Part shown: positions 1 to 64,000 of the stretch, in pieces | Numbering within the stretch: the stretch's first letter is position 1 | How the letters are laid out: every line of letters starts with the position of its first letter | NCBI GenBank assembly: GCA_046596255.1 | Contig: JBKJMZ010000013.1 | Location: 263 to 64,262, forward strand | Direction of reading: 5' to 3' | DNA from: Ferruginibacter sp. | GTDB taxonomy: Bacteria > Bacteroidota > Bacteroidia > Chitinophagales > Chitinophagaceae | DNA: 64,000 nt | Translations under genes and position numbers: made by a program | The notes under the pieces: model-generated | What the model saw: the letters and a program-made list of their open reading frames with translations, nothing else | Told to the model about the DNA's origin: nothing | The model's database searches: none

Positions 1-121
1 GCGGGGATGGTGAAATGATCTTTAACTTTTTAAAACAACATACTTTTTTGATTTAATCTTTTTTATAATTGTAATTGTTAAAAATTAGACCCTTTAAGAA
101 TTATTCAGCCTATATTTAAAC

Positions 122-3100
122 ATGCTAATCCAACTGTGTAAGAAACCGATTTTCTTTATTACCCTGTTATTATGCGGCGTAGATGCCGAAGCCCAGGAGC
201 CAAAACTTATCCTGCCTTTTAGCCCGGGCATTGTTTCTAACATGAAATTTTCTCCTGACGGGAAAAGAATATTAACCCAGGCTGATAATAAAAAAGGCAC
301 ACTTACATCTCCTTTATTATGGAACACCCAAACTGGGAAGCTCTTAGCGGTTTTATCGGGTCATACAGGGGAAGTGCGGGAAGCAATATTTTCTCCCGAC
401 AGCAAAAAAATTATAAGCTATTCTTTTATTGATGACAATCGAGTTAGGTTATGGGATGCCATATCAGGCAGGGTTCTTTATATATTAGGTAAGCATGAAG
501 TTTCCATTGATGCCGCTGCTTTTTCACCCGATTCAAAGAAAGTGGCAATTATCATTTCTGATACCATCCAGGTATGGGATACAGAAACAGGCCAGTTGAT
601 AAATAGCATCGATGAATTCGGCGGACTTCTTTCTACATGCACGATAAGCTTTTCGCCCGATGGAAAAAAATTATTAACCACTACTAAAGACAGTATCGCA
701 CAGGTATGGGATGTAGAAACTGGAAAAGACATAGTTACATTGAGCGGGCAGGGACATGTAATTAGTTCCGCTTCATTTTCTCCTGATGGCCTGCAGGTTT
801 TAACCATATCTGAAGATACGGTAATAAGAGTATTGAATGCACAATCCGGGAAGGTTTTACACAGGCTTGGCGGATACAAGGGAGGCATAAAATTTGCCCG
901 GTTTTCGCCCGATGGAAAAAAAATATACTCGGCAACTATTGTTACACCTTTTATGCCTGTTAAACATATAAAAATTTGGTCCGCAGAAATGGGTATATTG
1001 CTGCTGAATAAAAAAATAGAAAGCTCCACTTCACCTGTATTTGCCATTTCAAACGATGGCACAAAAATCGTTACAGGGTTTACTGACCAGGAAAATAAAA
1101 TCATTTTACAGGATATTGAATCGGAAAAAGTAGTCGGGGAATTTAATAATTCTGCCGAGATATCTTCTGTAACCCTTTCGACAGATAATAAAAAGATAGC
1201 AACAGGATCATGGGATGAGAATGTACATATATGGAACCTTGAGACAGGGTCTCTTATAACAACCCTTAACGGTCATACATTGGAAGCTGGGAGCGCCCTT
1301 CAGTCGGCCGATGGCGAAAGGATCATAAGCCAGCGTGATTGGGAAGCTGTGCAGATATGGAACAGGCGAACAGGGGCTTTATTGAGTACTATTTATGATG
1401 CTAATTTCATTGAAGGTTCAGATGTTTTATCCCCTGATGGAAAAAGATTGATCTTAAAGATCATTGAGAACCCCTCTAAAAAACCCAAACCTTTTACACC
1501 CGGAACAACATCAATTGAAGTTCATTCTCTATTCACAAAATTAATGCGGGGCAACGCTGAACTTTGGGAACCGGATAGTGCAAAGTTCATAGGCTTTTTG
1601 GGCCAGGGTAAGGAAACAGTGAGGGCCCGTTTTTCGGCAGATAGTAAATTATTGTTTACTACAAATGAAGATGGAGTTACAACCATCAGGAATGGGCTAA
1701 CAGGCGATTCCCTTTTTTCAATTAAACAGGATAGAGAAAATGCAGCAGTAAATTTTTCTCCTGACAGCAAAAAGATCGCAGCATCGGTTGATAAGATCAT
1801 AAAGGTTTTTAATTGCACTTCGGGTGCCTTATTATTCACGTTTAAAGACCATAAGGAAGCGGTTCAACAGGTGGTATTTACTCCTGATGGGAAAAAACTG
1901 GTGACATCATCCCGGGATGCAATTAAAATATGGGATGCTGCTTCGGGACTTTTACAAAAATCGCTGATACATGGAGAAGAAGGGAATCCAAAAATTCAGA
2001 TTTCCCCTAACAGTAAACTGATGTCTGTACGAAGTGAGGACAAACTCGATATTTGGGATCTTGATGGAGGCGAACAGATTACCCATATGAAGGATGACTA
2101 TCCCTCCGTTTTGCATGAGGATAATAAAATGCTTGTGTTTAGTCCTGATGAGAAGCTATTCGCTTTTCTTGCTGAGGATAATTCAGTTTTAGTGTTTGAG
2201 ACACATTTCGGACTGGAGAAAGTCAGGCTCCCTGGTCACCCCGAACCTATATCTTCCATAATATTTTCTAAGGATTCCAAAAGCATAGCTGTCGTTTTTC
2301 CGAATTTTATTGAGGTTTGGAATGCTGAAACAGGGGAGCGAATTGATCCGGTGTCACAGCCCGAACCCATTCAATTCTTTGATAATAATTTCTATAACAG
2401 TAAAAGGGTGAGTTTGAATAACGGGCTTGTAGTTGTGTCTGACTTGGAGACCGGGAAACAGATCTATTCTTTTGTGGGAGTTGATAGTACAGAATTTTTT
2501 TACCAACTCCCTTCGGGTTATTATTATATTTCTTCGCCACAGGTTGCAAAGATGTTGCATTATGTTACACCCGACCAGCGCGTGATAGGTTTTGAGCAAT
2601 TGGATGTAAAGTTCAACCGCCCCGACCTTATTCTGCCGGTAATTGGTTCAACTGACACGGCCCTGATCGACTCTTACAGAAAAGCCTATGAAAAAAGGAT
2701 AAAAAAACTCCGTATTGATACAGCTTCATTTAGTGTCGGCTTTGGATTGCCCGAAGCCGATTTTTCGGATAGGGCAAAAATCGTGTTTGAACAAAGGGAA
2801 AATAAATTATCGCTGAATATAAAGGGGAAAGACGCTGTGTATGAACTTGACCGTTTTAACCTTTGGATAAATGAAGTGCCTTTATTTGGCCAGCGGGGCA
2901 TAAGCTTAAAAAATAAAATGAAGAAAGTTTTTGATACGACAATTACAGTGATCTTATCGGGTGGAAATAATCAACTGGAGACCTCCATATCCAATGTGAA
3001 CGGTACAGAAAGTTACCGGGTCCCACTGACTGTAAATTATATACCGGAGGTAAAACCAAAAGAGCAAATATATTTTATCGGAATCGGCATTGACCAGTTT

Positions 3101-3847
3101 GTTCAAAGCAAATACAACCTTAAGTACAGCACAAAGGATATCCGCGACCTTGCAAACAAATTAAAAGAAAAGTATACGGGCATCATCATTGATACTTTGT
3201 TCAATGAAAATGTAACTATTAGCAATGTAAAAGCCTTAAAACAAAAACTGCTACAAACCAATGTCAATGATAAAGTGATCATTTCTTATTCCGGCCATGG
3301 TATGCTGAGTAAGGATTTTGATTACTATCTTTCAACCTATGGGGTGAACTTTGATAAACCCGAAGAAAACGGCCTGCCTTACGATGAACTGGAAAGTTTA
3401 CTGGATAGTATCCCTGCCCGAAAAAAACTAATGCTTATTGATGCTTGTCATAGCGGTGAAGTGGATAAGGACGATTTAGTTGCCCTTAATGCAACAGATA
3501 CAAAATTGATCAAAGGACTTAAACCCGTTGCTTACAAAAAAGAAGGCCAGTTAGGGTTAAAGAACAGCTTTGAACTGATGCAAAGCCTTTTTGTGAATGT
3601 AGGCAAGAGCACCGGGGCAACTATCATCTCAGCAGCTGCAGGTACCCAGTTTGCACTGGAAGGAGTAGACAATCTTCCCAATGGGGTTTTTACCTACAGC
3701 ATTTTGGAAGCCATGAATAAATATCCAACAATGAAGATCAGTGAACTGAAAAAGATCGTGGGGGATCGGGTGGTAGAGATCACCAAGGGTTTACAAAAAC
3801 CTACCAGCAGGAATGAAACCATTGCGGTGGATTGGGAAATATGGTAA
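122..3847 (+). CDS. Exported WD40-repeat / caspase-like (peptidase C14) fusion protein, paralog 1
   Basis: 1241-aa ORF. N-terminal signal peptide (..LLLCGVDAEA|QEP). Repeated WD40-type blades (GH..V...FSPDGK....D.t...WD..tG). Linker shared by all four paralogs (YYY..., FEQLDVKFNRPD, SYRKAYEKRIKKL). The C-terminal caspase fold starts at YFIGIGIDQF (nt 3071), with His in ISYSGHGM (codon 3296-3298) and Cys in LIDACHSGE (codon 3446-3448). Confidence 0.85.
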   Translation: MLIQLCKKPIFFITLLLCGVDAEAQEPKLILPFSPGIVSNMKFSPDGKRILTQADNKKGTLTSPLLWNTQTGKLLAVLSGHTGEVREAIFSPDSKKIISYSFIDDNRVRLWDAISGRVLYILGKHEVSIDAAAFSPDSKKVAIIISDTIQVWDTETGQLINSIDEFGGLLSTCTISFSPDGKKLLTTTKDSIAQVWDVETGKDIVTLSGQGHVISSASFSPDGLQVLTISEDTVIRVLNAQSGKVLHRLGGYKGGIKFARFSPDGKKIYSATIVTPFMPVKHIKIWSAEMGILLLNKKIESSTSPVFAISNDGTKIVTGFTDQENKIILQDIESEKVVGEFNNSAEISSVTLSTDNKKIATGSWDENVHIWNLETGSLITTLNGHTLEAGSALQSADGERIISQRDWEAVQIWNRRTGALLSTIYDANFIEGSDVLSPDGKRLILKIIENPSKKPKPFTPGTTSIEVHSLFTKLMRGNAELWEPDSAKFIGFLGQGKETVRARFSADSKLLFTTNEDGVTTIRNGLTGDSLFSIKQDRENAAVNFSPDSKKIAASVDKIIKVFNCTSGALLFTFKDHKEAVQQVVFTPDGKKLVTSSRDAIKIWDAASGLLQKSLIHGEEGNPKIQISPNSKLMSVRSEDKLDIWDLDGGEQITHMKDDYPSVLHEDNKMLVFSPDEKLFAFLAEDNSVLVFETHFGLEKVRLPGHPEPISSIIFSKDSKSIAVVFPNFIEVWNAETGERIDPVSQPEPIQFFDNNFYNSKRVSLNNGLVVVSDLETGKQIYSFVGVDSTEFFYQLPSGYYYISSPQVAKMLHYVTPDQRVIGFEQLDVKFNRPDLILPVIGSTDTALIDSYRKAYEKRIKKLRIDTASFSVGFGLPEADFSDRAKIVFEQRENKLSLNIKGKDAVYELDRFNLWINEVPLFGQRGISLKNKMKKVFDTTITVILSGGNNQLETSISNVNGTESYRVPLTVNYIPEVKPKEQIYFIGIGIDQFVQSKYNLKYSTKDIRDLANKLKEKYTGIIIDTLFNENVTISNVKALKQKLLQTNVNDKVIISYSGHGMLSKDFDYYLSTYGVNFDKPEENGLPYDELESLLDSIPARKKLMLIDACHSGEVDKDDLVALNATDTKLIKGLKPVAYKKEGQLGLKNSFELMQSLFVNVGKSTGATIISAAAGTQFALEGVDNLPNGVFTYSILEAMNKYPTMKISELKKIVGDRVVEITKGLQKPTSRNETIAVDWEIW

Positions 3848-3962
3848 AGAAAGCAGAAAATCCAAATTCGAATTGAGCGGCACAAAAGATAAGTTGAATG
3901 AACTTGCTGCTGCGGTGGCGGAGAAGTCGGCGGTGATGGTAAAGTAAGTTTTAAAAAACGCT

Positions 3963-6900
3963 ATGAGCAAAATATTACTGGTTATCTTTTGTTTTGCTAC
4001 AACAATGGTTTGGGGGCAACAGGCCAAATTAATGTTGCCCGTTGGGCATACGAAAGCAGTGCTTGCGGTTGACTTCAGTATAGATAGTAAAATGTTGGTT
4101 TCAGGATCGGATGATAATACTGCAAAGCTATGGGATGTTGCCAGCGGTAAAGAATTATTATCTTTTGCAGGGCATACAGATCGGGTGGTCTCAGTAAAAT
4201 TCTTCAACAATGACCTGTATTTAATTTCCGGCTCGGAAGATAATACTGTTAAGATCTGGAATTGCAAAACAGGTAAATTAGTTTTTGATCTGAAAGGACA
4301 TACAGGTAGAATTAATGCAGTTAATTTAAGTCCTGATGAAAAGTTGGTAATAACTGCTTCAGACGACAGAACTGCAAAGATCTGGGACATTGAAACCGGC
4401 ATATTATTACATACTTTAACCAGTCATCAATGGGCTGTTAAGAAGGCAATTTTTGATCTAACTGCAACAAAAGCCATTACAGTTTCTGAAGATAACATGG
4501 CAGTAATTTGGGAAGTAGCTACCGGAAAAATTTTAAAACAACTTACACATCACCGGGGAGCCCTTAGTGATGTTTGCCAAATACCCGGTACTAACCTTAT
4601 CATAACAGCATCCATAGATCACTCGGCTGCTGTTGTGAATATTGAAAGCGGCAAAGTAATTCAAGAATTTACCGGGCATACAAATGATGTTACAAAAGTT
4701 ATTGCCGCCAATAGTGGAAAACTAGCATTCACAACATCAGTGGATAGTACAATAATATGTTGGGATATTAAAACTGGTAAATTAATGTATCGTAGCAGCC
4801 ATAATGCACAGATTTTAGATATAAGCATAAGCCCAGATGATAAATGGATTGCAACAGCTTCATCAGATAATTTAATAAGAATTTGGAATGCGGCATCAGG
4901 CAAAGAGCTTCATAAACTTATTGGCCATGAGGCTGGTGTAAGAGCCGTCTCATTCAATAAAAATTCGGCAATATTAGCTTCGGGCTCAAATGATAATCGC
5001 ATAAAATTATGGAATACAAAGGAGGCGGAACTAATTAGAACTATAAGTACTCATACCGAGACCGTTATATTTATGGCATATTCCGAAGACAGTGTATATT
5101 ATCTTACCACTGCCAATGATGATCAAAAAAATTCTATCTGGAATAAAGCTAAATCAATAATAATAGCTATTGTTGAAACTGCTACAGGTAAAGAAATATC
5201 AAGGAAGATTTTCAGCGTTGATAGTATTTCTAATGAATTTGATGCAATTGTGTATAGCATGGATGGTAAATTTTATATTACAAAGGATACCAAAGGTAAT
5301 TTGAGCATCCATGATGCGTTTTCAACCCAGCATGTTCGAACCATTAAAAATTCCGGTAATACAATTATAGATCCTGCGTTTTTCGAAAGTTCCGGAAAGG
5401 TTATATCGGTCTATGATAAGCATTATATTAAGGTTTGGGATATAAAGGATTCACTTAAAGATGAAGTCTTAATTAAGGAGAAGTTGCAGATTACGCGGTT
5501 CAAATATTTTCATAATGCTCGTGAGTTATACTACTTAACAAAGTTGAATGAGCTTGTAAATTTTAATTGCAGGATAAAAAAAATAAAATCAAGGATAAAG
5601 CTTTTCCCAGCTGGTAAAATTACTTTTTTTGCAAAAGAAGAACAGGTTGCTGTTTACATGGCAGATAAAAAAGCATTATTTATTGAAGGCAATTCGGGAA
5701 CACTACGAAAATATATTCTACAGATCAAGGGAGAGGCGGAAGAGCCAAAGATCGTTGAAAACAGGAAGGCAATAATGTTTTTTGAGAATAAGGAATATGC
5801 CAGGATTTATGATATTAAAACCGGCAGGTTAAAACTGCAGTTTAAAGTTTGGGATCAATTAGGATATATTGGATTTGTAAACAGCAGTGGTGATAAATTT
5901 TATCATTCACAGGAAGATAATTCAATAGCAGAGCGGAATTTAGTAAATGGAAAAGCAGAACGAAAATTTATAAAACATCAAAACTGGCTTACACACATCG
6001 CTCCATACCCGCTTAAAAACATGATGATTTCCTATGGCTGGGATAACCAGTCTGTTATATGGGATAAAGAAAAAGCTTTGCCGGTTTGCTACAGGTTACA
6101 ATTGAAAGATAATAACTGGATAAATTATCTACCAACAGGTTACTATTACGCCACGCCCGACGCATCAAAGCTTCTTTATTATGTAACCAGAGATTTAAAA
6201 ATAATAAGCTTTGATCAATTGGATGTAAAGTATAACCGTCCCGACAAAGTGCTGCAAGCACTTGGCAATACAGACACTTCATTAATAAATTCTTACCGTA
6301 GGGCTTATGAAAAAAGAATTAAGAAACTGGGGATTGATACTACTACATTTATGGATGGTTTCGGTGTTCCGGAAAGCAATCTTGCAAACCGGGAGCAGTT
6401 GGAATTTGAGCTGACAAATGAATTGCTGGATTTACAAATTAAACTTTTTGATAGTACCTACAAACTTGACCGGTTTAATGTTTGGTTAAATGAAGTGCCC
6501 GTTTTTGGACAGCGGGGAGTAAATATCAGAAAGAATAATACACGACAACTGGACACCGCAATCAGGGTACAACTATCGCAGGGATACAACCTTTTAGAAA
6601 CCACCGTATATAATGTGAACGGTACCGAAAGCTACCGCATGCCCTTGCAGGTAAATTATACGCCTGCCAATAAACAGTCAGAAAGAACATATTTCATAGG
6701 TATTGGCATTGATCAGTTCGTTGACAGTAAGTACAATTTAAAGTACAGCACAAAAGATATCCGTGATCTCATCAAAAAACTAAAAGAAAAATATAATGAC
6801 ATTATCATAGATACCTTATTCAATGAAGATGTAACCATCAATAAGGTAAAAGTATTAAAACAAAAACTGCTGCAAACTACAGTAAATGATAAAGTCATTA

Positions 6901-7466
6901 TTTCTTACTCCGGCCACGGCATGTTAAGCAAAGATTTTGATTATTTCCTTTCAACCTATGCAGTAAATTTTGATAAGCCTGAAGAGAATGGCCTGCCTTA
7001 CGATGAGCTGGAAAGTCTGTTAGACAGTATTCCTGCCCGTAAAAAATTAATGCTCATTGATGCCTGCCATAGCGGTGAAGTAGACAAGGATTACCTGGTT
7101 GCCCTAAATGCCACGGATAAAAAATTGATCAAAGGACTTAAACCCGTTGCTTACAAAAAAGAAGGCCAGCTGGGATTAAAAAATAGCTTTGAACTGATGC
7201 AAAGCCTTTTTGTGAATGTAGGCAAAAGCACCGGCGCCACCATCATCTCAGCCGCAGCGGGTACCCAGTTTGCGCTGGAAGGAGTGGATAATCTTCCCAA
7301 TGGTGTATTTACATACTGCATACTTGAGGCAATGAATAAATATCCAACAATGAAGATCAGTGAACTAAAGAAGATCGTTGGAGAGAGAGTGGTAGAGATC
7401 ACAAAAGGATTACAAAGGCCAACCAGCAGGAATGAAACGATAGCGGTGGATTGGGAAGTATGGTAA
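3963..7466 (+). CDS. Exported WD40-repeat / caspase-like (peptidase C14) fusion protein, paralog 2
   Basis: 1167-aa ORF. Signal peptide (..TTMVWG|QQA). Very canonical WD40 blades at the N-terminus (GHTKAVLAVDFS..SGSDDNTAKLWDVASG, GHTDRVVSVKF..SGSEDNTVKIWNCKTG, GHTGRINAVNLSPD..ASDDRTAKIWDIETG). Same linker (FDQLDVKYNRPD, SYRRAYEKRIKKL). Caspase module from nt 6690, with His codon 6915-6917 (SYSGHGM) and Cys codon 7065-7067 (DACHSGE). Confidence 0.9.
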   Translation: MSKILLVIFCFATTMVWGQQAKLMLPVGHTKAVLAVDFSIDSKMLVSGSDDNTAKLWDVASGKELLSFAGHTDRVVSVKFFNNDLYLISGSEDNTVKIWNCKTGKLVFDLKGHTGRINAVNLSPDEKLVITASDDRTAKIWDIETGILLHTLTSHQWAVKKAIFDLTATKAITVSEDNMAVIWEVATGKILKQLTHHRGALSDVCQIPGTNLIITASIDHSAAVVNIESGKVIQEFTGHTNDVTKVIAANSGKLAFTTSVDSTIICWDIKTGKLMYRSSHNAQILDISISPDDKWIATASSDNLIRIWNAASGKELHKLIGHEAGVRAVSFNKNSAILASGSNDNRIKLWNTKEAELIRTISTHTETVIFMAYSEDSVYYLTTANDDQKNSIWNKAKSIIIAIVETATGKEISRKIFSVDSISNEFDAIVYSMDGKFYITKDTKGNLSIHDAFSTQHVRTIKNSGNTIIDPAFFESSGKVISVYDKHYIKVWDIKDSLKDEVLIKEKLQITRFKYFHNARELYYLTKLNELVNFNCRIKKIKSRIKLFPAGKITFFAKEEQVAVYMADKKALFIEGNSGTLRKYILQIKGEAEEPKIVENRKAIMFFENKEYARIYDIKTGRLKLQFKVWDQLGYIGFVNSSGDKFYHSQEDNSIAERNLVNGKAERKFIKHQNWLTHIAPYPLKNMMISYGWDNQSVIWDKEKALPVCYRLQLKDNNWINYLPTGYYYATPDASKLLYYVTRDLKIISFDQLDVKYNRPDKVLQALGNTDTSLINSYRRAYEKRIKKLGIDTTTFMDGFGVPESNLANREQLEFELTNELLDLQIKLFDSTYKLDRFNVWLNEVPVFGQRGVNIRKNNTRQLDTAIRVQLSQGYNLLETTVYNVNGTESYRMPLQVNYTPANKQSERTYFIGIGIDQFVDSKYNLKYSTKDIRDLIKKLKEKYNDIIIDTLFNEDVTINKVKVLKQKLLQTTVNDKVIISYSGHGMLSKDFDYFLSTYAVNFDKPEENGLPYDELESLLDSIPARKKLMLIDACHSGEVDKDYLVALNATDKKLIKGLKPVAYKKEGQLGLKNSFELMQSLFVNVGKSTGATIISAAAGTQFALEGVDNLPNGVFTYCILEAMNKYPTMKISELKKIVGERVVEITKGLQRPTSRNETIAVDWEVW

Positions 7467-7585
7467 CACTAACAAAATTATTTATAGTAGTATTTAAATT
7501 ACAGTTCCCTGGCATCGTTGAAAAATACCATCTTTTGGTATTACAGATCATAACAAAACACAGTACCTTTTACAAAAATTAGGTT

Positions 7586-10500
7586 ATGCCAACAAAATTC
7601 TTACTCATTCTTATTATTTATACTTCATTCACCGGAACTTATAGTAAAGCACAACAACCCGAAATTATTTTGCCTATCGGCCATACTGAAGACATCTATT
7701 CAACATCCTATACAAAAGATGGCAGGTTTATAATTACTGCTGCATATGATAATACAGCAAAATTATGGGATGCTTATTCAGGAAACCTGCTTCATACATT
7801 TTCGGGTTTATTTCATACCCCCGGGCATATCGTCAATATAGGTAATACAACATTTTTAAGTACCGATGGTAAATACCTGCTTACACTTACGATCGATGGT
7901 TTTCTTCAAAAGTGGGAACTTCAAACAATCAAACTAATGTATTCAATTGCGGTTGAGAACGCTGTTGCAACAAGAATAGCATATAGCGCCAATGGGGCTT
8001 ACCTGCTTTTAAAGAGAGAAACGTACGATGGTTCACATACAGAAATTATTGATGCCCTTTCAGGAAAACGGTTATACAATTTGAGTGGAGGCGGCAACAA
8101 GAATAATTTGATCGAATGTAGCCCGGATGGCAGGTTTATTCTTTTGCAGAAAAACAGTTTATTGTTTTTATATAATGCAGCTAATGGTAAAGTTTTGAAG
8201 AAGCTCGATCCTCCCCGAAACTTTAATGATGCTTTTTTTAGCCCGGGCGGAAAATATATTGTAATTCTTCAACCCAATTCCAGTTTGTTAAACCTATGGA
8301 GGGTAAGCGACGGTTCACTTCACAAGGTTTCGGTTTCCGGCACATTTGAATTTAGCCCGGATAGCAAATACATACTTTCAACAAACAACAAGCGGCTGCA
8401 TTTAATAAACACAGAAAGCGGCGATGTTGTTCACCAATTTGAAGAAATGATCAGTAACAAAATGCTTGGGCATTTTAGTGAAGATGGGAACCATATTTAT
8501 TTAACACGCAACCGACAGCTTATAAGAGGCGATGAACCCTATGACTCTGTAACTCTCATTTGGGAAACGGCAACCAAACGGCTGGTTCATACTTTACGGG
8601 GAAATGGCTATGATATGCATACGGTTGTTTTTAGTGCCGATAACAGGTATATAGCAACAGTTGCGGGTAATGCAGTTGTTTGGGATGCCGAAACAGGCAA
8701 ATTGATAAATTCATTTGAAGGGCAGCAGGTAGACTTTAGTCCGGATGGTAAAACCCTAACGGTTACAGGAAAAAGAGAAGCATTAGTATTCAGCCTGGGG
8801 TTGAAAGAAAAACTGGCTGAGTTAAAAGGGTATAGCAATAACATCTCCAGTGCCATTTTTAGCCCCAACGGTAAACTACTGCTTACACTTTCAAACGAAT
8901 TAAATGCAAAACTATGGGATGTTGGTACCGGGAAGATCATAAACACATTTAAAGATGCATCCGAAATTAATAATGCCGCCCTTTCAAATGACGGCCGGTT
9001 TATGTTGATCACCACTGCAAAAAAATTAACTAAATTAATAAACCTGGCTACCAGCAAAGCCGAATATGTGTTAGACCAGACCGGCATCAACAGCGCATCC
9101 TTTAGCCCAAATGGGCAACAGGTGATAACTACTTCAGAAGATCAATTGATAACTAGCTGGGAAGCTGCTACCGGTAAGCTCTTAAAAAAAATAAAAGAAG
9201 AATATGCCGTAAGCGATGCAGCAATAAGTGCTGATGGAAATTTTGCTTACTATGTTTTTGGACAAAGCGCAGCGGCAGTTTTGGAATTTACAACCGGCAG
9301 GATATTTAAAATTTATCTTGGGGATGAAAATATTGTAAGATGCCGGTTTAGCGCCGATGGAAAAAGGATTTTAGTTTTAGGCGAAAAGGGAACTGCCCGG
9401 CTCTACGAAACATCAACCGAAAAAATGATAGCCCAATTTAGTGAGGGATCTAAAACAGAATATGGCGTTTCGTATTTGGGTGGCTATAATTATAGGAATT
9501 TATGGCAAAGCCGTTACCGCCATTTTAGTGCTGATGGAAAATACCTGGTCTTCCGTACTTATTTTGACAAATACCTGGTAGTAAGAAATATGGATGACCT
9601 GGGAGTGATTGACACGATACACCTAAATAGTGGGTTGATCAATGATATAGGGTTTATCCCGGGCTCATCATTGCTGGTTACCGGGTCGCTGGATGATACG
9701 ATCAGGATATGGCAGAAAAAGAAAAGCAGGTTTGAAGTAGTTAAAAAATTTGTAGGAAATGGATTTGAATATTCCGCTGATGGCAAAAAATTATTGATCA
9801 TTAATAAGGTGCAGTTGATTTTTTATGATATCCCGGAAGATCGCATCTTGTACAAAGCATTGGCAATAAATGAAAGTGATTTTTTTACCCAGCTACCAGG
9901 TAAACCTTTTTACGCAGCAACAAAGGAAGCGGTAAAAAACCTGGGTTTCCGGGTGGGTAAGGAATATTTTTCTTTTGACCAGTTTGATCTGCAGTTAAAC
10001 CGCCCCGATATAGTGCTGACAGGGATTGGGTTTGCTGATACTTCGTTAATAACCGCATATAAAAAAGCGTACTCTAAAAGAGTTAAACGATCCGGATTAA
10101 AAACCAGGGAATTTTCGGAACGCATCAACCTTCCCGTGGTACAGGTAAACGGGCGGGAACCTTATGGCGAAATAAAGCATTCGGTGTTAACATTTCAATT
10201 TACTGCCTACGATCAACAGCAGCTTTTAGATCGTTATGATATCGCTGTTAATGATGTGCCGCTTTATGGCATCAACGGGTATAGCCTGAGATCATTGCAT
10301 ACAAAGCGAATAACAAAAAAGGTCAGTATTCCCCTCTCGGAAGGAATTAATATCATTAAAATAACTGCTGTAAACGGGAATGCTGATGAAAGTTTTAAGA
10401 AAACGCTTTTAGTTACTCACCCAGGGGACAAAAAATTACAGGCACCTAAGCTGTATTTTATTGGAATTGGTATAGACCAGTTTGCAAACAGCAATTACAA

Positions 10501-11230
10501 TCTGCGGTACAGTGCAAAGGATATCCGGGATCTCAGCAACAAATTAAAAGAAAAATTTCACGATATTATTATAGATACTCTGTTCAATGAAAATGTTACG
10601 ATCAGCAATGTAAAAGCACTAAAACAAAAACTACTCCGAACAACTGTTAATGATAAAGTGATCATTTCTTACAGCGGACATGGAATGTTGAGCAAGGATT
10701 TTGATTATTTTCTTTCTACCTATGGGGTGAACTTTGATAAGCCTGAAGAGAATGGTTTGGCTTATGATGAACTGGAAAGCTTACTGGACAGTATTCCGGC
10801 CCGTAAAAAATTAATGTTGATCGATGCCTGTCACAGTGGTGAGGTAGATAAGGATGACCTGGTTGCCATGCATGCAACTGATCAAAAATTGATCAAAGGA
10901 CTTAAGCCCGTGGCTTACAAAAAGGAGGGCCAGTTAGGATTGAAGAACAGTTTTGAACTGATGCAAAGCCTTTTCGTGAATGTGGGCAAGAGCACAGGTG
11001 CTACGATCATCTCTGCAGCCGCAGGTACCCAGTTTGCGCTGGAAGGGGTGGATAACCTTCCAAATGGTGTTTTCACCTACTGCATTTTGGAAGCCATGAA
11101 TAAATATCCTAAAATGAAGATCAGTGAACTGAAAAAGATTGTGGGTGATAGAGTTGTAGAAATCACCAAAGGCTTACAAAAGCCAACGAGCAGGAATGAA
11201 ACTGTCGCGGTGGATTGGGAAATATGGTAA
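7586..11230 (+). CDS. Exported beta-propeller (WD40-like) / caspase-like (peptidase C14) fusion protein, paralog 3
   Basis: 1214-aa ORF. Signal peptide (..GTYSKA|QQP). The first blade resembles paralog 2 (ILPIGHTEDIYS...AAYDNTAKLWDAYSG). Many FSPDG/SADGK-type repeats follow. Linker FDQFDLQLNRPD / AYKKAYSKRVKR. Caspase module from nt 10454 (YFIGIGIDQF ... SYSGHGM ... DACHSGE ... VDWEIW). Confidence 0.85.
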   Translation: MPTKFLLILIIYTSFTGTYSKAQQPEIILPIGHTEDIYSTSYTKDGRFIITAAYDNTAKLWDAYSGNLLHTFSGLFHTPGHIVNIGNTTFLSTDGKYLLTLTIDGFLQKWELQTIKLMYSIAVENAVATRIAYSANGAYLLLKRETYDGSHTEIIDALSGKRLYNLSGGGNKNNLIECSPDGRFILLQKNSLLFLYNAANGKVLKKLDPPRNFNDAFFSPGGKYIVILQPNSSLLNLWRVSDGSLHKVSVSGTFEFSPDSKYILSTNNKRLHLINTESGDVVHQFEEMISNKMLGHFSEDGNHIYLTRNRQLIRGDEPYDSVTLIWETATKRLVHTLRGNGYDMHTVVFSADNRYIATVAGNAVVWDAETGKLINSFEGQQVDFSPDGKTLTVTGKREALVFSLGLKEKLAELKGYSNNISSAIFSPNGKLLLTLSNELNAKLWDVGTGKIINTFKDASEINNAALSNDGRFMLITTAKKLTKLINLATSKAEYVLDQTGINSASFSPNGQQVITTSEDQLITSWEAATGKLLKKIKEEYAVSDAAISADGNFAYYVFGQSAAAVLEFTTGRIFKIYLGDENIVRCRFSADGKRILVLGEKGTARLYETSTEKMIAQFSEGSKTEYGVSYLGGYNYRNLWQSRYRHFSADGKYLVFRTYFDKYLVVRNMDDLGVIDTIHLNSGLINDIGFIPGSSLLVTGSLDDTIRIWQKKKSRFEVVKKFVGNGFEYSADGKKLLIINKVQLIFYDIPEDRILYKALAINESDFFTQLPGKPFYAATKEAVKNLGFRVGKEYFSFDQFDLQLNRPDIVLTGIGFADTSLITAYKKAYSKRVKRSGLKTREFSERINLPVVQVNGREPYGEIKHSVLTFQFTAYDQQQLLDRYDIAVNDVPLYGINGYSLRSLHTKRITKKVSIPLSEGINIIKITAVNGNADESFKKTLLVTHPGDKKLQAPKLYFIGIGIDQFANSNYNLRYSAKDIRDLSNKLKEKFHDIIIDTLFNENVTISNVKALKQKLLRTTVNDKVIISYSGHGMLSKDFDYFLSTYGVNFDKPEENGLAYDELESLLDSIPARKKLMLIDACHSGEVDKDDLVAMHATDQKLIKGLKPVAYKKEGQLGLKNSFELMQSLFVNVGKSTGATIISAAAGTQFALEGVDNLPNGVFTYCILEAMNKYPKMKISELKKIVGDRVVEITKGLQKPTSRNETVAVDWEIW

Positions 11231-11332
11231 TAGCTTTTCATATAAGCATTCTATACATTGTTTTTTGCGGATAAGAATGAAGGAACTATTTTTAGATACT
11301 AAAATCATTGTTTACCAAAACTTCATCATACT

Positions 11333-12850
11333 ATGCTAAAGTTGATCTCTGCGTTTCTACTTGCAGTTAGTTTTATGTTTACTGCTGCTGCACAAAATTC
11401 TCCTGCTGTTAAAATGGTTGACTATGCACTTAGTGCTGTAGTAACTGTTGCTATTTACGAAACCGATGTGGCCATGAAACCCATGGGCTTTCGTGGCAAC
11501 TCAAATGAACTGGCTTACAGTAAAGCCCTGGACCTTACCGGAGCCAAAAGCAGCGGGTCGGGGTTTGTAATTAAAAAGAACAACAAATTATACGTGGTCA
11601 CCAATGCGCATGTAATACAGGATGCGGCAGAAACGGATGGCAGTATATATATCTACAGCATTGGGTATAAAAAATACAATATGAACCTGGTGGGTGGTGA
11701 TTCATTTTATGATATTGCCGTGTTGGAATTTACTAATGAACCCGGTTCAGAAATAACCAGCATTAAATTCAGGACTGCAGATGTGAGTGTTGGTGAACAG
11801 GTTTTTGCCATTGGCAATCCGCTGGGTGATTATCCCTATTCCGTTACTGATGGCATTATTAGCGCAAAGAACCGGGTAAGAGGCGGGCTCACCGGAAAAT
11901 TTGGTTTCCTGCAGTCAACGGCAACAGTTATCTGGGGTAACAGTGGTGGCCCCCTGGTTGATATTGCAGGAGATGTGGTTGGCATCAATTCGCAGATCGC
12001 ATTTGCAGAAAGAGGGAATGATCAAATTTGGCAGCCGCAAATAAATTTCGCATTGGAAGCGGGGCTTTCGGAAAGACTGGTAAATGACATCATCAGCAAT
12101 AAGGGGCTTATTAAAAGAGCGTACCTGGGTGTTGAGATATCGCAACTTAAAGTAGATTCTTATTACGAAAAAAAATATGGTACCAGTGAAAAGGAAGAGA
12201 TCAGTCCGCTGCCTTTCGTAAGTGCTGTGTTGCCCGGGAGTCCTGCTGCTTCAGCATTATCAGCATATGTTGGTTACACAATTACCTCAATAAATAATGA
12301 GTCTGTGCGAAACGTTGAAGAAGCGCTTGGTGCACTTGAAATAGTAAAGCCTGGTGAGGAGATCAATTTTAATTTAATAAAGAATGGGAGAACTGCTGTT
12401 GTAAAATTAAGATCGGTAACTTCTAATGTATCAACCAGCAGCGCAATTGGGAAATATGCTGTAACCCAATGGGGAGGCAGATCGTCCGGCATCAACAATA
12501 TGCTCTCGTTAAATTTCACCGATAAAGATGCGTATGTAAGTTTCCGCAACAGGTCAACCGAAAGTATTACTTTACTGGGTAATAAAAATGCACTTCAACA
12601 GGATTTTTTATTCAATAATGACTGGATGGTTGTGGCTGCAGGCATTGTTTCTGCCAATGGCAATTCGCTCTGGAAAGTAACTGATGATGCAGATCTTGGT
12701 GCCGCTTTGCGCCTTACGGGATTAAGCGGCGTGATTGACCTGGTGCTATTTGCAAAAGGAACAGATGTAAACAATCAAAATAATTACATTGTAAAACGAT
12801 TTAAACTTTCAGGCAGGGATAATACATTTAAGCAAACGCTTTGGTATTGA
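11333..12850 (+). CDS. Exported trypsin-like serine protease with PDZ domain (HtrA/DegP-like, S1C-type)
   Basis: 505-aa ORF. Signal peptide (..MFTAAA|QNS). Catalytic-triad contexts VVTNAHVI (His), YDIAVLEF (Asp) and GNSGGPLVD (Ser). PDZ-like segment (AYLGVEISQ...LPGSPAA...ITSINNESV...EINFNLIKNGR). About 150 aa of unassigned C-terminal sequence. Confidence 0.85.
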   Translation: MLKLISAFLLAVSFMFTAAAQNSPAVKMVDYALSAVVTVAIYETDVAMKPMGFRGNSNELAYSKALDLTGAKSSGSGFVIKKNNKLYVVTNAHVIQDAAETDGSIYIYSIGYKKYNMNLVGGDSFYDIAVLEFTNEPGSEITSIKFRTADVSVGEQVFAIGNPLGDYPYSVTDGIISAKNRVRGGLTGKFGFLQSTATVIWGNSGGPLVDIAGDVVGINSQIAFAERGNDQIWQPQINFALEAGLSERLVNDIISNKGLIKRAYLGVEISQLKVDSYYEKKYGTSEKEEISPLPFVSAVLPGSPAASALSAYVGYTITSINNESVRNVEEALGALEIVKPGEEINFNLIKNGRTAVVKLRSVTSNVSTSSAIGKYAVTQWGGRSSGINNMLSLNFTDKDAYVSFRNRSTESITLLGNKNALQQDFLFNNDWMVVAAGIVSANGNSLWKVTDDADLGAALRLTGLSGVIDLVLFAKGTDVNNQNNYIVKRFKLSGRDNTFKQTLWY

Positions 12851-12921
12851 TCACTATTTATCGTTTAGAACCTAATTTCTCCAAGGGTAAAAACCGGTAA
12901 TGATTAAAAAAATCCCTGGCT

Positions 12922-15900
12922 ATGCATAAAAATACCTTTCGCATTGGAATACTCCTGTTTTGTATATTCCTGGCAGAGATAAGCCCCGCGCAGGATATAA
13001 GGATCGTGCCAAAAGAGAGGTCTTTCCTTTATTTATTAGGAATGAGCGTGAGCCCTTCAGGTTCATACATTGCATCCCGTCTTTTGGAGTCGAAGCAGGT
13101 TTCCATTTTTGAATCGTTTTCGGGAAAAGAAATAAAACGTATAGACCTTGGCACACGGCCCGAGAAGTTTTATTTTTTGAATGATGAATACCTTCTGGTT
13201 ATTTTTAATTTCAATATTGTAATCATTGACACAAGGGATAAGACCACTGTAGCAGAATGGAAATCAGATGACAGGATATTTAACGTTGACTTTAATTTGA
13301 AGAACAAGGTATTGGCAATTTCAACCTTATACAATACTGCTACAATAAGCTGCACAGGCAGCAGGTTCAATATTCTTGCCTCCATCCCTTCAAAAAAGAG
13401 TGACATTTTATCCATTTCTGAGAATGGGCTTGTGCTTGCAGGCCTACAGGAAAATAAGATCGTTTGCTGGAACGTAAATGATCTCCAGGTTAAGGGAAGC
13501 ATAGATACTGCGGGTATCCATTCTTTTGAAGCAGTTTCATCCGGAATCATTGCTATAAAAAAAGACCCATTCAGTTATGCGTATTATAATTTCGACGGAA
13601 CACTGCGATCTGGATCTGGCTATAAAGAAATAAGAAATGTGTCCCCAGCCTATTTCACACACCTGCATTCCACTGAAGGTGGATTTTTTGTGGAGGCATA
13701 CAAAAAGATCGTATTTATTGATAACGAAGGTTACCAAACCATCTTAAAAACGGCTGACCAGTATAAAGAGATGCAGTATAATGAGGCTACAGGTAAATTT
13801 ATAACCTTAGGCTTCGATAATATCACGGTGATGGACATTGAAGGTGCTGTATATGCAAAGACTGCCCTGGATGATGTTTTGCCTGTTGATATGTATTATG
13901 ATACCACGTTAGAAAAAAATATGATCGCACTGGATAGCCAGGTTGTATTTGCCGAAAGCGGGAAAGAGGTGCGGAAATTTATGTTGAAGGGGAATTATGT
14001 AACCAAGGCAATTGAAAAAGATAACTGGCTGATCGTGCCGCTGGCAGATGGACGCATTTCGATCTGGGATATAAAAAAAGAAAAGCTACTGTATGATATT
14101 AAGCATGGCCAGATCCCTTACCTCGTAGTACCGGATCACAAGAATAACTGCCTTTACACCTCGGTATTCCAGGATAGTGCTGTTTACCGGGTAGACCTGG
14201 CAAAGGACACCAAACAATTGATCTATAAAGACAATGCACCCATAACAGCACTTGCCATAAAAAATGACCAGGTATTTATTGGAAATACCAGGGGCGAAGT
14301 AAAAGCCACACTGCTACAGGGAAACAGCCTGCTCGTTAAACACAGGGCCAGCCTGTTTGGTAATGGGATATCTAAAATAACTATTGCCGGCGATAAGTTA
14401 ATGATCGGCTCTTACGGCCGCATGGGGTATATAAAAACTGATCTCAGTGATTCTGTGAACACGCCATTATTTGTCGGGCATAATGGATTGATAAAGGATA
14501 TTGTGATCTCTGCCGACAAGCGTTTCTTTATTTCAAGCGCACAGGATAAGACCATTAAACTGTGGGACCTCGAAAAAAACAGGCTTGTACAGTCCTACGA
14601 TCTTGATTCTGTGGATGCCGATCGATTACAGTTAGTAGGCAACACGGAGTTCTTATTTTATGGCGCTGGATTTTTAATGGGCGCTGTTACAGATAGTGTA
14701 TCAGTAAATGCATTCATGAATCCCGGCAATGAGATCGTGGTGCAATCTCCCAATAATAATTCACCCTTAAAGATGGCCATTAATAAGGAAGGTACCCTGC
14801 TGGCTGCTGTTGATAATAATACGGTAAAAGTACGGGACCTAAAGAGTGGCTTTTTGATCAGTGAATTTTCAACCCAAAATAAAACGGTGAACGGGATAAC
14901 TTTTACAACCGATGGTAAAATGATCGCTGTTGCAGCAGGAGATGCTGTGGAATGTTTTGATCCCTTAACTGGTAAACTCATCCGGCAGATCGTACTGGAT
15001 AAAAGAGGCAGGTCGGTGCATGATGTGGAGGCTTATAATAATGCTATCGTAGCTATAAACAGTCATGGATGGCACAACCCGTTGATATTTCATAAGAATT
15101 CGGGGCTTAAGCTGGGAGAGATATGGTATAATGCAGGTGAACAAATGGACAAGCGAATTATGGATTTTAAATGTACGTCCAATGGGTCACTGCTTATTAC
15201 TTATGGTACCGACTTTATAAAAGTTTTTGAGAATCCACAAAAACCAAAGCTCATTTTAACCATTCCCCTCGCAGCACAGGGTAAAACCAATGAAAATTAT
15301 ATTGATTTCATGAACATCAGCCCCGATGAAAAATATTTACTGTATGATGATTTCACTGATGTTTCCACTTTGAAGATTGTGGAGATAGCAGGTGGTAAGT
15401 TATTAAAGCAACACAATGGTGGCATCGGGGCTTTTGGTAAAGATGGTAGATACATTTATGTGGCGGGCAGAAACCGGGTAGGATTCAGAAATATTCTTAC
15501 TGATTCTGTGCGTATCCTGGATTTTACCTGCGATGGCGATATCAATAATATTGTATACAACGATAAAGCCGACATTTTTGCTGTGAGTGATACCTGGGGT
15601 AATATAAAAATACTCGAAGGCCGATCGGGCAGTATCATTTCAGAGAACAGCCGCTGGGATCAGTACACTTATAATTCAATACTCTCTCCCGATGGCTGGT
15701 ATATGGTCTTCAATAACCGCTCTGGTTTATATACAATCGATCTTAATACGCTTAAGAGAGAAAAGATACCGGCAGAAAATTTTCCTTTATCAGGTGTGTT
15801 TTCTCCAGCATCCGACAAATTATACTTTAGAAATAAAAATACCTTTTATGCAAAGGAACTTGCCACCGGGAATATAGATACCATCTTTACAACATCCGTA

Positions 15901-18012
15901 AAAGAAAAAAATATCCAGTATATGGATATTTCTGCGGACGGAAAGATACTCTGGTTCGGCACTGCCAATGATGATATTATTTTTATTGATATTGAAACCC
16001 GCAGACAATTCTGGAGTATGAATAAATTCCGGGTGAAAGATTGGGACGGCTTTGTATTAAGAGATATGGTTTACAGGGATGGCAAATACCAATTACTGGG
16101 TGTGGGCATTAAAACCTATGGTAAAGAAAGTGGTTTCACATACATAACAGTCGAAGCAAATGATAATATGATCTCTATAAAAAGATCACCCGAGAAAAAA
16201 TTATTAAGAGAGGGAAAAGGCTTTGAACGTAAAGTGTTTGAAAGGGATGGGAAAATATTTGATATATCGCCCGATGGAAAATATTTCTGTTTTATGAAAG
16301 AACTGGAGCTGTATATCGTTGATCTCAAGTCAGGCGATACTGTTTTTAATCGTGATAACCCGATATCAGGAAGTATACAATCAGGTTTTTTTACAGCAGA
16401 TCAAAAGTTTTTCATAGTAGGGCTGGATGATGGCTATACGGAGATCTATGACTTGGGCAGGAAGGGTAAAAGTTACAAATATGGTAACGAGGCCAAAGGC
16501 TTATTGAGGCTGAAACGCTTCAGGGCCAATGAAAGTGGAGTTTCATATATGCAGGTAGCAGGCAACAGGTTACTGGTTAAAGGCAATAACGCTTTTATTT
16601 CATTGTTTGATATGAATAGTGAATTCAATAAGGAGCTGGATATGGATTTTATTAAAGATGCCGACCAGGTATTCATCAATCCGGAGGGATATTATTATTC
16701 AACCAAGAACGCACTTAATTATATAGCTTTTAAAAGAGACGTTTCCATTTATCCATTTGAGCAGCTGGATATAAAATATAATCGCCCGGATAAAGTGCTT
16801 GAATCTGTTCACAGTAAAGATGCCTCCCTGATCGGCTCTTACAAAATGGCTTATTTAAAAAGGATCAAAAGAATGAATATTCACGAAGCCAGTAACCTTG
16901 ATGTAAGCAATATTCCCCAGGCTGATTTTGCAAACAGGCTCAGCATCCCTTTTGACCAGACTACAGGACAGTTAAAGCTGAACGTAAAGGGAGGAGATAA
17001 TAAGTATGCTTTGGACCGGGTGAATATCTGGATTAATGATGTTCCCTTATGGGGAATGAAAGGGCTAAGCCTTCAAAACCGCAAGAGGAGCTTATATGAT
17101 ACAACCATCATGATTAATTTAACAAAAGGAAGGAACAAGATCGAGGTAGCGCTGACCAACAGCAACGGTGCAGAAAGTTTCAAAACACCATTAATGGTAA
17201 ATTATTCGCCGGTCAATACTATAAATGAAAAGGTCTATTTCATTGGTATAGGTATTGATGAGTTCGCAGACAATAAATACAATCTTAAATACAGCGCCAA
17301 GGATATCAGGGACCTTGCTGAAAAGTTCAGTGAGCAATATGGCAATTTAGTGATCATCGATACGCTTATAAATGAAAATGTAACTGTCAGCAATATAAAA
17401 GCATTAAAGAAAAAGCTGCTGCAAACAACAGTAAATGATAAGGTAATAATTTCATACTCGGGTCATGGCATGCTGAGCACCGACTTTGATTATTATCTTT
17501 CTACCTATGCTGTAAATTTTGACAAACCCGAAGAGAATGGCTTGTCGTATGATGCACTGGAAGACCTTGTTGATAATATTCCAGCCCGTAAGAAACTCCT
17601 GTTGATAGATGCCTGTCACAGTGGTGAGGTAGATAAGGATGACCTGGAGAGGCTTAATGCTACCCCCGACAGTTTAATAAAAGGGCTTAAGCCCGTGGGT
17701 TTTAAAAAGAACGGGCAGTTGGGTTTGAAGAACAGTTTTGAATTGATGCAGACCCTGTTTGTAAATGTGGGCAAGAGTACTGGTGCTACGATCATTTCAG
17801 CAGCAGCGGGTACCCAGTTTGCGCTGGAGAGTAATAATTTAAAAAACGGCATTTTTACTTACAGCATACTGGAAGCGATGAATGCCAATAGCTCGATGAA
17901 AATCAGCGAACTTAAAAAAATTGTAGGTGAGCGGGTGGAACAATTGACGAAAGGATTACAGAAACCTACCTCAAGAAGCGAATCGATTGTTGTGGATTGG
18001 GAAGTTTGGTGA
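12922..18012 (+). CDS. Exported giant beta-propeller-repeat / caspase-like (peptidase C14) fusion protein, paralog 4
   Basis: 1696-aa ORF. Signal peptide (..LAEISPA|QDI). About 1250 aa of degenerate propeller-type repeats with a few recognisable WD40 blades (GHNGLIKDIVISADKRFFISSAQDKTIKLWDLEKN). Shared linker (FEQLDIKYNRPD, SYKMAYLKRIKRM). Caspase module from nt 17236 (YFIGIGIDEF ... SYSGHGM ... DACHSGE ... VDWEVW). Confidence 0.85.
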   Translation: MHKNTFRIGILLFCIFLAEISPAQDIRIVPKERSFLYLLGMSVSPSGSYIASRLLESKQVSIFESFSGKEIKRIDLGTRPEKFYFLNDEYLLVIFNFNIVIIDTRDKTTVAEWKSDDRIFNVDFNLKNKVLAISTLYNTATISCTGSRFNILASIPSKKSDILSISENGLVLAGLQENKIVCWNVNDLQVKGSIDTAGIHSFEAVSSGIIAIKKDPFSYAYYNFDGTLRSGSGYKEIRNVSPAYFTHLHSTEGGFFVEAYKKIVFIDNEGYQTILKTADQYKEMQYNEATGKFITLGFDNITVMDIEGAVYAKTALDDVLPVDMYYDTTLEKNMIALDSQVVFAESGKEVRKFMLKGNYVTKAIEKDNWLIVPLADGRISIWDIKKEKLLYDIKHGQIPYLVVPDHKNNCLYTSVFQDSAVYRVDLAKDTKQLIYKDNAPITALAIKNDQVFIGNTRGEVKATLLQGNSLLVKHRASLFGNGISKITIAGDKLMIGSYGRMGYIKTDLSDSVNTPLFVGHNGLIKDIVISADKRFFISSAQDKTIKLWDLEKNRLVQSYDLDSVDADRLQLVGNTEFLFYGAGFLMGAVTDSVSVNAFMNPGNEIVVQSPNNNSPLKMAINKEGTLLAAVDNNTVKVRDLKSGFLISEFSTQNKTVNGITFTTDGKMIAVAAGDAVECFDPLTGKLIRQIVLDKRGRSVHDVEAYNNAIVAINSHGWHNPLIFHKNSGLKLGEIWYNAGEQMDKRIMDFKCTSNGSLLITYGTDFIKVFENPQKPKLILTIPLAAQGKTNENYIDFMNISPDEKYLLYDDFTDVSTLKIVEIAGGKLLKQHNGGIGAFGKDGRYIYVAGRNRVGFRNILTDSVRILDFTCDGDINNIVYNDKADIFAVSDTWGNIKILEGRSGSIISENSRWDQYTYNSILSPDGWYMVFNNRSGLYTIDLNTLKREKIPAENFPLSGVFSPASDKLYFRNKNTFYAKELATGNIDTIFTTSVKEKNIQYMDISADGKILWFGTANDDIIFIDIETRRQFWSMNKFRVKDWDGFVLRDMVYRDGKYQLLGVGIKTYGKESGFTYITVEANDNMISIKRSPEKKLLREGKGFERKVFERDGKIFDISPDGKYFCFMKELELYIVDLKSGDTVFNRDNPISGSIQSGFFTADQKFFIVGLDDGYTEIYDLGRKGKSYKYGNEAKGLLRLKRFRANESGVSYMQVAGNRLLVKGNNAFISLFDMNSEFNKELDMDFIKDADQVFINPEGYYYSTKNALNYIAFKRDVSIYPFEQLDIKYNRPDKVLESVHSKDASLIGSYKMAYLKRIKRMNIHEASNLDVSNIPQADFANRLSIPFDQTTGQLKLNVKGGDNKYALDRVNIWINDVPLWGMKGLSLQNRKRSLYDTTIMINLTKGRNKIEVALTNSNGAESFKTPLMVNYSPVNTINEKVYFIGIGIDEFADNKYNLKYSAKDIRDLAEKFSEQYGNLVIIDTLINENVTVSNIKALKKKLLQTTVNDKVIISYSGHGMLSTDFDYYLSTYAVNFDKPEENGLSYDALEDLVDNIPARKKLLLIDACHSGEVDKDDLERLNATPDSLIKGLKPVGFKKNGQLGLKNSFELMQTLFVNVGKSTGATIISAAAGTQFALESNNLKNGIFTYSILEAMNANSSMKISELKKIVGERVEQLTKGLQKPTSRSESIVVDWEVW

Positions 18013-19395
18013 TCAGTAATCAATTCCGAATAAAGAAAAACTTGCCCATTGTGAAGGCTTGGAAAATTTTTCCCTGGTGTCAAGCATGGCTAATCTTAAT
18101 GGTTCTGAAGGCATGAAGTAATGAGGGTCCTTAAGATGATGTACAAAACGGTTCATTAAATAAGCCGTGGCATTATCGTCAACGTTCCAAAGACTCATGA
18201 TCACATGGTCACTACCGCCCAACAGGAAACTACGTGCAAGGCCTGCTACACCAGCTTCCATTGATTTTCCCAGCCCGGTCTGACAGGCAGACAGGATCAC
18301 CATGGCCGGGAAATTATTTTTCAGGTAATTGCTGTCAGTTCGCAAAGCCATGATATTTTGGGCAGTTAAAAATGGATCTTTACCGCTCAATACCAGGAAA
18401 CTTTTTTCCATCGGCTTATCCTCATCCGCTATACCATGGGTTGCAAAATAAACTACATCTGCAGTTTTCATATACCTGATCACGCTGTCTTTAACAGCTT
18501 TGTTGCCTTCAAGTAATTTATAGGTTCCCGCGTATTTTATTGCAGTGTCAATTTCTTTTTTTGCCCCGGGCAGATCTGGGTAAACGAATTCCGTGCCTAC
18601 AGGATAAACCGGGTTGCTTATAAAAAGCGGGTTATTGAAAATAAAAGGACGTTTCACCAGTTCCCTGCCATCAAAGCCATATTCCGTAGCAGCTGTTTTC
18701 CTGATCACTTTTACTCTTAAACCAAGCAGGTCAAAAATACCGGGTACAACAGTTACACTGCAAAGATCAAGGAGCTGCAGTTCTTTTTGCCCAGGTTTGA
18801 GCAGGTAAAATGGAAAAGTGCCAATGTTCAGTGCAGGTATTATAAGTAGGTGCCTGTATTTTGCATTAAAGTTATCGGGTAATAATAATGAGGTGGCTCT
18901 TTTTATTACGTCATTATAAGTTATTCCTTTTGTTGCAGCCGCCCGGTTGATTTTAACTCCTCTTTTTACCGGCATCCTGTCTACTGATCCTGCATAGAGT
19001 TCCAGTACATGATTCATATCAATACTTAGCTGCAATAGTTCAGCCTTGCTGATCGTAAAAATTTTCTTCTCTATTACTTTACCCGGTTCAAAGAATACCC
19101 GCTGGAGGCGGCCCTGGTCAAAGAAGTAAAATAGAATACCAATGCCTTTATTTCTTGGGTAGATATTTCCCAGCATTTCAGCAAAACTTTCATCCGATGC
19201 AATATTCTGCGTATTGAATATTCTTGTCATTTCCTTTATCTCATCAGCAGGCATACCCCTTGTTGCCAGCAGGGATTCAACCTGTTTGCTATATATCCTG
19301 TATACATTTCCGGTATCACTCTTATTCAGTGTTACCTGAGCGAAACATAAAGACGGCAGTAAAAGAATAAGCAGGAATATTTTTTTATAAAACAT
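18013..19395 (-). CDS. Exported CHAT-domain (caspase-fold) protein
   Basis: The ORF runs to 19482, but the likely start is the ATG at 19395, which gives MFYKKIFLLILLLPSLCFA|QVT as a signal peptide. The C-terminal half has a CHAT-type His/Cys dyad context (VVYFATHGIAD ... MVILSACQTGLGK). It lies 91 bp downstream of the caspase gene on the same strand. Confidence 0.78.
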   Translation of the reverse strand: MFYKKIFLLILLLPSLCFAQVTLNKSDTGNVYRIYSKQVESLLATRGMPADEIKEMTRIFNTQNIASDESFAEMLGNIYPRNKGIGILFYFFDQGRLQRVFFEPGKVIEKKIFTISKAELLQLSIDMNHVLELYAGSVDRMPVKRGVKINRAAATKGITYNDVIKRATSLLLPDNFNAKYRHLLIIPALNIGTFPFYLLKPGQKELQLLDLCSVTVVPGIFDLLGLRVKVIRKTAATEYGFDGRELVKRPFIFNNPLFISNPVYPVGTEFVYPDLPGAKKEIDTAIKYAGTYKLLEGNKAVKDSVIRYMKTADVVYFATHGIADEDKPMEKSFLVLSGKDPFLTAQNIMALRTDSNYLKNNFPAMVILSACQTGLGKSMEAGVAGLARSFLLGGSDHVIMSLWNVDDNATAYLMNRFVHHLKDPHYFMPSEPLRLAMLDTREKFSKPSQWASFSLFGIDY

Positions 19396-19486
19396 AGATT
19401 GGGTTGAGGTAAGCGTTGTAATGTAAAAGCACTTTATTAAAAATAGCTTTAATAAAGGGCCTTCGGTATTTATTATTTCCAATAAT

Positions 19487-21724
19487 CTATTTTCTTGCCT
19501 TAACCGACAACCTGATCAGGCTCCAGTTTGAAACAGATTTGCCAAATCCCCGGGTACCTTCTTCATTACCCATATTCAACAGGTTTCCCAAAGGATTATT
19601 ACTTCCCCGGGCACCCGCCCTAACACCTTCCTGGTTAAATAGCATGGCATAATTTGAGATGGGTTCATCTGATGCAAGTATATAATAGTTATCCGTGCCT
19701 ATTGGTTCCTGTACATCACCGTCGAATAAGGTAACTCTTTTCACCAAACCCCCTGCCTCATACTTTGGAAATTGGTTTGTTTGATTACCATCCTCTGCTT
19801 CAGGAAAGCCTAATACCATATTACCATCCTTATCAATTACAAAAACATAGATATAGCGCTTTACCCTTACCGGGCCGGCACCTTCCTGGGCAACCAGGTT
19901 AAAAGATATTTTATCACCAAGCCTGTATCCTTCAGCGCCGATCGGTTGTTTGGTTGCTTTATTAACGATCTCCAGGTAAAAAGGAAACTGTTCATCTCCT
20001 TCCTTGGGTCCCGCTAATTGCTGCCAGCCACGGATCTTTGAAAGCCGCATCGTTAGCTCATATAGATCGTTTGCAATTGCTGTTGCGGATTGGGCACCAT
20101 CTTCCAGTAATATATTTTTTGTTTGCACAGGCATAGATTCCAGGCTGTCACGTGAAGCTGTTTGCGCCCTTCTTAAACCAAATGCCGGTTTGTTGTTATC
20201 ATTAATGGTTCCATATAAAACATAATGGGCATCGGCAGCAGACTTTGTTAAAACAATGCTGGGATTGGTCATTATCTTTTGTTTGATAGCTGCTACCAAT
20301 TCTTTTGATGGGGGCATCTCAAAATAAAAAGTAGAATCCTTTTTGCCTAAAGGCAAAAGGGATTCGGCAGTCAGTTTACCGGGTGCAGGCGCTTCTTTGC
20401 CATCTATATTCAGCCTGTAAGTATTACCATCATAATACAGGGTTGTATAGGGGTCATATTTTTCGAGGTTATTTACCCATTTTATTTTTGAGGATTGTTT
20501 AAGATCCTTATTGACCGCGGCGAGCCGTGCAATTTCTAAATAGGAAAAATTCCCTTCAGGAATAAACAACTTGATTAATGGCGCAGCGGAAGAGACCCAG
20601 TTGGTCACTTCCAGAAAATCTCCTGCCCTAAGATCTTTTATAGAACCTTTAATAATCCTGGCCATCGACCTGTTAACACTAAACACCGTATCAATACGCA
20701 GTTTAACAAGCGTGTCCTTATCATTAAATTTTACAAGTTCATTTTCCTGGTATAAGCCCAGTGCAAATCCACCCTGAAGCATTACCCGGTCACCCTTAAT
20801 GCCGGAAACGGCGATCTGGGCTTTATCAGAAATACTTCCTTTTTCCAGTCCGAACAATGTCTGCATTTGTCTTTCTGTGCTGCCTCCCAATACAGGCTCC
20901 TGTTTTTTGCCATTACTTTTTAAAATAGCCCGAAGACCTGTGAACAAATTAAATGCAGATGCATTCACCGACTGTTGTTCCAAAGCCTGTAATAAAGCAA
21001 TGGTGAAAGCTCCATGAGGTATTTGGTTTTCATCCAGCTGTTCCTGAGCAAATTCATTGTCCTGTGCTGCAGACATGATCAGGAAATCTGCATTCTTCCT
21101 TAATTCAGGTACAGGAGGTTGTGCTGCATCTTTAGCATCAAAATTACTTTCGGGGATAAAACGGAATTTAGCAGGGGTATTTGGCCCCCTGGATAATGAC
21201 CCACTATGACAGCAATCCATGATCACCGTTAGTTTTACGCCTTTGTCAATAAATTTGTTGTAGATAGCAGCAAGCTCCTTATCCCGGATATCTTCAACGC
21301 CTTCTTTATAGGTGTCACTCGGAACCATGGATTCGTCTTTTTTATCGGCTTCAACAGTTAAGCTGTTGCGTACCTGGCTTCCATGACCTGCATAGTACAT
21401 AAATGCAATATCATTCCGCTTGCTTTTATCAAGCAGCGCATTCATCTTTTTCAGGATGGCTTCCCGGCTTGCAGCCTTGTTATATAAGGTATCAACCCAT
21501 TCATTTTTAAACCTGAATTTAGATACGATCACAGAATGCATTGACATGGCATCATTCACGCAGCCATCAAGACTGTTAAAAGAAGCACGCTTACCGCTTG
21601 GCGGAACATAGCTTGCCGGTATGCTGTAATCATCTATACCAATAAGCAATGCTCTTTTTTCCTGGGCTGAAATGCTGTAAGCTGATAAGACAGTGATACA
21701 GAGAAAGATTATACTCTTTTTCAT
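19487..21724 (-). CDS. Exported caspase-family (peptidase C14) protein with large C-terminal extension (DUF4384-like end)
   Basis: 745-aa ORF. Signal peptide (..LSAYSISA|QEK). The caspase domain begins right after the cleavage site (RALLIGIDDY ... MYYAGHGSQ ... VIMDCCHSGS). The C-terminus has a segment resembling the DUF4384 module often fused to bacterial C14 peptidases (YRLGDKISFNL...YIYVFVIDKDGNMVLGFP...YYILASDEPI). Confidence 0.82.
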   Translation of the reverse strand: MKKSIIFLCITVLSAYSISAQEKRALLIGIDDYSIPASYVPPSGKRASFNSLDGCVNDAMSMHSVIVSKFRFKNEWVDTLYNKAASREAILKKMNALLDKSKRNDIAFMYYAGHGSQVRNSLTVEADKKDESMVPSDTYKEGVEDIRDKELAAIYNKFIDKGVKLTVIMDCCHSGSLSRGPNTPAKFRFIPESNFDAKDAAQPPVPELRKNADFLIMSAAQDNEFAQEQLDENQIPHGAFTIALLQALEQQSVNASAFNLFTGLRAILKSNGKKQEPVLGGSTERQMQTLFGLEKGSISDKAQIAVSGIKGDRVMLQGGFALGLYQENELVKFNDKDTLVKLRIDTVFSVNRSMARIIKGSIKDLRAGDFLEVTNWVSSAAPLIKLFIPEGNFSYLEIARLAAVNKDLKQSSKIKWVNNLEKYDPYTTLYYDGNTYRLNIDGKEAPAPGKLTAESLLPLGKKDSTFYFEMPPSKELVAAIKQKIMTNPSIVLTKSAADAHYVLYGTINDNNKPAFGLRRAQTASRDSLESMPVQTKNILLEDGAQSATAIANDLYELTMRLSKIRGWQQLAGPKEGDEQFPFYLEIVNKATKQPIGAEGYRLGDKISFNLVAQEGAGPVRVKRYIYVFVIDKDGNMVLGFPEAEDGNQTNQFPKYEAGGLVKRVTLFDGDVQEPIGTDNYYILASDEPISNYAMLFNQEGVRAGARGSNNPLGNLLNMGNEEGTRGFGKSVSNWSLIRLSVKARK

Positions 21725-21774
21725 AAGCTGTGATTAATAGTTTGGCGGTAATATAGGGTTAATTTGAATAAGGC

Positions 21775-21839
21775 AACTCAGTGATAACACGTATTTATTT
21801 TCTGTCTAATTCAAAAGAACTCAGTGGTAACACGTATTT
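21775..21839. promoter_or_regulatory. Pair of 22-bp direct repeats in the divergent promoter region (candidate operator sites)
   Basis: AACTCAGTGATAACACGTATTT (21775-21796) and AACTCAGTGGTAACACGTATTT (21818-21839) match at 21 of 22 positions, with starts 43 bp apart. They lie between the caspase-CHAT operon (minus strand) and the small secreted protein gene (plus strand). Confidence 0.45.
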
Positions 21840-21937
21840 TTTCAGGAAGATAAAGAAAGATTTGTTTTATTCCAACAATGTTATCTATATTAGACCAAGA
21901 TATTTTTTTCATTACAAAATTTTTAAAATTAACTATT

Positions 21938-22330
21938 ATGAAGAAGTTTTTTTTCATTGCCCTATTGCTGGCATGCGTTTCATTTAGCTTCGAGTCTTAC
22001 GGACAGAAATCCCGGACAGATGTTGTTGCTACAAAAGTAGACAAGAACAGGGGTGGGTCCCAGTACACTTTACCTACTACAGATGTGGAAGCTCCAAAAC
22101 CCGACAAAACCCGTGGCCAATGCTGTCTTAATTTTGACAACTGGACTGGCTATACAGTTTACATTTGGGTAGATAATGTTTTCCAGGGAACTGTAAGTGC
22201 CTGGAAAGATGGTGGCATTTGTGTTGCTGACGGATGGACAAAATGGTATGCAAGAACTGCAGGCGGTACTTTTGAGTGGAATGGCGAAGGAAGTTGCTAT
22301 GGCAGCACTTATACCCTTAAGCTGAAGTAA
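21938..22330 (+). CDS. Small secreted Cys-containing protein, unknown function
   Basis: The ORF begins at 21878, but the ATG at 21938 gives a clean signal peptide (MKKFFFIALLLACVSFSFESYG|QKS). The mature part is ~105 aa, Trp/Gly-rich, with five Cys. A strong terminator follows. Confidence 0.6.
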   Translation: MKKFFFIALLLACVSFSFESYGQKSRTDVVATKVDKNRGGSQYTLPTTDVEAPKPDKTRGQCCLNFDNWTGYTVYIWVDNVFQGTVSAWKDGGICVADGWTKWYARTAGGTFEWNGEGSCYGSTYTLKLK

Positions 22331-22345
22331 TCTTTAATTAAATCT

Positions 22346-22384
22346 AAAAAGCGGCTGTCAAAATTTTTTGACAGCCGCTTTTTA
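22346..22384 (+). terminator. Rho-independent terminator (bidirectional-looking)
   Basis: AAAAAGCGGCTGTCAAAATTTTTTGACAGCCGCTTTTTAT has a near-perfect GC-containing stem (GCGGCTGTC / GACAGCCGC), flanked by an A-run upstream and a T-run downstream. Confidence 0.85.
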
Positions 22385-22696
22385 TTTAGTTACGGTTCCT
22401 ATATTAATGTTTCCTGGAAGTGCCATTGCCAATAATTATTGCAGCCATGGCAAGTGCTGTATCTTTTAAAAGGCTTCCGGGGTTAATGTTAAGCCATAAA
22501 TAATTTCAGCAAACCTGGTTAAGAAGGGGGATCTTTTCATATTAATTAGATTTGGCTGAAAAAATAAACAGTTGAACCGGATAATAGCCGGGAAGGCTGT
22601 AAAACGCAAAGTTTTGATTTTCAACTTACGCTTTTTTCGCCTTCCCGCCTTCCCGGCAAAATTTGACTTTTGAGACAGCCTCCAATTAAAAAAAAG

Positions 22697-24865
22697 TTAC
22701 TTCAACATCGTTTTTGGAACTTCCTTCTCCAGTAAATATTTGTAAATGAATTTCGTTTTCAGATTTTGAAAATGTAATCCTTTATTGCCGCCCCAGCCAT
22801 GTCGCCCGCCGCTGTAAGGCATGAATTCAAAATCCTTTTTCAGGTCCTGCAATTTGCTGATGAGCTGGATGCTGTTTTGCATATGTACATTATCATCAAT
22901 TACACCATGTACGATCTGCAACATGCCTTTGTATTTATCTGCATGGGTCATTACATTACTGCTTTTGTATCCCTCTGCATTATTTGCAGGCGTGCCCATA
23001 AAGCGTTCTGTATAATGTGAGTCATATAATGTCCAGTCGGTAACACTGCCACCCGCCATACCATGTGTAAACAAATCAGCTCCATAGGTTAAAGCATATG
23101 TCGCCATATAGCCGCCATAGCTAAAGCCGGTGATGCAGACCTTTGATGCATCGACATTGCCATTGGCAATAAGCCATTTTACCATGGTGGAATAATCCTT
23201 CATTTCCCAATAACCTAGGTTATGATACATATTAGCCACGCCTTCTTTACCAAAATGGCCGCTGGCCCTGTGATCCATACTCACCTGGATCAATCCTTCC
23301 TTTGCATACCACTGCTGGTTGCCGCTCAGCCCCCAGGTATCCATAACAGAACCTGCATTAGGTCCGCCATAAACAGATACCAGGACAGGATATTTTTTAT
23401 TTTTATCCATATTAAGCGGCCAGGTAACTTTCATAGGCAGGTTATACAAGCCGTCATCGCTTTTTACACGAACGATCTCTGTTTTTGCAATATTATAATT
23501 ATCAAGCTCCGGCCCTTTACTATCGCCCAGGTCTTTAATGATCTTTCTTTTTGTACTCATCAATGTCATTTTTGGAGGAGTACCGGCATTTGAATAAGTA
23601 ATGATGAAATAAGAACCCCCGGGGGAAAGGCGGATATTATTATTGTATTCTCCTATCGTAAGCCGCTCCATATTCTTGCCATTTAAATTTACCCGGTAAA
23701 GATCTGTACGGGCTGAATTTTCGAGGCTACGGGCAGTAAAGTAAACAACGTCTTTTTGCTCATCCACATAAATAATATCGGTGACTGTGAATTTGCCCGC
23801 AGTGATCGCATTGATCCGCTTACCCTTTATGTCGTGAAAGTATAAATGATTCCAGCCGCTTGCATCGCTGGTAAGTATGAAGCCGGTATTATCTTCTAAA
23901 AAATGTAAACGCCCTCCCTGATCATCCAGGTCAATCCAGCTTTTTTGTTTTTCGTTATAGAATTCTGTGCGAACGCCGGTAAAAGTATTCACTTCATAAA
24001 TAATCAGATTATTCTGCAGCCTGTTCATCCATTGAACCAGCAAGGAAGTTCCATCCGGTTTCCAGTAAGGCTGACCAAAATACTGGTCATCTTTTTCATT
24101 AAAAGCCGCCCACACAATTTTGGTACTCTCCGGTTCTGCAATACCCACTTTCACTTCCGGATTGGGATCTCCAACTTTAGGATAGCGCTGAGTTTCAACC
24201 ATGCCATGGAGTCCTGTTGCATCAGTGATCGTAAACACCGGCACTTTGGTATCGTCTGACCGGAAGAAAGCAATATGCTTGCTATCCGGGCTCCACCAGA
24301 ATGCACGGTGCCTGCCGCTGCGGCCCAATATTTCTTCCATATAAACCCAACTGGCGTAACCGTTCAAAATAGTTTCGCTACCATCATTAGTAATGCGTGT
24401 TTCTTTTTTGGTGATGAGATTTACGGTATACAGGTCATTCTTTTTGGTGTAAGCAACATAATTCCCATCAGGGCTTACTGTTGCATTTATTTCGGGAGCC
24501 TCATCATTAGTTAGTCGTGTATCTTCTACATTTTTAGAATGATACAGGTCATTGCCTTTGGTAATGATATTAGGTTTTGTTTCAACTGTACCTTTGTTGA
24601 TGTTTGGCTCTACATATTCTTTCTCGGCACCGGTCTTTGCATCTATCTCGTAATTCTTTCCATCACGCTTTAAAATAAAATGGCTGTCATCTATCCATTT
24701 TACAAGTGTTGGAAGGGGTTGGGTAATGCCTTTAAAATTATTCTTTAAATACTGCTCATCTCCAAGCTCTTTTTTTTGGGCCAGGGCGGAAGTGGTTAAA
24801 GCAAAAGCCATAACAATAACTGCGAACTGCTTTATGCACTGTGTCCTGCGGAAGAACTTTATCAT
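22697..24865 (-). CDS. Dipeptidyl-peptidase IV-type S9 family peptidase
   Basis: DPP-IV N-terminal propeller-like region plus an S9 catalytic domain with GFSYGGYM (GxSxGG). The likely start is the ATG at 24865, giving MIKFF..TSALA|QKK as a signal peptide. The ORF extends to 24892 with a TTG. Confidence 0.88.
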   Translation of the reverse strand: MIKFFRRTQCIKQFAVIVMAFALTTSALAQKKELGDEQYLKNNFKGITQPLPTLVKWIDDSHFILKRDGKNYEIDAKTGAEKEYVEPNINKGTVETKPNIITKGNDLYHSKNVEDTRLTNDEAPEINATVSPDGNYVAYTKKNDLYTVNLITKKETRITNDGSETILNGYASWVYMEEILGRSGRHRAFWWSPDSKHIAFFRSDDTKVPVFTITDATGLHGMVETQRYPKVGDPNPEVKVGIAEPESTKIVWAAFNEKDDQYFGQPYWKPDGTSLLVQWMNRLQNNLIIYEVNTFTGVRTEFYNEKQKSWIDLDDQGGRLHFLEDNTGFILTSDASGWNHLYFHDIKGKRINAITAGKFTVTDIIYVDEQKDVVYFTARSLENSARTDLYRVNLNGKNMERLTIGEYNNNIRLSPGGSYFIITYSNAGTPPKMTLMSTKRKIIKDLGDSKGPELDNYNIAKTEIVRVKSDDGLYNLPMKVTWPLNMDKNKKYPVLVSVYGGPNAGSVMDTWGLSGNQQWYAKEGLIQVSMDHRASGHFGKEGVANMYHNLGYWEMKDYSTMVKWLIANGNVDASKVCITGFSYGGYMATYALTYGADLFTHGMAGGSVTDWTLYDSHYTERFMGTPANNAEGYKSSNVMTHADKYKGMLQIVHGVIDDNVHMQNSIQLISKLQDLKKDFEFMPYSGGRHGWGGNKGLHFQNLKTKFIYKYLLEKEVPKTMLK

Positions 24866-24965
24866 ACGTATTAATTTTTTATTAACTGACAAGATAACTT
24901 TTTTAGGAAGAAGATAGACCAGTAAATGATGGGTGGGGTAGGGTTAAAAATAAAGCACAGAAAAC

Positions 24966-25580
24966 CTAGCTATTCCAGTCTGTAGGCTTATTAAGGATAA
25001 AGCCATCAGATTTTTTTTGAATACTTAAATCAAGTTGGCTCTCCACCAATTTTTTTCTACCAATAATTAATGAACCTTTTGCTACAGCTGCAACAGTGCT
25101 GTTATGTCGCTTTGGGGGGAAAGCAACAAATACTCTTTTTAAAGAAAAATTTTCGTGTACTGCTTTTATAGGTGGCACTAAATCACTGTCTCCACTAATC
25201 AACATAGCCATTTCATATTTATTCTGGTATGCATCAAGTAACATATTTGTTGCAATGTTTACATCAGTCATTTTTTCATTGGCAGCCATCCAGATATGCC
25301 CGCACCTATGACATTCCAGTTTATTATTCTGGTATTGACCATATATAATTTTAACCCCTTCATTGTACTGGGCATCTAAATAAGTACTCTGTCTTTTTTG
25401 TTTATCAGGATTATTTGTAACCCTTGCTGTAAAATATTTTACGGCTAAAAGCTGTTGATTATTTTGTAACAAATTTTGAGCTAATGCCTTTACGTTTAAC
25501 CATCTGCAATAACTAAAACCAGCTTCCATCATACCAAAATACAGATTAAAACCATCAACATAAACGATAACCCTTTCCAT
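24966..25580 (-). CDS. NYN-domain (LabA-like, PIN-fold) protein
   Basis: 204 aa. Starts MERVIVYVDGFNLYFG and has ISGDSDLVPPIKAV, both typical NYN/LabA motifs. Confidence 0.75.
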   Translation of the reverse strand: MERVIVYVDGFNLYFGMMEAGFSYCRWLNVKALAQNLLQNNQQLLAVKYFTARVTNNPDKQKRQSTYLDAQYNEGVKIIYGQYQNNKLECHRCGHIWMAANEKMTDVNIATNMLLDAYQNKYEMAMLISGDSDLVPPIKAVHENFSLKRVFVAFPPKRHNSTVAAVAKGSLIIGRKKLVESQLDLSIQKKSDGFILNKPTDWNS

Positions 25581-25728
25581 ATTAACGAGCCTTTAATTTT
25601 GTTCTTACGTAAATATTATTACTTTTGTGTGGAACAGCGTTAGAGATAGTATCTCTAATCCGACGCTCCCGCAAGGGAGCGTTTCACTTTTAAAGATAAC
25701 GCATTTGTTATTTTTAAAAGCCTGACTG

Positions 25729-25995
25729 CTATTCCCACTCAAACTTCACACAATCCTCACTCACATACGCTCCTTTATTTTTTACCCAATCGGGCAATCC
25801 CGGGGCCTGCACCTTTTTCTTTCTTGTTTTTTTATCGGCCACAGATAAATTAAGTGCCGGCGTTTGAGTTCAGACATCCTGGTTATCATCAAAACCATAT
25901 GTTTCAATTACTGCTTTATCCAATGCGGTAAGCAAATCTTTGATGGGGTTGTAGCCGGTCTGCTCTAATAAGCGATACAAATCCCGAAGGTTCAT
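25729..25995 (-). pseudogene. C-terminal remnant of a large class I SAM-dependent DNA methyltransferase (YeeA/type IIG-like tail)
   Basis: The minus-strand frame reads MNLRDLYRLLEQTGYNPIKDLLTALDKAVIETYGFDDNQDV*TQTPALNLSVADKKTRKKKVQAPGLPDWVKNKGAYVSEDCVKFEWE*. It follows the tail pattern LRDLYR.LE..G.NP.KD...LD.AV...YGF...LN..VA.KE..G..V.APGLP..V.....V..DCV, has an in-frame TGA at 25870-25872, and has no upstream methylase body. Confidence 0.5.
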
Positions 25996-26052
25996 ATTGT
26001 ATTGCTTAAGTGTTGTAATGTAGTTATACAAACAAAAGGTAGAATATAATAA

Positions 26053-27594
26053 TTAATCTAATTTCTCCGGCCGCATCATCGGAAAAAATAATACATCCTG
26101 TATCGAATGCTGGTTGGTCAATAACATGGCGATCCTGTCTATTCCAAAGCCAATACCACTTGTTGGAGGCATACCATATTCCAGTGCCCGTAAAAAATCA
26201 TGATCAATGAACATGGCTTCATCATCGCCACGCTCCATTAGTTTGGTTTGTTCCTCAAAACGCTCACGCTGTTCTATAGGATCATTTAATTCACTATACG
26301 CATTGGCAATTTCCTTACCGTTGCACATCAGTTCAAAGCGCTCAACCAAACCAGGTTTGCTTCGATGTTTTTTAGTGAGCGGACTCATCTCCACCGGGTA
26401 GTCAGTTATAAATGTAGGCTGTATATAATTGGCTTCGCATTTTTCACCAAATATCTCATCTATCAGTTTTCCCTTGCCCCATTTTTCATCTGCATGAATT
26501 TTTAATTCACGGCAAACATTGCGTATGCCGGCTTCATCCAATTCGCTGATGTCGTATCCGGTATGTTCTTTAATGGCGTCATACATGGTGATCCTTTTGT
26601 ACGGCGCTTTGAAATCGATCTCTTTATCAGCAACCATAACCTTTGTTGTTCCATTTGTTGCCATAGCAGCTTTATCCAGCATTTGCTCGGTGGTATCCAT
26701 CATCCATTCGTAATCTTTATAAGCAACGTAAAATTCCAATACAGTAAACTCGGGATTGTGTGTGCGGTCCATACCCTCGTTGCGAAAGTTGCGGCTGAAT
26801 TCATAAACCCATTCAAAACCCCCAACGATCAATCTTTTTAAATACAGCTCATTGGCAATGCGCATGTACATGGGCACATCCAACGCATTATGATGTGTAG
26901 TGAACGGTCTTGCTGCAGCGCCACCGGGTATTGATTGTAATACAGGGGTATCTACTTCCAAAGCCCCACGATCATTTAAAAACTCACGTATGGAATTCAC
27001 CATTTTCGTACGCTTGATGAATGTTTCTTTTACTGAGGGATTAACGATCAGGTCGGCATAGCGCTGCCTGTACCTGAATTCTGGATCGGTAACCTCGTCA
27101 AATGCTTCCCCATCTTTTTCCTTTACAATAGGTAGCGGGCGCAATGATTTAGTAAGGATAGAAAATTCTCTAACATGGATCGAGGTCTCACCGGTCTTTG
27201 TAGTGAACACATATCCTTTTACACCTACGATATCACCAATGTCAATTAATTTTTTCCAAACGGTTTGGTACAGGGTCTTGTCCTCGCCAGGACAAATATC
27301 ATCCTGCTTGATATAGAACTGGATCTTGCCAACGGAATCCTGCAGCACAGCAAAATTAGCCTTGCCCATATCCCTTACGCTCATGATGCGGCCGGCAATG
27401 CATACATCAGAAAAGAGCTCTTTGTCATCCTGAGTACAATCGAAGGGCTCGCCTTTATAATGTTCTTTTATATAAACTGACGTCGTATTAACCGGGTACA
27501 GAGCTGCCGGGTAAGCATCAATGCCGAGTTTAGTTAGTTCAGCCCGTTTTTCCCTGCGGATGATCTCCTGTTCCGATAAATGTTGTGTGCTCAT
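26053..27594 (-). CDS. lysS: Lysine--tRNA ligase (class II)
   Basis: 513 aa. OB-fold N-terminus and class II core motifs ([28 protein letters not shown]). Confidence 0.97.
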
Positions 27595-27778
27595 AATTGG
27601 TTATTGGTCATTGGACATTCGAAAAAGCTGTCATTCCATTAGGAACTAATGACTAATGACTTTTTTTTATTTAACTGCAAATATACCGTATAAGCCTCAT
27701 TTGTGTTATCGGGTTTTCGGCATTGAAATTGCAAGTTTAAAATATATATTTATTAAGTATCATTAAAAAAAATTGTAA

Positions 27779-28495
27779 ATGAAAAGAATTTTAGGAGTCT
27801 TGCTGTTTTCCAGCCTGTTCTATGGCTGCGATATTATTAAGCAGATACCACAGGGTAGCGCTGGTGTAGGTGTATCAGAGGCTGAGGCGGGTGCCGGTAT
27901 TAAAGAAGCGCTTGCACAGGGGCTAACTAGTGCTGTATTTAAGCTGAATCGGGACGACGGCTTTTTTAAAGATGCCTTTTATAAAATATTGGTTCCTGAA
28001 GATGCCCGGAAGATCGAAAATACGTTACGAGATATTGGACTGGGCAGTATGGTTGATAAAGCCATTCTCCAGATAAATCGTGGGGCCGAGGATGCAGCAG
28101 GTTATGCCAAGCCTATTTTTGTGAATGCCATAAAAAGTATGACCATACAGGATGCGATCGGGTTGGTAAGAAATGGCGATACCAGTGCCACTCATTTTTT
28201 TAGGGAGAAAACTACAGCTAACTTAGTGGCGGCTTTTACACCGGTTATCAAATCTTCGCTTGACAAGGTAAATGCTACCAAATATTACAGCGATATGGTA
28301 AATAAATACAACAGCCTCCCTATTGTATTTAAAAAAATAAATCCTGATCTCACCGCTTATGTAACCATGAAAGCTACCAATGCCCTGTTTGATTTGGTAG
28401 CCCAGGAAGAAAGAAATATCCGGAATAATTTTGCGGCAAGAACAACAGATCTTTTGAAAAAAGTTTTTGGGGGATACATGGGAGGAGGATTTTAA
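27779..28495 (+). CDS. DUF4197-family exported protein
   Basis: 238 aa. Signal/lipoprotein-like N-terminus (LFSSLFYGC). Pattern ..AGIKEALAQGL..AV..L....GF......KILVPE is typical of DUF4197. Confidence 0.7.
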   Translation: MKRILGVLLFSSLFYGCDIIKQIPQGSAGVGVSEAEAGAGIKEALAQGLTSAVFKLNRDDGFFKDAFYKILVPEDARKIENTLRDIGLGSMVDKAILQINRGAEDAAGYAKPIFVNAIKSMTIQDAIGLVRNGDTSATHFFREKTTANLVAAFTPVIKSSLDKVNATKYYSDMVNKYNSLPIVFKKINPDLTAYVTMKATNALFDLVAQEERNIRNNFAARTTDLLKKVFGGYMGGGF

Positions 28496-29532
28496 TTGTG
28501 TAAAAAGAAATTATTTGCGGCATTAACACCGTTTGTATAGAGGAGTAGTTTATCCTGCTGCTTTGTTTTTTTAATAATGGATGATATATTACCCTGGCTA
28601 ACATAAATGGTCCTTCCCTTTTCATTTTCAAGGCCGGGGTATTTCCTGCTGAGTGTTTCCATCAATAAGTTTGAGAAAGCGGCAAGGTATTCTGTGAATT
28701 TGTTGATATCGTATTCAGGTATCCTGATATTGTTTTGATTTAAGGAGTCTATTTGCTGGGGCCGCTCCAGTTTGATACCAATAGTTTGACCGTTGAATTT
28801 AACCTTATCACATAAAAGTGGGTTTGAGCCCGCATGTACACAGGTATCAAATATACTTACAGGATAATTGCTGAGCATACCGCCATCAACATAGTAATTA
28901 ATAAAAGAGGTTTTGTCAGACCTTTTGATCTTGTGTAATTGATTATCCAGGGCCACAGGTTCGAAGTAGAGCGGTACTCCGCCACTTATCCTTACTGCCA
29001 GAGCCAGAGGCATGTCCGGCGTAGTTTCATAACAAAAGATCTCAAGTTGCTGTTTACTCAGGTTTGTACCCGTGCAGTAAAGGTCTTTATAAATAGCATT
29101 CTTTAAGCGGAGCTTATGCAATTGACTAAAGGTTAAATGTGGGTCGCCCGTTTTATTCTTCACCAATTGCTGCAGCCATTTTTCAAATGCATCACCTTTG
29201 AAAATACCAAACTCATTTTTAAGCCTTTTGTATTTACCAACAAGGCCTCCATTTCCATCTTTGAATTTTTGCAAAGGCAGTTCCATCATGAGACTGTCTA
29301 TTTCAGCCGCAATATATCCAATACTGACCAGCATACCGGCAACAGAACCCGCGGAAGATCCTGCCACTTTCTCGATTTGTTGTAAGATCCCTTTTTCTTC
29401 TAGCACGCTAAATACACCGGCATAGGCAAGTCCACGCACACCCCCACCTTCAAGGACTAAGTTTTTATAATCGTATTTTTTTTGTGCAGCACAAAGCGCT
29501 GGGAAGAGCAGGAGAACAAACAGTTTTTTCAT
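28492..29532 (-). CDS. Patatin-like phospholipase
   Basis: GGGVRGLAYAGV (oxyanion GGGxRG), GSSAGS (GxSxG) and DGG motifs. Signal peptide (..PALCAA|QKK). Its stop overlaps the DUF4197 stop (TTAA at 28492-28495). Confidence 0.88.
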   Translation of the reverse strand: MKKLFVLLLFPALCAAQKKYDYKNLVLEGGGVRGLAYAGVFSVLEEKGILQQIEKVAGSSAGSVAGMLVSIGYIAAEIDSLMMELPLQKFKDGNGGLVGKYKRLKNEFGIFKGDAFEKWLQQLVKNKTGDPHLTFSQLHKLRLKNAIYKDLYCTGTNLSKQQLEIFCYETTPDMPLALAVRISGGVPLYFEPVALDNQLHKIKRSDKTSFINYYVDGGMLSNYPVSIFDTCVHAGSNPLLCDKVKFNGQTIGIKLERPQQIDSLNQNNIRIPEYDINKFTEYLAAFSNLLMETLSRKYPGLENEKGRTIYVSQGNISSIIKKTKQQDKLLLYTNGVNAANNFFLHN

Positions 29533-29571
29533 CAGGTGAAAATAGAGGATTAGCCGGTTATTAAAAGTTAA

Positions 29572-30453
29572 TTAATAATCTGCCAGCAATACCTGCCAGG
29601 CTTCATTTACTTTACCGGCATCTAATAATTCTTTAGCGTAATGATGCAGTTCGGTATCCATCTCATCAGGATTGATGGAAAAATACTGAATGATGTTCTT
29701 CAGTTTATCGTCATTAAAAGCAGGATCTACAAAAGGCATTTCGTGTACATTGGCTAGTTGTCCTAAATTATTGCCGGTAAGAATGCTGCTTGTTGCAAAG
29801 CTTTTGGGTAATGCATCTATGCCGATACCAAGCTGAGTATTGGGTTTGATTACCTGGAAGAGGTTCTGTTCATCTACTTTACAATACCAGTCCCCCCCCA
29901 GCCGGGCCACATGATGCATTTTAGCCTGATCGATCTTTTTATCTTCATTTAATATGCTTTCATCAATATGCATGCACAGTACTTCGCAGATAACCAGGTT
30001 GCCCGCCCCACCTTCTGTACCTAGAGGTTTTACCTCGAGCACTTTGCATTCTAATTTGATCTTGCTTTCTTTAACCATTGGCGGTTTTATCAAAGTTGCC
30101 TGCTCAGCGGTAAAGCCTGCTTTTATAAATTCATTGGTGCCTTTTGCAAATTCGCAACTGGCAAGTGATGTTTGCTGCACCATATTATAGTCAACAATAT
30201 TGATCACCACTTCGGGTACTTCCAATACATTTTGAAGACTGTGTTTGGTAGTATTATCCCTTACTCTCCGGGCAGGTGAAAAAATTACGACCGGCGGGTT
30301 AGAAGAGAATAAATTAAAAAAACTGAAAGGGCTCAGGTTTACATTGCCTGCTTTATCTATAGTTGATGCAAAACAGATAGGCCTGGGCGCAATGGCATGC
30401 TGCAGGTAGTTTTGTGCATCGGCGGGTTTTAGGTCTTTTAATTTGATCAGCAT
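29572..30453 (-). CDS. Flavin reductase-like domain protein
   Basis: 293 aa. The N-terminal half matches the flavin-reductase-like fold pattern (RPI.F.ST.D..G..NL.PFS.FN......PP.V.FS). Confidence 0.7.
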   Translation of the reverse strand: MLIKLKDLKPADAQNYLQHAIAPRPICFASTIDKAGNVNLSPFSFFNLFSSNPPVVIFSPARRVRDNTTKHSLQNVLEVPEVVINIVDYNMVQQTSLASCEFAKGTNEFIKAGFTAEQATLIKPPMVKESKIKLECKVLEVKPLGTEGGAGNLVICEVLCMHIDESILNEDKKIDQAKMHHVARLGGDWYCKVDEQNLFQVIKPNTQLGIGIDALPKSFATSSILTGNNLGQLANVHEMPFVDPAFNDDKLKNIIQYFSINPDEMDTELHHYAKELLDAGKVNEAWQVLLADY

Positions 30454-30510
30454 TAGTATTTTTTTTATCGCAGAGAAAAGGAGAGGCTGAGTTTACGCCA
30501 AGATCGTAGT

Positions 30511-30921
30511 TTAAATTATTTCTGCGTATTCTCTTTTCCTTATTTTCTCCGCGATAATAATTTTAACGCAGAAATAATGAGAAAATGAGTTACGCAAAGA
30601 TAAAAAATTGTTTACTATCCTTTTAAAACCATCTTTCAAATATTGAACATTAAAATTAATAAGATATCCAAGTTTTTTTTGATGATATAACCTAAGGTAA
30701 GTAATCACCTGAAAAATAAAAACAGGAGGCATAGTATCAACTGATTTATTTTCTATAATAATTTCTTCTTCCACGAGGAGGTCAATTTCATACGCCTTAC
30801 CTAAAGGCAAATCTTTATAAACTAATTCTACAGGTACTCGGGCTATGACTTTTAATCCTCGTAACTCAAGCTCTCTTTTTAAGGCCAACTGATATGCAGA
30901 TTCCAATAGCCGTGGTCCCAA
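30511..30921 (-). CDS. GxxExxY family (PD-(D/E)XK-like) protein, N-terminally truncated and possibly decayed
   Basis: GPRLLESAYQLALKRELELRGLKV...YEIDLLVEEEIIIENKSV...GYLINFNVQYLKDGFKRIVNNF matches the GxxExxY family core. The ~20-aa N-terminal helix is missing (the ORF starts at a TTG). The C-terminus reads about 30 aa further into a repeat-like sequence. Confidence 0.65.
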   Translation of the reverse strand: MGPRLLESAYQLALKRELELRGLKVIARVPVELVYKDLPLGKAYEIDLLVEEEIIIENKSVDTMPPVFIFQVITYLRLYHQKKLGYLINFNVQYLKDGFKRIVNNFLSLRNSFSHYFCVKIIIAEKIRKREYAEII

Positions 30922-30964
30922 AGTACTAATTCTGCGAGATCTCCTTTTCTCTTTTTCTCTGCGG

Positions 30965-31972
30965 TTATTTTTTCTTCAACGCTAAAATCGAAAAATCACT
31001 TTCATCCTTCACGATCGTATTGCTCAGTTTACCCAGCGCATCTATCTCCATTTCCACTACATCTCCATCCTGTAACCATTGCGGTTTATATTCGGGATCA
31101 TTCAATAAGCCCGTGCCATTCAGTTCCAGGAAACAGCCAGTACCTACGGTGCCGCTGCCGATAACATCGCCGGGCATGAGGTTAACGCCATAACTGCATC
31201 GCTCAATGATCTCTGCAAAGGTCCAGTCCATATCTCCCAGGTTGCCCTGGCTTACCTGCTTGCCATTTACCCAACATTTCATTTCCAGGTTCCAGGATCT
31301 GCCAACATGATCTTCCTTACAAGGTACTTCATAAGGCTCCAGCTCATCCAAAGTAACCAGTATGGGGCCGATCACCGTTGAAAAATCCTTTCCTTTGGCT
31401 GGGCCCAGGTTCAGCAACATTTCCTCCATCTGCAATGTTCTTGCACTCATATCATTCATGATCATCAGTCCTCCGATATATTCATCCGCTTCTGCGGCTT
31501 TGATATTACGACCGGGTTTACAGATAACAATAGCAGCTTCAAGCTCAAAATCGAGCTTTTGAAAATGATCGGGCATACATACAATATCACCGGGGCCCTG
31601 AATGCTGTTGTGGTTGGAAAAGTAAAAAATGGGGTATTGGTCAAATTCAGGGATCATGTCTACCTTCCGGTTACGGCGGGCTGCAGCCACATGTTGCCTG
31701 AATGCATAACCGTCGCGGCAACTGGTTGGATGCGGTACTGGGGCAAATAATTCTACGCTGTCAAATGGCTCACCCATGACATTTCTCACTAAACCATCTT
31801 TTATTTTTTGCTCAACGGCCCTCGCCATGGGCATATATTCGTCCCAAAAATTTAAAAACATCGACATTGTGGTAGGCAAATCACTGTGCAGGGAATCCAT
31901 GGCATAAATATTGCCATTTACTAAAATGCCTAATTGACCATTACCGTCTTTTAAATAAGTAACTAATTTCAT
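30965..31972 (-). CDS. Fumarylacetoacetate hydrolase (FAH) family protein
   Basis: 335 aa. FAH-fold C-terminal domain pattern (..FELEAAIVI..G......A..YI.G....ND.SAR..Q......GP.KGKDF...IGP..VT.DE). Confidence 0.88.
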   Translation of the reverse strand: MKLVTYLKDGNGQLGILVNGNIYAMDSLHSDLPTTMSMFLNFWDEYMPMARAVEQKIKDGLVRNVMGEPFDSVELFAPVPHPTSCRDGYAFRQHVAAARRNRKVDMIPEFDQYPIFYFSNHNSIQGPGDIVCMPDHFQKLDFELEAAIVICKPGRNIKAAEADEYIGGLMIMNDMSARTLQMEEMLLNLGPAKGKDFSTVIGPILVTLDELEPYEVPCKEDHVGRSWNLEMKCWVNGKQVSQGNLGDMDWTFAEIIERCSYGVNLMPGDVIGSGTVGTGCFLELNGTGLLNDPEYKPQWLQDGDVVEMEIDALGKLSNTIVKDESDFSILALKKK

Positions 31973-32077
31973 AAGTTTATTTTAAAAGCCAAAAGTAACT
32001 ATTAATAGTGAGTGAAATATTACCAGTATTTTTGACATTGGGTCTAAATTTTTATATTTTTGTACTGATTAAGTATT

Positions 32078-32785
32078 ATGAAGTTCGAAAAAATTCACAA
32101 TAAGGGACAGGCCAGGTTGTTTAAGAACCAATACCTGGAGTATATGACCAAAACGCATCCGCTTGTTATCTGGGGGCTCTATATTCCTATGATAGGTTTG
32201 ATGATCTATTTTAGCTATACTGGATTAGCATTTACCGGAACAAGTATATGGCTTAGCTTTTTTGCCGGAATGTTTATCTGGTCATTGTTTGAATATATCA
32301 TTCACCGTTTTGTGTTTCATTTTTTTGCAGAAAGTAAGCGGGCTAAAGAGATCGTATATGTAATACATGGTAATCACCATGAGTACCCAAGAGATAAGGA
32401 ACGTTTGTTTATGCCACCAGTTCCCAGCTTACTGCTTGCGGTAAGTGTTTTCAGCCTGATGTATGCAGCTGCCTTTATCTTTGGTGCCAGTAATTATGTA
32501 TTCTCTTTCTTCCCGGGGTTCCTTTTGGGTTATTTGATCTATGGGAGTATGCATTATGCCATACACGCCTGGAACCCGCCATTTAAATGGATGAAGCCAT
32601 TGTGGCGTAATCATCACCTGCATCACTATAAGAATGAGGAACTGGGCTTTGGGGTAAGCTCCACTTTATGGGACCATATATTTGGTACCATGTTCGACCT
32701 GGGAAAAGAAAAAGAGGATAAGTCCAAAGTACAGGAACTGATGTTCAGCAAGAATACAAACACAAGGCAGTTACAGGAACAATAA
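32078..32785 (+). CDS. Fatty acid hydroxylase / sterol desaturase family membrane protein
   Basis: His boxes HRFVFH, HGNHHEYP and HHLHHY, plus several hydrophobic segments. Confidence 0.85.
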   Translation: MKFEKIHNKGQARLFKNQYLEYMTKTHPLVIWGLYIPMIGLMIYFSYTGLAFTGTSIWLSFFAGMFIWSLFEYIIHRFVFHFFAESKRAKEIVYVIHGNHHEYPRDKERLFMPPVPSLLLAVSVFSLMYAAAFIFGASNYVFSFFPGFLLGYLIYGSMHYAIHAWNPPFKWMKPLWRNHHLHHYKNEELGFGVSSTLWDHIFGTMFDLGKEKEDKSKVQELMFSKNTNTRQLQEQ

Positions 32786-32787
32786 GA

Positions 32788-33162
32788 TCACCATTTTTCT
32801 AATTCATCAATACCTGCCTGTCCGGCCCGCCTCCCCGAGTCGTAAGGAGGGCAGGCAGGCGGGTTACTATCCCCAGGGCCGAACTGCTCACGGGTTTTTA
32901 TTTTTTCAAGCTGCCTTTCAATGATAAGGGTTGCCATGATGTTGCCTGCATCTTCCTGCGGGTGTTGCTGAAGCAGGACTTTTAGCTTTTCCTCGTACAC
33001 ATCAATGCGGTAGAGCCAGGCCAGTAATTTATCAAAATCATTTTTTACCAGCTCATTTAGATAAGCTGCCAGTTGAGTATGTATCTTTTCGTAAGAATCT
33101 TTTTCAATGATCTCTATACCCAGGTCTGATCTTAATGAACGTATCAATGCATCATTTTCCAT
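32788..33162 (-). CDS. Hypothetical protein
   Basis: 124-aa ORF that abuts the next gene (ATG and stop share position 33162). The last ~25 aa (..PPACPPYDSGRRAGQAG..) are encoded by a GC-rich hairpin element. Confidence 0.5.
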   Translation of the reverse strand: MENDALIRSLRSDLGIEIIEKDSYEKIHTQLAAYLNELVKNDFDKLLAWLYRIDVYEEKLKVLLQQHPQEDAGNIMATLIIERQLEKIKTREQFGPGDSNPPACPPYDSGRRAGQAGIDELEKW

Positions 33163-34001
33163 TATTTAAGTGGTTGTTTGTTTTCCATTACACCTATTCC
33201 AAATAAAGCAAGATCATATTTTACAGGGTCGGCCTTATCTAATGTACGCAAACAGGCTGTTAATTCCAATGCCGCCTGCCAGTCAACTGGTTTGCGATTC
33301 AATAGTTTTAATTGTTTGGCAACTCTGGCTACATGTACATCAACCGGGCAGATCAGTTGTGCCGGTTTAATATTTTTCCAGATCCCCAGATCAACACCCT
33401 TCCCGTCATGTCGTACCATCCAGCGCAGGTACATATTCAGCCTTTTACAACTTGAGTTCTTTTCAGGAGATGCAATATGTTTTCTTGTACGTTCGGCAAT
33501 ATGCGGCAGCGAAAAGAAATAATGATAAAATCCTTTTAAGGCATTTTCAATTGTCTCATCTTGCTTACCCATCCATTTTGTAAAGGCAGTTTCAAGTGAG
33601 GTATGATCGGTATAATGCATTTTAAAAAAGGCAATAAAATACAGCAGGTCGGTGGCATTGAAAGTGCGGTGCTTAAAGGCCAGTAGTTTTTTAAGATCGT
33701 TGTCTGAATGATGTATACAAAACCTGTGCGGATCATTATCCATTAATCCTAAAAGCTCTTTGGATTTATTGATAATGGTAGTTCGGTTGCCCCAGGCAAA
33801 TATGGCTGCAAAGAAACCAGCGATCTCTATATCCTGTTTTTTGGTAAATAGATGGGGTATGCAAATGGGATCAGTTTTGATAAAAACAGGTTGGTTATAA
33901 AGCAACAGTTTAGCATCGAGGAATGTCTTTGAATTATCCTGTTCATTCTTCACTGAGCAGCTGTTTAATGATCTTGATGCCCAGGCCATCGCTGAATGCA
34001 T
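33162..34001 (-). CDS. TIGR02757 (DUF2400) family protein
   Basis: Pattern DPICIPHLFTKKQDIEIAGFFAAIFAWGNRTTII...MYLRWMVR..GVDLGIW..I.P..L.P.DVH. The start is uncertain. The ORF's ATG overlaps the upstream gene by 59 nt, and a GTG at 33953 is a plausible alternative. Confidence 0.7.
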   Translation of the reverse strand: MHSAMAWASRSLNSCSVKNEQDNSKTFLDAKLLLYNQPVFIKTDPICIPHLFTKKQDIEIAGFFAAIFAWGNRTTIINKSKELLGLMDNDPHRFCIHHSDNDLKKLLAFKHRTFNATDLLYFIAFFKMHYTDHTSLETAFTKWMGKQDETIENALKGFYHYFFSLPHIAERTRKHIASPEKNSSCKRLNMYLRWMVRHDGKGVDLGIWKNIKPAQLICPVDVHVARVAKQLKLLNRKPVDWQAALELTACLRTLDKADPVKYDLALFGIGVMENKQPLK

Positions 34002-35016
34002 TTTTGTTGAATTGATTTATCACTACAACAACTGCTTTGCTTTTATCTTTTGTAAAAGCACAAAATGTAGAAAAGCCATACGTGCCCCCATTATGCCAGT
34101 AAATGGGCTGCGGGTCTTTTTCATTGAGGATATGCCAGCCCAATCCTATGCCTATCCTTGGGTTAATGGCAACTGTTTGGGTGGTTAATTCATTCACGAT
34201 CTGTTTTGAAACACCCGGCGAAGGGAATGACATATTGTGCAGGTAAGTAAGGATATCATTTGCTGAACATCGTATGCCACCAGCTGGTGCCAATACATGC
34301 ATGTTCCAATATTCTGCTTTATCATCCTTTGCATAATAACCAACACTTTTTATTTGCGCCGGGTCATTTTGTTTACCCATTTTAATAGGAATAAAAATGT
34401 ACTGATCTAAAAGTGAAGCATAAGATTTGCCGGAAATACGCTCTGCCAATACGCCTGCTAAACCTGCACCAAGATTGGAATAATTACTTTTTCCATCAGG
34501 CTTTGGTGTACAATTCTTTAAATAATTGAAAAGATCTTCACCCTTATAATTTTCATAGGGCTGGCGAATGTTTACCATTTTCATATTACCCGGCAGCCTG
34601 GGTAAACCCGATGTATGATTCATCAGGCTTAAAAAACTGATGCTATCAAGCTTTTTATTTTGCCGAACAGAATCAGGTAGGTATTTAATAATTGATGACG
34701 ATTGAGGTATCTTATGCTCCATCAACACCGCCATTAAAAGATAGGCCGTAAAAGTTTTGGTAATGCTTCCAATCTCGAAAATAGTTTCAGAATCAAATGG
34801 TATCTGCTTTTCGGGGTCTGCAAATCCTGCTGTGAAAAATTGTTTTTCACCGTTATTTAAAATACCCACCTGGATACCCGGCAAACTTTCTTTTTTGTAA
34901 ATACTGTCGGCATTGTGCTGAATAAATTCAGACAGGCTTTTCTTTCCTGTTTGAGCTGTACAGTTGCTAAACAAAGAAAGCACAGATAATGTGAATATGC
35001 ATTTGAGTATTTTCAT
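33943..35016 (-). CDS. Serine hydrolase (class C beta-lactamase / PBP-like family)
   Basis: Signal peptide, then the SxxK motif in GSITKTFTAYL. Confidence 0.85.
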   Translation of the reverse strand: MKILKCIFTLSVLSLFSNCTAQTGKKSLSEFIQHNADSIYKKESLPGIQVGILNNGEKQFFTAGFADPEKQIPFDSETIFEIGSITKTFTAYLLMAVLMEHKIPQSSSIIKYLPDSVRQNKKLDSISFLSLMNHTSGLPRLPGNMKMVNIRQPYENYKGEDLFNYLKNCTPKPDGKSNYSNLGAGLAGVLAERISGKSYASLLDQYIFIPIKMGKQNDPAQIKSVGYYAKDDKAEYWNMHVLAPAGGIRCSANDILTYLHNMSFPSPGVSKQIVNELTTQTVAINPRIGIGLGWHILNEKDPQPIYWHNGGTYGFSTFCAFTKDKSKAVVVVINQFNKNAFSDGLGIKIIKQLLSEE

Positions 35017-35022
35017 AGCGGC

Positions 35023-36222
35023 TTATCCAATTGCATTGTTTAGATCGTCAATAAGGTCATCCACATCTTCAATACCCACGCTCAGTCTTATCAGGCTATC
35101 GGTAAGCCCGTTCTTAATGCGTTCTTCACGTGGAATACTTGCATGTGTCATTACTGCAGGGTGATTAATCAGTGATTCCACACCGCCTAAACTTTCGGCA
35201 AGTGAAAATAAATGTGTGCCCGATAAAACTTTATTGGCAGCTTCTAAACTGTCATCTTTTAATTCAAAACTGATCATGCCGCCAAAACCACGCATTTGTT
35301 TTTTGGCAATGGCATAGCCCGGATTGTCTTCAAAGCCCGGCCAGTAAACTTTTGATATCTTAGGGTTGTTGCGAAGCCAGTGGGCGATCTTTTCACCGTT
35401 CTCACAATGCTGCTTCATTCTTACATGCAGTGTTTTTATTCCTCTTAATACTAAAAAACAATCCATAGGCCCCGGCACAGCGCCACAACTTTTTTGTATG
35501 AAATATAATTTTTCCCTCAGCTCCATATCATTCATCATCAATGCGCCCTGTATCACATCACTATGTCCGCCTAAATATTTCGTGGCCGAGTGCATGATGA
35601 TATCTGCCCCATGATCCAATGGGTTTTGCAGGTATGGCGATGCAAAAGTATTATCAACACAAAGCAAGGCATTGGCTGCTTTAGATATGGCAGCTATAGC
35701 TTCAATATCACTGATATTCATCAACGGGTTGGTTGGTGTTTCGATCCATATCAGTTTAGTATTTGCCGTAACTGCCGACTGTACATTTTCTGCATTGCTG
35801 GTATCTACATAAATGAATTTTATACCAAAGCGTTCCCAAACCTTTGTAAATAAACGGTAGCTTCCGCCATACATATCATTGGCTGCGATCACTTCATCGC
35901 CGGGGTTCAATAATTTCATTACACTATCAGTTGCAGCTACACCGCTGCTGAATGCCAGGGCAAATTTTGCATTTTCAATAATGGCGTAAGCATCTTCCAA
36001 TGCCTTACGGGTTGGATTTTGAGAACGGGCATATTCATATCCTTTGTTCTTACCCGGGGCTTCCTGAACATAAGTGCTTGTTTGGTAAATGGGAGTCATG
36101 ATGGCCCCTGTACTTGGATCAGGCTCGGCACCAGCATGAATAAACCTGGTAGCGATCTTCATGTTCCTGGCCACTTGCCCAGCATCCTGCGGAAAAGAAG
36201 AATTTAAATCTTTTATACTCAT
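35023..36222 (-). CDS. Cys/Met-metabolism PLP-dependent enzyme (cystathionine gamma-synthase / beta-lyase / gamma-lyase family)
   Basis: 399 aa. The PLP-lysine context SATKYLGGHSD and family-wide conservation (YSR..NPT...E.....LE). Confidence 0.9.
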   Translation of the reverse strand: MSIKDLNSSFPQDAGQVARNMKIATRFIHAGAEPDPSTGAIMTPIYQTSTYVQEAPGKNKGYEYARSQNPTRKALEDAYAIIENAKFALAFSSGVAATDSVMKLLNPGDEVIAANDMYGGSYRLFTKVWERFGIKFIYVDTSNAENVQSAVTANTKLIWIETPTNPLMNISDIEAIAAISKAANALLCVDNTFASPYLQNPLDHGADIIMHSATKYLGGHSDVIQGALMMNDMELREKLYFIQKSCGAVPGPMDCFLVLRGIKTLHVRMKQHCENGEKIAHWLRNNPKISKVYWPGFEDNPGYAIAKKQMRGFGGMISFELKDDSLEAANKVLSGTHLFSLAESLGGVESLINHPAVMTHASIPREERIKNGLTDSLIRLSVGIEDVDDLIDDLNNAIG

Positions 36223-36315
36223 AAAATCTTTTTACAAAAGTAATTGGTTTTTTTTAAGTCCCTTCAGGCCCGCCCGGATGAATTCCGTTCGGACGGGGGT
36301 TTGGGGCAAAGCATG

Positions 36316-38187
36316 TTATAATAGCTGGGCTGCACATAAGTACCGCCAGTCGTAGTTCTTATCATCATGTGCGGCAAGAGGCTCGATCCTTTTCTCCAGC
36401 ACTTTTTTAGCAAGGATACCGGTATTCACCAATTTTATCTTGGCCTCCCGAATATAATCCTGCACGCCATGATCTTCCATCCAGTTTTTTTGAGGGGGCT
36501 CATAGCCTACTTTTTCTTTGCGCCACACGATCTCATCAGGCAGTTTTTTATCCATGGCCTTGCGTAATAGATATTTTGGCCAGCCTTCGTGCATTTTTAA
36601 TTGTGCCGGTAATGAAAATACAAATTCCACCAGCTCATGATTTAAAAATGGCAACCGCACTTCCCTGCTATGGGCCATGCTGTTTCGGTCTGCATAGCGC
36701 AATAATTCTTCCAGTCCCATTTCGGTAGTATTAAAATGGAGGATATCGTTAAGCTTGGTCACTATCGGCTTATGAATGCCTACCCATTCCTGGTGCTTAA
36801 GCATGCTTAAGAAATCGGGATGAACAAAAGGATGGGAGATCGTTTTTTTATACTCTCTTTTTTCAAGTAGCATGGCGGCATGTGATGGCAGGAAGGCAGC
36901 AAAAATATTTTTTATATCCCAATGAAAGGGTTGGTTGTTCTTCCTGAACAGGGATCTCTCCATTTGAGTTGCACCTAATTTATGCCTGCTCAATACTTCC
37001 TGCAAATACCAGTGTATATACTTTGGATAGCCGGCCAATATCTCGTCGGCACCCTGCCCATCCAATAAAACCTTTACCTGTTTTTCTTTGGCAAGCTCAA
37101 AAACTTTGTACTGTGCAAAAATTCCCGATGAAGTGAATGGCTCTTCCTGGTGATAACAGAGTTTTTCAAAATCATTGACCAGGTCATTGGCTGTGGGTTT
37201 TGCCTGGTGATTGCGGATATCCAAATTTTTAGATACCAGGTCTATATAATTGGATTCGTCATTTTTAAAACCGGGAAACACGGCCGAAAAAGTTTGCAGG
37301 GTTTGTGCTCCATTTCCATTATTATTGTTTTGCAGCGATACTATGGTAGCGGCAATAGTAGAGCTATCGAGCCCGCCGCTTAAACTGGTGCCCAGGCTAA
37401 CATCGCTTCTTAATCTTCTTTTTACAGAGCTCTTAAAAAGCTCGGTAAATTTATCAATGGCATAAGAAGGGCTGATATCAATTTTAAGTTCCTTATTGAT
37501 GGTCCAGTACCTGGTGGTTTTGGAGAGTTGGTTGGCCCCGGGAATATAGGTAAGGTAATGCGCCGGCGGAAGTGCATAGATATCTTCATAAAAGGTTTGT
37601 TCCTTATCAATGCAGTTCTGCACATGGCCCAGGGTGATATAATTAAGCAACATTTTATTGTCGATCAGCTTTTCAATACCAATTGCAAAAAGTGCTTTCA
37701 TTTCGCTGGCAAAAATAAAATGTGTCTCATCTTCGTAATAATAAAAAGGTTTTTCGCCAAACCGGTCCCTGGCTACAAAGAGTTTTTGTTCTTTTTCATC
37801 CCAGATGGCAAAGGCAAACATGCCATCAAACTGCTGCAGGCATTTTTCCTTCCAGAAATCATAAGCTGCCAGGATCACTTCTGTGTCTGACTGGGTTGTA
37901 AAATTGTAGCCTTTGTTGGATAAAAAAGATCGGATCTCCAGGTAATTATAGATCTCGCCGTTGTGTACCAGTTGGTAGCGGCCGGCATATTGCATTGGCT
38001 GTGCAGCGGCATTGCTAAGGTCAATAATAGATAGCCGGCGATGGCCCAAATGAATGGTGTTGCTGCTGTTGCTCCATTGGCCTTCTCCATCCGGGCCACG
38101 ATGGGCAATAGCGTCGGTCATTTTTTTTAAATGTACCGGTGCCATTGGATTAGCGGCCTTTAAAAGTATTCCTGCAATTCCACACAT
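36316..38187 (-). CDS. asnB: Asparagine synthase (glutamine-hydrolysing)
   Basis: 623 aa. N-terminal MCGIAG Ntn-amidotransferase start and an SGGLDSS pyrophosphatase loop. Confidence 0.92.
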   Translation of the reverse strand: MCGIAGILLKAANPMAPVHLKKMTDAIAHRGPDGEGQWSNSSNTIHLGHRRLSIIDLSNAAAQPMQYAGRYQLVHNGEIYNYLEIRSFLSNKGYNFTTQSDTEVILAAYDFWKEKCLQQFDGMFAFAIWDEKEQKLFVARDRFGEKPFYYYEDETHFIFASEMKALFAIGIEKLIDNKMLLNYITLGHVQNCIDKEQTFYEDIYALPPAHYLTYIPGANQLSKTTRYWTINKELKIDISPSYAIDKFTELFKSSVKRRLRSDVSLGTSLSGGLDSSTIAATIVSLQNNNNGNGAQTLQTFSAVFPGFKNDESNYIDLVSKNLDIRNHQAKPTANDLVNDFEKLCYHQEEPFTSSGIFAQYKVFELAKEKQVKVLLDGQGADEILAGYPKYIHWYLQEVLSRHKLGATQMERSLFRKNNQPFHWDIKNIFAAFLPSHAAMLLEKREYKKTISHPFVHPDFLSMLKHQEWVGIHKPIVTKLNDILHFNTTEMGLEELLRYADRNSMAHSREVRLPFLNHELVEFVFSLPAQLKMHEGWPKYLLRKAMDKKLPDEIVWRKEKVGYEPPQKNWMEDHGVQDYIREAKIKLVNTGILAKKVLEKRIEPLAAHDDKNYDWRYLCAAQLL

Positions 38188-38227
38188 AGTGTAAATATCA
38201 ATAAAATAATTGTACGGGAAGAAAAGG

Positions 38228-38881
38228 TCAGTTGAAAATAACCGGCATCACTACTTTCACATCGCCCCAGGACATTACCAGTTCGCAGCCATAAGTTGAG
38301 TTTTGGAACAGCATTGTAAAATATTCGATCACAACATTATTTTTTAGTACAGGTAAGTCTACCTCGGCCAGGTCTTTTGTTTTATCAATATGCAGCCCCC
38401 AACTGTACAGGTTTTGGTTTAAAACGATCTTCCACTTATCGGGAAAAGGAATGCAGTACATGATATAGCGACCTGCTGCTATCTTTTTGCCGCCAATGGT
38501 TACATCTTTAAAGAATTCTATTTCGGTAGCTTCGTTTGCGCCCAAACGCCATTCCTGTCCATAATGCTGAATAACATTGAGGGTAACTGAAGTGTCTGCA
38601 AAAAGGATCCTGCCATTCTTTTGAGGCCGGCCATAAATGACCCTTGCAACGGGGTTTGGCATGTCAGGTGTGAGCATTTTTTGTTTGGGATAATCTTCGG
38701 GAAAATAACTCATATCCATGGTCGATCTGTCAATAGATAGTATCACGCTGTCTTTTACAGATAAAGGGTTGCGGAGCTTTGTTGTTTCCTCGCTTACCTT
38801 ATTTGCTTTTTGCTCACAGCTATAAAACACAGCTGTAATAAAAAAAACGGGTACAACTAAAAATACTTTTTTTATAAACAT
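38228..38881 (-). CDS. DUF2911-domain protein (paralog A)
   Basis: Pattern ARVIYGRPQKNGR.IF...V..YG..WRLGANEATEIEFFKDV.IGGK.I.AGRY..YCIP....W. Signal/lipoprotein-like N-terminus. Confidence 0.8.
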   Translation of the reverse strand: MFIKKVFLVVPVFFITAVFYSCEQKANKVSEETTKLRNPLSVKDSVILSIDRSTMDMSYFPEDYPKQKMLTPDMPNPVARVIYGRPQKNGRILFADTSVTLNVIQHYGQEWRLGANEATEIEFFKDVTIGGKKIAAGRYIMYCIPFPDKWKIVLNQNLYSWGLHIDKTKDLAEVDLPVLKNNVVIEYFTMLFQNSTYGCELVMSWGDVKVVMPVIFN

Positions 38882-38893
38882 GGTTATATTTTA

Positions 38894-39454
38894 TTAGAAC
38901 AGGATGGGTAGGTCAAGCTTGATATTATCCCAGGCAATAACCAGGTTAGCGCCGGTTTCGGTTTTGTCAAATGTTAATACAAACTCTTCTATAATTTCTG
39001 TTTGCTTTTGCACAGCTATATCCACACGGGCCAGGTCATTTTTTTCATCGTATTTAAATGAGCCCCAGGTATCGGTGTCTTTATTAATGATGATGGTCCA
39101 TTTATCTTCGTAAGGTATACAGTACATGCTGAACCTTCCTTTTTTAATTTTATTGTCGCTGATCTTTACATCCCTGAAAAATTCAATTTCAGTTGCTTCA
39201 TTGGCGCCCATGCGCCATACTTTTCCATACGCTATCAACTCTCCAAAAATTATCCTGCCGCTTTTTTGCGGACGGCTGTAAATCACCCTGGCCACGGGTG
39301 GTTCGGTTACTTTATCCTGAATTTTAAGAACGGGGTAGCGGTTAGGATAGTAACTCATATCCAGGGGCGACTTATCCAATGCAGGCAATTTGGATTGCGC
39401 CTGTACTGCTGAAAAGAAAAAACTTAGAAATACAATTGACAACAAAAACTTCAT
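38894..39454 (-). CDS. DUF2911-domain protein (paralog B)
   Basis: Same pattern as the neighbouring gene (ARVIYSRPQKSGRIIFGELIAYGKVWRMGANEATEIEFFRDVKI). Signal peptide (..AVQA|QSK). Confidence 0.8.
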   Translation of the reverse strand: MKFLLSIVFLSFFFSAVQAQSKLPALDKSPLDMSYYPNRYPVLKIQDKVTEPPVARVIYSRPQKSGRIIFGELIAYGKVWRMGANEATEIEFFRDVKISDNKIKKGRFSMYCIPYEDKWTIIINKDTDTWGSFKYDEKNDLARVDIAVQKQTEIIEEFVLTFDKTETGANLVIAWDNIKLDLPILF

Positions 39455-39481
39455 GTATTTTTTTATTTAAAGATAATGAAA

Positions 39482-40078
39482 TCAGGCTTGTAATAATTCA
39501 TCTAATTGATTGGCGGCATATTTTTTAAGATCAGGAAAAAAATTATTGTAGCAAACCTGCAAGGTTTCATAATGTGTATTAAAAATATCAAATGCTATTT
39601 CACTTTCAGTGAGATAAGCAGCCCGCCTGACCAACCCACCAAAGCTCTTTTCAATGGCCCACCGGTGACGGTAATTATACAGCCAGTCGTGCTCCCGCAT
39701 ATAAGGAAACATTTTTTGAAAAGGTAATGGGAACAGTTCCTTATGCTTTTCCAGTTCCACATAAGTGGTAGTTGAGAATTGTCTCAGATCTTCCTCATTC
39801 ACAAATTCATTTTTATCATTGGCCAGAAAATGGTCGTATACCACATCTGCAAAGGCCCCGGAGTAAAGCCGGTATTGTGGCCTGAAAAATGATTTTACTT
39901 CCTGAGTGGCAGCATGTGTATCGGTATAATTGTCGATAAGCCTGTGCAGCCTTATGCCTTTTTGAACGGGCAGGGGATATTCAAACTGTTTCTTTCCTTT
40001 GATATGATCGCTGATCATATTGCCCACCAGTATTTCGGGGAGGTTAAAGGAAAGGTATGCATGGGCCAGGTAATTCAT
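39482..40078 (-). CDS. acpH: Acyl carrier protein phosphodiesterase
   Basis: 198 aa. Starts MNYLAHAYLSF...LVGNMISDHIKG, characteristic of the AcpH family. Confidence 0.78.
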   Translation of the reverse strand: MNYLAHAYLSFNLPEILVGNMISDHIKGKKQFEYPLPVQKGIRLHRLIDNYTDTHAATQEVKSFFRPQYRLYSGAFADVVYDHFLANDKNEFVNEEDLRQFSTTTYVELEKHKELFPLPFQKMFPYMREHDWLYNYRHRWAIEKSFGGLVRRAAYLTESEIAFDIFNTHYETLQVCYNNFFPDLKKYAANQLDELLQA

Positions 40079-40127
40079 ATCTATGGCTAAAGATAGATAG
40101 TTTAAACTGCTTATGCCACCAAGTAGG

Positions 40128-40207
40128 TTTCACGCAGGGGACGCAGGGAAGCAGAGTACACAGGGGTATATCCGCGACCTCCGCCCCTCCGCGGCCTCTG
40201 CGTGAAA
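40128..40207. repeat. 80-bp GC-rich element bounded by a perfect 10-bp inverted repeat
   Basis: TTTCACGCAG (40128-40137) ... CTGCGTGAAA (40198-40207). The interior is rich in CGCAGGG/CCGCGG motifs in an otherwise AT-rich intergenic region. The motif style resembles the flanks of the GxxExxY gene. Confidence 0.6.
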
Positions 40208-40281
40208 TTGAATTATACGGCAAGCCTGTAAAAATATCTCCTTTAGTAAAAGCAGCCTTCAAATGAAGTAAATAGCCCCGG

Positions 40282-41754
40282 TTAATTGCCGGGGATATTA
40301 TTATTAAAACGCCCGTTTTGTATCCACTCAGAAATCAGCTTAAGCGTTTCCAGGTCAAATGTTTCTTCCAGTTCACCGTATTCTGTTACTGTACATTTTT
40401 TGCAATGCTGAAAGAGATGATTCAGCCCCCGCATTTCCACAGTTTTTACTTTATTGTTATTATTTTTATTGAACTCATTTTTTATTGCTGATAAGTTAGG
40501 TTTGGCTGCCACCTGTACATCTTTTTCACCATTGATCGCCAACACAGGGCAATTTATTTTTGAAAGATGATCCGCAGGGTTCATTTTCATAAAATACGAA
40601 AACCATTTACCGCTTAAGGCCTTTACGAAGGAATTGATAAATTCATCTTTATCTTTTTCAGTTACTATGCCCGTTGTATTTTTTACTGTTGATACCGGCG
40701 TTTTGGCCTGCCATTTATCAAAAATACGGCTCGCTTCCTGTGCGGCTTCTAATGAGTCTGCAGTATTGATTATGGCAGTGGCCAGCTTTGTATATAAAGG
40801 GCGATAGAGGTTAACATCTGTTTTAGCAATACCGGAAGATAACATCACATCTGCATTTTGCTGTTCCATCAGGTCTACTATTTTAATTCCAGGCCCTGCA
40901 AGTAAAATAATAAAAGCAACTTTTTTTGTTTGCGAAGCCACCATGGGCGCAATAAGGGCACCCTCACTATGGCCAAGCAGGCCAATACTATTAAGATCTA
41001 CATCATTTCTTGTTGTTAAATAGGTAATCCCCGCTTCCACATCTTTTGCAAAATCTGCTGTGGTTGAATTGTTGAAATTGCCCGTCGTCTTGCCAATACC
41101 CCTGTCATCAACCCTAAGAACTGCAATACCCTGGCGGGTTAAATAGTCGGCAATAACTGCAAAAGGCTTATGCCCCAAAATAGTTTCATCCCTGTCCTGT
41201 GGACCGCTCCCGGTTATTAAAATAACAACAGGATATATTGGTGCCCGGAAATAATTTACGTTTGGGTCGGGGAGGGGCACTGTGAATGTGCCTCCAAAAT
41301 GAACCGACCTGTCTGCATTAGCATATTCCACATCTTCCGACTTATAAGGAAATGGAGGCGTTGGAGTTTGCGGACGTTTAGGTGTAGCCCTGGTTGCTGC
41401 ATCACCTGTTTTTTTCATTATTAACGGGAAACTTTGGCCAGACTGGCTCCATTCGCCGGACAGCGAATTTTTTGTTGCATTAAGTTGCCCGCTATATTTT
41501 CCATTTATCATTTTCATAAGCAGGATCACTGAATCTGCTTTTACAATAACATCACTGCAGGGTAGGTTGAATGCATTTTGAAGAGGACTATCAAATGTAG
41601 CGCTGTATTTTCCTGCACTGTCCTTATTGATATGAAATACGATAGGGATCTCCGTTCCCTGTATCTGCAAGGCGCCCTCCCAGTTACCTGCAACCTGCTG
41701 GCAGAATGCAGGTGTATAAAAAAGTATGCTGAAAATTATTAAAAAAGATCTCAT
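40282..41754 (-). CDS. Exported alpha/beta-hydrolase
   Basis: 490 aa. Signal peptide (..TPAFC|QQV). Nucleophile elbow GHSEGA. A hairpin CCCCGG-TTAATTG-CCGGGG (40276-40294) overlaps the stop codon. Confidence 0.8.
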   Translation of the reverse strand: MRSFLIIFSILFYTPAFCQQVAGNWEGALQIQGTEIPIVFHINKDSAGKYSATFDSPLQNAFNLPCSDVIVKADSVILLMKMINGKYSGQLNATKNSLSGEWSQSGQSFPLIMKKTGDAATRATPKRPQTPTPPFPYKSEDVEYANADRSVHFGGTFTVPLPDPNVNYFRAPIYPVVILITGSGPQDRDETILGHKPFAVIADYLTRQGIAVLRVDDRGIGKTTGNFNNSTTADFAKDVEAGITYLTTRNDVDLNSIGLLGHSEGALIAPMVASQTKKVAFIILLAGPGIKIVDLMEQQNADVMLSSGIAKTDVNLYRPLYTKLATAIINTADSLEAAQEASRIFDKWQAKTPVSTVKNTTGIVTEKDKDEFINSFVKALSGKWFSYFMKMNPADHLSKINCPVLAINGEKDVQVAAKPNLSAIKNEFNKNNNNKVKTVEMRGLNHLFQHCKKCTVTEYGELEETFDLETLKLISEWIQNGRFNNNIPGN

Positions 41755-41775
41755 AAATAAAAAGTATTAATTGAA

Positions 41776-43122
41776 TTATCTCCCGGGCAGGGGCACAACT
41801 GGCAAACTTTCATTACCAGTTTCATTAACAGCCTGCACTGCAAAAAAATAATTGTCCTTTGAAAAAGGTAAACGCATTTCGGTTGTCGTGGTAAATATTT
41901 TTCTTTGCCAGAATGCACTGGTGGTTTCTCTTACCAATACATAATATCCTTTTACCTTACCGATCTTTGGAGCCTGCCAATTTAATAAGGTGGAGTTGGT
42001 CAATCTGCGCACTTCCATTTTTACAGAATCAGGCATAGCAGGCGCCTTTGAGAGGTTGGCCAAATTAGCCAGGTTCATGGCCGTGTTCTTACGCAGGTAT
42101 TCATAATCTATATGTATCTCCAGGTCGCCATAGCTGATGCCATTATCCACCCTCACATCCTGGTGCTGGCGGGTATAGTTCTCATTCATTTCTGTAATGC
42201 GTACGGCTGCAAAGCCACGCTGCACAAAGGGTGTATGATCGCCACCACGCAGAAAACGATCGTTGCGGTAAATTAAAACCACTTCCAGGTTGTCAACATA
42301 GCGCTCACCAATCTCTTTTACATAGCGTGCAAGCTGGCGGGCCTTGCCATCATTTTCCATGCCCAGGTTGCGAATATTGGCTGCAACTTTTTCTGTTTCA
42401 TAAGCAGGTATGCCTTCGCTAAACACCCGCACCTTTGAGTTGTTGATGATATTGGTTTCGTTGCTATTGTTGCTGCCCATGATATCGTTGTTCAACACAG
42501 CCACAATATTCTGGTTCTCTTTTTTTGCTTTTTCGCTCATAAAGGCCGAGCCCAGCAATCCCTGCTCTTCACCACTCACTGTAACAAAAATAATTGTTGC
42601 AGGGAAATTGTATTTGCTCATGATCCTTGCACATTCAAGAACGGCCGCACAGCCGCTGGCATCGTCATTGGCACCAGGTGCGTCGCCCAGCCGCTCGGTG
42701 GCACTGCTCCGCATATTATCCAGGTGACCGCTGATGATGAAGATGCGGTTGTCGTTGGGATCAGTTCCTTTTAAAGTAGCCACTACATTACCTAAAAGCG
42801 TTACAGTATCAATTCGTCTTTTATCAGGCTGTAAGGTAGTGGTATCGATGAAAGCAGTTAACCTGCCATTTGATTGTTTGGCAAATTCATTGAATTTATT
42901 GAGCACCCAGTTTCTTGCAGCACCAATACCCCGTTTGGGATTGCTTTGTGTACTAAGGGTATTTCGGGTGCCAAAGCTCACCATTGCTTTTATATATGAT
43001 TGTAAAGAATCGGGAGAGACTTGCTTCACCATATTTTCAATTTCAGCATCACGCTGAATAATGGTTTGGGAAGATGCAGTGTGAAAATAAAATAAAGCGG
43101 CCAGGAGTAATAGTTGTTTCAT
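41776..43122 (-). CDS. Exported M28-family metallopeptidase with C-terminal FN3-like domain
   Basis: The likely start is the ATG at 43122 (MKQLLLLAALFYFHTASS|QTI). M28 metal-ligand contexts (SGHLD, GANDDASG, SGEEQGLLGS). C-terminal beta-sandwich-like tail. Confidence 0.85.
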   Translation of the reverse strand: MKQLLLLAALFYFHTASSQTIIQRDAEIENMVKQVSPDSLQSYIKAMVSFGTRNTLSTQSNPKRGIGAARNWVLNKFNEFAKQSNGRLTAFIDTTTLQPDKRRIDTVTLLGNVVATLKGTDPNDNRIFIISGHLDNMRSSATERLGDAPGANDDASGCAAVLECARIMSKYNFPATIIFVTVSGEEQGLLGSAFMSEKAKKENQNIVAVLNNDIMGSNNSNETNIINNSKVRVFSEGIPAYETEKVAANIRNLGMENDGKARQLARYVKEIGERYVDNLEVVLIYRNDRFLRGGDHTPFVQRGFAAVRITEMNENYTRQHQDVRVDNGISYGDLEIHIDYEYLRKNTAMNLANLANLSKAPAMPDSVKMEVRRLTNSTLLNWQAPKIGKVKGYYVLVRETTSAFWQRKIFTTTTEMRLPFSKDNYFFAVQAVNETGNESLPVVPLPGR

Positions 43123-43233
43123 AATATGTAGGTTGACCTTAAAAATACGAAGAAACTTGGCAGGATTAAGCTCTATCAAAATAAAAGAGGCCTGTATTTT
43201 ACAGACCTCCAGAAGCAAAAAATATTTATTGTA

Positions 43234-43806
43234 TTAATCTACTTTACGTCCGCTCATAACCCGCTTATTAACCTGGTACTTATCCTTGGCCGTTTTCTGT
43301 ATCATCAGTTTTGGACGCTCGCCGCTAAAACGCATATAATATACCTCGCCATCATACACGATCTTTCCTACCTGCACCACATTTGGGTTGTAGGTATTAT
43401 AACTATTTGTCCACTGATCGGCAAAAAGGCTGTAAACGGCACTTGAACCCGCTTTTTCCGGTACACCAAACCTTAGGTTCTTATTATCACCGTTCTCAAA
43501 GGCGATCTCTAATGTATTATTGAGTGCCATGGTACATACACCCTGTGTGCCTGCTCTTAAAAGCACAATATTCACGTACTTGCCATTTTCGAAAACTACT
43601 TTACCTGATGTTACCTTAGCTTCTCTTGAAGCCAGTTCTCTTTTAAGCTCCACATCTTTGTCAATATAGAACTGGAGTTTTTCTACCGGTATGGCTTTTT
43701 CTTCCACCCTTCTGCGGGTATCAACAGAGAAATAAGATTTTTGTAAAGTGCTGCAGGAAGAAAGTGCAAGCATAAATATTACTGCCAGTATAGTGATAGA
43801 TTTCAT
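43234..43806 (-). CDS. Lipoprotein, unknown function
   Basis: 190 aa. Lipobox MLALSSC. Confidence 0.6.
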   Translation of the reverse strand: MKSITILAVIFMLALSSCSTLQKSYFSVDTRRRVEEKAIPVEKLQFYIDKDVELKRELASREAKVTSGKVVFENGKYVNIVLLRAGTQGVCTMALNNTLEIAFENGDNKNLRFGVPEKAGSSAVYSLFADQWTNSYNTYNPNVVQVGKIVYDGEVYYMRFSGERPKLMIQKTAKDKYQVNKRVMSGRKVD

Positions 43807-44078
43807 GTGGTTTTTTTATTAGGTTGTAAAACTAATGCACTTGAAGCTGGGCAAAAGTTAAGAGTATTTTAAAATGTGTTAAACTATATACATCATATAA
43901 TGCAGCAATATATTAATGCAGGCCAAGAAATGAAGACCGAGGGGGACGAAAAAGCATTTTCTTCCTTTGCATTACATGAGTATATAATTTTAAGGGTTAG
44001 AGAATAGTAGTGCAGGTTCTTTTAAACGCCGGGGGCTCATGCCACCGAACATGGGCCGGGTAATGAAGTATAAATACT

Positions 44079-44591
44079 TCAATCTGCTCTTACTAATACT
44101 CTCTGCTTTTTTTTAACGTTGCCAATAGTTAGAGTGTCGCCTTTTATAATGAAAGGTCGGGGTTGGTCGGTATCAGTATACCAAATTACAGAGCCTCCTT
44201 TCACATGATGAATTACAATAGATTTTTCCCAGTTGATTGAATATGTACCAAAATATCCAAATGAATAATTCTCTATAAAATTATAATAACTTATAGGAAA
44301 TGTTTTTGCGGAGTCCTCTGTAAGTTTTAATGTATTGTCAGCTGAAATATTCAAATTGACAATGTTGGTGGAGGTATAGGTAAAATAGCCTCTTGGATTT
44401 TTGCCATAAGGGTAAGTCCATTTACCAGTTAAAGTATCAAGATCTCTATATTCAATAAGTCTCCAGGTTCCAACTAACGCATTTGAATTTACTTGATTAC
44501 TATTTGGCTTGTTGTTGTCGGTCTTGTTTTGCCCATAAGAATAGATTCCTAAAACAAGCAGAACCATTAGTAAGAATTGAATTTTTTTCAC
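44079..44591 (-). CDS. Lipocalin-like domain protein
   Basis: 170 aa. Signal peptide. LVGTWRLIEY...G.W..P.G.NP.GY..Y is typical of the bacterial lipocalin-like domain. Confidence 0.6.
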   Translation of the reverse strand: MKKIQFLLMVLLVLGIYSYGQNKTDNNKPNSNQVNSNALVGTWRLIEYRDLDTLTGKWTYPYGKNPRGYFTYTSTNIVNLNISADNTLKLTEDSAKTFPISYYNFIENYSFGYFGTYSINWEKSIVIHHVKGGSVIWYTDTDQPRPFIIKGDTLTIGNVKKKQRVLVRAD

Positions 44592-44680
44592 AACGCTATT
44601 TTAATTTAGGAGATACGTATCACAAAGCGCTTTGTTTTTTATTTTCCGGTGCTTTGCCAGGGGTGAGTAATGGCTTGTCA

Positions 44681-45437
44681 TCAATATTCCGGTTTATTGG
44701 CCTCAAACTCCTTTAATCCGTACTGGAGTGATTTAACTGATATGTATTTATAGGTTCCGAATAATTTGTCCCAAAAAACAAAAATGTCGGCAAAATTTGA
44801 ATCTGTGTAATACTGTTTTTTGGTCGTGATGCACTTTATGGATGTTGGGTGTTATAAATACTTTTCCAAAAACTTTATCCGTCCAATCCGGTAATTGAAT
44901 GTTGGCATGTTGTGCTACCAGGAAAGGTAACTGTACAATGAAATAGACACCTAAAATCTGCAGTTCAATACCGAAAATAATACATGCTACAATACTTGAA
45001 ATGCCAAATACCAAAACTTCAAACGGATGCCCCCGGAAAAATGTAGATGTATCCATTCTGGTGTCACTGTGATGAACACGATGGAGCCTCCAAAGAAGTG
45101 GCGAAGTATGTGCCATACGATGGAACCAATACGAAGTAAAGTCCAGGCACATCACACCCAAAATAACCTTCAGCCACAAGGGTACTTCAATCCAATGAAA
45201 AAGACCGAACTGATGAATGGTAGACCAATTAATGAGGCTCACTTGAACTACTGCAAATGCCAGGTTGGCCAGGTAGAAGGCAAGCATGAAAACAAAATTG
45301 TTGAAAAAGTGATTTATACGTTTATCAAATTTTAAAGGAGTGCCAAGTAGAAACTCAAAGCTGTAGAATAAAGCGATTAAAAAAATGATAATGTAATTTC
45401 CATCCAGTGAATTAATAGATTTGATTATGCTTTCCAT
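44681..45437 (-). pseudogene. Sterol desaturase / fatty acid hydroxylase family gene with a 3' frameshift at a homopolymer
   Basis: His boxes HRMAH, HRVHH and HKVHHD are present. After HHDQK the frame is lost at the A6 run (T6 on the plus strand, 44816-44821). The adjacent frame encodes the canonical tail QYYTDSNFADIFVFWDKLFGTYKY.. and ends at the TGA at 44681-44683. The annotated ORF stops early at 44748. Confidence 0.75.
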
Positions 45438-45586
45438 GATGTTTTAGTTGAACTGGATTTGTTACACTTTTAATCTTTTTTTAAGAAAAATTATTATTTG
45501 TCTTTCACACATGTTTGTCCACGGAGCTGCAAACTTTTGCCAACGTTCGATACTTTTGTTGCAGGTAGTTTATTCTTGAACGTATA

Positions 45587-46455
45587 TTATATTTTTTCTC
45601 CAACCGCTACAACCATTTCGCATGGTCCAACAAAGCCATTTTCATTTTCAAACTTTTGAAGTTCCCTTTCAATTTCCTCCCAAACTGATTCTTTCTCTAT
45701 GTCTGATAAACTGCTCATCATTTGATGCAAAGCGCCAAATGATTCTTTTTCAAACCTTACGCATTCTTTTGCCGATGAGAGGTGTAAAGGAGAATCAACG
45801 AGTTCGGATTGTACATTTTTAAATCCCGCCTGTAAAAATGTATTTTTGTATAATGCCTTCTGCCCCTAAACTGAAAGGTCCGGGTTGACCTGGCAATGGA
45901 GGTGGCAGTTTTGCCCGATTGCGAATAATGGAAACAGGAACAGAGAAAAACTTATTCATGTCAGGAGTTGAATAAACAATGGCTGCCACTTTTCCGCCAG
46001 GCTTTAGCACTCGCAGCATTTCCTTCAATGCTTTTTGCTGGTCAGGGAAATAGATAAGTCCTACCCTTGAAATAACGGCATCAAATGTTTCATTTTCAGG
46101 GGTAAGATTTTCGCCATCCATTACTTTTGTCTCTATGTTATTAACTCCTTCCTGTTGTGCTAATTGTTTTGCATACTGTAAAATATTAGGTGAAATATCA
46201 GTAGCCAAAACATAACCTGAAGCACCAACTTTTTTTTGCTGTGGTGATAGATTGTTCACCTGCTCCCGCTGCAATATCAAGGACACGATGGCCGCTGGTG
46301 ATGCCCGCCATCTCCAACATTTTTTGTGTTGCTTTACCAAGCCATTGATTAAGTGTAGGACTCCACCGATACCATGCTTCTGCTGCTGTTTGCCATTGGT
46401 CGTGAGTAGTGTTTTTGTATTTAACAGGGTCAAATTGAGGAGTAATTGTTTCCAT
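45587..46455 (-). pseudogene. Class I SAM-dependent methyltransferase broken by two single-base homopolymer insertions
   Basis: The N-terminus (46198-46455 ORF) carries VLDIAAGAGEQS. The body (45819-46433 ORF) carries GASGYVLATDISP...LKPGGKVAAIV. The tail (third frame, to the TAA at 45587-45589) reads KALYKNTFLQAGFKNVQSE...GPCEMVVAVGEKI. The frame breaks are at A8 (T8, 46230-46237) and G4 (C4, 45863-45866). Confidence 0.75.
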
Positions 46456-46507
46456 AATATCAGTTTACAATTGAAAGTTCATGAATGGTTTTCAAAACTT
46501 TGGCGTG

Positions 46508-47323
46508 CTACTTTATTCCTACACCTATAATAAATTCCCCGGGAACACAATACCCGTTTTCTGTTTTATATTTTTCAATAGAAGTAAGGTATTCTTCGCA
46601 AACCTCTTTTTGTACATTTTCAGGAAATTTAAAATACGCTAATGCTACCGGTCCACCTTCAAATGCGGCAGCGCAAGCGGCTTCATCTGTTTCGTAGTCA
46701 AGAGAGGATTGTATTCTTATGATTTTGCCGGTTGTAAACCCTGCAAGTTCAAAATTTTTCTCAAGCACACTGTCATTACCTAAATTGAAGAACATAGGGC
46801 ATACTTCCGAAGAAACCCGTTTGTCAACAATCTCAAATATGTCTGCCCAACCACAATTATCTCTTTTTCCCCAAACCGCCGCAATACAGATGCCTCCTTT
46901 TTTCAAAACCCGGTACAATTCTTTCAACGCATTTACAGGATTTGGTACATACATAAGTCCCAAAGCACAAATAGCCACATCAAATTCTTCATCATTAACT
47001 TTTAATTCTTCAGCATCCATTCTTTCAAACCTGATATTACTGATGTTATTTTCTTTCGAGGTCTGATTTGCAATTTCTATCATTTTATCAGAAATATCCG
47101 TGCCCAGCACAAACCCTTTGTTACCAGTTGCTATTGCAGCTCTAAAGCTTATAAGCCCTGTGCCACAGGCAATATCAATAATTTTTTGCCCTTGTTGAAT
47201 ATTAGCAAAATCAAACAAGGCGTCATGTGCAGGTTTCAGTTGTTGCTGCCATGTATTTTCGTAATAAGCGGCAGCTTTGTCCCATCCATATCGCTGCACA
47301 CGTCTTTGTAAGGCTGGTTCCAT
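46508..47323 (-). CDS. Class I SAM-dependent methyltransferase
   Basis: 271 aa. Motif I is IIDIACGTG. Same overall architecture as the broken neighbour. The start overlaps the OsmC stop (TAATG). Confidence 0.85.
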   Translation of the reverse strand: MEPALQRRVQRYGWDKAAAYYENTWQQQLKPAHDALFDFANIQQGQKIIDIACGTGLISFRAAIATGNKGFVLGTDISDKMIEIANQTSKENNISNIRFERMDAEELKVNDEEFDVAICALGLMYVPNPVNALKELYRVLKKGGICIAAVWGKRDNCGWADIFEIVDKRVSSEVCPMFFNLGNDSVLEKNFELAGFTTGKIIRIQSSLDYETDEAACAAAFEGGPVALAYFKFPENVQKEVCEEYLTSIEKYKTENGYCVPGEFIIGVGIK

Positions 47324-47853
47324 TAATTATTAATTTTAGAGGGTATTATATTTATCTTTCTTACACATTTTTGCGCTCTTGAAAACACGTCAAGATAGGG
47401 GCTATGTTCATCCCCGTCATCCAGCATCTGCATTATTTTTTCTTCTGGTGCATCGCTTTCAATTGTTATAGTATATCGCACTTCAAGATAACCCGGAGGA
47501 ATATTTTTATCTGCTGTGCCTAACAAAGCACCATCATCAAAATCAGCTTGAACTTCTACTTCTAAATTTTTAATCGGAATGCTTAATTCCGCCGCTTTCA
47601 TCAAGTAACCAATGGCAAGGCAAGAACCCAGAGCAGCCCTTCCATATACACCAGGTGTAGGAGCTGTATTGTTACCACCAATTCCTTCGGGCATATCAAC
47701 AGAAAACTTCCAGTTCCCTTCATTTATTTCGCAAGTTAGCCCATTTACCATGCGTACTTTAGAAACTGCAGTATCTCGGGCCATTGAAGGTTTCAGGGTA
47801 AATGCTTTTTTGCATCTTTCCACAGCAATTTTAATTTTTTCTACATCTTTCAT
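47323..47853 (-). CDS. OsmC-family protein
   Basis: 176 aa. OsmC/Ohr fold pattern (..GG.N.AP.P......ALGSC........A....I....LEV.V..D). Confidence 0.8.
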   Translation of the reverse strand: MKDVEKIKIAVERCKKAFTLKPSMARDTAVSKVRMVNGLTCEINEGNWKFSVDMPEGIGGNNTAPTPGVYGRAALGSCLAIGYLMKAAELSIPIKNLEVEVQADFDDGALLGTADKNIPPGYLEVRYTITIESDAPEEKIMQMLDDGDEHSPYLDVFSRAQKCVRKINIIPSKINN

Positions 47854-48353
47854 AATAAACTTTTAAAGCTTGAATGTGCCATAAAGTGGCTGCCACTCAA
47901 AAATAGGCGAAAGTTTTAATAACGTTTATAAAATTGATTTTTTTAAACGCCTACGAAACCCCATTGGCGCAATGTGTTCCCTTCAAAAATGTTTATAGTT
48001 TACCAAAATGATTCCGGAATCACTTGAGCCTTACCAATCTACCGGATTGTATCCGGAATCAGGATTACAAAAACTCAATTCTTAGCAACCAATGCTCATT
48101 AGTAAAACAATCAGTAAAGCTGCTGTAATTATAATTTCAGATTTTAAAACTTATGCTAACAATGTTCACTTAATTATAAAATATTTCGTTTTTCAAACTT
48201 GCCTACCGGCAGGCAGGTCCGGTTACAAACCGGCAGAACAAATAGACACAAGTGATACCACCATGTATACGTTTTAAATTTAAACATTGTTGTGGGAACA
48301 CTTGCGCTAAACTTAAGCCAGTTAGGGAAATCCCTTTACATAGGAACCTTTTG

Positions 48354-48791
48354 TTATCGGCTACTTTTTATACCGTGTCTGTATTTTATATGAGAGTATT
48401 CGTGTGCAAGAAGTGCTGCTAACTCTTCGTATGAAGTTATATCACGCAGCACTTTATCAAAAACAAAAATAGAATTGTCGGGCAAAGCAAAAGCGTTAAA
48501 CTCATTCGCTCTCACAACATACACTTTTGTTTTACTGTCAAAATGCAACTCTTAATAAAACTCATTTATTAGTTGTGTCTTATCATTGTCAATTGGTGCT
48601 TCTTTTAAAATCTCTTTGCTTGCTTCCTGTCTAACTTCTTTGTCGATTTATGTTGGCAAATGATTTACAACAAAGTTTGAAATGGCAGGCACACCGTCAA
48701 TATAAAAGTATATTGAACCGAATATCAACACTAAGACAATAAAGAAAAAGGTTATCACAACTTTAAAACAACCCCTAATAAATTCCTTTAT
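48354..48791 (-). pseudogene. M48-family metallopeptidase remnant
   Basis: A single frame reads (ATA)KEFIRGCFKVVITFFFIVLVLIFG..HLPT*IDKEV..NEFY*ELHFDSKTKVYVV..NAFALPDN.IFVFDKVL......EELAALLAHEYSHIKYRHG, then stops 10 aa after HExxH. There are in-frame TAA codons at 48648-48650 and 48552-48554. An ATA sits where the start would be expected. Confidence 0.6.
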
Positions 48792-49023
48792 TGTACCTGC
48801 TTTTTTTTACCACATAGGTCTTAACTACTTTGTCATAAAGATTTTGTTTCACTAAAATATTTTTCTCCATCAAATCCTGTATATCCCTTAAAGCAGTATC
48901 CTGAGAGCATTTGGCAATGGTTGCCCATTTGGAACTGGTTAGTTTTCCTGTAAAGCCATCAAGGAGTTTATTAAGCATTAATACCTGCCGGTTATTTAAT
49001 AAAGTTTTGGCGTGCTGTTCCCA
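48775..49023 (-). pseudogene. Duplicated 3' fragment of the adjacent Fic gene (C-terminal winged-helix part only)
   Basis: The 174 bp at 48850-49023 are identical, apart from one mismatch (48950 G versus 49195 A), to 49095-49268 inside the Fic gene. The fragment encodes ..EQHAKTLLNNRQVLMLNKLLDGFTGKLTSSKWATIAKCSQDTALRDIQDLMEKNILVK followed by a different tail. Confidence 0.8.
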
Positions 49024-49046
49024 CTAACAACTATATAAAAGAGTTA

Positions 49047-50162
49047 CTAAACCTTTACCACATACCCCGTACTCCTTCCACCACCAACCTCCTTCACTAA
49101 AATATTTTTCTCCATCAAATCCTGTATATCCCTTAAAGCAGTATCCTGAGAGCATTTGGCAATGGTTGCCCATTTGGAACTGGTTAGTTTTCCTATAAAG
49201 CCATCAAGGAGTTTATTAAGCATTAATACCTGCCGGTTATTTAATAAAGTTTTGGCGTGCTGTTCCCAAAACCTGGCTTTGTATAATACTGTTGCTAATG
49301 TTTCATCTGTTGCTTGTAAAGAGCGGTGCAAACAATGTAGAAACCAGCTTAACCAGCCTGTAATATCAAGGGTTCCTTTTTGTGTGGTTTCCAGTATATC
49401 GTAGTAAGCATTTCGTTCTTTACGTATTTGCGCACTCATGCTGTAAAAGCGCTGTGCAGTACAATCGGCACGGGCAAGCTGCATATCGGCCATGGCCCTT
49501 GCTATACGGCCATTACCATCATCAAAAGGATGTATTGTAACAAACCATAGATGGGCAATGGCAACTTTTAATACCGGGTCTATATTCATTTCTGTATTAA
49601 ACCAGTTTATAAAATGGTTCATTTCATCAGCAAGTAATTCGGCATCCGGTGCCTGATAATGTATTTTTTCTTTGCCCATTGGGCCAGATACTACCTGCAT
49701 AGGATCATCACTTGTGTTGTTACGCCATGCCCCTGTCATAATTTTTTGCATACCGCTTCTGCCGGTGGGAAACAGCGCAGCATGCCAGCTAAATAACCGC
49801 TCATCTGTTAGCGGCTCATTAAATTGCTGGGTTGCATTCAGCATCATTTCTACCACGCCTTCCACGTTGCGGTCGGCAGGTATCATACCTGCAATATCCA
49901 TCCCCAACCGGCGGGCAATAGATGAACGTACCTGCGCTGCATCCAATAATTCACCTTCAATTTCGCTTGATTTTAATACATCTAAAGTAATGGTCTGCAG
50001 GGTGGCTTCTTCCTTAATACCAAAACCTAAGGCATCCATGCGGCCAAGCAATTTCCCCTGCGTGTGGCGTACTTCTGCCAGCAAAGGGGAAACAGTTTCC
50101 TGGTTCCAGGTAAATCGTGGCCATTCATCACATTGGTAGATGTAAACACTCATTTTATGCAT
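49047..50162 (-). CDS. Fic-family protein (DUF4172-type N-terminus, Fic core, C-terminal winged-helix)
   Basis: Fic motif HPFDDGNGRIARA. The N-terminus (IYQCDEWPRFTW) is typical of DUF4172-Fic proteins. C-terminal wHTH-like segment (SSKWATIAKCSQDTALRDIQDLMEKNILVK). Confidence 0.9.
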   Translation of the reverse strand: MHKMSVYIYQCDEWPRFTWNQETVSPLLAEVRHTQGKLLGRMDALGFGIKEEATLQTITLDVLKSSEIEGELLDAAQVRSSIARRLGMDIAGMIPADRNVEGVVEMMLNATQQFNEPLTDERLFSWHAALFPTGRSGMQKIMTGAWRNNTSDDPMQVVSGPMGKEKIHYQAPDAELLADEMNHFINWFNTEMNIDPVLKVAIAHLWFVTIHPFDDGNGRIARAMADMQLARADCTAQRFYSMSAQIRKERNAYYDILETTQKGTLDITGWLSWFLHCLHRSLQATDETLATVLYKARFWEQHAKTLLNNRQVLMLNKLLDGFIGKLTSSKWATIAKCSQDTALRDIQDLMEKNILVKEVGGGRSTGYVVKV

Positions 50163-50164
50163 TT

Positions 50165-50248
50165 ATGCGGTGAATATACGCTTTATTCTCCGCATATTTA
50201 AATATTCTCCGCATACTTTGCGGTGAATATTGAATTTATTCTCCTCAT
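50165..50248. promoter_or_regulatory. Cluster of five 10-11-bp half-sites (candidate operator) abutting the Fic start codon
   Basis: ATGCGGTGAAT (50165-50175), ATTCTCCGCAT (50185-50195), ATTCTCCGCAT (50204-50214), TGCGGTGAAT (50219-50228) and ATTCTCCTCAT (50238-50248). The two motif types are near reverse complements of each other (ATGCGGTGAAT versus ATGCGGAGAAT), so the sites are arranged as inverted pairs. Confidence 0.5.
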
Positions 50249-50396
50249 ATTTAAATAAATGATCTTTAAAAAGGCTGGTAAAAGCCCCAAAAAAAATTAC
50301 TTTTGCAGCCTTACATTAATAATCCTTTTCCACCATTTGCCATTCCTTCGACAAGCTCAGGATGACAACTGCAGGAAAAGGCCATAAATCAAAATT

Positions 50397-51371
50397 ATGA
50401 GCAAAGGACCCGTTTCAAATTTTATAGAGCACCACTACCGACATTTTAATGCAGCGGCTTTAATGGATGCAGCCAAAGGTTATGTTACCCACCTGGATGA
50501 AGGCGGCAAAATGATGATAACCCTGGCCGGTGCCATGAGCACCGCCGAGCTGGGCCTTAGTCTGGCCGAAATGATACGGCAGGATAAAGTGAGCATCATT
50601 AGTTGCACCGGTGCCAACCTGGAAGAAGATATTATGAACCTTGTGGCACATAGCCATTATAAAAGAGTGCCCAACTACAGGGATCTTAGTCCACAGGAAG
50701 AATGGGACCTTTTAGAAAATCATTACAACCGCGTTACCGATACCTGTATACCCGAGGAAGAAGCATTCAGAAGATTGCAGCAACATATTCATAAAATATG
50801 GAAAGATGCAGATGATAACGGCGAACGTTTTTTTCCGCATGAGTATATGTACAAGATGCTGCTGAGCGGAGTGCTGGAACAGTATTACGAGATAGACCCA
50901 AAGAATAGCTGGATGCTGGCAGCAGCACAAAAAGGTATCCCCATTGTAGTGCCCGGCTGGGAAGACAGTACCATGGGAAACATCTTTGCATCGTACATTA
51001 TCAAGAATGAGATGAAAGCTACCACCATGAAGAGTGGTATTGAATACATGGTTTGGCTGGCCGATTGGTACCGCAATAATTCATCAGGCAAGGGCGTTGG
51101 CTTTTTCCAGATAGGCGGTGGTATTGCCGGTGATTTTCCTATATGCGTAGTGCCTATGATGTACCAGGACCTGGAATGGCATGACGTACCTTTCTGGAGT
51201 TATTTCTGCCAGATAAGTGATTCAACAACATCTTACGGATCTTATTCGGGTGCTGTGCCCAATGAAAAGATCACCTGGGGTAAGCTGGATATTACCACAC
51301 CTAAATTTATTGTGGAGAGTGATGCGACTATCGTGGCGCCGCTGATATTTGCGTGGATATTGGGTTGGTAA
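50397..51371 (+). CDS. Deoxyhypusine synthase family protein (homospermidine-synthase-like)
   Basis: 324 aa. Family-typical N-terminus (FIEHHYRHFNAA...ITLAGAMSTAELG...ISCTGANLEED). Confidence 0.82.
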   Translation: MSKGPVSNFIEHHYRHFNAAALMDAAKGYVTHLDEGGKMMITLAGAMSTAELGLSLAEMIRQDKVSIISCTGANLEEDIMNLVAHSHYKRVPNYRDLSPQEEWDLLENHYNRVTDTCIPEEEAFRRLQQHIHKIWKDADDNGERFFPHEYMYKMLLSGVLEQYYEIDPKNSWMLAAAQKGIPIVVPGWEDSTMGNIFASYIIKNEMKATTMKSGIEYMVWLADWYRNNSSGKGVGFFQIGGGIAGDFPICVVPMMYQDLEWHDVPFWSYFCQISDSTTSYGSYSGAVPNEKITWGKLDITTPKFIVESDATIVAPLIFAWILGW

Positions 51372-51386
51372 TTAAAGGCAAATAAT

Positions 51387-51462
51387 GAACAAGGAACAAG
51401 GAATACTGAATAACGAAGTAGGGTTCAACACTTCATCATTCGACATTCCTTGTTCCTTGTTC
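51387..51462. terminator. Long perfect-stem hairpin between convergent genes (candidate bidirectional terminator or REP-like element)
   Basis: GAACAAGGAACAAGGAAT (51387-51404) and ATTCCTTGTTCCTTGTTC (51445-51462) form perfect 18-bp arms. The 40-nt interior can pair further (GAATAACGAAGT / ACTTCATCATTC). There is no U-tract. Confidence 0.45.
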
Positions 51463-51477
51463 GATATTCGTTCTTCC

Positions 51478-53061
51478 TTACCTCGTTCCCATATTCAACG
51501 GCGTATCCCTTTTCAGCATATCATTCCTGTTGGCCATTTCCCATGCGGTATGAAATATCATACGGCTTCTTTTTTCAAATAGGGACCAGTTTATTTTTTC
51601 AACCGTATCGGTTGGCTTGTGGTAATCTGATTTAAGCATACCATCATAAAAGAATAAAATGGGTACGCCTTTGCGGGCAAAATTATAATGGTCGCTGCGG
51701 AAAAAGATGCGGTTCTGGTCGTTGGGGTCATCAAATTTATAATCAAGGATAAGCTTGGTATATTTATTATTGGCGCCTTCGTTAATGATGGGCAGGTCGC
51801 TGCTTAATTTATCGTGGCCAATTACGTACACATAATTAAGGCTATCGGCAGTGGTACGTTCTGTATCAACCCTGCCTATCATGTCGATATTTAAATTAAC
51901 GGTTGTTTTATCCAAAGGAAAGAAAGGATGATCGCTGTAATACTCACTGCCCCATAATCCTTTTTCCTCGCCGCTTACCGCCATAAAAACCATTGTTCTT
52001 CTGGGCCTGTTGCCTTCTGCAGCTGCTTTAGCAAATGCTTCGGCCATGGCAATAACAGCAACGGTGCCGCTGCCATCATCATCGGCGCCGTAATAGATCT
52101 GACCATTGCGCATGCCCAGGTGGTCGTAATGGGCAGTAACAAAAACATACTCATCTTTTTTATCGATTCCTTCTACTAAGCCTACCACGTTACTGGCATT
52201 AATGGTAGTGCGGTGTTTTACAAATTTGTATTCCACTTTTGTTTTGCTTTCTATAGCCCATTGGTTACCGATAGTGCCATTGGCTTTTGCAATTTTAAGC
52301 AGGGTATCAAAATTATTACCCATAATTTGTTTGGCAAAAGCATGAGATAGCTGTGCAAACACCAATTTGTTTTTTTTCGTAATGCCTGATGGAAAATACA
52401 CACCTGTTTTTTTACCGTTATCTACCGCACGTTGGTTAAAGATTTCCTGATTTTGATTGATAACCAGTACACCCTTTGCGCCTTTTGCAGCAGCCGCTGC
52501 CAGTTTTTTAGGTATACCGGGGAATGACCATGCACTGCCACGGGACCCGCCTGTTCCTAAAAAATATTTGCCATCCTTCTTGGGTTCTCCCAAAAAGATG
52601 ATCACGATCTTATCTTTTACATCAAGGCCTGTATAATCATTGTATTTCTCATCATCAATACCATATCCCGCAAAAACGATCTTGCTGCCTTTGAATTTAC
52701 CGGTCTCGTTATTATTCAGCACGGCAATAAAATCTGTACCATACACTGCCTTCTTTTTGCCAACAGAAAGTTCGGCCTTTTTTAAACTATCCTGGTATAA
52801 GGGATAAAATTGTTGATAGCCTTTTAAAGCATCAACCGTTTTTAAGCCAATGGCTTTGAACTGCGATTCGATATATGCGGCTGCTTTGCGCTGTCCTTCG
52901 GTGCCGGTCTCACGACCTTCCATTTCGGCGCTTGCTACAATGCTCAGGTGCTTGTGCAGGTTATCTACATTGATAATGGAAGCATATTTTAAGGAAGGGT
53001 CTATTTGTGCAAAGGAAACAGTACTTGTAAGAACAAGGGCAAGGATTAATAGTTTTTTCAT
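51478..53061 (-). CDS. Exported M28-family peptidase with PA (protease-associated) domain
   Basis: 527 aa. Signal peptide (..TVSFA|QID). M28 contexts (TAHYDHLG, GADDDGSG, SGEEKGLWGS, DHYNF). Confidence 0.85.
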   Translation of the reverse strand: MKKLLILALVLTSTVSFAQIDPSLKYASIINVDNLHKHLSIVASAEMEGRETGTEGQRKAAAYIESQFKAIGLKTVDALKGYQQFYPLYQDSLKKAELSVGKKKAVYGTDFIAVLNNNETGKFKGSKIVFAGYGIDDEKYNDYTGLDVKDKIVIIFLGEPKKDGKYFLGTGGSRGSAWSFPGIPKKLAAAAAKGAKGVLVINQNQEIFNQRAVDNGKKTGVYFPSGITKKNKLVFAQLSHAFAKQIMGNNFDTLLKIAKANGTIGNQWAIESKTKVEYKFVKHRTTINASNVVGLVEGIDKKDEYVFVTAHYDHLGMRNGQIYYGADDDGSGTVAVIAMAEAFAKAAAEGNRPRRTMVFMAVSGEEKGLWGSEYYSDHPFFPLDKTTVNLNIDMIGRVDTERTTADSLNYVYVIGHDKLSSDLPIINEGANNKYTKLILDYKFDDPNDQNRIFFRSDHYNFARKGVPILFFYDGMLKSDYHKPTDTVEKINWSLFEKRSRMIFHTAWEMANRNDMLKRDTPLNMGTR

Positions 53062-53143
53062 TTTTAAATTTACGATTGAGATTAAACTTTGTTATAATTC
53101 AAAAAGCTATGCTGTTTTAAGGACTACTCTTTTTAAGTCTTAG

Positions 53144-53214
53144 GCTGTCAGCCTGAGCCTGTCGAAGGCGGGTTTATCGAATTATACCGGGTTCGAGAAG
53201 CTCACCCTGACAGC
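53144..53214. repeat. Imperfect 23-nt-arm palindromic intergenic element
   Basis: GCTGTCAGCCTGAGCCTGTCGAA (53144-53166) pairs with TTCGAGAAGCTCACCCTGACAGC (53192-53214) at about 18 of 23 positions. A related half-copy, TTCGACAAGCTCAGGATGACAAC, lies at 50347-50369. Confidence 0.55.
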
Positions 53215-53335
53215 TAATAGTTATTCCAGATGCTTATTTAAAAAAGTTTGCACCCTGACAACCAAGGGCAAAATAATCAAAACAATAAAGCCACTGACCT
53301 TATTTTGGATAAGCGGTGATATAGATGGGAGTAAA

Positions 53336-53785
53336 TTAACAGGAAATCTTCGTTACCCTCTTCTGGTGACGGCCTCCTTCAAAAGCGGTATTCATAAAAA
53401 TGTCGAGCATTTTCTCTGCATCACCATCCCGTACAAAACGTGCAGGAATGCAAATGATGTTTGCGTCATTGTGTTTACGTGCAAGCTCAGCCAATTCTTC
53501 TCCCCAGCAGATGGCTGCCCTTACGCCTGCATGTTTATTGGCTGTGATGGCAACGCCATTGGCGCTGCCACATAATAAGATACCAAAAGCCGCTTCGCCT
53601 TTTTCTACTGCAGATGCAACTGGATGTGCAAAGTCTGGATAGTCAACTGAATCTTTATTGTATGTGCCAAGATCATTGAATTTTATTCCTTCTGCTTCCA
53701 GCATAGAGATCAGGTCTTCTTTGCAATCGAATCCTGCATGATCGCATCCGATAGCTACGGGGAGTTTTAAGTTGAAGGGGGACAT
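53336..53785 (-). CDS. rpiB: Ribose-5-phosphate isomerase B
   Basis: 149 aa. IGCDHAGF start region, the GILLCGSANG loop, and RHQKRV near the C-terminus. Confidence 0.9.
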   Translation of the reverse strand: MSPFNLKLPVAIGCDHAGFDCKEDLISMLEAEGIKFNDLGTYNKDSVDYPDFAHPVASAVEKGEAAFGILLCGSANGVAITANKHAGVRAAICWGEELAELARKHNDANIICIPARFVRDGDAEKMLDIFMNTAFEGGRHQKRVTKISC

Positions 53786-53946
53786 AAATAATGGATAATT
53801 GATAATGAAATAATGGATAATTCCACCGTAAAATTAAGGTATAAAAACTACTTAAAACACTTAAAAAGGCGACCCTACTTATAAGCCTACATTATCCCTT
53901 TCTGCCGACAGGCAGGCATTATCCATTAAAAAATTATCCATTAAAA

Positions 53947-54852
53947 TCAGCTCCACTCTTTTTCTTCCTTTGCTTTCCTCTTGTCAACACGTGCAACAAG
54001 CTGTATGCTTATCCAGTAAAGTAATAATAAAGGAACAGCTACAATTACCTGGCTGGTAATATCAGGTGAAGGTGTAATAATGGCTGATACGAGAAGGATC
54101 ACTACAAATGCATATTTAGAGTATTTTCTTAATAAGCGGGCATTTACCAAACCTATCTTTCCTAACACAAAGGCCAGTATTGGCAATTCAAAAGCGATAC
54201 CGCATCCTAAAATTAAATTGGTCAGTGTATCTATATAATCATTGATACTGGGTTTATATTGAATGTCGCCGCCTGTACCCAGGGTAAATGAGGCTAAAAA
54301 ATTAAAGGTAAAGGGCGCCAGTAAATAATAACCAAAAGCAGCACCTATAAAAAAGCAGAGGGAAACCCAGAAGATGCTGCCCCTGGCATATCTTTTTTCT
54401 TTGGGTGATAGGGCGGGCTTAATGAATCGCCATAGTTCCCAGAATATATAGGGAAAAGCAATGATCACCGCCCCGATCATGGCAATTGTAAGGGCCGAGG
54501 TAAAAGTGCCGTTTACCTGGGTAACCAGGAATTCGATCTTTACCGGTGGCATGCATAAACTGTTGCCAATACCCAGCCATTGACCAAAATCGCATAAAGC
54601 TGTATAAGTAACAAAATCTATGCTTGTGGGGGCCAGGATAATATTATCGTAAACCCAGTTCCTGAAAACAAAAATAATAATGGCAGCAGCCAGCCATACA
54701 ATTACCGACCGCATCAGGTGCCAGCGTAGTGCTTCAAGATGACCCATAAAGGACATCTCTTCCGGCTCGGGCTCATTTTTGTTCCGAAGCCGCTTAAAAA
54801 ATTGTTTTCTATCTGATGATTCTGTTGACAATGAGTATGATTTGGTTAGCAA
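53947..54852 (-). CDS. tatC: Twin-arginine translocase subunit TatC
   Basis: MSFMGHLEALRWHL, six hydrophobic segments and a typical TatC length. The start is uncertain, either the TTG at 54852 or the ATG at 54756. Confidence 0.9.
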   Translation of the reverse strand: MLTKSYSLSTESSDRKQFFKRLRNKNEPEPEEMSFMGHLEALRWHLMRSVIVWLAAAIIIFVFRNWVYDNIILAPTSIDFVTYTALCDFGQWLGIGNSLCMPPVKIEFLVTQVNGTFTSALTIAMIGAVIIAFPYIFWELWRFIKPALSPKEKRYARGSIFWVSLCFFIGAAFGYYLLAPFTFNFLASFTLGTGGDIQYKPSINDYIDTLTNLILGCGIAFELPILAFVLGKIGLVNARLLRKYSKYAFVVILLVSAIITPSPDITSQVIVAVPLLLLYWISIQLVARVDKRKAKEEKEWS

Positions 54853-55226
54853 AGGTAATTAAGCAGCAGTAATAAAAGTAACCGAAAAAGAGAAGCCCCT
54901 GTAGAAACAGGGGCCGTTACCAAAACTAACTGCTTATGAGAAAATTTGAATTGTCGTTGTTATAAATACATATACGCAAATGTGGTGCCAAAAGTTTTCT
55001 TCAGGATGTTAAGTCTTTCTTAAGACGCCCGCTGGCATTCCTCTACTTAAAATATTAACGAATAAAGAACTGTTTTAGTTTGGGTATTTTCGATTTTCAT
55101 ATGAAAAAAGCCACTTTAATACGATTCCAAAAGTAATAGACCCGGCCCAGAAGCGGGAGTTTAATTCCACAAAAAAGCACAGTGTAGAATTCACTGTGCT
55201 TTAACAAATACTATTTCATTTTATAG

Positions 55227-55853
55227 CTATTTTATAAATCCTTTAATCATATCCATTAATCCGCCACCGCCATTCCTTTCCTGCTGTTTTTGTGCGCCAC
55301 CTGCTAATTTGGAAACAATATCCATTAATCCGCCGCCCGCTTGTTTGCCATCACCCGAGAACTGGCTAAGAATATCCTTGAAATTAAACCCACTATTACC
55401 CTTGCTTTGTTCTTCCTGTACAAGTTCATCGGTTTTGCCACCGGTAATTGACTTCAATAATTTTTCCAGAGAGAAACCATTATCAGCCGGGTCGTTGGAT
55501 TTATTGATGAGATTCCCCAGTACATTGGGGATTAAATTACTGGATACATTATTTGCCTTGTTCCCTCCCATGTTAAACTTGCTCATGAGCTTACTGGCAA
55601 AATGGCCTATCATCATACTAACCATTGGGTTGCTTAATAAACCCCCGCGATTATTTCCTCCACTGTTGGAAAACATGGAGATCACACTCTGTAACCCTCC
55701 ACCAGCAACCATATTGCGCAGGCCCGATGCTACGGTATTGGTAGCTTCCGCAACTACCTCGTTATTTTTTTCATTTGGAATGTCGGGGTTATTTATAACC
55801 GCCTCACCGGAAGAGTCCTTTACCAGGTTAAATAGTTCTTTAAGCATACTCAT
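55227..55853 (-). CDS. Hypothetical Gly/Asn/Ser-rich protein with repeated GGGLMD motif
   Basis: 208 aa. The motif GGGLMDIVSKLAGG / GGGGLMDMIKGFIK is repeated at the C-terminus. I chose this strand over the overlapping antisense ORF on residue composition. Confidence 0.55.
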   Translation of the reverse strand: MSMLKELFNLVKDSSGEAVINNPDIPNEKNNEVVAEATNTVASGLRNMVAGGGLQSVISMFSNSGGNNRGGLLSNPMVSMMIGHFASKLMSKFNMGGNKANNVSSNLIPNVLGNLINKSNDPADNGFSLEKLLKSITGGKTDELVQEEQSKGNSGFNFKDILSQFSGDGKQAGGGLMDIVSKLAGGAQKQQERNGGGGLMDMIKGFIK

Positions 55854-55918
55854 ACTATGATCGTTTTAATTAATTAAGGAAAATTAATACACTGAAAATA
55901 TGGTGCCGTAAATGAGAA

Positions 55919-56983
55919 TTAGTTTTGAGTGGTCATTTTCTCTGCGTTTTCAGCAAATTGGAGTGCATCCAGAAATTCCTGTATATCCCCGTTTAAAATG
56001 GTATCTAAATTATAAACAGTTAATCCAATACGGTGATCAGTAACCCTTCCCTGCGGAAAATTATACGTTCTTATTTTAGCGCTCCTGTCGCCCGTACTTA
56101 CCAGGCTCTTGCGCATATGTGCTGTGGCTTCTTCCACTTTTCTTACCTCTTCATCATACAGCCTGGTCCTCAGCATTTCCATTGCTTTTAAACGGTTACC
56201 CAACTGTGAACGGTCTGTCTGGCACATTACCACAATACCGGTGGGTTTATGGGTAAGAAAAACTTTGGTCTCTACTTTATTTACGTTTTGTCCACCGGCG
56301 CCACCACTACGGGCAGTTTCCATCTTCACGTCAGATTCTTTCAGGTCAACGTCCACATCCTCAGCCTCGGGCATTACGGCCACTGTTACCGCACTGGTAT
56401 GTACCCTGCCGCTGGCTTCTGTATCCGGCACACGTTGTACCCGGTGTACGCCACTTTCAAATTTTAAGACAGCATAAACATCATCACCTACAACTTCTAC
56501 CTGTACCTCTTTGTAACCACCAACAGTTCCTTCACTTTCACTGAGGATAGCCGTCTTCCAGCCCTTTCTTTCGCAATATTTTAAATACATGCGCAACAGG
56601 TCGCCTGCAAAAAGAGAGGCTTCATCGCCGCCGGTACCGGCTCTTATTTCAAGGATGGCATTTTTCTCATCATAAGGATCTTTGGGGATGAGCATATTGC
56701 GAAGCATTTTCTCCATCGCTTCTTTCTTCTCCTCCAGTTCAGGCAGTTCCTGCTTGGCAAGCATCCGCATTTCCTCATCATCGCCGTTAAGCACTTCTTT
56801 ATTGAACTCAATATCATCAAGCAGCTTAATGTATTCGTTGCGGGCGTTCACGATCTTTTCAAGGCTACGGTATTCCTTGCTGGTGGCGGTAAATTTTTTA
56901 TTGTCGCTTACGATCTCCGGGTTTGTGAGTGCCACGCCCAGGTTATCGAATCTTCCTTTTATTGCATCTAATTTGTCAAGCAT
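55919..56983 (-). CDS. prfA: Peptide chain release factor 1
   Basis: 354 aa. GGQ motif ([14 protein letters not shown]) and the RF1-type context [18 protein letters not shown]. Confidence 0.95.
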
Positions 56984-57243
56984 AGTGTAGCCCCTCCCGA
57001 ACTTCGTTCCTTCCCTTTTCAGGGAACCCCCAAAGGGGGAGGGTATTTATGTTTTGTTATTAATATGATTACAGGCTTTTGTACAATAATTTGACATCGT
57101 TGTGTCACTCACTTGTACTGCATACCTTTACTGAACTTTAATTGTGTTTTGTCCGTCCTTGGTCTGACAGCCTGCCCCGATCTTTCGGGGCCCTCGTCTG
57201 ACCATGCACGGGCTGCAAATTTACAATTTATCAACCAATCAAT

Positions 57244-58419
57244 TTGTACAGAAAATTTTCAGCAGATCAGCTATTTACCGGCTACGAAATGTTACAGCAA
57301 CAGGTGCTTATCACTGATGGGGTAGGAGTAATTGTAGATATTGTTGCCGAAAATGATGCGGGGGAGGATATTGAAAAAATGAATGGCATACTCAGCCCCG
57401 GGTTTACCAATGCACATTGCCACCTCGAATTATCGCATTTAAAAGGGCATATTCCAAAACATACAGGGCTCGTTGAATTTGTTTTTAAAGTGATCAATGA
57501 AAGGCACTTTGAAGAAACGGAGATATTAACTGCCATTGAAAAAGCCGAGCAGGAAATGCTGCACAACGGTACTGTGGCCGTTGGAGATATTTGTAATAAC
57601 CTGCTTACTATTCCACAAAAGATCAAAGGAAATCTTCGGTATCACAATTTTATAGAAGCAAGTGGATTTGCACCTCAGGTGGCGGAGACCAGATTTAAAA
57701 GAGCTGTTGATTTCTATACTGCGTATGCTGAACATTTTTCTTCAACATCCATTGCTCCCCATGCGCCTTATTCTGTTTCGCCGGAGTTGTTTGCCATGAT
57801 AAATGAGTTCCAGGGCAACAACCTGCTCACAATTCACAACCAGGAAACTCAATACGAAAATGAATTCTCTGAAAAAGGCACGGGTGATTTTTTGAGGCTG
57901 TATGAAAAACTTGGTGTTGATATTTCTTTTTTTAAACCTACAGGAAAAACCAGTCTACAAACCTGGCTTCCGCATTTTACAAAACAACAATCCATAATTC
58001 TTGTACATGATGTATGTACTTCGGAAGAAGACATGGTATTTACAAAACAACAAACCATAAACCACCAACAACAAACCTTTTTCTGCCTTTGTCCTAATGC
58101 CAATCTGTACATCAGCAATATGTTGCCAGATGTGCAGATGCTGATGAAATATACTGATGATATTGTTTTGGGGACTGATAGTCTTGCATCCAATGACCAG
58201 TTAAGTATACTGGAAGAAATGAAAACACTGCAAGCAAATTTTAAACAACTTGAACTGTCTACCTTACTGAAATGGGCTACCAGCAATGCTGCTAAGGCAT
58301 TGCGGATGTATGATAAGCTGGGTAGTTTTGAAAAAGGGAAAATGCCCGGGGTGGTTTTGATAGACGGAATACGAGGTCTACAGATGGATAAAAATTGTTC
58401 AGTTAGGCGGATATTATAA
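57244..58419 (+). CDS. Amidohydrolase-superfamily protein (chlorohydrolase/deaminase-like)
   Basis: 391 aa. Metal-binding HCHLELSH and later HAPYS/HD contexts. TTG start at 57244, so the start is uncertain. Confidence 0.78.
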   Translation: MYRKFSADQLFTGYEMLQQQVLITDGVGVIVDIVAENDAGEDIEKMNGILSPGFTNAHCHLELSHLKGHIPKHTGLVEFVFKVINERHFEETEILTAIEKAEQEMLHNGTVAVGDICNNLLTIPQKIKGNLRYHNFIEASGFAPQVAETRFKRAVDFYTAYAEHFSSTSIAPHAPYSVSPELFAMINEFQGNNLLTIHNQETQYENEFSEKGTGDFLRLYEKLGVDISFFKPTGKTSLQTWLPHFTKQQSIILVHDVCTSEEDMVFTKQQTINHQQQTFFCLCPNANLYISNMLPDVQMLMKYTDDIVLGTDSLASNDQLSILEEMKTLQANFKQLELSTLLKWATSNAAKALRMYDKLGSFEKGKMPGVVLIDGIRGLQMDKNCSVRRIL

Positions 58420-58477
58420 CGTTTGTATGGTCCCGTTGGCTTGCAGCCTTCAGGCCCGCTGAACGCCTTCAGGCCCG

Positions 58478-59209
58478 CTACAATACTTCGTGTAATACCA
58501 TCAGCGTTTTCATCTTCCCAAAATCCTGGATATGCAAGGCATAGTATTCCAGGTACCTCAATAATAAGAGCCGCCTTATTTCCTGGTTCAGTTTAAATTC
58601 TTCCAGCTCGTGAGGCTGCATTACTTTTAATAGCTGTGCGGTAAGTTCTGCATTTTTCCCGTCAATAAAATAAGGGTGTGTGGGTTGATGATCGATAAAG
58701 CTTCCTTCCTGCAGGTCAAGTACATTATTATCGCTGCTGTAATTATCCGTCATCCTGAAACCAAAGAAATGAGTAAGGTGCAGGGTAAAGAATAAAGCAA
58801 AATTGGCTGCAACAATCTTTTCTGACCGATCTAATTCTAAAAACGATTCTTCACAGAAAGAAAAAAGATGAGGATTGGGCTCGGGTTGCTTCAAACATTT
58901 TTGCAGCAGCTCGGCCATAAAGGAAGCAATGCTGTTCCTGATCACATCACTCAGCAGCCTTTCATAAATGTTGGCCCAGGAGAATTCTTTGATGCGCTGC
59001 ATGCTTTTGTGCTCGCTGTGGTAAACCACCAGGTCAAGGATGGCACACGGTTGAAAAAGGTTTGCTTTAAAAGCTGACTTTTTGGAAGTTCTCACCCCAT
59101 TCACCATATAGGTTTGTATGCCGAACATTTCGGTATATATGGTTACTACCAGGCTACTCTCGCCATATTTAATACTTCGTAATACAATGCCCTTTGTTTT
59201 GTGAGTCAT
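58478..59209 (-). CDS. recO: DNA repair protein RecO
   Basis: 243 aa. N-terminal OB-fold pattern (TKGIVLRSIKYGESSLVVTIYTE.FG.Q.YMVNGVR), typical of Bacteroidota RecO. Confidence 0.85.
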   Translation of the reverse strand: MTHKTKGIVLRSIKYGESSLVVTIYTEMFGIQTYMVNGVRTSKKSAFKANLFQPCAILDLVVYHSEHKSMQRIKEFSWANIYERLLSDVIRNSIASFMAELLQKCLKQPEPNPHLFSFCEESFLELDRSEKIVAANFALFFTLHLTHFFGFRMTDNYSSDNNVLDLQEGSFIDHQPTHPYFIDGKNAELTAQLLKVMQPHELEEFKLNQEIRRLLLLRYLEYYALHIQDFGKMKTLMVLHEVL

Positions 59210-59217
59210 GATTGGAA

Positions 59218-59261
59218 CGTTAATCCGTTAATCCGTTAATCCGTTAATCCGTTAATCCGTT
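59218..59261. repeat. Tandem octamer repeat (CGTTAATC x5 plus a partial copy)
   Basis: Five perfect head-to-tail copies at 59218-59257, then CGTT. Inverted copies (ACGGATTAAC at 59310-59319, TTAACGGATTAACG at 59323-59336) lie about 50 bp downstream. The array starts 9 bp from the recO start codon. Confidence 0.9.
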
Positions 59262-59413
59262 GTGGCCTCTTAGAATATTTTGTTAACCTGCATAATCAGT
59301 AATGTATTTACGGATTAACCAATTAACGGATTAACGTTTAACGAATTTAGCGGTAAATAGATTTCCTTTGCACAGTCATTCATTATTCCTTACTTAATTC
59401 TACATTTAAAAAT

Positions 59414-61768
59414 ATGTGGCAGGGATTAGCAAAATTTGTACTTAAGTTCAGGGTGCCCTTACTCATCGTTTTATTAGTGATCACAGTGGTCATGGGTTTT
59501 TATGCATCAAAGGTTAAGCTGAGCTATGAATTCTCTAAAGCCATACCAACCGATAATCCTAAGTACAAAGAATATGTGGCATTTAAGGAGAAATTTGGAG
59601 ATGATGGCAACCTCCTGGTCGCAGGTATTGAAACAGACAGCCTGTTTACCCTTTCTTATTTTAATACTTACAAAGAGCTCCACGGGCAATTAAAAAAAAT
59701 TGAACATGTTGAAGATGTGCTGAGCATTCCTTCAGCAGTTGACCTGTATAAAGATTCAGCTTCGGAAAAACTGGTGGCAAAGAAAATATTTCCTGATACC
59801 CTAAATACCCAGGCGGCCTTAGACAGCGCGGTGAACCATTTTTACAATCTTCCTTTTTACAGAAGCCTGCTGTATAACCCCGAGACAAAAGCGTACCTCA
59901 TAGCAGTACGCATCAATAAGTCGATACTAAATTCCAAAGGAAGAACTGGAGTTATCAATAATATCAATACAGCCGTAAAACGTTTTGAAGATAAAACCGG
60001 AACATCAGTAAGGGTTAGCGGTTTACCCTTAATAAGAACAGTGGTTTCAGACAGGATACAATATGAAATGAAATATTTTTTATTCGGTTCATTGTTATTA
60101 AGCACATTGATACTTTTACTTTTTTTCAGGTCGCTAAGTACAACCCTGCTTTCACTGCTGGTGGTTGTTTTAGGAGTTATATGGAGCGTTGGTACATTAT
60201 ATTTATGCGGTTACCAGGTTACTTTGCTCACTGCATTAATTCCATGTCTTGTTGTTGTAATAGGCATACCCAACTGCATTTACTTTATTAATAAATACCA
60301 TAGTGCATATATAGCGCATGGCGATAAGCATAGATCTCTGGTGGAGATGGTAAGCAAGATGGGCGTTGTAACCCTGTTCTGTAATTTAACTGCTGCCATC
60401 GGCTTTGCGGTTTTTGCTTTAACGAGAAGTGCTATCCTGAAAGAGTTTGGTATTGTGGCGGGGATCAGTATCATGATCATTTTTGTGATCTCCTTTATTT
60501 TATTGCCGGCCGCTTTAAGTTATTTACCTGCACCAAAAGCCTCTCAAACAAAATACCTGAATAGTAAGTGGATCAATAATTTTTTAATGCACATTGAAAG
60601 ATGGGTGTTGCATCATAAAAGAGCAGTGTACATCATTACTGCCGTTGTATTGATCTTTGCAGTGGCAGGTATTTTTAAATTGAAAAGTGTTTCCTTTATA
60701 GTTGATGACCTGCCTGAAACAGATAAAGTGTACACGGATCTTAAATTCTTTGAAAAACACTTTCATGGTGTGATGCCGCTGGAAATTGTTGTGGACACCA
60801 AAAAAAGAAATGGCCTTGCCGGTATGAGGGCCCTGGCGGTGTTTGAGAAAGTAGATTCATTGTCAGCATACATCACTGCTCAAAAGGAAATGAGCCGTCC
60901 CTTAAGTGTTGCCGAGGGTTTAAAATTTGCCAAGCAGGCTTTTTTTGAAGGCGATTCTGCCAATTACCTGCTGCCAAATAGTTTTGATGGCGCTTTTGTA
61001 GGGGAATACCTTCGGCCGAATAAAAGTGACAGCGGCAATAATAATAACCTTTCCAAAATGATGGCCAGTTTTATAGATACAACCAGGCAAAGCACCCGTA
61101 TCAGTATCAATATGGCTGATGTTGGAACTGAAAGATTGCCTGTTTTATTAGATGGTATCCAGCAAAAAGCAAACGAGATATTTGATACTGCTTCTTACAA
61201 GATTCAACTTACCGGCACCAGCATTACTTTTTTAGAAGGAAGCCGGTTTATTGTAAATGGGTTAAAGGAGAGCATATTCTGGGCGTTCATTTTAATAGCA
61301 GTTTGCATGCTTTATTTGTTCAGATCTTTCCGTATATTATTATGTTCTCTTATACCCAATCTTATTCCCCTTGTTATTACGGCAGGTATTATGGGTTGGG
61401 TTGGCGTGCCATTAAAGCCATCAACCGTTTTGGTTTTTAGTGTTGCCCTGGGGATCGCTGTAGATATTACCATCCGGTTCCTGGTAAACTATAAACAGGA
61501 ACTACCTGTTTATAATAATCATGTGATGGATACCATAAGTGCTACCATTAAAAACACGGGGTTAAGTATTGTTTACACAGCGCTTGTGTTGATCGCAGGG
61601 TTTGTAATTTTTTGTGTAAGCAGTTTTGGCGGAACACAAGCCTTAGGCTGGCTCACATCAATTACTTTATTGGTTGCTACAATAACTAACCTTGTTTTGC
61701 TTCCTGTTTTATTGTTGATGTTTGCTCCGGCAAAACCCGAAAAGAAAAACAAAACAGAACGGTTGTAA
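59414..61768 (+). CDS. RND-superfamily / MMPL-type transporter
   Basis: 784 aa. Two blocks of about six TM helices, each preceded by a large extracytoplasmic loop. This is the RND/SSD-like topology. Confidence 0.82.
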   Translation: MWQGLAKFVLKFRVPLLIVLLVITVVMGFYASKVKLSYEFSKAIPTDNPKYKEYVAFKEKFGDDGNLLVAGIETDSLFTLSYFNTYKELHGQLKKIEHVEDVLSIPSAVDLYKDSASEKLVAKKIFPDTLNTQAALDSAVNHFYNLPFYRSLLYNPETKAYLIAVRINKSILNSKGRTGVINNINTAVKRFEDKTGTSVRVSGLPLIRTVVSDRIQYEMKYFLFGSLLLSTLILLLFFRSLSTTLLSLLVVVLGVIWSVGTLYLCGYQVTLLTALIPCLVVVIGIPNCIYFINKYHSAYIAHGDKHRSLVEMVSKMGVVTLFCNLTAAIGFAVFALTRSAILKEFGIVAGISIMIIFVISFILLPAALSYLPAPKASQTKYLNSKWINNFLMHIERWVLHHKRAVYIITAVVLIFAVAGIFKLKSVSFIVDDLPETDKVYTDLKFFEKHFHGVMPLEIVVDTKKRNGLAGMRALAVFEKVDSLSAYITAQKEMSRPLSVAEGLKFAKQAFFEGDSANYLLPNSFDGAFVGEYLRPNKSDSGNNNNLSKMMASFIDTTRQSTRISINMADVGTERLPVLLDGIQQKANEIFDTASYKIQLTGTSITFLEGSRFIVNGLKESIFWAFILIAVCMLYLFRSFRILLCSLIPNLIPLVITAGIMGWVGVPLKPSTVLVFSVALGIAVDITIRFLVNYKQELPVYNNHVMDTISATIKNTGLSIVYTALVLIAGFVIFCVSSFGGTQALGWLTSITLLVATITNLVLLPVLLLMFAPAKPEKKNKTERL

Positions 61769-61905
61769 AAAATATAACATCTTAAAGATTATAAATGTTA
61801 GAAATTTATTGCGGGCAATTAGAGGAATAAAAGCAGCAAAAAGGTCAAAGTATTTGAGAATTACAGGGATTGTATTATATATTTGTCCACATAAACTATT
61901 AGTAA

Positions 61906-64000
61906 ATGAGAAAATTGATTTTAATTCTATCAGCAGTATTTGTATTTGTACTGAATACTGCTGCCCAGAACCGTACAGTTAGTGGTAAGGTTACTGATGA
62001 TAAGGGGGCTCCGGTTGAAGGAGTAACAGTAACCAGTCCCGATGGTAAACTAGGAACCCAAACTGATGCAGCCGGGAACTACAGCATTTCTCTTCCCGCA
62101 TCTGTCAGATCACTTCGATTTTCAGATGTAAATTTTGAACCACAAACACAATCTATCGGTACCCAGCTAGTGGTTAATACAAAACTTAAGATCAAGGATA
62201 CCAATCTGGAAGAAGTGGTGGTGGTTGGTTATGGTACGCAGCAGAAAGTAAAAGTAACCGGCTCAATAGGTAAAGTTGGTGGCGATAAAGTTGCTACCCT
62301 GGCCACAACCAGTTTTGATAGACAATTAGCCGGACGGATTTCGGGTGTTCAGGTGGTGGCGGGCTCGGGCTTAGTTAGTGCTGCACCACGTATCCGTATA
62401 AGAGGTGTTAACTCTATTACACAGGGTCGGGATCCACTAATTGTATTAGATGGGGTTCCAACTTTTTCAGGTGGAGCATCGGGCGTTGCTAATACCAATG
62501 TACTTGCAGATATAAACCCTGCAGATATTGAATCTTATGAAGTGCTTAAGGATGGCGCTGCCGCCGCCATTTTCGGTTCAAGAGCTGCAAATGGGGTTAT
62601 TTTGATAACTACAAAGAAGGGAAAAAACGGGAAGCTTAATGTTAATTATGATATGTACATGGGTTTTAGTAATGCCTTCAACATACCCCGCTTACTGAAT
62701 GCATCCGAGTTTATTACTATTTCCAATGAAAAACTCAGAAACGCAAACCAGGCTAATGGGGCATTTGCCGATGCCAGTAATACCAACACAAATTGGCTGG
62801 GTATTATCTTTAACAATAACCCTTTTGTACAAAGCCATACTATATCTGCCAGCGGAGGGTCTGATAAATCGACATATTATATGTCTGTCAATTATCTTTC
62901 GCAGGACGGTTTGGTAAGGACCAATTACAATCGCCGCTATAGTTTCAGGGCAAATATGGAACACAAGCCAAATAAGTATTTTAAATTTGGTAATAATATA
63001 ACCCTTAGCCGCACGGAAGATAACGACCAAAATAACGGCGGTAATGCATTGAGCGGTGCCATGGCCGGTGCCATGAGGGCCTTACCCAATGTACCTGTTT
63101 ACCTTTCAACACATCCAACAGGTTATAATTTAACTTTTCCAGACAATGCGTCTTTGGGTTCTGGAGCCAATACAAGAGTTATTGAAAATAATTATACCAA
63201 TATTGCCTATGTACTTGATAAAAATAAATTTACTAACCAACGCACAAGGGTTATCAATAATTTGTTTTTAGAATTAACACCCATTAAAGAATTGAGCATT
63301 AGAACACAGGCAACTGTAGATTACATTACTTCTACTGACTTTCAAAGTTTAGATAAGATACATGGTGATGGCAGAGGATTAAATGGAAGTGTTTTTAACC
63401 AAAATATTCAAACTACCAATTTAGCCTGGCAAACTTTTGCAACCGCTAATAAGAGTATCCGGAGACATACAGCCATCCTGGTAGCAGGTGTTGCAATGCA
63501 ACGAAGTCTTAGTCAAAACTTTAACGGTCAGGGAACTAATATTTCTGATCCATTTTTTCAAACCAATAACCTTATAACGAATTCTTATGTTAACCAGTTT
63601 TCAGGAGGGTTTTATGGCAAAAGAGGATACCAGTCATTTTTTGGACGGGCAAACTACGATTTTGATAACCGGTATTTTCTCGAATTTAGTATGCGTCGTG
63701 ATGGTTTAAGCAGTTTGTCAAAAGGGAACGAGTATGGTAACTTCTTTGGTGGTTCTGCAGCATGGAGAATCAGCCAGGAAAAATTCTGGACTAAAACTGG
63801 GTTGAACAGATTTATAGATCAACTGAAATTAAGAGCAAGCTATGCAGAAGTTGGTAACGAACCATCAGCTGCTTTTCCTTTTTTAAGCACCTATGGGCTT
63901 GCGCCTTATGGTGGAATTTCAGGCCTGGCTGCAAACCGTATTGGTAATACCAGCATACGTTGGGAAACCAGCAAAAAAATCAACTACGGTATTGATATGA
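61906..64000 (+). CDS. SusC/RagA-family TonB-linked outer membrane protein (3' end outside window)
   Basis: Read directly from the sequence; it is absent from the ORF track because no stop codon falls inside the window. MRKLILILSAVFVFVLNTAA|QNRTVSGKVTDDKGAPVEGVTVT is the CarboxypepD_reg-like part. The plug follows (VVVGYGTQQK...DPLIVLDGVP...IESYEVLKDGAAAAIFGSRAANGVILITTKKG), then the barrel. Confidence 0.9.
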   Translation, partial: MRKLILILSAVFVFVLNTAAQNRTVSGKVTDDKGAPVEGVTVTSPDGKLGTQTDAAGNYSISLPASVRSLRFSDVNFEPQTQSIGTQLVVNTKLKIKDTNLEEVVVVGYGTQQKVKVTGSIGKVGGDKVATLATTSFDRQLAGRISGVQVVAGSGLVSAAPRIRIRGVNSITQGRDPLIVLDGVPTFSGGASGVANTNVLADINPADIESYEVLKDGAAAAIFGSRAANGVILITTKKGKNGKLNVNYDMYMGFSNAFNIPRLLNASEFITISNEKLRNANQANGAFADASNTNTNWLGIIFNNNPFVQSHTISASGGSDKSTYYMSVNYLSQDGLVRTNYNRRYSFRANMEHKPNKYFKFGNNITLSRTEDNDQNNGGNALSGAMAGAMRALPNVPVYLSTHPTGYNLTFPDNASLGSGANTRVIENNYTNIAYVLDKNKFTNQRTRVINNLFLELTPIKELSIRTQATVDYITSTDFQSLDKIHGDGRGLNGSVFNQNIQTTNLAWQTFATANKSIRRHTAILVAGVAMQRSLSQNFNGQGTNISDPFFQTNNLITNSYVNQFSGGFYGKRGYQSFFGRANYDFDNRYFLEFSMRRDGLSSLSKGNEYGNFFGGSAAWRISQEKFWTKTGLNRFIDQLKLRASYAEVGNEPSAAFPFLSTYGLAPYGGISGLAANRIGNTSIRWETSKKINYGIDM

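Follow-up and report, generated by a model that had tools for sequence, protein, structure and literature searches.

In bacterial gasdermin operons and in type III-E CRISPR, with its TPR-CHAT protein (Csx29), the product of a neighbouring gene is cleaved by a protease of caspase-like, CHAT or trypsin-like type, in many cases one with fused repeat domains; these systems are cytoplasmic and come with a gasdermin, an NTPase or Cas7-11. Exported clan-CD cysteine proteases with a caspase-like fold are known from Bacteroidota, among them the gingipains and PorU (C25) and PmC11 (C11), the gingipains using a T9SS C-terminal domain. WD40 is the commonest domain fused to bacterial metacaspases (10.9% of sequences), and the same survey mentions possible N-terminal signal peptides, Bacteroidetes operons with several metacaspases, and other proteolysis domains in 23 metacaspase operons (Asplund-Samuelsson et al. 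2012, PMC3501461).

The locus analyzed here lies on a contig from a Ferruginibacter-like soil/freshwater member of the Bacteroidota and consists of eight adjacent genes for proteins with predicted export signals, namely five caspase-like proteins, a CHAT protein, an HtrA-like protease and a small partner. The whole stretch of DNA analyzed (the window) covers 64,000 of the contig's 64,318 nt, so that a leftward extension of the locus is impossible in this assembly. Seven consecutive protease ORFs had been reported in the initial annotation, and coordinates and Pfam domains agree on an unbroken run at 122-21724, each gene with intact protease motifs (ORF list, Pfam, motif check). An eighth member, g8, had been overlooked. 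The features are as follows, with genes from the ORF list and, for g1 to g7, Pfam:

122-3847, plus strand: g1, 1241 aa, propeller-caspase
3963-7466, plus strand: g2, 1167 aa, propeller-caspase
7586-11230, plus strand: g3, 1214 aa, propeller-caspase
11333-12850, plus strand: g4, 505 aa, S1C (HtrA-like) protease with PDZ domain
12922-18012, plus strand: g5, 1696 aa, propeller-caspase
18013-19395 (ORF reaches 19482), minus strand: g6, 460 aa from Met30, CHAT protein
19487-21724, minus strand: g7, 745 aa, metacaspase-like protein with DUF4384-like domain
21775..21839, plus strand: 22-bp direct repeat AACTCAGTGRTAACACGTATTT, two exact copies 43 bp apart, between the divergent genes g7 and g8
21938-22330 (ORF callable from 21878), plus strand: g8, 130 aa, small partner

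As first described, g1 to g5 are co-directional with short spacers (115, 119, 102 and 71 bp), and g6 and g7 run convergently toward g5; g8 is transcribed divergently from g7. Terminator and promoter signals, which would bear on operon structure, were not above chance in the island. An exported DPP-IV peptidase gene adjoins the island and is syntenic in one relative, and at a greater distance the window also has genes for M28 and S9/S33-type hydrolases.

All the motifs quoted initially for six caspase-type His/Cys dyads, the CHAT protein included, are present and intact. In g1, g2, g3 and g5, WD40 beta-propellers precede a C-terminal Peptidase_C14 domain (Pfam; E-values 1e-15 to 4e-17, 55-63 bits against a cut-off of 21.4; 9e-16 for g1 and, in the full-length scan, 3.9e-15 for g3), and the WD40 match of g2 reaches 7e-68. 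All four carry SYSGHGM and DACHSGE, with dyads His1059/Cys1109 (g1), His985/Cys1035 (g2), His1032/Cys1082 (g3) and His1515/Cys1565 (g5). The order in g1 is signal peptide, WD40 propellers (about two, judged by length), a conserved helical and Ig-like linker and a C14 orthocaspase domain ending in ...VDWEIW; g2 and g3 have the same architecture, and g5 has a longer propeller region (about three to four by length) ahead of a linker module and a C14 domain of the same kind. Alignment shows the linker and caspase module to be common to the propeller-caspases, and the caspases end in a conserved aromatic stretch (DWE[IV]W). Between g1, g2 and g3 the caspase heads share 90-96% identity (dS 1.2-1.5, dN/dS 0.03-0.04; for g1 and g2, 93-96%, dS 1.34, dN/dS 0.029), with synonymous sites saturated between paralogous heads, whereas the propellers of these paralogues share a mere 20-28% identity. 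The orthologue from a related genome shows 92% identity, and g5 has an orthologue at locus L008 that matches it from end to end at 82% identity. Because the propeller-caspases have no DE.IVP.D motif, their S1 specificity stays putative.

Like the surveyed WD40- or TPR-fused metacaspases and orthocaspases, these proteins have a C14 p20-type domain with a His/Cys dyad. Metacaspase-NACHT-WD40 proteins carry the caspase N-terminally and include an NTPase, whereas in the island's propeller-caspases the caspase is C-terminal, an NTPase is missing and export is predicted. Neither the propeller/linker/caspase module ending in DW.[IV]W, with its tandem arrays of as many as seven paralogues, nor an exported set of S1C protease, C14-DUF4384 protease and small protein is described in the survey of Asplund-Samuelsson et al. 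(PMC3501461).

The remaining C14 protein, g7 (Pfam E-value 4e-29), contains YYAGHGS (110-116) and DCCHSGS (170-176), with the dyad His114/Cys172, and consists of a signal peptide, a metacaspase-like C14 domain and a beta-rich C-terminal region of about 450 aa that includes a DUF4384-like domain. Of the families named initially, C14, WD40, CHAT, Trypsin_2 and PDZ scored above their cut-offs, but DUF4384 fell slightly below in the direct scan (24.8-26.2 bits against 27), although PF14326 is listed in the precomputed Pfam annotation of P0135, a protein identical to g7. Structure modelling, which had been proposed for the locus, gave an AF2 model (pLDDT 80) with Foldseek matches (2e-14) to AtMC9, AtMC4, GSU0716 and Yca1, and the g7 profile matched AtMC9 in the PDB at 1e-25; model and profile both indicate that the N-terminal domain has a genuine metacaspase-like fold. 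This domain resembles AtMC9, AtMC4, Yca1, TbMCA2 and GSU0716 by sequence as well as by predicted structure, and has in common with the solved metacaspases a p10-like part and the motifs GC.ND, Y.GHG, DE.IVP.D (here the S1-pocket motif DESMVPSD) and DCCHSG, but g7 differs from them in its signal peptide, its C-terminal extension and its pairing with g8.

In g8, a signal peptide is combined with a disordered segment, in which two K-[ST]-[RK]-G motifs are conserved, and with a disulfide-bracketed beta-sandwich of about 70 aa (AF2 model) whose sole structural matches are generic Ig-like sandwiches; the protein belongs to no Pfam, NCBIfam or PADLOC family. Its own family comprises 259 clusters; the basic residue of the motifs is kept by roughly 80% of family members and the Gly by 69-77%, and an [ST]RG motif also occurs in uncharacterised proteins of 294-324 aa at related loci.

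The trypsin triad and PDZ domain noted initially in g4 were borne out: H93, D127 and S204 come from the motifs TNAHV, YDIAVL and GNSGGP, Trypsin_2 matches at 6e-28, and the single PDZ domain scores 24.8 bits against a cut-off of 23.2 (Pfam). A family-specific C-terminal domain of about 150 aa ends in a conserved ...TLWY, and the invariant residues read from an alignment of 18 orthologues mark an unusually conserved protease core. By its domains g4 is an exported S1C (HtrA-like) serine protease which shares with DegP, DegQ and DegS the chymotrypsin-fold triad, the PDZ domain and the signal peptide; it is not an orthologue of any of the three, because its scores fall well short of the equivalog cut-offs (187 bits against 416 for the NCBIfam Do-family model, and lower), and its TLWY-ending domain and its linkage to a C14 gene also set it apart. 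In g6, about 170 aa separate the signal peptide from a CHAT domain (Pfam, 7e-42) with FATHG (346-350) and SACQTG (398-403), and sequence search found no solved structural relative. Its start is most likely Met30 (MFYKKIFLLILLLPSLCFAQ), at position 19395, a choice by which it gains the signal peptide; orthologues of 460 aa occur at loci L008, L009 and L168.

At the N-terminus of each of the eight proteins, A/G-Q comes after a hydrophobic segment. By a crude heuristic with a 39% background among other ORFs, combined with inspection, signal-like N-termini were called in 96% of S1C, 97% of g8, 90% of C14, 78% of linker-C14 and 79% of CHAT proteins. The island proteins are thus predicted to carry Bacteroidota-type signal peptides and to act outside the cytoplasm, in line with the location suggested initially. 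The caspase-like members would share fold, phylum and extracytoplasmic action with gingipains, PorU and PmC11, but they belong to family C14 rather than C25 or C11, and the T9SS C-terminal domain of gingipains was not detected on any of the island proteins (Pfam). As had been stated, neither the island nor its flanks gave a Pfam or PADLOC match to gasdermin, NACHT/NB-ARC/AAA, cas or TIR genes, and the island matched no known defence system; the protease types of the gasdermin operons and Csx29 are thus present, but with no gasdermin, NTPase or Cas7-11 and with every component predicted to be exported.

Gene neighbourhoods were compared at 80 independent S1C-anchored genome loci from Bacteroidota and related phyla. 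A C14 gene was present in 61 and directly adjacent to the S1C gene in 49, an immediate neighbourhood too frequent for the clustering to be chance. Among the 51 loci that extend 5 kb or more to either side, 31 had an adjacent C14 gene, and all 21 g8 carriers had a C14 gene. The S1C gene adjoins C14 genes in six of six neighbourhoods from Chitinophagaceae, Mucilaginibacter, Flavobacteriales and Bacteroidales, and full-length g7 orthologues adjoin it in other orders; one clade, of roughly a dozen S1C relatives, lacks a C14 neighbour. Further partners were g8 (37 of 80), CHASE2 (20), CHAT (14) and linker-caspases (13). In 31 of the 37 loci with a g8 orthologue, a C14 gene is no more than two genes away from it, and in g8-anchored loci the C14-DUF4384 gene adjoins g8, a pair that also occurs, with two CHAT genes, on a Gemmatimonadota (Gemmatirosa) megaplasmid; g8 and C14-DUF4384 form the tightest association in the set.

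Co-occurrence in other genomes, the check proposed initially, therefore holds for S1C, C14-DUF4384 and g8. CHAT is limited to the 14 loci given above, and the WD40-caspases are mostly found apart from the other genes: S1C was present at just 2 of 75 linker-caspase-anchored loci, many of which are stand-alone tandem arrays, in one lineage beside recA and uvrB. Genes of the g7 type also occur without an S1C protease, as on the Gemmatirosa plasmid and at L163-L165, where TPR-, Ank- and WD40-C14 proteins lie alongside. The closest relatives (L008, L009 and L168) keep the island's gene order, whereas regular partners elsewhere are missing here, namely a CHASE2 membrane protein, a protein of about 270 aa, proteins of about 300 aa, a thioredoxin-like protein, and a histidine kinase with a response regulator (HisKA_3 and GerE-type, adjacent at L165 and L007). 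The island is a composite of separable modules and not an obligate unit, and the description of it as one self-contained system had to be given up. The pattern is also rare and patchy, with 153 pattern-matched relatives among 185,579 species genomes; its partial recurrence in many relatives points to an undescribed protease network outside the cytoplasm.

The explanation we prefer, at about an even chance, is that three exported protease modules, recurring near one another in Chitinophagaceae yet separable, serve an accessory role at the envelope. The conserved module would comprise g7, its partner g8 and g4; another the tandem propeller-caspases g1, g2, g3 and g5, with divergent WD40 propellers, a conserved linker and a near-invariant orthocaspase head; and a third the CHAT protease g6, in a slot held by a CHASE2 protein and a 270-aa protein in many relatives. 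Sec would export all of these proteins to the periplasm or cell surface, where the propellers may be exchangeable binders steering one shared caspase activity, probably Arg/Lys-specific, to varied targets. We infer that g7 may cut g8 between Arg and Gly of the K-[ST]-R-G sites, making g8 a pro-protein or a substrate-mimic regulator, although these motifs could be binding or structural elements instead, and that g4 may process, activate or clear other island components; the zymogen cascade or cross-cleavage among the proteases envisaged initially is conjectural. The system might survey or ward off incoming proteins, or it might attack other cells, and an accessory rather than a housekeeping function is favoured because of the patchy spread, the paralogue expansion and the pattern of constant head and variable binder.

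Unlikely, though with some weight, is a degradative arsenal of independent secreted proteases for feeding on proteins, prey or algal cells, clustered through shared regulation or duplication. It would fit the predicted export of every protein, the neighbouring DPP-IV gene and more distant hydrolase genes, the stand-alone arrays at most propeller-caspase loci, and a survey's suggestion that Bacteroidetes metacaspases might contribute to polymer degradation (PMC4933709). However, S1C, C14-DUF4384 and g8, the last a non-enzymatic small partner, are kept together across several orders and two further phyla, relatives add a CHASE2 protein and a kinase/regulator pair, and the extreme constraint on the caspase heads, the undetected T9SS domain and the system's rarity also argue against feeding. 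The kinase/regulator pairs and the CHASE2 gene, which at 20 of the 80 loci comes after an S1C or C14 gene, suggest envelope signalling, in which the S1C/PDZ protease and metacaspase would act as a DegS-like sensor relaying a periplasmic cue, through cleavage of the CHASE2 protein or g8, to a two-component system; g4 has the DegS/DegP-type architecture, and the aromatic C-termini (DWE[IV]W, TLWY) could be PDZ ligands. We consider this rather improbable, since that ligand role is putative, no CHASE2, kinase, sigma or anti-sigma gene lies near the island in the window, and five caspases with divergent propellers would be atypical of one pathway.

It is quite doubtful that the juxtaposition is partly fortuitous, with a real g4-g7-g8 module and a functionally unlinked WD40-caspase array and CHAT gene. 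The 73 of 75 linker-caspase loci without S1C, the arrays beside recA and uvrB and the scarcity of CHAT speak for it, but linker-caspases occur at 13 S1C loci, in Ferruginibacter-like and Terrimonas-like lineages despite different gene orders, g4 is an internal member of the array, separated from g3 and g5 by short spacers, the Gemmatirosa plasmid carries CHAT together with g8 and g7, and repeat-fused C14 proteins accompany g7 at L163-L165. A cytoplasmic programmed-death or abortive-infection system, like those that pair proteases with gasdermin, STAND NTPases or type III-E CRISPR, is disfavoured as very improbable: the same protease superfamilies are used, and there are weak sub-threshold matches to the PADLOC 'caspase' model and NCBIfam caspase_w_EACC1, but the latter scores 58 bits against a cut-off of 140, a signal peptide is predicted on every protein, the partner genes of such systems are missing from island and flanks, and the relatives' accessory proteins had no PADLOC match.

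The core of the 22-bp repeat between g7 and g8 was found in none of 162 other loci searched; in the window the repeat has two exact matches, against none expected, both in this spacer, and may be a candidate regulatory site.

Seven consecutive large ORFs at positions 122-21724 of the window, all of them proteases by domain, were borne out by the ORF list, the translations and Pfam, and every catalytic motif quoted in the initial annotation was found at a defined position in g1-g7. The spacers of g1-g5 measure 115, 119, 102 and 71 bp, within the 70-120 bp reported before, and the two convergent genes are g6 and g7, which face g5. In Pfam searches PF00656, PF12770, Trypsin_2 and PDZ scored above cut-off, with a DUF4384 stretch in g7 just under it. 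As motifs, domains and spacers were all as described, the initial observation is confirmed; it had overlooked predicted signal peptides on all seven proteins and an additional member, the small protein g8. The island thus comprises eight genes:

g1: 122-3847, WD40-type beta-propellers N-terminal, Peptidase_C14 C-terminal (Pfam)
g2: 3963-7466, WD40-type beta-propellers N-terminal, Peptidase_C14 C-terminal (Pfam)
g3: 7586-11230, WD40-type beta-propellers N-terminal, Peptidase_C14 C-terminal (Pfam)
g4: 11333-12850, Trypsin_2 plus PDZ, an S1C (HtrA-like) protease (Pfam)
g5: 12922-18012, WD40-type beta-propellers N-terminal, Peptidase_C14 C-terminal (Pfam)
g6: 18013-19482, minus strand, CHAT protease, 144.3 bits (Pfam)
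g7: 19487-21724, minus strand, Peptidase_C14, 102.5 bits, plus DUF4384-like stretch (Pfam)
g8: 21938-22330, plus strand, 130-aa protein, predicted to be exported, divergent from g7

The five C14 genes are the highest number per locus among the best 80 of 153 S1C loci. Scans for promoters, terminators and the Bacteroidota TAnnTTTG motif left the spacers empty, with counts not clearly above shuffles, and gave no operon evidence. The suggested leftward continuation of the locus cannot be followed in this assembly: the window takes up 64,000 of the contig's 64,318 nt with nothing further to the left, and the contig index contains no exact match to g4. In the closest relative (L008), too, the locus is cut off by the end of its contig, within a caspase paralogue.

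In their translations, all seven proteins g1-g7 start with a basic residue that is followed by a hydrophobic segment and then by an A/G-Q junction, g6 showing this pattern only if started at Met30. Such a junction is the pattern expected of Bacteroidota signal peptidase I substrates ("Q-rule"). By a crude heuristic, signal-like N-termini occur in 78-100% of the members of every neighbourhood family, compared with 39% of the other ORFs in the same loci. The proposed site of action outside the cytoplasm therefore agrees with the signal-like N-termini predicted on all island proteins.

The propeller-caspases g1, g2, g3 and g5 score 58.7, 55.1, 56.6 and 63.3 bits against PF00656 (cut-off 21.4), and each carries one of the four SYSGHGM and DACHSGE pairs, with catalytic residues invariant in family alignments. 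Their nearest solved relatives are metacaspases, and the profile of their C-terminal module (alignment A4) matches AtMC4 at 3e-7 in a search against structures; the DE.IVP.D pocket motif is missing from all four. The conserved module of about 470 aa contains, besides the caspase domain, a ..GYY.. / F.Q.D..YNRPD motif, helices and an Ig-like stretch, and terminates with an invariant Trp within DW.[IV]W-COOH. We rejected the reading of the GYYY motif as a Y_Y_Y/Reg_prop periplasmic sensor for want of Pfam support, the segments with this motif and the Ig-like module giving no match to either family at E <= 0.1; the likeness to Bacteroidota hybrid two-component periplasmic sensors is one of general layout only.

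Among g1, g2 and g3 the caspase domains share 90-96% of their protein sequence and only 83-84% of their DNA sequence, with dS of 1.2-1.5 (synonymous sites saturated) and dN/dS of 0.03-0.04, against no more than 20-28% identity between the propeller regions. The orthologous caspase domain of a related genome is 92% identical, and DNA repeats between the caspase paralogues reach only 77-90% identity. Given the saturated dS, the divergent propellers and the similar orthologous head, g1, g2 and g3 are, on sequence grounds, duplicates of old date that share a head under extreme constraint and differ in their binding domains. Recent gene conversion behind the near-identical caspase domains is ruled out by the DNA identity, the dS values and the equal similarity of the orthologue.

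The S1C protease g4 scores 98.7 bits for Trypsin_2 and 24.8 bits for PDZ (cut-off 23.2), and its triad H93, D127 and S204 is invariant in the alignment of its orthologues (A1). Full-length orthologues, 42-90% identical, are found throughout Bacteroidota, and the protein combines an unusually conserved protease core and one PDZ with a C-terminal domain that is peculiar to the family and has TLWY as its last residues. By NCBIfam cut-offs g4 is not an orthologue of DegP, DegQ or DegS, as its scores remain below all of them (Do-family, 187 vs 416 bits; DegQ, 127 vs 756; DegS, 122 vs 408). A g4-like S1C sub-clade, 42-53% identical, lacks a C14 neighbour (L015, L029, L032, L034-L036, L044, L065, L073, L075, L086 and L087), and most of its members (L032, L034-L036, L044, L065, L073 and L075) instead have some five genes in common upstream (about 336, 446, 306, 357 and 314 aa). 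The CHAT protease g6 covers positions 21-288 of the 289 in PF12770 (cut-off 24 bits) and has both the FATHG and SACQTG motifs, with no sequence relative in the PDB.

With a PF00656 score of 102.5 bits (cut-off 21.4), g7 carries YYAGHGS and DCCHSGS, and its catalytic residues are invariant in family alignments. The AlphaFold modelling that had been suggested yielded models for g7 and g8. That of g7 (AF2, 39 homologues, pLDDT 80) comprises a metacaspase domain at residues 23-290 followed by a beta-rich C-terminal region, and it matches AtMC9 in Foldseek (1.7e-14, TM 0.67 on the target), indicating a caspase/hemoglobinase fold. Foldseek and profile searches group the domain with Arabidopsis metacaspases 9 and 4, yeast Yca1, TbMCA2 and Geobacter GSU0716, and the alignment takes in the p10-like part as well as GC.ND, Y.GHG, DE.IVP.D and DCCHSG. 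In metacaspases, acidic residues line the S1 pocket; because the DE.IVP.D pocket motif is conserved in g7, analogy suggests cleavage at Arg/Lys. The DUF4384 stretch (PF14326) scores 24.8-26.2 bits against a gathering cut-off of 27, and precomputed Pfam data assign PF14326 to an identical protein (P0135) and to some g7 orthologues.

At the g7 position, the loci of the window's closest relatives (L008, L009 and L168) carry another C14-DUF4384 subtype of 656-666 aa, about 27% identical to g7. In L008 this gene (14230-16230) is opposite in orientation to window positions 19487-21724, and g6 and g8 on either side have identities of 83% and 91%; judged from these alignments, one subtype looks to have been displaced by another. 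The g7 profile also matches many giant-virus bins at 25-32% identity (L169-L215, GVMAG contigs of IMG/VR). Viral contigs were rejected as a source of relatives of the system, since the IMG/VR matches correspond to the catalytic metacaspase domain only and are unrelated to the cluster.

g8 belongs to a small, discrete family that numbers 259 clusters (50% identity) in a set of 1.84 billion representatives and has no match in Pfam, NCBIfam or PADLOC. In the AF2 model (pLDDT 77) the N-terminal part is disordered, and a beta-sandwich of seven strands lies between two conserved cysteines. As the fold matches only generic Ig-like sandwiches (PepT1 extracellular domain, E 7e-4, TM 0.42), no function can be read from it, and a fold-based assignment was rejected. 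Two K-[ST]-[RK]-G motifs are kept in the disordered part, the second immediately preceding the first conserved Cys; among 135 family representatives the basic residue is conserved in about 80% and the Gly in 69-77%. Similar [ST]RG motifs lie close to the N-termini of 294-324-aa proteins from related loci. Two of these (L014, 8858-9832, minus strand; L004, 13631-14515, plus strand) bear ATRGLGNRG and ASRGRDGRG, resembling the K[ST]RG of g8; they are gasdermin-like in size and have no Pfam or PADLOC match.

Conservation of the neighbourhood was analyzed around the S1C protease. The S1C gene adjoined Peptidase_C14 genes in all six look-ups (a close relative, Terrimonas, Mucilaginibacter, Flaviaesturariibacter, a Flavobacteriales MAG and a Bacteroidales MAG). 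Pattern matching across 185,579 species genomes gave 153 relatives, and the best 80 loci were subjected to ORF calling and iterated HMMs. In these, a C14 gene lies directly beside the S1C gene in 49 and anywhere in the locus in 61; the well-flanked subset (at least 5 kb on both sides, n = 51) has 31 and 39, respectively. Homologues of g8 occur in 37 of the 80 loci, every g8 locus of the well-flanked set having a C14 gene as well, and 31 of the 37 are at most two genes from one. The usual orders are g8 > S1C > C14 (about 670 aa) or g8 > C14 (about 750 aa) > S1C. A 390-aa CHASE2 membrane protein followed by a protein of about 270 aa is found in 20 of the 80 loci and CHAT proteins of many sizes in 14, other recurrent partners being the 294-324-aa proteins, a thioredoxin-like protein of about 395 aa, and C14 domains fused to WD40, TPR or ankyrin repeats. 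The hosts belong to Chitinophagales, Sphingobacteriales, Cytophagales, Flavobacteriales, Bacteroidales, Ignavibacteria and Balneolaceae. Co-occurrence in other genomes, which the initial annotation had required of its system, thus holds for S1C, the C14-DUF4384 protein and g8. The gene order of the window is common to L008, L009 and L168, one difference being the subtype at the g7 position.

Reverse anchoring gave a complementary picture. A search of metagenome contigs with the A4 module returned 75 propeller-caspase loci, with a g4-type S1C gene in two, CHASE2 plus the 270-aa protein in five, a g7-type gene in two and g8 in one; in many of the 75, two to seven paralogues stand by themselves as a tandem array. 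The largest array seen, on metagenome contig Ga0163149_10000094 (L093), has seven tandem paralogues over 21 kb, and the whole locus contains no S1C, g7 or g8 gene. The recA, uvrB and YceI genes beside propeller-caspase arrays were rejected as members of the system, being plain synteny of one lineage. Clusters anchored on g7 contain TPR-, WD40- or Ank-C14 proteins, thioredoxin, small proteins, CHASE2 and a histidine kinase/regulator pair, and no S1C protease. In loci anchored on g8, a C14-DUF4384 gene adjoins g8 in every case. The pair also lies on the 1-Mb megaplasmid of a cultured Gemmatimonadota strain, in a locus with no S1C protease:

L216: Gemmatirosa kalamazoonensis KBS708 plasmid 2 (NZ_CP007130.1), 289065-314519; g8 homologue at locus positions 10460-10999, directly before a g7-type C14 gene at 10966-13482; two large CHAT genes at 1417-7298

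Forward and reverse anchoring therefore define a modular neighbourhood with exported C14 proteases at its centre. Its tightest pair is g8 and C14-DUF4384, with S1C as a frequent third member, and propeller-caspase arrays and CHAT are recurrent yet separable additions. The initial interpretation is partly supported: the extracytoplasmic location and the co-occurrence hold, and the zymogen-type cascade stays a conjecture. The claim of a self-contained single system did not stand, as the modules are separable in the reverse tests and many of the relatives' partners are absent from the window, which has no CHASE2, 270-aa, 300-aa or thioredoxin-like gene of that kind.

To the right, the island is flanked by two genes on the minus strand:

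22697-24892, minus strand, DPP-IV/S9 peptidase, exported
24966-25580, minus strand, NYN-domain gene

As the same pair also flanks the cluster in L168, it looks like lineage synteny rather than membership in the island. Beyond the NYN-domain gene lie a class II aminoacyl-tRNA synthetase and ordinary metabolic genes, and two tandem DUF2911 genes (38228-38881 and 38894-39454, minus strand) are unrelated to the island.

Bacterial caspase homologues, CHAT and trypsin-like proteases are mainly seen as cytoplasmic executioners or activators in cell death and anti-phage systems. Here, in contrast, all such proteases of a conserved neighbourhood are predicted to be exported, and they come without an NTPase, gasdermin or Cas partner and with a small conserved partner of the cluster's own that bears Arg-Gly motifs. 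The reported absence of gasdermin, NTPase, cas and TIR/toxin genes holds for the island and its flanks in Pfam and PADLOC, P-loop NTPase families included. Neither database gave a gasdermin match to any island gene, to g8 or to the flanks, and in gasdermin operons the protease is cytoplasmic and lies beside the gasdermin gene, whereas the island proteases carry predicted signal peptides. Type III-E CRISPR would call for cas genes or a CRISPR array next to CHAT; the genes scanned at 122-45437 include no cas family, and window positions 1-22000 hold no direct-repeat family besides the paralogous caspase coding repeats. The island proteins have no NTPase domain in Pfam, which sets them apart from STAND/NACHT-WD40-caspase and EACC1-type systems, and the caspase_w_EACC1 model NF047832 gave 57.7 and 45.5 bits (cut-off 140). 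PADLOC-DB 2.0 returned weak generic matches (caspase, 1e-6 to 8e-22; RT-Protease and LmuA to the trypsin domain; BovA, 4e-5) and no system partners. A known defence system or curated family was thus rejected, the PADLOC and NCBIfam matches being sub-threshold and domain-level only. By sequence, the proteases belong to C14, CHAT and S1C at superfamily level; g4 does not qualify as DegP/Q/S, nor does the island as a gasdermin, type III-E CRISPR, STAND, EACC1 or any PADLOC system. A 2012 survey mentions in general terms fusions of bacterial metacaspases to WD40 and TPR, as well as possible signal peptides, operons of several metacaspases in Bacteroidetes, and neighbouring proteases (PMC3501461). 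Papers on conflict systems (Kaur et al., PMC8195603) deal with caspase, trypsin and CHAT effectors that act in the cytoplasm and come with NTPases or adaptor domains. In the literature, incompletely covered, we found general surveys only and no account of the exported S1C, C14-DUF4384 and small-protein set or of propeller-linker-caspase arrays.

The evidence best supports a modular network of exported proteases, in which we infer every proteolytic relationship. The propellers would be exchangeable binding modules serving one common caspase activity. The metacaspase-like g7 would process g8 at Arg-Gly sites, so that g8 is proposed to be a pro-protein or a substrate-mimic regulator; the PDZ protease g4, which may recognise conserved aromatic C-termini, would process, activate or clear components, and CHAT or CHASE2 modules would provide alternative additional functions. 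We favour an accessory envelope role (surveillance, defence or attack) over housekeeping because of the rarity and patchiness of the cluster, the paralogue expansion and the design of a constant head with variable binders. If the proteins act together, such an envelope-level proteolytic network, with one protease head and many propellers, would widen caspase-family biology in bacteria.

Several rivals compete with this network. A cytoplasmic death or defence system, the usual setting of these protease families, is disfavoured because of the predicted export signals and the missing partners. The WD40-caspase array and CHAT may lie fortuitously beside a real g4-g7-g8 module. Other rivals are DegS-like envelope signalling and an unlinked degradative arsenal; if these are feeding enzymes only, the island represents ordinary paralogue expansion. 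Within the exported network, we entertain as a rather unlikely refinement a periplasmic or cell-surface "receptor-protease" arrangement, in which arrays of exported propeller-caspases, alike in their protease head and diverse in binding specificity, would sense foreign or damaged proteins in the envelope (e.g. competitor toxins, phage or predator proteins) and the metacaspase/HtrA/CHAT module would process g8 as output. If true, it would be an extracytoplasmic, NTPase-independent counterpart of cytoplasmic caspase immune and death systems, extending from Bacteroidota to Gemmatimonadota. These hypotheses are testable in cultured Terrimonas ferruginea DSM 30193, Mucilaginibacter limnophilus, Spirosoma spp. 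and Gemmatirosa kalamazoonensis KBS708.

Two observations concern regulation. A HisKA_3-type sensor kinase and a GerE/LuxR-type response regulator lie within or beside caspase clusters of a Flavobacterium MAG and Flaviaesturariibacter (L165, 5730-8372; L007, 2851-5401), which hints at dedicated regulation. In the window, the divergent g7/g8 spacer contains a 22-bp direct repeat, AACTCAGTGRTAACACGTATTT, twice, 43 bp apart (21775-21796 and 21818-21839). It is found nowhere else in the window (0 expected by chance), its core is missing from all other loci compared, and it may serve as a regulator-binding site.

Follow-up and report, generated by a model that had tools for sequence, protein, structure and literature searches.

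Introduction

What keeps the C-terminal ends of four neighbouring genes nearly constant when their N-terminal regions have little in common, and what would proteins built in this way do? Such an array, P1 to P4, lies in the 64,000-nucleotide stretch of Ferruginibacter sp. DNA analysed here (the window), and each of its genes encodes a long set of β-propeller repeats followed by a caspase-like module. Bacterial caspase homologs are common and have been widely debated as forerunners of the cell-death machinery; to our knowledge, a substrate or role is known for almost none of them. Our preferred reading, held with moderate confidence, is that P1-P4 are Sec-exported propeller-metacaspase endopeptidases of a large Bacteroidota family, in which a frozen cassette is combined with propellers that would direct substrate choice.

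A constant cassette on divergent propellers

Four neighbouring plus-strand ORFs of 1241, 1167, 1214 and 1696 aa make up the array, at the places where they had been predicted. P1 (122..3847, + strand) encodes a signal peptide, ~17 WD40-type blades (17 repeat units) and the cassette, as read from the ORF translation and WD40 propeller Pfam matches. P2 (3963..7466, +) has a signal peptide, 9 + 7 four-stranded blades and the cassette, according to its ORF, Pfam and a full-length model (m273d51a70ce2; pLDDT 79.1, pTM 0.69). A signal peptide, ~17 WD40-type units and the cassette make up P3 (7586..11230, +; ORF, Pfam, custom HMM), and P4 (12922..18012, +; ORF, Pfam, repeat HMM) joins a signal peptide to a 1246-aa degenerate multi-propeller region and the cassette. 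Propeller-type matches run throughout the 1246 aa, in agreement with an original estimate of about 1250 aa of repeats. By the custom HMM, the repeat units of P1-P4 are mutually divergent. We found no small ORFs in the intergenic gaps of the array (71-119 nt), no relationship among its intergenic regions and no Bacteroidetes -7 motif in them; no tRNAs or other RNA genes were found in the window.

All four proteins end in a co-linear module of ~450 aa consisting of a helical linker, a β-sandwich and a Peptidase_C14 domain, and terminate in the caspase domain (...DWE[IV]W). The ORFs, the alignment and the presence of Peptidase_C14 in all four confirmed the common module that had been described from the sequence. 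It opens with P-x-G-Y-Y-Y at 2510, 6132, 9896 and 16681, against original estimates of 2500, 6128, 9890 and 16681. In P1, the cassette spans 2510..3844 (+), with the β-sandwich at ~2753-3040 and Peptidase_C14 at ~3068-3844 (AlphaFold model, Pfam, Foldseek); the caspase domains of P2, P3 and P4 lie at ~6690-7463, ~10454-11227 and ~17236-18009, all on the + strand.

The caspase domains of P1-P3 are 90-93% identical to one another and ~80% identical to that of P4, whereas the N-terminal propellers of the four proteins are only ~25% identical. Along the P1-P4 alignment, sliding identity is ~10-35% in the N-terminal part, which as predicted shares little, 30-70% in the linker and sandwich, and, in the caspase domain, 90-98% within P1-P3 and 72-88% against P4. 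The linker and sandwich of P3 are the most divergent among the four cassettes. Over the last 258 residues, P1 and P2 differ at 18 positions, exactly the number first counted by hand, P1 and P3 at 19, and P2 and P3 at 25. Elsewhere in the family the same pattern holds: when 102 complete genes of 54 genomes were clustered, their N-termini gave 74 clusters at 50% identity and their caspase domains a single one at 70%. The combination of a constant cassette with divergent propellers is far beyond chance.

A predicted C14 endopeptidase

Peptidase_C14 (PF00656) matched all four cassettes with E values of 1e-14 to 4e-18 (6.8e-16 for P1) and 55-66 bits against a cut-off of 21.4, and it matched 35 of the 37 sampled relatives. 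The first ~195 aa of the cassette, comprising the helical linker and the ~100-aa β-sandwich between it and the C14 domain, gave no Pfam match at E <= 1 and only chance-level matches to PDB sequences. An AlphaFold model of the P1 cassette (m786afcfa3824; pLDDT 79.5) was matched by Foldseek to GSU0716, the MALT1 paracaspase, TbMCA2 and caspases (E 7e-9 to 1e-5, probability 1.0), and in this model the C14 domain has a caspase-hemoglobinase fold.

Among solved structures, Arabidopsis metacaspase-4 is the nearest in sequence, and its catalytic His and Cys align with those of the cassette. The P1 His codon is at 3296..3298 (+), within a SYSGHG motif, and the codon of the Cys, residue C1109, at 3446..3448 (+), within an IDACHSG motif aligned to DSCHSG of metacaspase-4. 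Across an alignment of 37 cassettes, H270, C320, D217 and D318, the last lying two positions ahead of the catalytic Cys, are invariant, as are the SGHG and DACHSG motifs. Judged from these motifs, the His/Cys dyad of the C14 domain is intact in P1-P4. The profile, the dyad motifs and the predicted fold all match peptidase family C14 (clan CD), to which we assign the four proteins. In TbMCA2, the S1-pocket residues are Asp95 and Asp211 (PMC4357240), and it is with these positions that D217 and D318 align. Because two aligned, invariant Asp residues occupy metacaspase S1 positions, and by analogy, the cassette is probably specific for Arg/Lys.

Selection and recombination in the cassette

NG86 pS was dropped as a measure of saturation, since amino-acid conservation alters its behaviour; in its place we used p4, the fraction of differing 4-fold sites within identical codon families, together with an empirical between-genome baseline. 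Within P1-P3, caspase DNA is just 82-84% identical and p4 is 0.45-0.55, with dN of 0.04-0.05 at an NG86 dS of 1.2-1.6 (ω about 0.03-0.04). Between 3271-3330 and 10654-10713, a comparison that had been singled out for its third-position changes, 9 of 60 nt differ, 5 at third positions and 2 from a synonymous Ser TCC/AGC switch located in the catalytic motif. Along the paralog pairs dN/dS was strongly heterogeneous, as predicted. The P1-P3 caspases are also ~92% identical to caspases of other genomes at a p4 of 0.51-0.60, and thus as similar to these as to one another; between-genome pairs in general are on average 77%, and at most 94%, identical at synonymous saturation. Low dN at deeply diverged synonymous sites therefore indicates that, in the window, strong purifying selection and not recent copying keeps the cassette constant, as had been proposed. 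Caspase ω values of about 0.03-0.05 mark this selection as very strong.

The alternative is that the cassette is merely young, recent tandem duplication or conversion of the 3' ends having made selection needless. Some tandem pairs elsewhere do have near-identical caspase DNA (p4 0.08 in locus L044 and 0.22 in L041). Of 87 genes, 45 have their nearest caspase neighbour in their own genome, a 20-fold excess over the chance expectation of 2.4%, and there are long identical runs between P1 and P2 (49 nt) and between P3 and P4 (40 nt). However, a young cassette does not fit the synonymous divergence within the window, nor the 92% identity of caspases from unrelated genomes at similar or greater synonymous distance; conservation between genomes is not explicable by conversion. 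As a full account this alternative is highly improbable: it is refuted for the window, and in other parts of the family such copying contributes.

Recombination or gene conversion, a homogenising process that the original prediction missed, also acts on the cassette from time to time across the family and stops near the propeller/cassette junction. Family-wide, caspase domains cluster by genome lineage and N-termini by orthology. In many genomes, the within-locus caspase p4 is far below the N-terminal p4 (e.g. 0.08 vs 0.61, 0.22 vs 0.84). In their N-termini, P1 and L011_7582 are each other's best match, yet their caspases are 82% identical to each other and ~93% identical, in each case, to non-orthologs of their own genome lineage. 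Synonymous divergence is discordant across the junction in P2/L070 (p4 0.47 vs 0.76) and P4/L002 (p4 0.56 vs 0.31). The mismatch of the two groupings together with this discordance therefore points to recombination or gene conversion, and extreme constraint could mimic part of the incongruence between protein-level trees. Within the window itself the signal of conversion is weak: the P1-P3 caspase p4 is only slightly below the between-genome values, and just the two identical runs are unusually long (P = 0.011 and 0.001). Genomes have gained and lost array genes relative to one another.

We also considered a model in which a whole gene is duplicated and the N-termini then evolve explosively. 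It would suit P1 and P2, whose N-terminal p4 (0.49 ± 0.07) equals their caspase p4, implying an ω of ~1. It was rejected as a general model because only 55 sites were sampled, because 45 of 51 other within-locus pairs have an N-terminal p4 of at least 0.6, and because the N-terminal p4 of P1/L011 is 0.66 although this pair is expected to be younger than the P1/P2 split.

Propeller lineages and predicted export

Orthologs of the propeller regions were found for three of the genes. The N-terminal ortholog of P1 in L011 is ~57-58% identical (ω 0.18), and those of P2, P0122 and P0123 (=L070), are ~72.5-75% identical (ω 0.19 against L070). P4 has a full-length ortholog in L002, a Chitinophagales MAG with the closest synteny, that is 80% identical in the N-terminus, 91% in the middle and 86% in the caspase domain and is congruent in all regions; ω is roughly uniform along the gene (0.096 in the N-terminus vs 0.093 in the caspase domain). 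P4 is thus a separate, stable lineage. For P3, no N-terminal ortholog above 30% identity occurs among the 69 loci. The propeller regions represent long-standing paralog lineages, inherited vertically and subject to ordinary purifying selection, with ω of 0.1-0.2 from two sequences per N-terminal lineage, and no diversifying selection on the N-termini was seen in the whole-region values of ortholog pairs (0.10-0.19). Of the original picture of a constant effector with a diversified sensor, the divergence of the N-termini therefore stands and their ongoing diversification does not. Wherever orthologs exist, the N-termini are conserved (80%, 72.5%, 58%), which comes close to what the picture's proposers had named as evidence against it.

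All four proteins begin with a Sec signal peptide with a small-x-small↓Q site and Gln at +1: aa 1-24 in P1 (AEA↓Q), 1-18 in P2 (VWG↓Q), 1-22 in P3 (SKA↓Q) and 1-23 in P4 (SPA↓Q), assigned by eye and a hydropathy heuristic rather than by a dedicated predictor. By the same heuristic, 96 of 102 relatives carry a hydrophobic region at the N-terminus. Such sites, which also occur in neighbouring proteases of the array, fit the Bacteroidetes Q-rule (PMC5837995, PMC10653852). P1-P4 have no lipoprotein Cys, and no T9SS sorting domain was among the NCBIfam matches of P1 and P4 at E <= 0.001. Given the signal peptides in P1-P4 and their relatives, the four are predicted to be extracytoplasmic proteases, acting outside the cytoplasm.

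These results bear on the proposal that the array is NLR/STAND- or HET-E-like, with diversifying WD40 sensors that trigger a constant caspase in immunity or programmed cell death. Its appeal lies in the logic of a repeat-array sensor joined to a caspase effector, in 74 N-terminal types against one caspase type, and in tandem paralog arrays that turn over between close genomes, L002 having gene X and a distant member in place of P1-P3. WD40 is, moreover, the commonest partner domain of prokaryotic metacaspases, present in 10.9% of them, metacaspase-NACHT-WD40 proteins included, and multi-metacaspase operons are reported from Bacteroidetes (Asplund-Samuelsson et al. 2012, PMC3501461). Yet the analogy failed at several points. 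No member examined has an NTPase domain: no NACHT, NB-ARC or other P-loop NTPase was among the Pfam matches of any P1-P4 segment or among the 25 most widely matched of 66 families in 37 relatives. The predicted signal peptides put the proteins outside the cytoplasm, the domain order is opposite to that of known bacterial caspase-NACHT-WD40 proteins, and the low ω of N-terminal orthologs, roughly uniform along P4, is not that of diversifying sensors. PADLOC reported no defence system, only weak, generic, domain-level matches to 'caspase' (26-33 bits) and WD40-like profiles; the EACC1-associated caspase of conflict systems (NCBIfam NF047832) scored 56-58 bits against a cut-off of 140, and there are no conserved accessory genes. 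We consider cytoplasmic signalling of this kind quite unlikely.

A related possibility, to which we likewise give little credence, is an extracytoplasmic surveillance repertoire, in which each propeller set would recognise a foreign protein (a T6SS effector, bacteriocin or phage protein) and the metacaspase would destroy the target or trigger envelope self-destruction. Were this true, the array would be the counterpart of NLR logic in exported proteins without an NTPase, and gene turnover between close genomes and within-genome co-evolution of the protease module would follow.

Family and genomic neighbourhood

The family comprises ~2,000-2,800 clusters at 50% identity, mostly in Chitinophagaceae and related Bacteroidota, under the sole database name 'caspase family protein'; the best cassette match among GTDB representatives is 80% identical. 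Database proteins of 450-580 aa that resemble stand-alone cassettes appear to be truncated gene calls, because they start inside WD40 repeats and have no signal peptides. In the literature we found no biochemical or localisation data for any family member, and nothing specific on an exported WD40-caspase in Bacteroidota or Chitinophagaceae.

Between P3 and P4 lies a gene that is not a family member (11333..12850, +), encoding an HtrA/DegP-like serine protease with a signal peptide and one PDZ (Pfam Trypsin_2, PDZ; NCBIfam degP_htrA_DO below cut-off), its synteny kept in L002 only (89% identical). Convergent with P4 is an exported CHAT-domain (clan CD) protein (18013..19482, -; Pfam CHAT E 7e-42), syntenic only in L002 (83%), L001 (77%) and L047 (52%). 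Next to it, an exported caspase-DUF4384 protein (19487..21724, -; PF00656 E 3.6e-29, DUF4384; signal peptide ...SISA↓QEK) has an N-terminal caspase domain of a different lineage, with homologs near arrays in L007, L010 and L044. As operon partners, HtrA, CHAT, caspase-DUF4384 and DPP-IV were rejected, since they adjoin arrays at only 0-3 of 69 loci.

The neighbourhood is nevertheless peptidase-rich, with DPP-IV, two M28 enzymes and an S9/S33-like enzyme besides HtrA, CHAT and the other caspase, as would suit a further alternative: that the propellers are gating or size-exclusion devices, and that the paralogs are oligopeptidases which serve the nutrition of a protein-degrading bacterium and are largely redundant. 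A β-propeller joined to a peptidase is a known design (prolyl oligopeptidase, DPP-IV, tricorn), and weak DPPIV_N, TolB and Dpp5 propeller matches were obtained. In gating enzymes, one conserved propeller domain packs onto the catalytic domain; the array proteins, by contrast, have 16 or more blades, with a helical linker and a β-sandwich between them and the protease. Each propeller lineage is also distinct and conserved in its own right, which speaks for separate roles and against redundancy. This alternative is, in our view, rather unlikely.

Proposed function

The most likely function of P1-P4 would be that of Arg/Lys-specific envelope endopeptidases whose propellers select substrates. After removal of the signal peptide, the mature proteins would have Gln at the N-terminus. 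The protease module would serve as a common catalytic engine, probably Arg/Lys-specific, and activation may proceed via cleavage in, or rearrangement of, a disordered Lys-rich loop between the protease halves, which in P1 spans aa ~1112-1146. The propellers would be interchangeable protein-binding platforms that choose the envelope or extracellular protein captured by each paralog, and it is plausible, as first suggested, that each has its own ligand or substrate. Because no conserved partner or substrate gene lies beside the arrays (69 loci), the substrate-selecting role is purely one that we infer.

Comparison with known systems

TbMCA2 (4afr) and Arabidopsis metacaspase-4 (6w8s) match the array proteins in fold and sequence, sharing with them the Asp two before the catalytic Cys and an Asp on helix α1 (PMC4357240), as well as a disordered loop between p20-like and p10-like halves. 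However, identity is only ~14-16%, the array proteins lack a metacaspase-type N-terminal prodomain, and they are predicted to be exported whereas TbMCA2 and metacaspase-4 are cytosolic. MALT1, one of the top structural matches, is Arg-specific and likewise has a β-sandwich directly beside the caspase-like domain, but its Ig3 follows that domain whereas the β-sandwich of the array lies in front of it. MALT1 serves as a signalling scaffold in eukaryotes and has death and Ig domains, and homology is limited to the caspase fold. Gingipains (C25) resemble the array proteins in being clan CD Cys endopeptidases that Bacteroidota export, in having an adjacent Ig-like/β-sandwich and a Gln+1 site, and in the Arg/Lys specificity that is predicted here; they differ in belonging to family C25 rather than C14 and in having a T9SS C-terminal domain and adhesin domains and no WD40 propellers.

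Polymorphic toxins combine a constant N-terminal delivery part with a variable C-terminal toxin and an adjacent immunity gene. The array is reversed, as originally noted, with a variable N-terminus and a constant C-terminus, no small ORFs and neighbours that are not conserved. With NLR/STAND and fungal NWD/HET-E proteins it shares variable repeats on a constant effector and paralog expansion, but not a central NTPase, and it is predicted to be extracytoplasmic; its repeats are not the highly conserved shuffling units of NWD/HET-E, and its N-termini are under purifying selection. The 'constant effector, variable sensor' pattern is no proof of an arms race, a caution that comes from the evolutionary result: here the pattern results from strong purifying selection on the cassette and its occasional concerted evolution, and the propeller lineages are old and stable. 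Nor need WD40 plus caspase in a bacterium imply NLR-like cytoplasmic signalling.

Closest in kind are the bacterial WD40-metacaspases, or orthocaspases, none of them functionally characterised, which like the array have Peptidase_C14 with an HG...DxCHSG dyad and a WD40 partner. Those described are metacaspase-NACHT-WD40 proteins or have the caspase first and then the repeats, and are presumed cytoplasmic; the array order is instead signal peptide, propellers, linker, β-sandwich and caspase, with no NTPase. The linker and β-sandwich (~195 aa), a further point of difference, form an unannotated domain that is a candidate addition to domain databases. The array is a variant of the known WD40-metacaspase kind and not a new type of system. 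With one frozen catalytic module and dozens of propeller sets, it offers a practical system for finding the cleavage targets of bacterial metacaspases, and the family is suited to asking how WD40 propellers direct a protease.

Organization and predicted export of the array

Five plus-strand genes, separated by gaps of 71–119 nt, take up the window's first 18 kb: the WD40-caspase paralogs P1 (1241 aa, 122–3847), P2 (1167 aa, 3963–7466) and P3 (1214 aa, 7586–11230), an HtrA/DegP-like serine protease with one PDZ domain (11333–12850), and the fourth paralog, P4 (1696 aa, 12922–18012). On the minus strand, an exported CHAT-domain (clan CD) protein (18013–19482) converges with P4, followed by an exported protein with caspase and DUF4384 domains (19487–21724), which represents a second kind of caspase. 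The remainder of the window holds ordinary chromosomal housekeeping genes and several further peptidases; G+C is ~40% throughout, and the window contains neither tRNA nor Rfam RNA genes. Across 69 loci of other genomes, no conserved neighbour genes were found beside the family's arrays.

Several features of the neighbours deserve mention. At its C-terminus the HtrA-like protease is extended by ~140 aa that match no Pfam family, and its array-internal position is kept only in one other locus, L002 (89%). The CHAT protein, whose true start is likely an internal Met ahead of ...LLLPSLCFA↓QVT, shares synteny with arrays in just three loci, L002 (83%), L001 (77%) and L047 (52%). The caspase-DUF4384 protein comprises a signal peptide, an N-terminal Peptidase_C14 domain (E 3.6e-29), a long unannotated middle and DUF4384; it is unrelated in kind to P1–P4 and has homologs close to WD40-caspase arrays in L007, L010 and L044. 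The surroundings are rich in peptidases, with a DPP-IV on the minus strand, an S9/S33-like hydrolase and two M28 aminopeptidases (22697–24892, 40282–41754, 41776–43218, 51478–53061). Two further minus-strand products, a Fic/DOC-DUF4172 protein (49047–50162) and one with a NYN domain (24966–25580), have no visible tie to the array.

In P1–P4 the N-terminus opens with a basic n-region, continues into a hydrophobic core and then reads AEA↓Q, VWG↓Q, SKA↓Q and SPA↓Q, respectively; the same kind of N-terminal export feature is present in the HtrA-like, CHAT and caspase-DUF4384 proteins. Among 102 complete relatives, 96 have a hydrophobic N-terminal segment and 64 a small-x-small↓Q motif, usually followed by the conserved mature N-terminus Q-Q-P-[KR]-L-V-L-P-I-G-H-T. 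Gln at +1 in signal peptidase I substrates is a hallmark of Bacteroidetes (PMC5837995, PMC10653852). Because P1–P4 combine such signal peptides with neither a lipoprotein Cys nor a T9SS C-terminal domain, these sequence features suggest an extracytoplasmic site of action, the periplasm being the simplest case.

A constant caspase cassette on divergent propellers

The original prediction described a constant C-terminal module on divergent N-termini, and every specific statement about it holds. P-x-G-Y-Y-Y opens the module (the cassette) at nt 2510, 6132, 9896 and 16681, at or within about 10 nt of the predicted positions, and the last 258 residues of P1 and P2 contain exactly 18 differences. 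Along the P1–P4 alignment, amino acid identity is ~10–35% in the propellers and 30–70% in the linker and β-sandwich; in the caspase domain it is 90–98% among P1–P3 and 72–88% versus P4. A repeat HMM recognised 17, 14, 17 and 13 units in P1 to P4, the N-terminal part of P4 being 1246 aa long and degenerate. A full-length P2 model (pLDDT 79.1, pTM 0.69) gave a blade count of 9 + 7: nine four-stranded blades (residues 33–405) and a disordered hinge (405–428) precede seven blades (437–722) and the cassette.

All four cassettes match Peptidase_C14 significantly in Pfam, and the ~195 residues preceding the caspase domain matched no Pfam family and no PDB sequence. In the modelled P1 cassette (pLDDT 79.5; cassette numbering), short strands closing the last blade lead into helices 45–73, the conserved ‘NRPD ... 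AY.KRIK’ linker, then an eight-strand β-sandwich (89–184) and a caspase-type α/β domain (194–452) whose two halves are separated by a Lys-rich disordered loop (323–357). Foldseek grouped this domain with GSU0716, MALT1 paracaspase, T. brucei metacaspase 2 (TbMCA2) and animal caspases; by sequence, the best match among solved structures was Arabidopsis metacaspase-4, whose His and Cys align with the cassette. All 37 cassettes compared keep H270, C320, D217 and D318, of which D217 and D318 occupy the positions of the TbMCA2 S1 residues Asp95 and Asp211 (PMC4357240). Since two invariant Asp sit at these S1 positions, Arg/Lys specificity is the likely reading.

Purifying selection and a separate history of the cassette

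Could recent copying alone explain the constancy of the cassette? For this window that explanation is refuted: P1–P3 caspase domains are merely 82–84% identical in DNA, with NG86 pS of 0.60–0.66 (dS 1.2–1.6). Their dN is 0.04–0.05 (ω ~0.03–0.04), and p4, the fraction of differing 4-fold sites within conserved codon families, is 0.45–0.55, against a theoretical saturation of 0.75. Even within the catalytic SYSGHG, a Ser codon is TCC in P1 (3290–3292) and AGC in P3 (10673–10675), a switch that takes two substitutions via non-Ser intermediates. As a baseline we used 113 caspase domains from 69 loci in 54 genomes. Between genomes, p4 reaches a plateau at ~0.63–0.65 with protein identity still 69–88%, and pairs at 90–95% identity have a mean p4 of 0.57. 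P1–P3 caspases are as close to those of L001, L002, L003 and L005 (~92%, p4 0.51–0.60) as to each other. Thus, because synonymous sites have diverged, dN is low and caspases of other genomes are equally similar, caspase identity in the window is maintained by strong purifying selection, as originally proposed.

Several results agree that the cassette also has a history of its own (NEVERTHELESS). Comparison of 51 tandem pairs from other genomes often gave a caspase p4 well under that of the N-terminus and an intermediate value for the linker/sandwich (0.08/0.32/0.61 for caspase/linker-sandwich/N-terminus in L044, 0.22/0.47/0.84 in L041 and 0.26/0.62/0.80 in L003). Ranked by 4-fold sites, the nearest caspase of 45 of 87 genes belongs to the gene's own genome, versus 2.4% expected by chance. 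The N-termini of P1 and L011_7582 are reciprocal best hits (57%), yet their caspases are just 82% identical, and each caspase has ~93% identity to genes from its own genome lineage that are not its orthologs. The L070 linker/sandwich is 81% identical to its own-genome paralog versus 70% to its N-terminal ortholog, P2. At the junction, p4 shifts by ~4 standard errors in both P2/L070 (0.47 vs 0.76) and P4/L002 (0.56 vs 0.31). These family-wide comparisons carry the signature of recombination or gene conversion restricted to the 3′ cassette, most simply explained if the constrained part alone retains DNA identity sufficient for recombination. Within the window there are only hints: a 49-nt identical run in P1/P2 (P = 0.011) and a 40-nt run shared by P3 (~10823–10862) and P4 (~17605–17644; P = 0.001, codon-column permutation), whose caspases are otherwise 74% DNA-identical, may be short conversion tracts.

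The P4 linker/β-sandwich (16660–17235) is unusually close to its L002 ortholog (dS 0.41, p4 0.31; 0.9–1.24 dS in the rest of the gene), which suggests later exchange or nucleotide-level constraint.

Propellers as old lineages

Each N-terminus for which relatives were found belongs to an old, conserved lineage (DIVERSIFYING). P4 has a full-length ortholog in L002, flanked by syntenic HtrA (89%) and CHAT (83%) genes, with an 80% identical N-terminus evolving (ω 0.096) much like the caspase (ω 0.093). P2 has the orthologs P0122 and P0123 (= L070; 73–75% identity, ω 0.19) and P1 has one in L011 (57%, ω 0.18); for P3, no N-terminal match above 30% identity was found among the 69 loci. Beyond these orthologs, similarity falls to the generic WD40 level of ~30%. 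The original prediction had read the propellers as a diversified ‘sensor’ following NLR logic. Its purifying selection on the cassette stands, but ongoing diversification is not borne out by the N-terminal ω of 0.096–0.19 between orthologs, and P1–P4 as NLR-like sensors is a weak reading. Between paralogs the N-termini are saturated, which is compatible with positive selection following duplication as well as with its absence.

Gene content varies: the place that P1–P3 take upstream of HtrA in the window is filled in L002 by another member, of 945 aa, and a distant relative of 971 aa. The 102 genes form 74 N-terminal clusters at 50% identity and one caspase cluster at 70%. The family is a birth-and-death repertoire, in which stable propeller types sit on a frozen, occasionally homogenised protease module.

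The P1 (122–2509) and P2 (3963–6131) N-termini show a p4 of 0.49 ± 0.07 at conserved residues (n = 55), below P1/L011 orthologs (0.66) and most paralog pairs (at least 0.6 in 45 of 51); small sample size, WD40-motif codon bias or partial shared history could account for this. Several subfamilies co-locate, since distant WD40 proteins with caspases 26–42% identical to the cassette adjoin arrays in L002 (1–2913), L001 (9083–12712, minus strand), L066 (11334–16158) and L067 (11331–16161).

Function and relation to known systems

Judged from sequence, P1–P4 are exported multi-propeller proteins with an intact, highly constrained metacaspase-type catalytic module of predicted activity. They may serve as Arg/Lys-specific endopeptidases of the cell envelope, whose propellers would recruit different protein substrates in each paralog and whose Lys-rich loop might be an autoprocessing or regulatory element. 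Propellers acting as gating filters are also possible. We think it improbable that the proteins form a repertoire for extracytoplasmic surveillance or defence, directed at foreign proteins that enter from outside.

Cassette searches returned several hundred proteins, at most named ‘caspase family protein’, from Chitinophagaceae, Ferruginibacter, Panacibacter, Segetibacter, Pedobacter, Solitalea and Flavobacteriaceae, with tandem arrays of 2–4 genes in 34 of 70 sources (69 loci and the window). An exhaustive linker/sandwich search gave 2,789 clusters at 50% identity (1,985 at E ≤ 1e-10), the segment lying nearly always at residues 600–900 of 1,000–1,300-aa proteins; sampled members had WD40-type propellers (37/37) and Peptidase_C14 (35/37). 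Neither PADLOC nor the EACC1-caspase model assigned membership to the array proteins. Many public entries of 450–580 aa (P0007, P0008, P0017, P0026, P0031, P0039) begin mid-WD40 blade without a signal peptide, and are probably truncated or split MAG gene calls that mask the true architecture in databases.

Prokaryotic metacaspases are most commonly partnered with WD40, and operons with several metacaspases are reported from Bacteroidetes (PMC3501461); we found no literature on an exported WD40-metacaspase architecture. Compared with known bacterial WD40-metacaspases, P1–P4 stand apart in being exported, in their reversed domain order, in lacking an NTPase and in carrying a private linker/β-sandwich module.

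Follow-up and report, generated by a model that had tools for sequence, protein, structure and literature searches.

We have found that a protease island of Ferruginibacter sp. (positions 122-22330 of the 64,000-nucleotide stretch analyzed here, hereafter the window) is likely to consist of Sec-exported proteases that are cut by signal peptidase I and remain soluble in the periplasm. All eight of its ORFs begin with a Sec/signal-peptidase-I type N-terminus in a rule-based scan. Four of these encode WD40-propeller/C14 caspase paralogs, and the remaining four encode one HtrA-like serine protease, one CHAT protease, one caspase-DUF4384 protein and one small protein of 130 aa. The features are as follows, with a slash marking the putative cleavage site.

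122..3847, + strand: paralog A, 1241 aa; signal peptide 122-193, MLIQLCKKPIFFITLLLCGVDAEA/QEP (AEA/QEP), then WD40 beta-propellers, helical linker plus beta-sandwich, and C-terminal C14 caspase domain.
3963..7466, + strand: paralog B, 1167 aa; signal peptide 3963-4016, MSKILLVIFCFATTMVWG/QQA (VWG/QQA), then propellers, linker, beta-sandwich and C14 caspase.
7586..11230, + strand: paralog C, 1214 aa; signal peptide 7586-7651, MPTKFLLILIIYTSFTGTYSKA/QQP (SKA/QQP), then propellers and C14 caspase (PF00656 E=3.9e-15).
11333..12850, + strand: HtrA/DegP-like serine protease, 505 aa; signal peptide 11333-11392, MLKLISAFLLAVSFMFTAAA/QNS (AAA/QNS), then trypsin fold, PDZ domain and an extra C-terminal region of ~150 aa.
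12922..18012, + strand: paralog E, 1696 aa; signal peptide 12922-12990, MHKNTFRIGILLFCIFLAEISPA/QDI (SPA/QDI), then a longer propeller region and C14 caspase (PF00656 E=3.5e-17).
18013..19395, - strand: CHAT-domain protease, 460 aa; signal peptide 19339-19395, MFYKKIFLLILLLPSLCFA/QVT (CFA/QVT), then ~200 N-terminal aa without a family match and the CHAT domain (PF12770 E=7e-42).
19487..21724, - strand: caspase-DUF4384 protein, 745 aa; signal peptide 21665-21724, MKKSIIFLCITVLSAYSISA/QEK (ISA/QEK), directly followed by the C14 domain (PF00656 E=3.6e-29), a middle region and DUF4384.
21938..22330, + strand: small exported protein, 130 aa; signal peptide 21938-22003, MKKFFFIALLLACVSFSFESYG/QKS (SYG/QKS), then a linker with two K-x-R-G motifs and a 7-stranded beta-sandwich, with conserved Cys62 and Cys120.
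22697..24865, - strand: flanking DPP IV/S9 peptidase, exported, signal peptide SALA/QKKE; its membership of the island is uncertain.

The N-terminal signals are the product of neither chance nor start-codon miscalling. Signal peptides were called using our own rule-based scan and not a trained predictor. Each of the eight N-termini combines a basic n-region with a hydrophobic h-region that is 11-17 residues long and free of charges, followed by small residues at -3/-1, and the +1 residue is Gln in 8/8 proteins. A sequence-only reading of this DNA had proposed that all eight proteins carry a Sec signal peptide, which the scan bears out, and every one of the eight small-x-small/Gln strings that it listed was found exactly as quoted. 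For the HtrA-like protein, the scan favoured SPA/V, five residues downstream, with AAA/Q as the alternative site. The same reading had named start codons lying downstream of the hydrophobic segments as evidence against it. Instead, in six of the eight genes no in-frame ATG/GTG/TTG lies between the upstream stop and the signal Met, and homologs start at this Met. The CHAT and small-protein genes have an alternative TTG 29 codons and an alternative ATG 20 codons upstream of it, respectively. The conserved mature N-termini (QQPKL..., QEKRALLIGID) sit upstream of any alternative downstream start.

As a background for the scan, 35% of the genome's 3047 crude ORFs were flagged and 12.8% were flagged with Gln at +1, Gln being the commonest +1 residue genome-wide (390/1062). 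In the window outside the island, 13 of 36 ORFs were flagged, and housekeeping genes such as lysS were negative. All ten C14 (PF00656) genes of the genome are signal-bearing, as is its sole CHAT (PF12770) gene. The probability of finding /Q in 8/8 island proteins is ~7e-8 (assuming independence) and that of all 11 clan-CD genes being signal-like is ~9e-6 (against the 35% background), although both values overstate the significance because exported genes cluster. The genome also contains a glutaminyl cyclase gene (PF05096 at C43:1227-1937, E=9.9e-80).

Catalytic residues are intact in all seven proteases. The five C14 genes of the window all exceed the PF00656 gathering score in a six-frame search, and their products carry a His motif (SGHG or AGHG) and a Cys motif (DACHSG or DCCHSG), in paralog A as SGHG and DACHSG. 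The conserved His/Cys of the CHAT protease are H320 and C371, and the HtrA-like protein (TIGR02037 E=4.8e-55) has the triad H93/D127/S203 with GNSGG. In an AF2 model of paralog B, a signal helix (2-14) precedes propellers (20-405 and 430-720), a helical linker (730-790), a beta-sandwich (800-900) and the caspase domain (905-1167), the caspase part being of low confidence. Among the four large paralogs, the WD40 propellers are fast-evolving and the linker/beta-sandwich/caspase cassette is strongly constrained. Given their motifs of metacaspase type (SGHG, D-x-C-H-S-G), these paralogs probably cut after Arg or Lys; going by metacaspase structures, the Asp two residues before the catalytic Cys predicts basic P1 specificity. 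The mature island proteins have a very low Cys content. In the small protein (structure model pLDDT 89.6), two almost invariant cysteines flank the beta-sandwich. Domain searches of the island proteins revealed neither an NTPase or other cytosolic signalling domain nor a gasdermin or defence-system signature, and a search for solved structures close in sequence returned none.

The T9SS C-terminal sorting domain (CTD) models TIGR04183 (type A) and TIGR04131 (type B) were searched against the island and the other caspase loci, and neither gave a match in the 11 clan-CD genes or in the gene of the HtrA-like protein, in agreement with the earlier statement that no T9SS sorting domain is evident. 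That statement had been explained by the C-terminus being the caspase domain itself, which is correct for the four WD40 paralogs but not for the other proteases; the CHAT protease ends in its CHAT domain and the 745-aa protein in DUF4384 plus ~55 residues. No lipobox ([LVI][ASTVI][GAS]C) was found at the h-region end of the seven proteases, and no twin-arginine motif (RR in the n-region) in any of the eight island proteins. A weak lipobox-like sequence, LLAC (Pfam LPAM_1 E=0.17), occurs in the small protein, and the homologs of this protein are without that Cys. Because no T9SS CTD, clear lipobox or twin-arginine motif was found, the periplasm is the most likely default destination predicted for these proteins.

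It is unlikely that, following Sec export, they cross or attach to the outer membrane without a recognisable T9SS CTD and act at the cell surface, in vesicles or in the medium, where these proteases might, for instance, serve in feeding or in attacks on competitors or grazers. Secretion capacity is present, since the CTD models match 43 + 23 = 66 other places in the genome, and an exported DPP IV peptidase adjoins the island. The family is also patchily distributed and tandemly expanded, resembling ecological accessory genes, and the HtrA-like and 745-aa proteins have C-terminal regions without a family. However, the failure of both CTD models across the clan-CD and HtrA-like genes stands against surface or secreted action, as do the terminal caspase domains of the four large paralogs and the lack of a clear lipobox.

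Retention of the signals across homologs bears on whether they are cleaved. In three families, 97-109 of 120 homologs each keep a hydrophobic N-terminus ending in /Q. For the WD40-caspase family (consensus mature N-terminus QQPKLvLPiGH), 102/120 homologs have a hydrophobic N-terminus and 97/120 have /Q; P0002, the ortholog of paralog A, retains the signal peptide. Caspase-DUF4384 homologs are signal-like in 112/120 cases, with /Q in 109/120 and a conserved QEKRALLIGID mature N-terminus. CHAT homologs have a hydrophobic N-terminus in 99/120 cases and /Q in 97/120, the exceptions being shorter start calls. Conservation of the +1 Gln was checked in the WD40-caspase, CHAT and small-protein alignments. 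Q19 of paralog B is invariant in a 65-sequence alignment (A1), Q20 is at least 95% conserved in the CHAT alignment together with H320 and C371, and Q23 is at least 90% conserved among 50 small-protein sequences together with M1 and K2. Such family-level conservation is expected if Gln is the new N-terminus after cleavage. It is therefore highly improbable that the hydrophobic segments are uncleaved signal anchors tethering the proteases to the inner membrane, facing the periplasm. Single N-terminal transmembrane helices were predicted in many prokaryotic metacaspases by a 2012 survey (PMC3501461), which is consistent with anchoring, but the h-regions in the island are short and are followed by polar c-regions with small -3/-1 residues, and the invariant or near-invariant Gln past the site is best explained as a new N-terminus.

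Conserved, wholly signal-bearing neighbourhoods occur in the genomes of a Chitinophagaceae isolate and of Mucilaginibacter limnophilus, and these add a signal-bearing thioredoxin-like protein. The Mucilaginibacter HtrA-like ortholog adjoins caspases and has the signal end SLA/QKAS, and small-protein homologs adjoin C14 genes in L002, L004, L005 and G025. Every in-silico test run supports the earlier inference that the enzymes act outside the cytoplasm: the signal peptides and conservation of the +1 Gln, and also the glutaminyl cyclase gene, an HtrA/DegP member in the array, the small-protein Cys pair and the thioredoxin-like neighbour in other genomes. The HtrA/DegP family is canonically periplasmic. 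Similar to the protease-chaperones HtrA/DegP/DegQ, the 505-aa protein carries a signal peptide and combines a trypsin fold and H/D/S triad with a PDZ domain, but it scores 187 bits against a TIGR02037 cut-off of 416, has one clear PDZ plus the ~150 unassigned C-terminal aa, lies within an array of caspases and accompanies caspases in another genus as well.

The gingipains RgpA, RgpB and Kgp of Porphyromonas gingivalis cleave after Arg or Lys and, as with the caspase-like enzymes of the island, are Bacteroidota caspase-fold His/Cys proteases of clan CD. Gingipains are exported and are Q-rule substrates in which a Sec signal peptide is followed by Gln (PMC5837995). They belong to MEROPS C25, carry a pro-domain and a T9SS CTD and end on the surface, whereas the caspases of the island are C14, its proteins are without a CTD, and the WD40 paralogs carry propellers instead. 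The domain that most often accompanies prokaryotic metacaspases is WD40, and the 2012 survey suggested that N-terminal helices of many of these enzymes are signal peptides, from which its predicted transmembrane helices were not distinguishable (PMC3501461). Owing to this survey and the exported gingipains, export of bacterial caspase homologs is not a wholly new idea, and is less new than the sequence-only reading implied. The caspases of the island share PF00656 and the His-Cys dyad (SGHG and D-x-C-H-S-G) with prokaryotic C14 caspase homologs with WD40 (orthocaspases). Described WD40 architectures are cytosolic caspase-NACHT-WD40 proteins, whereas the order here is signal peptide, propellers, caspase, an NTPase is lacking and the whole WD40-caspase family is signal-bearing.

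In NTP-dependent conflict systems (Kaur et al. 2020, PMC7159879), caspase, CHAT and trypsin folds are clustered with repeat domains, as in the island, and both these systems, with the EACC1-associated caspase, and the island are patchy with expanded families. Conflict systems are cytoplasmic and built around NTPases, whereas the island has neither an NTPase nor an EACC1 partner; the terms 'signal peptide' and 'secreted' are absent from that paper. A known anti-phage system was rejected, as there was no full-length match and no NTPase, gasdermin, EACC1 or reverse transcriptase partner; PADLOC gave only domain-level matches to caspase and trypsin models, far under family cut-offs, and NF047832 (EACC1-associated caspase) matched at 45-58 bits against a cut-off of 140. 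That the signal-like segments are untranslated or non-functional and the enzymes cytoplasmic, of abortive-infection or gasdermin type, is barely credible: these generic matches and the alternative upstream starts of the CHAT and small-protein genes favour it, but the matches fall far short of cut-offs, the conserved mature N-termini precede any alternative downstream start, and there is no effector partner such as an NTPase, gasdermin or EACC1.

Under periplasmic export, signal peptidase I would cleave each precursor at small-x-small/Gln, and the genome's glutaminyl cyclase would then turn the new N-terminal Gln into pyroglutamate (the Bacteroidota Q-rule), the mature proteins remaining soluble in the periplasm. 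The WD40 propellers of the four large paralogs would recruit a protein ligand or substrate, which the linker/beta-sandwich/caspase cassette would cut, probably after Arg or Lys. The HtrA-like, CHAT and caspase-DUF4384 proteins and the small, putatively disulfide-containing beta-sandwich protein would share this one compartment, with the thioredoxin-like protein as part of the same set in other genomes. The small protein may be a substrate, bait or inhibitor. The set could serve to survey the envelope or foreign proteins, to remodel the envelope or to supply peptides. A specific, and distinctly unlikely, version is periplasmic immune-like surveillance, in which the fast-evolving propellers sense foreign proteins entering the envelope, such as bacteriocins, injected effectors or phage parts, the caspase cassette sets off a cascade of proteolysis involving the CHAT, caspase-DUF4384 and HtrA-like proteins, and the small protein, with its conserved K-x-R-G, is the target or decoy. 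If true, such a system would be equivalent to the sensor-caspase systems of the cytosol, but extracytoplasmic and without an NTPase.

To our knowledge, bacterial caspase homologs are almost always read in terms of cytoplasmic programmed cell death, abortive infection or gasdermin activation. The exported set described here argues against blanket use of that reading. One genome's whole complement of 11 clan-CD proteases is built for export, and the same holds for the matching families in Chitinophagaceae, Sphingobacteriaceae and further Bacteroidota, so that in this phylum a C14 or CHAT match is no safe ground for annotating a role in 'cell death' or 'defence'. As the gene set (propeller-caspases, HtrA-like, CHAT, caspase-DUF4384 and small beta-sandwich proteins) is well defined and present in cultivable species, it is testable. 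Its export would place G-beta-type WD40 propellers in the periplasm and would require a cysteine protease to work in an oxidising compartment, and the thioredoxin-like protein that adjoins the set in other genomes gives a hint of how this might be achieved.

The enzymes of the island (window 122-22330) are predicted to act outside the cytoplasm, a reading first made from sequence alone and now supported both by the N-termini themselves and by family conservation. The island comprises the following eight genes, shown with the gene that comes next.

Genes of the island and the gene that follows it (window coordinates)
122-3847, plus strand: WD40-caspase paralog A, 1241 aa
3963-7466, plus strand: WD40-caspase paralog B, 1167 aa
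7586-11230, plus strand: WD40-caspase paralog C, 1214 aa
11333-12850, plus strand: HtrA/DegP-like serine protease between the third and fourth paralogs, 505 aa, Trypsin_2 and PDZ domains (TIGR02037, E=4.8e-55)
12922-18012, plus strand: WD40-caspase paralog E, 1696 aa
18013-19395, minus strand: CHAT-domain protein, 460 aa, 91 bp after the caspase-DUF4384 gene
19487-21724, minus strand: caspase-DUF4384 protein, 745 aa, caspase domain N-terminal and DUF4384 C-terminal
21938-22330, plus strand: small protein without a family, 130 aa, divergent from the caspase-DUF4384/CHAT pair
22697-24865, minus strand: DPP IV/S9 peptidase, next gene after the island, also with a signal peptide

In each WD40-caspase paralog, the N-terminal ~950 residues (more in the 1696-aa protein) are WD40-type beta-propeller repeats and the C-terminal ~250 residues form a Peptidase_C14 caspase domain, with no NTPase or other signalling domain found in between. 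All seven proteases keep their catalytic residues, among them H320 and C371 of the CHAT protein and H93/D127/S203 of the HtrA-like protein. The five caspase domains carry SGHG or AGHG together with DACHSG or DCCHSG; SGHG and D-x-C-H-S-G are motifs of metacaspase-type enzymes, which cleave after Arg or Lys. In the AlphaFold (AF2) model of paralog B, a signal helix precedes two propeller regions, after which come a helical linker, a beta-sandwich and the caspase domain; the propellers are confident and half of the caspase domain is low-confidence. A caspase-domain sequence search of solved structures returned no hit at E<=0.01. At its C-terminus the HtrA-like protease bears ~150 further aa (residues ~360-505) that match no family. 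The left island edge is the contig end, and to the right the DPP IV/S9 peptidase gene is followed by an NYN-domain gene and lysS. The NYN-domain gene (24966-25580) marks the right-hand end of a block of exported proteases. A mobile-element origin is not supported: composition is flat, and there is no integrase or transposase among ten annotated flanking genes (up to ~34 kb; the left flank is the contig end).

All N-termini and cleavage-site strings quoted in the sequence-only reading were recovered for the eight proteins. Signal peptides were scored using our own rule-based scan, which required a non-negative n-region, an h-region of 8 or more uncharged residues averaging at least 1.7 on the Kyte-Doolittle scale, and a small residue at both -3 and -1. 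The scan accepts all eight proteins and sets the site before Gln in seven; in the HtrA-like protein it favours a site five residues downstream, with cleavage between AAA and Gln as the alternative. No twin-arginine motif occurs in the eight N-termini and no lipobox in any of the seven proteases, while the small protein has a weak lipobox-like LLAC that its homologs do not have. The absence of a T9SS C-terminal sorting domain, also claimed earlier, was borne out: type A and type B models match 43 and 23 places in the genome, respectively, all of them outside the island and the other caspase loci. With neither a T9SS C-terminal domain nor a clear lipobox, the periplasm is the default in a didermal bacterium, and we infer it as the probable destination from this absence of sorting signals. 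The main rival is export beyond the periplasm by an unrecognised route, or release in vesicles. HtrA/DegP is canonically a periplasmic family. Cysteines are very few in the mature proteases (for example, 3 in 1217 residues) and number zero in the HtrA-like protein. The small protein is confidently modelled (pLDDT 89.6) as a beta-sandwich of seven strands flanked by two nearly invariant cysteines, Cys62 and Cys120. An oxidising compartment outside the cytoplasm fits the HtrA/DegP family, this cysteine pair and the low cysteine content of the proteases.

Export would be refuted if the true start codons lay downstream of the hydrophobic segments. In six of the eight genes, no in-frame start lies between the upstream stop and the signal Met; the CHAT and small-protein genes each have one earlier start (TTG at -29 and ATG at -20, respectively), and homologs of both begin at the signal Met. 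Family-level conservation is the strongest argument against miscalled starts. Among the best 120 of more than 2000 WD40-caspase homologs, mainly from Chitinophagaceae and Ferruginibacter metagenome-assembled genomes, 102 start with a hydrophobic segment, and in 97 small-x-small is followed by Gln; the remainder start at a Met within or just past the first blade and look like shortened start calls or fragments. Signal sequences differ freely across this family, residues just past the site are conserved (QQPKLvLPiGH), and an alignment of 65 sequences shows no variation at the +1 Gln. The caspase-DUF4384 family, whose range extends to Mucilaginibacter, Flavobacterium and Bacteroidales, is signal-like in 112/120 and has Gln after the site in 109/120; its predicted mature sequence opens with QEKRALLIGID, where the caspase fold has its first strand. 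In the CHAT family, a hydrophobic N-terminus is present in 99/120 and Gln after the site in 97/120, with exceptions that are shorter by 20-50 residues; cultivable species with this protein include Flavisolibacter tropicus and Pedobacter frigiditerrae. In the small-protein family, M1, K2 and Q23 are conserved at 90% or more; its 108 cluster representatives are ~130-145 aa long, apart from a few outliers. An unchanging Gln directly behind a hydrophobic stretch of variable sequence is the pattern expected under the Q-rule, should this residue become the mature N-terminus (PMC5837995, PMC10653852).

Background statistics were all based on crude ORF calling in a 211-contig assembly. The same scan flagged 35% of 3047 crude ORFs in the 3.67-Mb genome; this is an upper bound, because alternative starts are tried and membrane proteins are picked up as well. 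At +1, Gln far outnumbers any other residue (390/1062), so the Q-rule operates in this organism, which also encodes a glutaminyl cyclase (PF05096, E=1e-79). Outside the island, 13 of the 36 ORFs in the window were flagged, 8 with Gln, and housekeeping genes were negative. Genome-wide, the ten PF00656 genes and one PF12770 gene are all signal-bearing, for which the chance is ~9e-6 under independence. Five of these, all C14 genes, lie on three other contigs (C89:83505-90907, C26:15117-20029 and C73:1-3659) and include TPR-linked, WD40-linked and 451-aa forms. The C73 gene is truncated where its contig stops, so the true number of caspase genes may be higher.

For this lineage it is fair to argue against the usual cytosolic models, but the idea itself has precedents. 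A 2012 survey of prokaryotic caspase homologs described, for dozens of sequences, a single N-terminal helix of the kind "likely to be signal peptides", assigned 30 proteins to the extracellular space, and counted 28 metacaspases in Haliscomenobacter hydrossis, a member of Bacteroidota (PMC3501461). Gingipains are exported caspase-fold enzymes of the same phylum and Q-rule substrates (PMC5837995). In the papers covered by our literature search, exported C14/WD40 or CHAT proteins had neither a description nor an experimental localisation.

Judged by gene neighbourhoods, the island is a recurring gene set and not a local accident. In other Chitinophagaceae assemblies, three to six signal-bearing WD40-caspase paralogs stand in tandem; one such array has a small-protein homolog between its members. 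Caspase-DUF4384 orthologs in a Chitinophagaceae isolate and Mucilaginibacter limnophilus are surrounded by TPR- or WD40-linked C14 proteins, the small protein and a thioredoxin-like protein of ~400 aa, and in Mucilaginibacter by a clear HtrA-like protease ortholog as well; all of these have signal peptides. The Mucilaginibacter HtrA-like gene adjoins caspases and is cut at the locus end, placing its C-terminus outside view. Small-protein genes recur beside C14 caspase genes in several genera (window 21938-22330 and, in other genomes, L002:5587-5982, L004:9343-9738 and L005:14389-14817). The signal-bearing thioredoxin-like genes (L004:5503-6690 and L005:9509-10711, Thioredoxin_7/DsbH-type matches) lie inside caspase neighbourhoods, and their products might keep catalytic cysteines reduced in the periplasm. 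No such partner was found beside the caspase loci of the Ferruginibacter genome, which has a partial match on contig C28.

The C-terminal cassettes of ~440 aa (helical linker, beta-sandwich and caspase domain; window 2800-3847, 6400-7466, 10170-11230 and 16950-18012) are far better conserved than the propellers. Propeller identity is 10-40% between paralogs, and 57% between orthologs with cassettes 74-88% identical. The caspase parts of paralogs A, B and C share 92-100% amino-acid identity and only 82-90% nucleotide identity, a sign of old duplicates held under strong purifying selection. Recent gene conversion as the main cause was rejected on that nucleotide identity, although conversion in small patches is possible. 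The propellers would thus be the recognition part and the cassette the constant catalytic part.

A fold search with the small protein gave weak, generic beta-sandwich matches only (TM ~0.4; pVHL beta domain, PepT1 extracellular domain); neither an inhibitor nor a toxin fold could be assigned. Its linker carries two conserved K-x-R-G motifs, which make it, speculatively, a candidate protease substrate, decoy or inhibitor.

Only 6 of 61 genus representatives of the family have the constant cassette, and the same-genus relative lacks it; caspase-DUF4384 occurs in 3 and the small protein in 2. Where present, the parts tend to co-locate: the small protein adjoins the caspase-DUF4384 gene in one representative (G025), and the latter adjoins a WD40-caspase gene in another (G044). 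PADLOC and NCBIfam matches were domain-level only, far below every system-level cut-off. The patchy distribution, tandem arrays and co-located parts together indicate a patchy, expandable accessory module, for which foreign-protein surveillance in the envelope, envelope remodelling and peptide supply are candidate roles.
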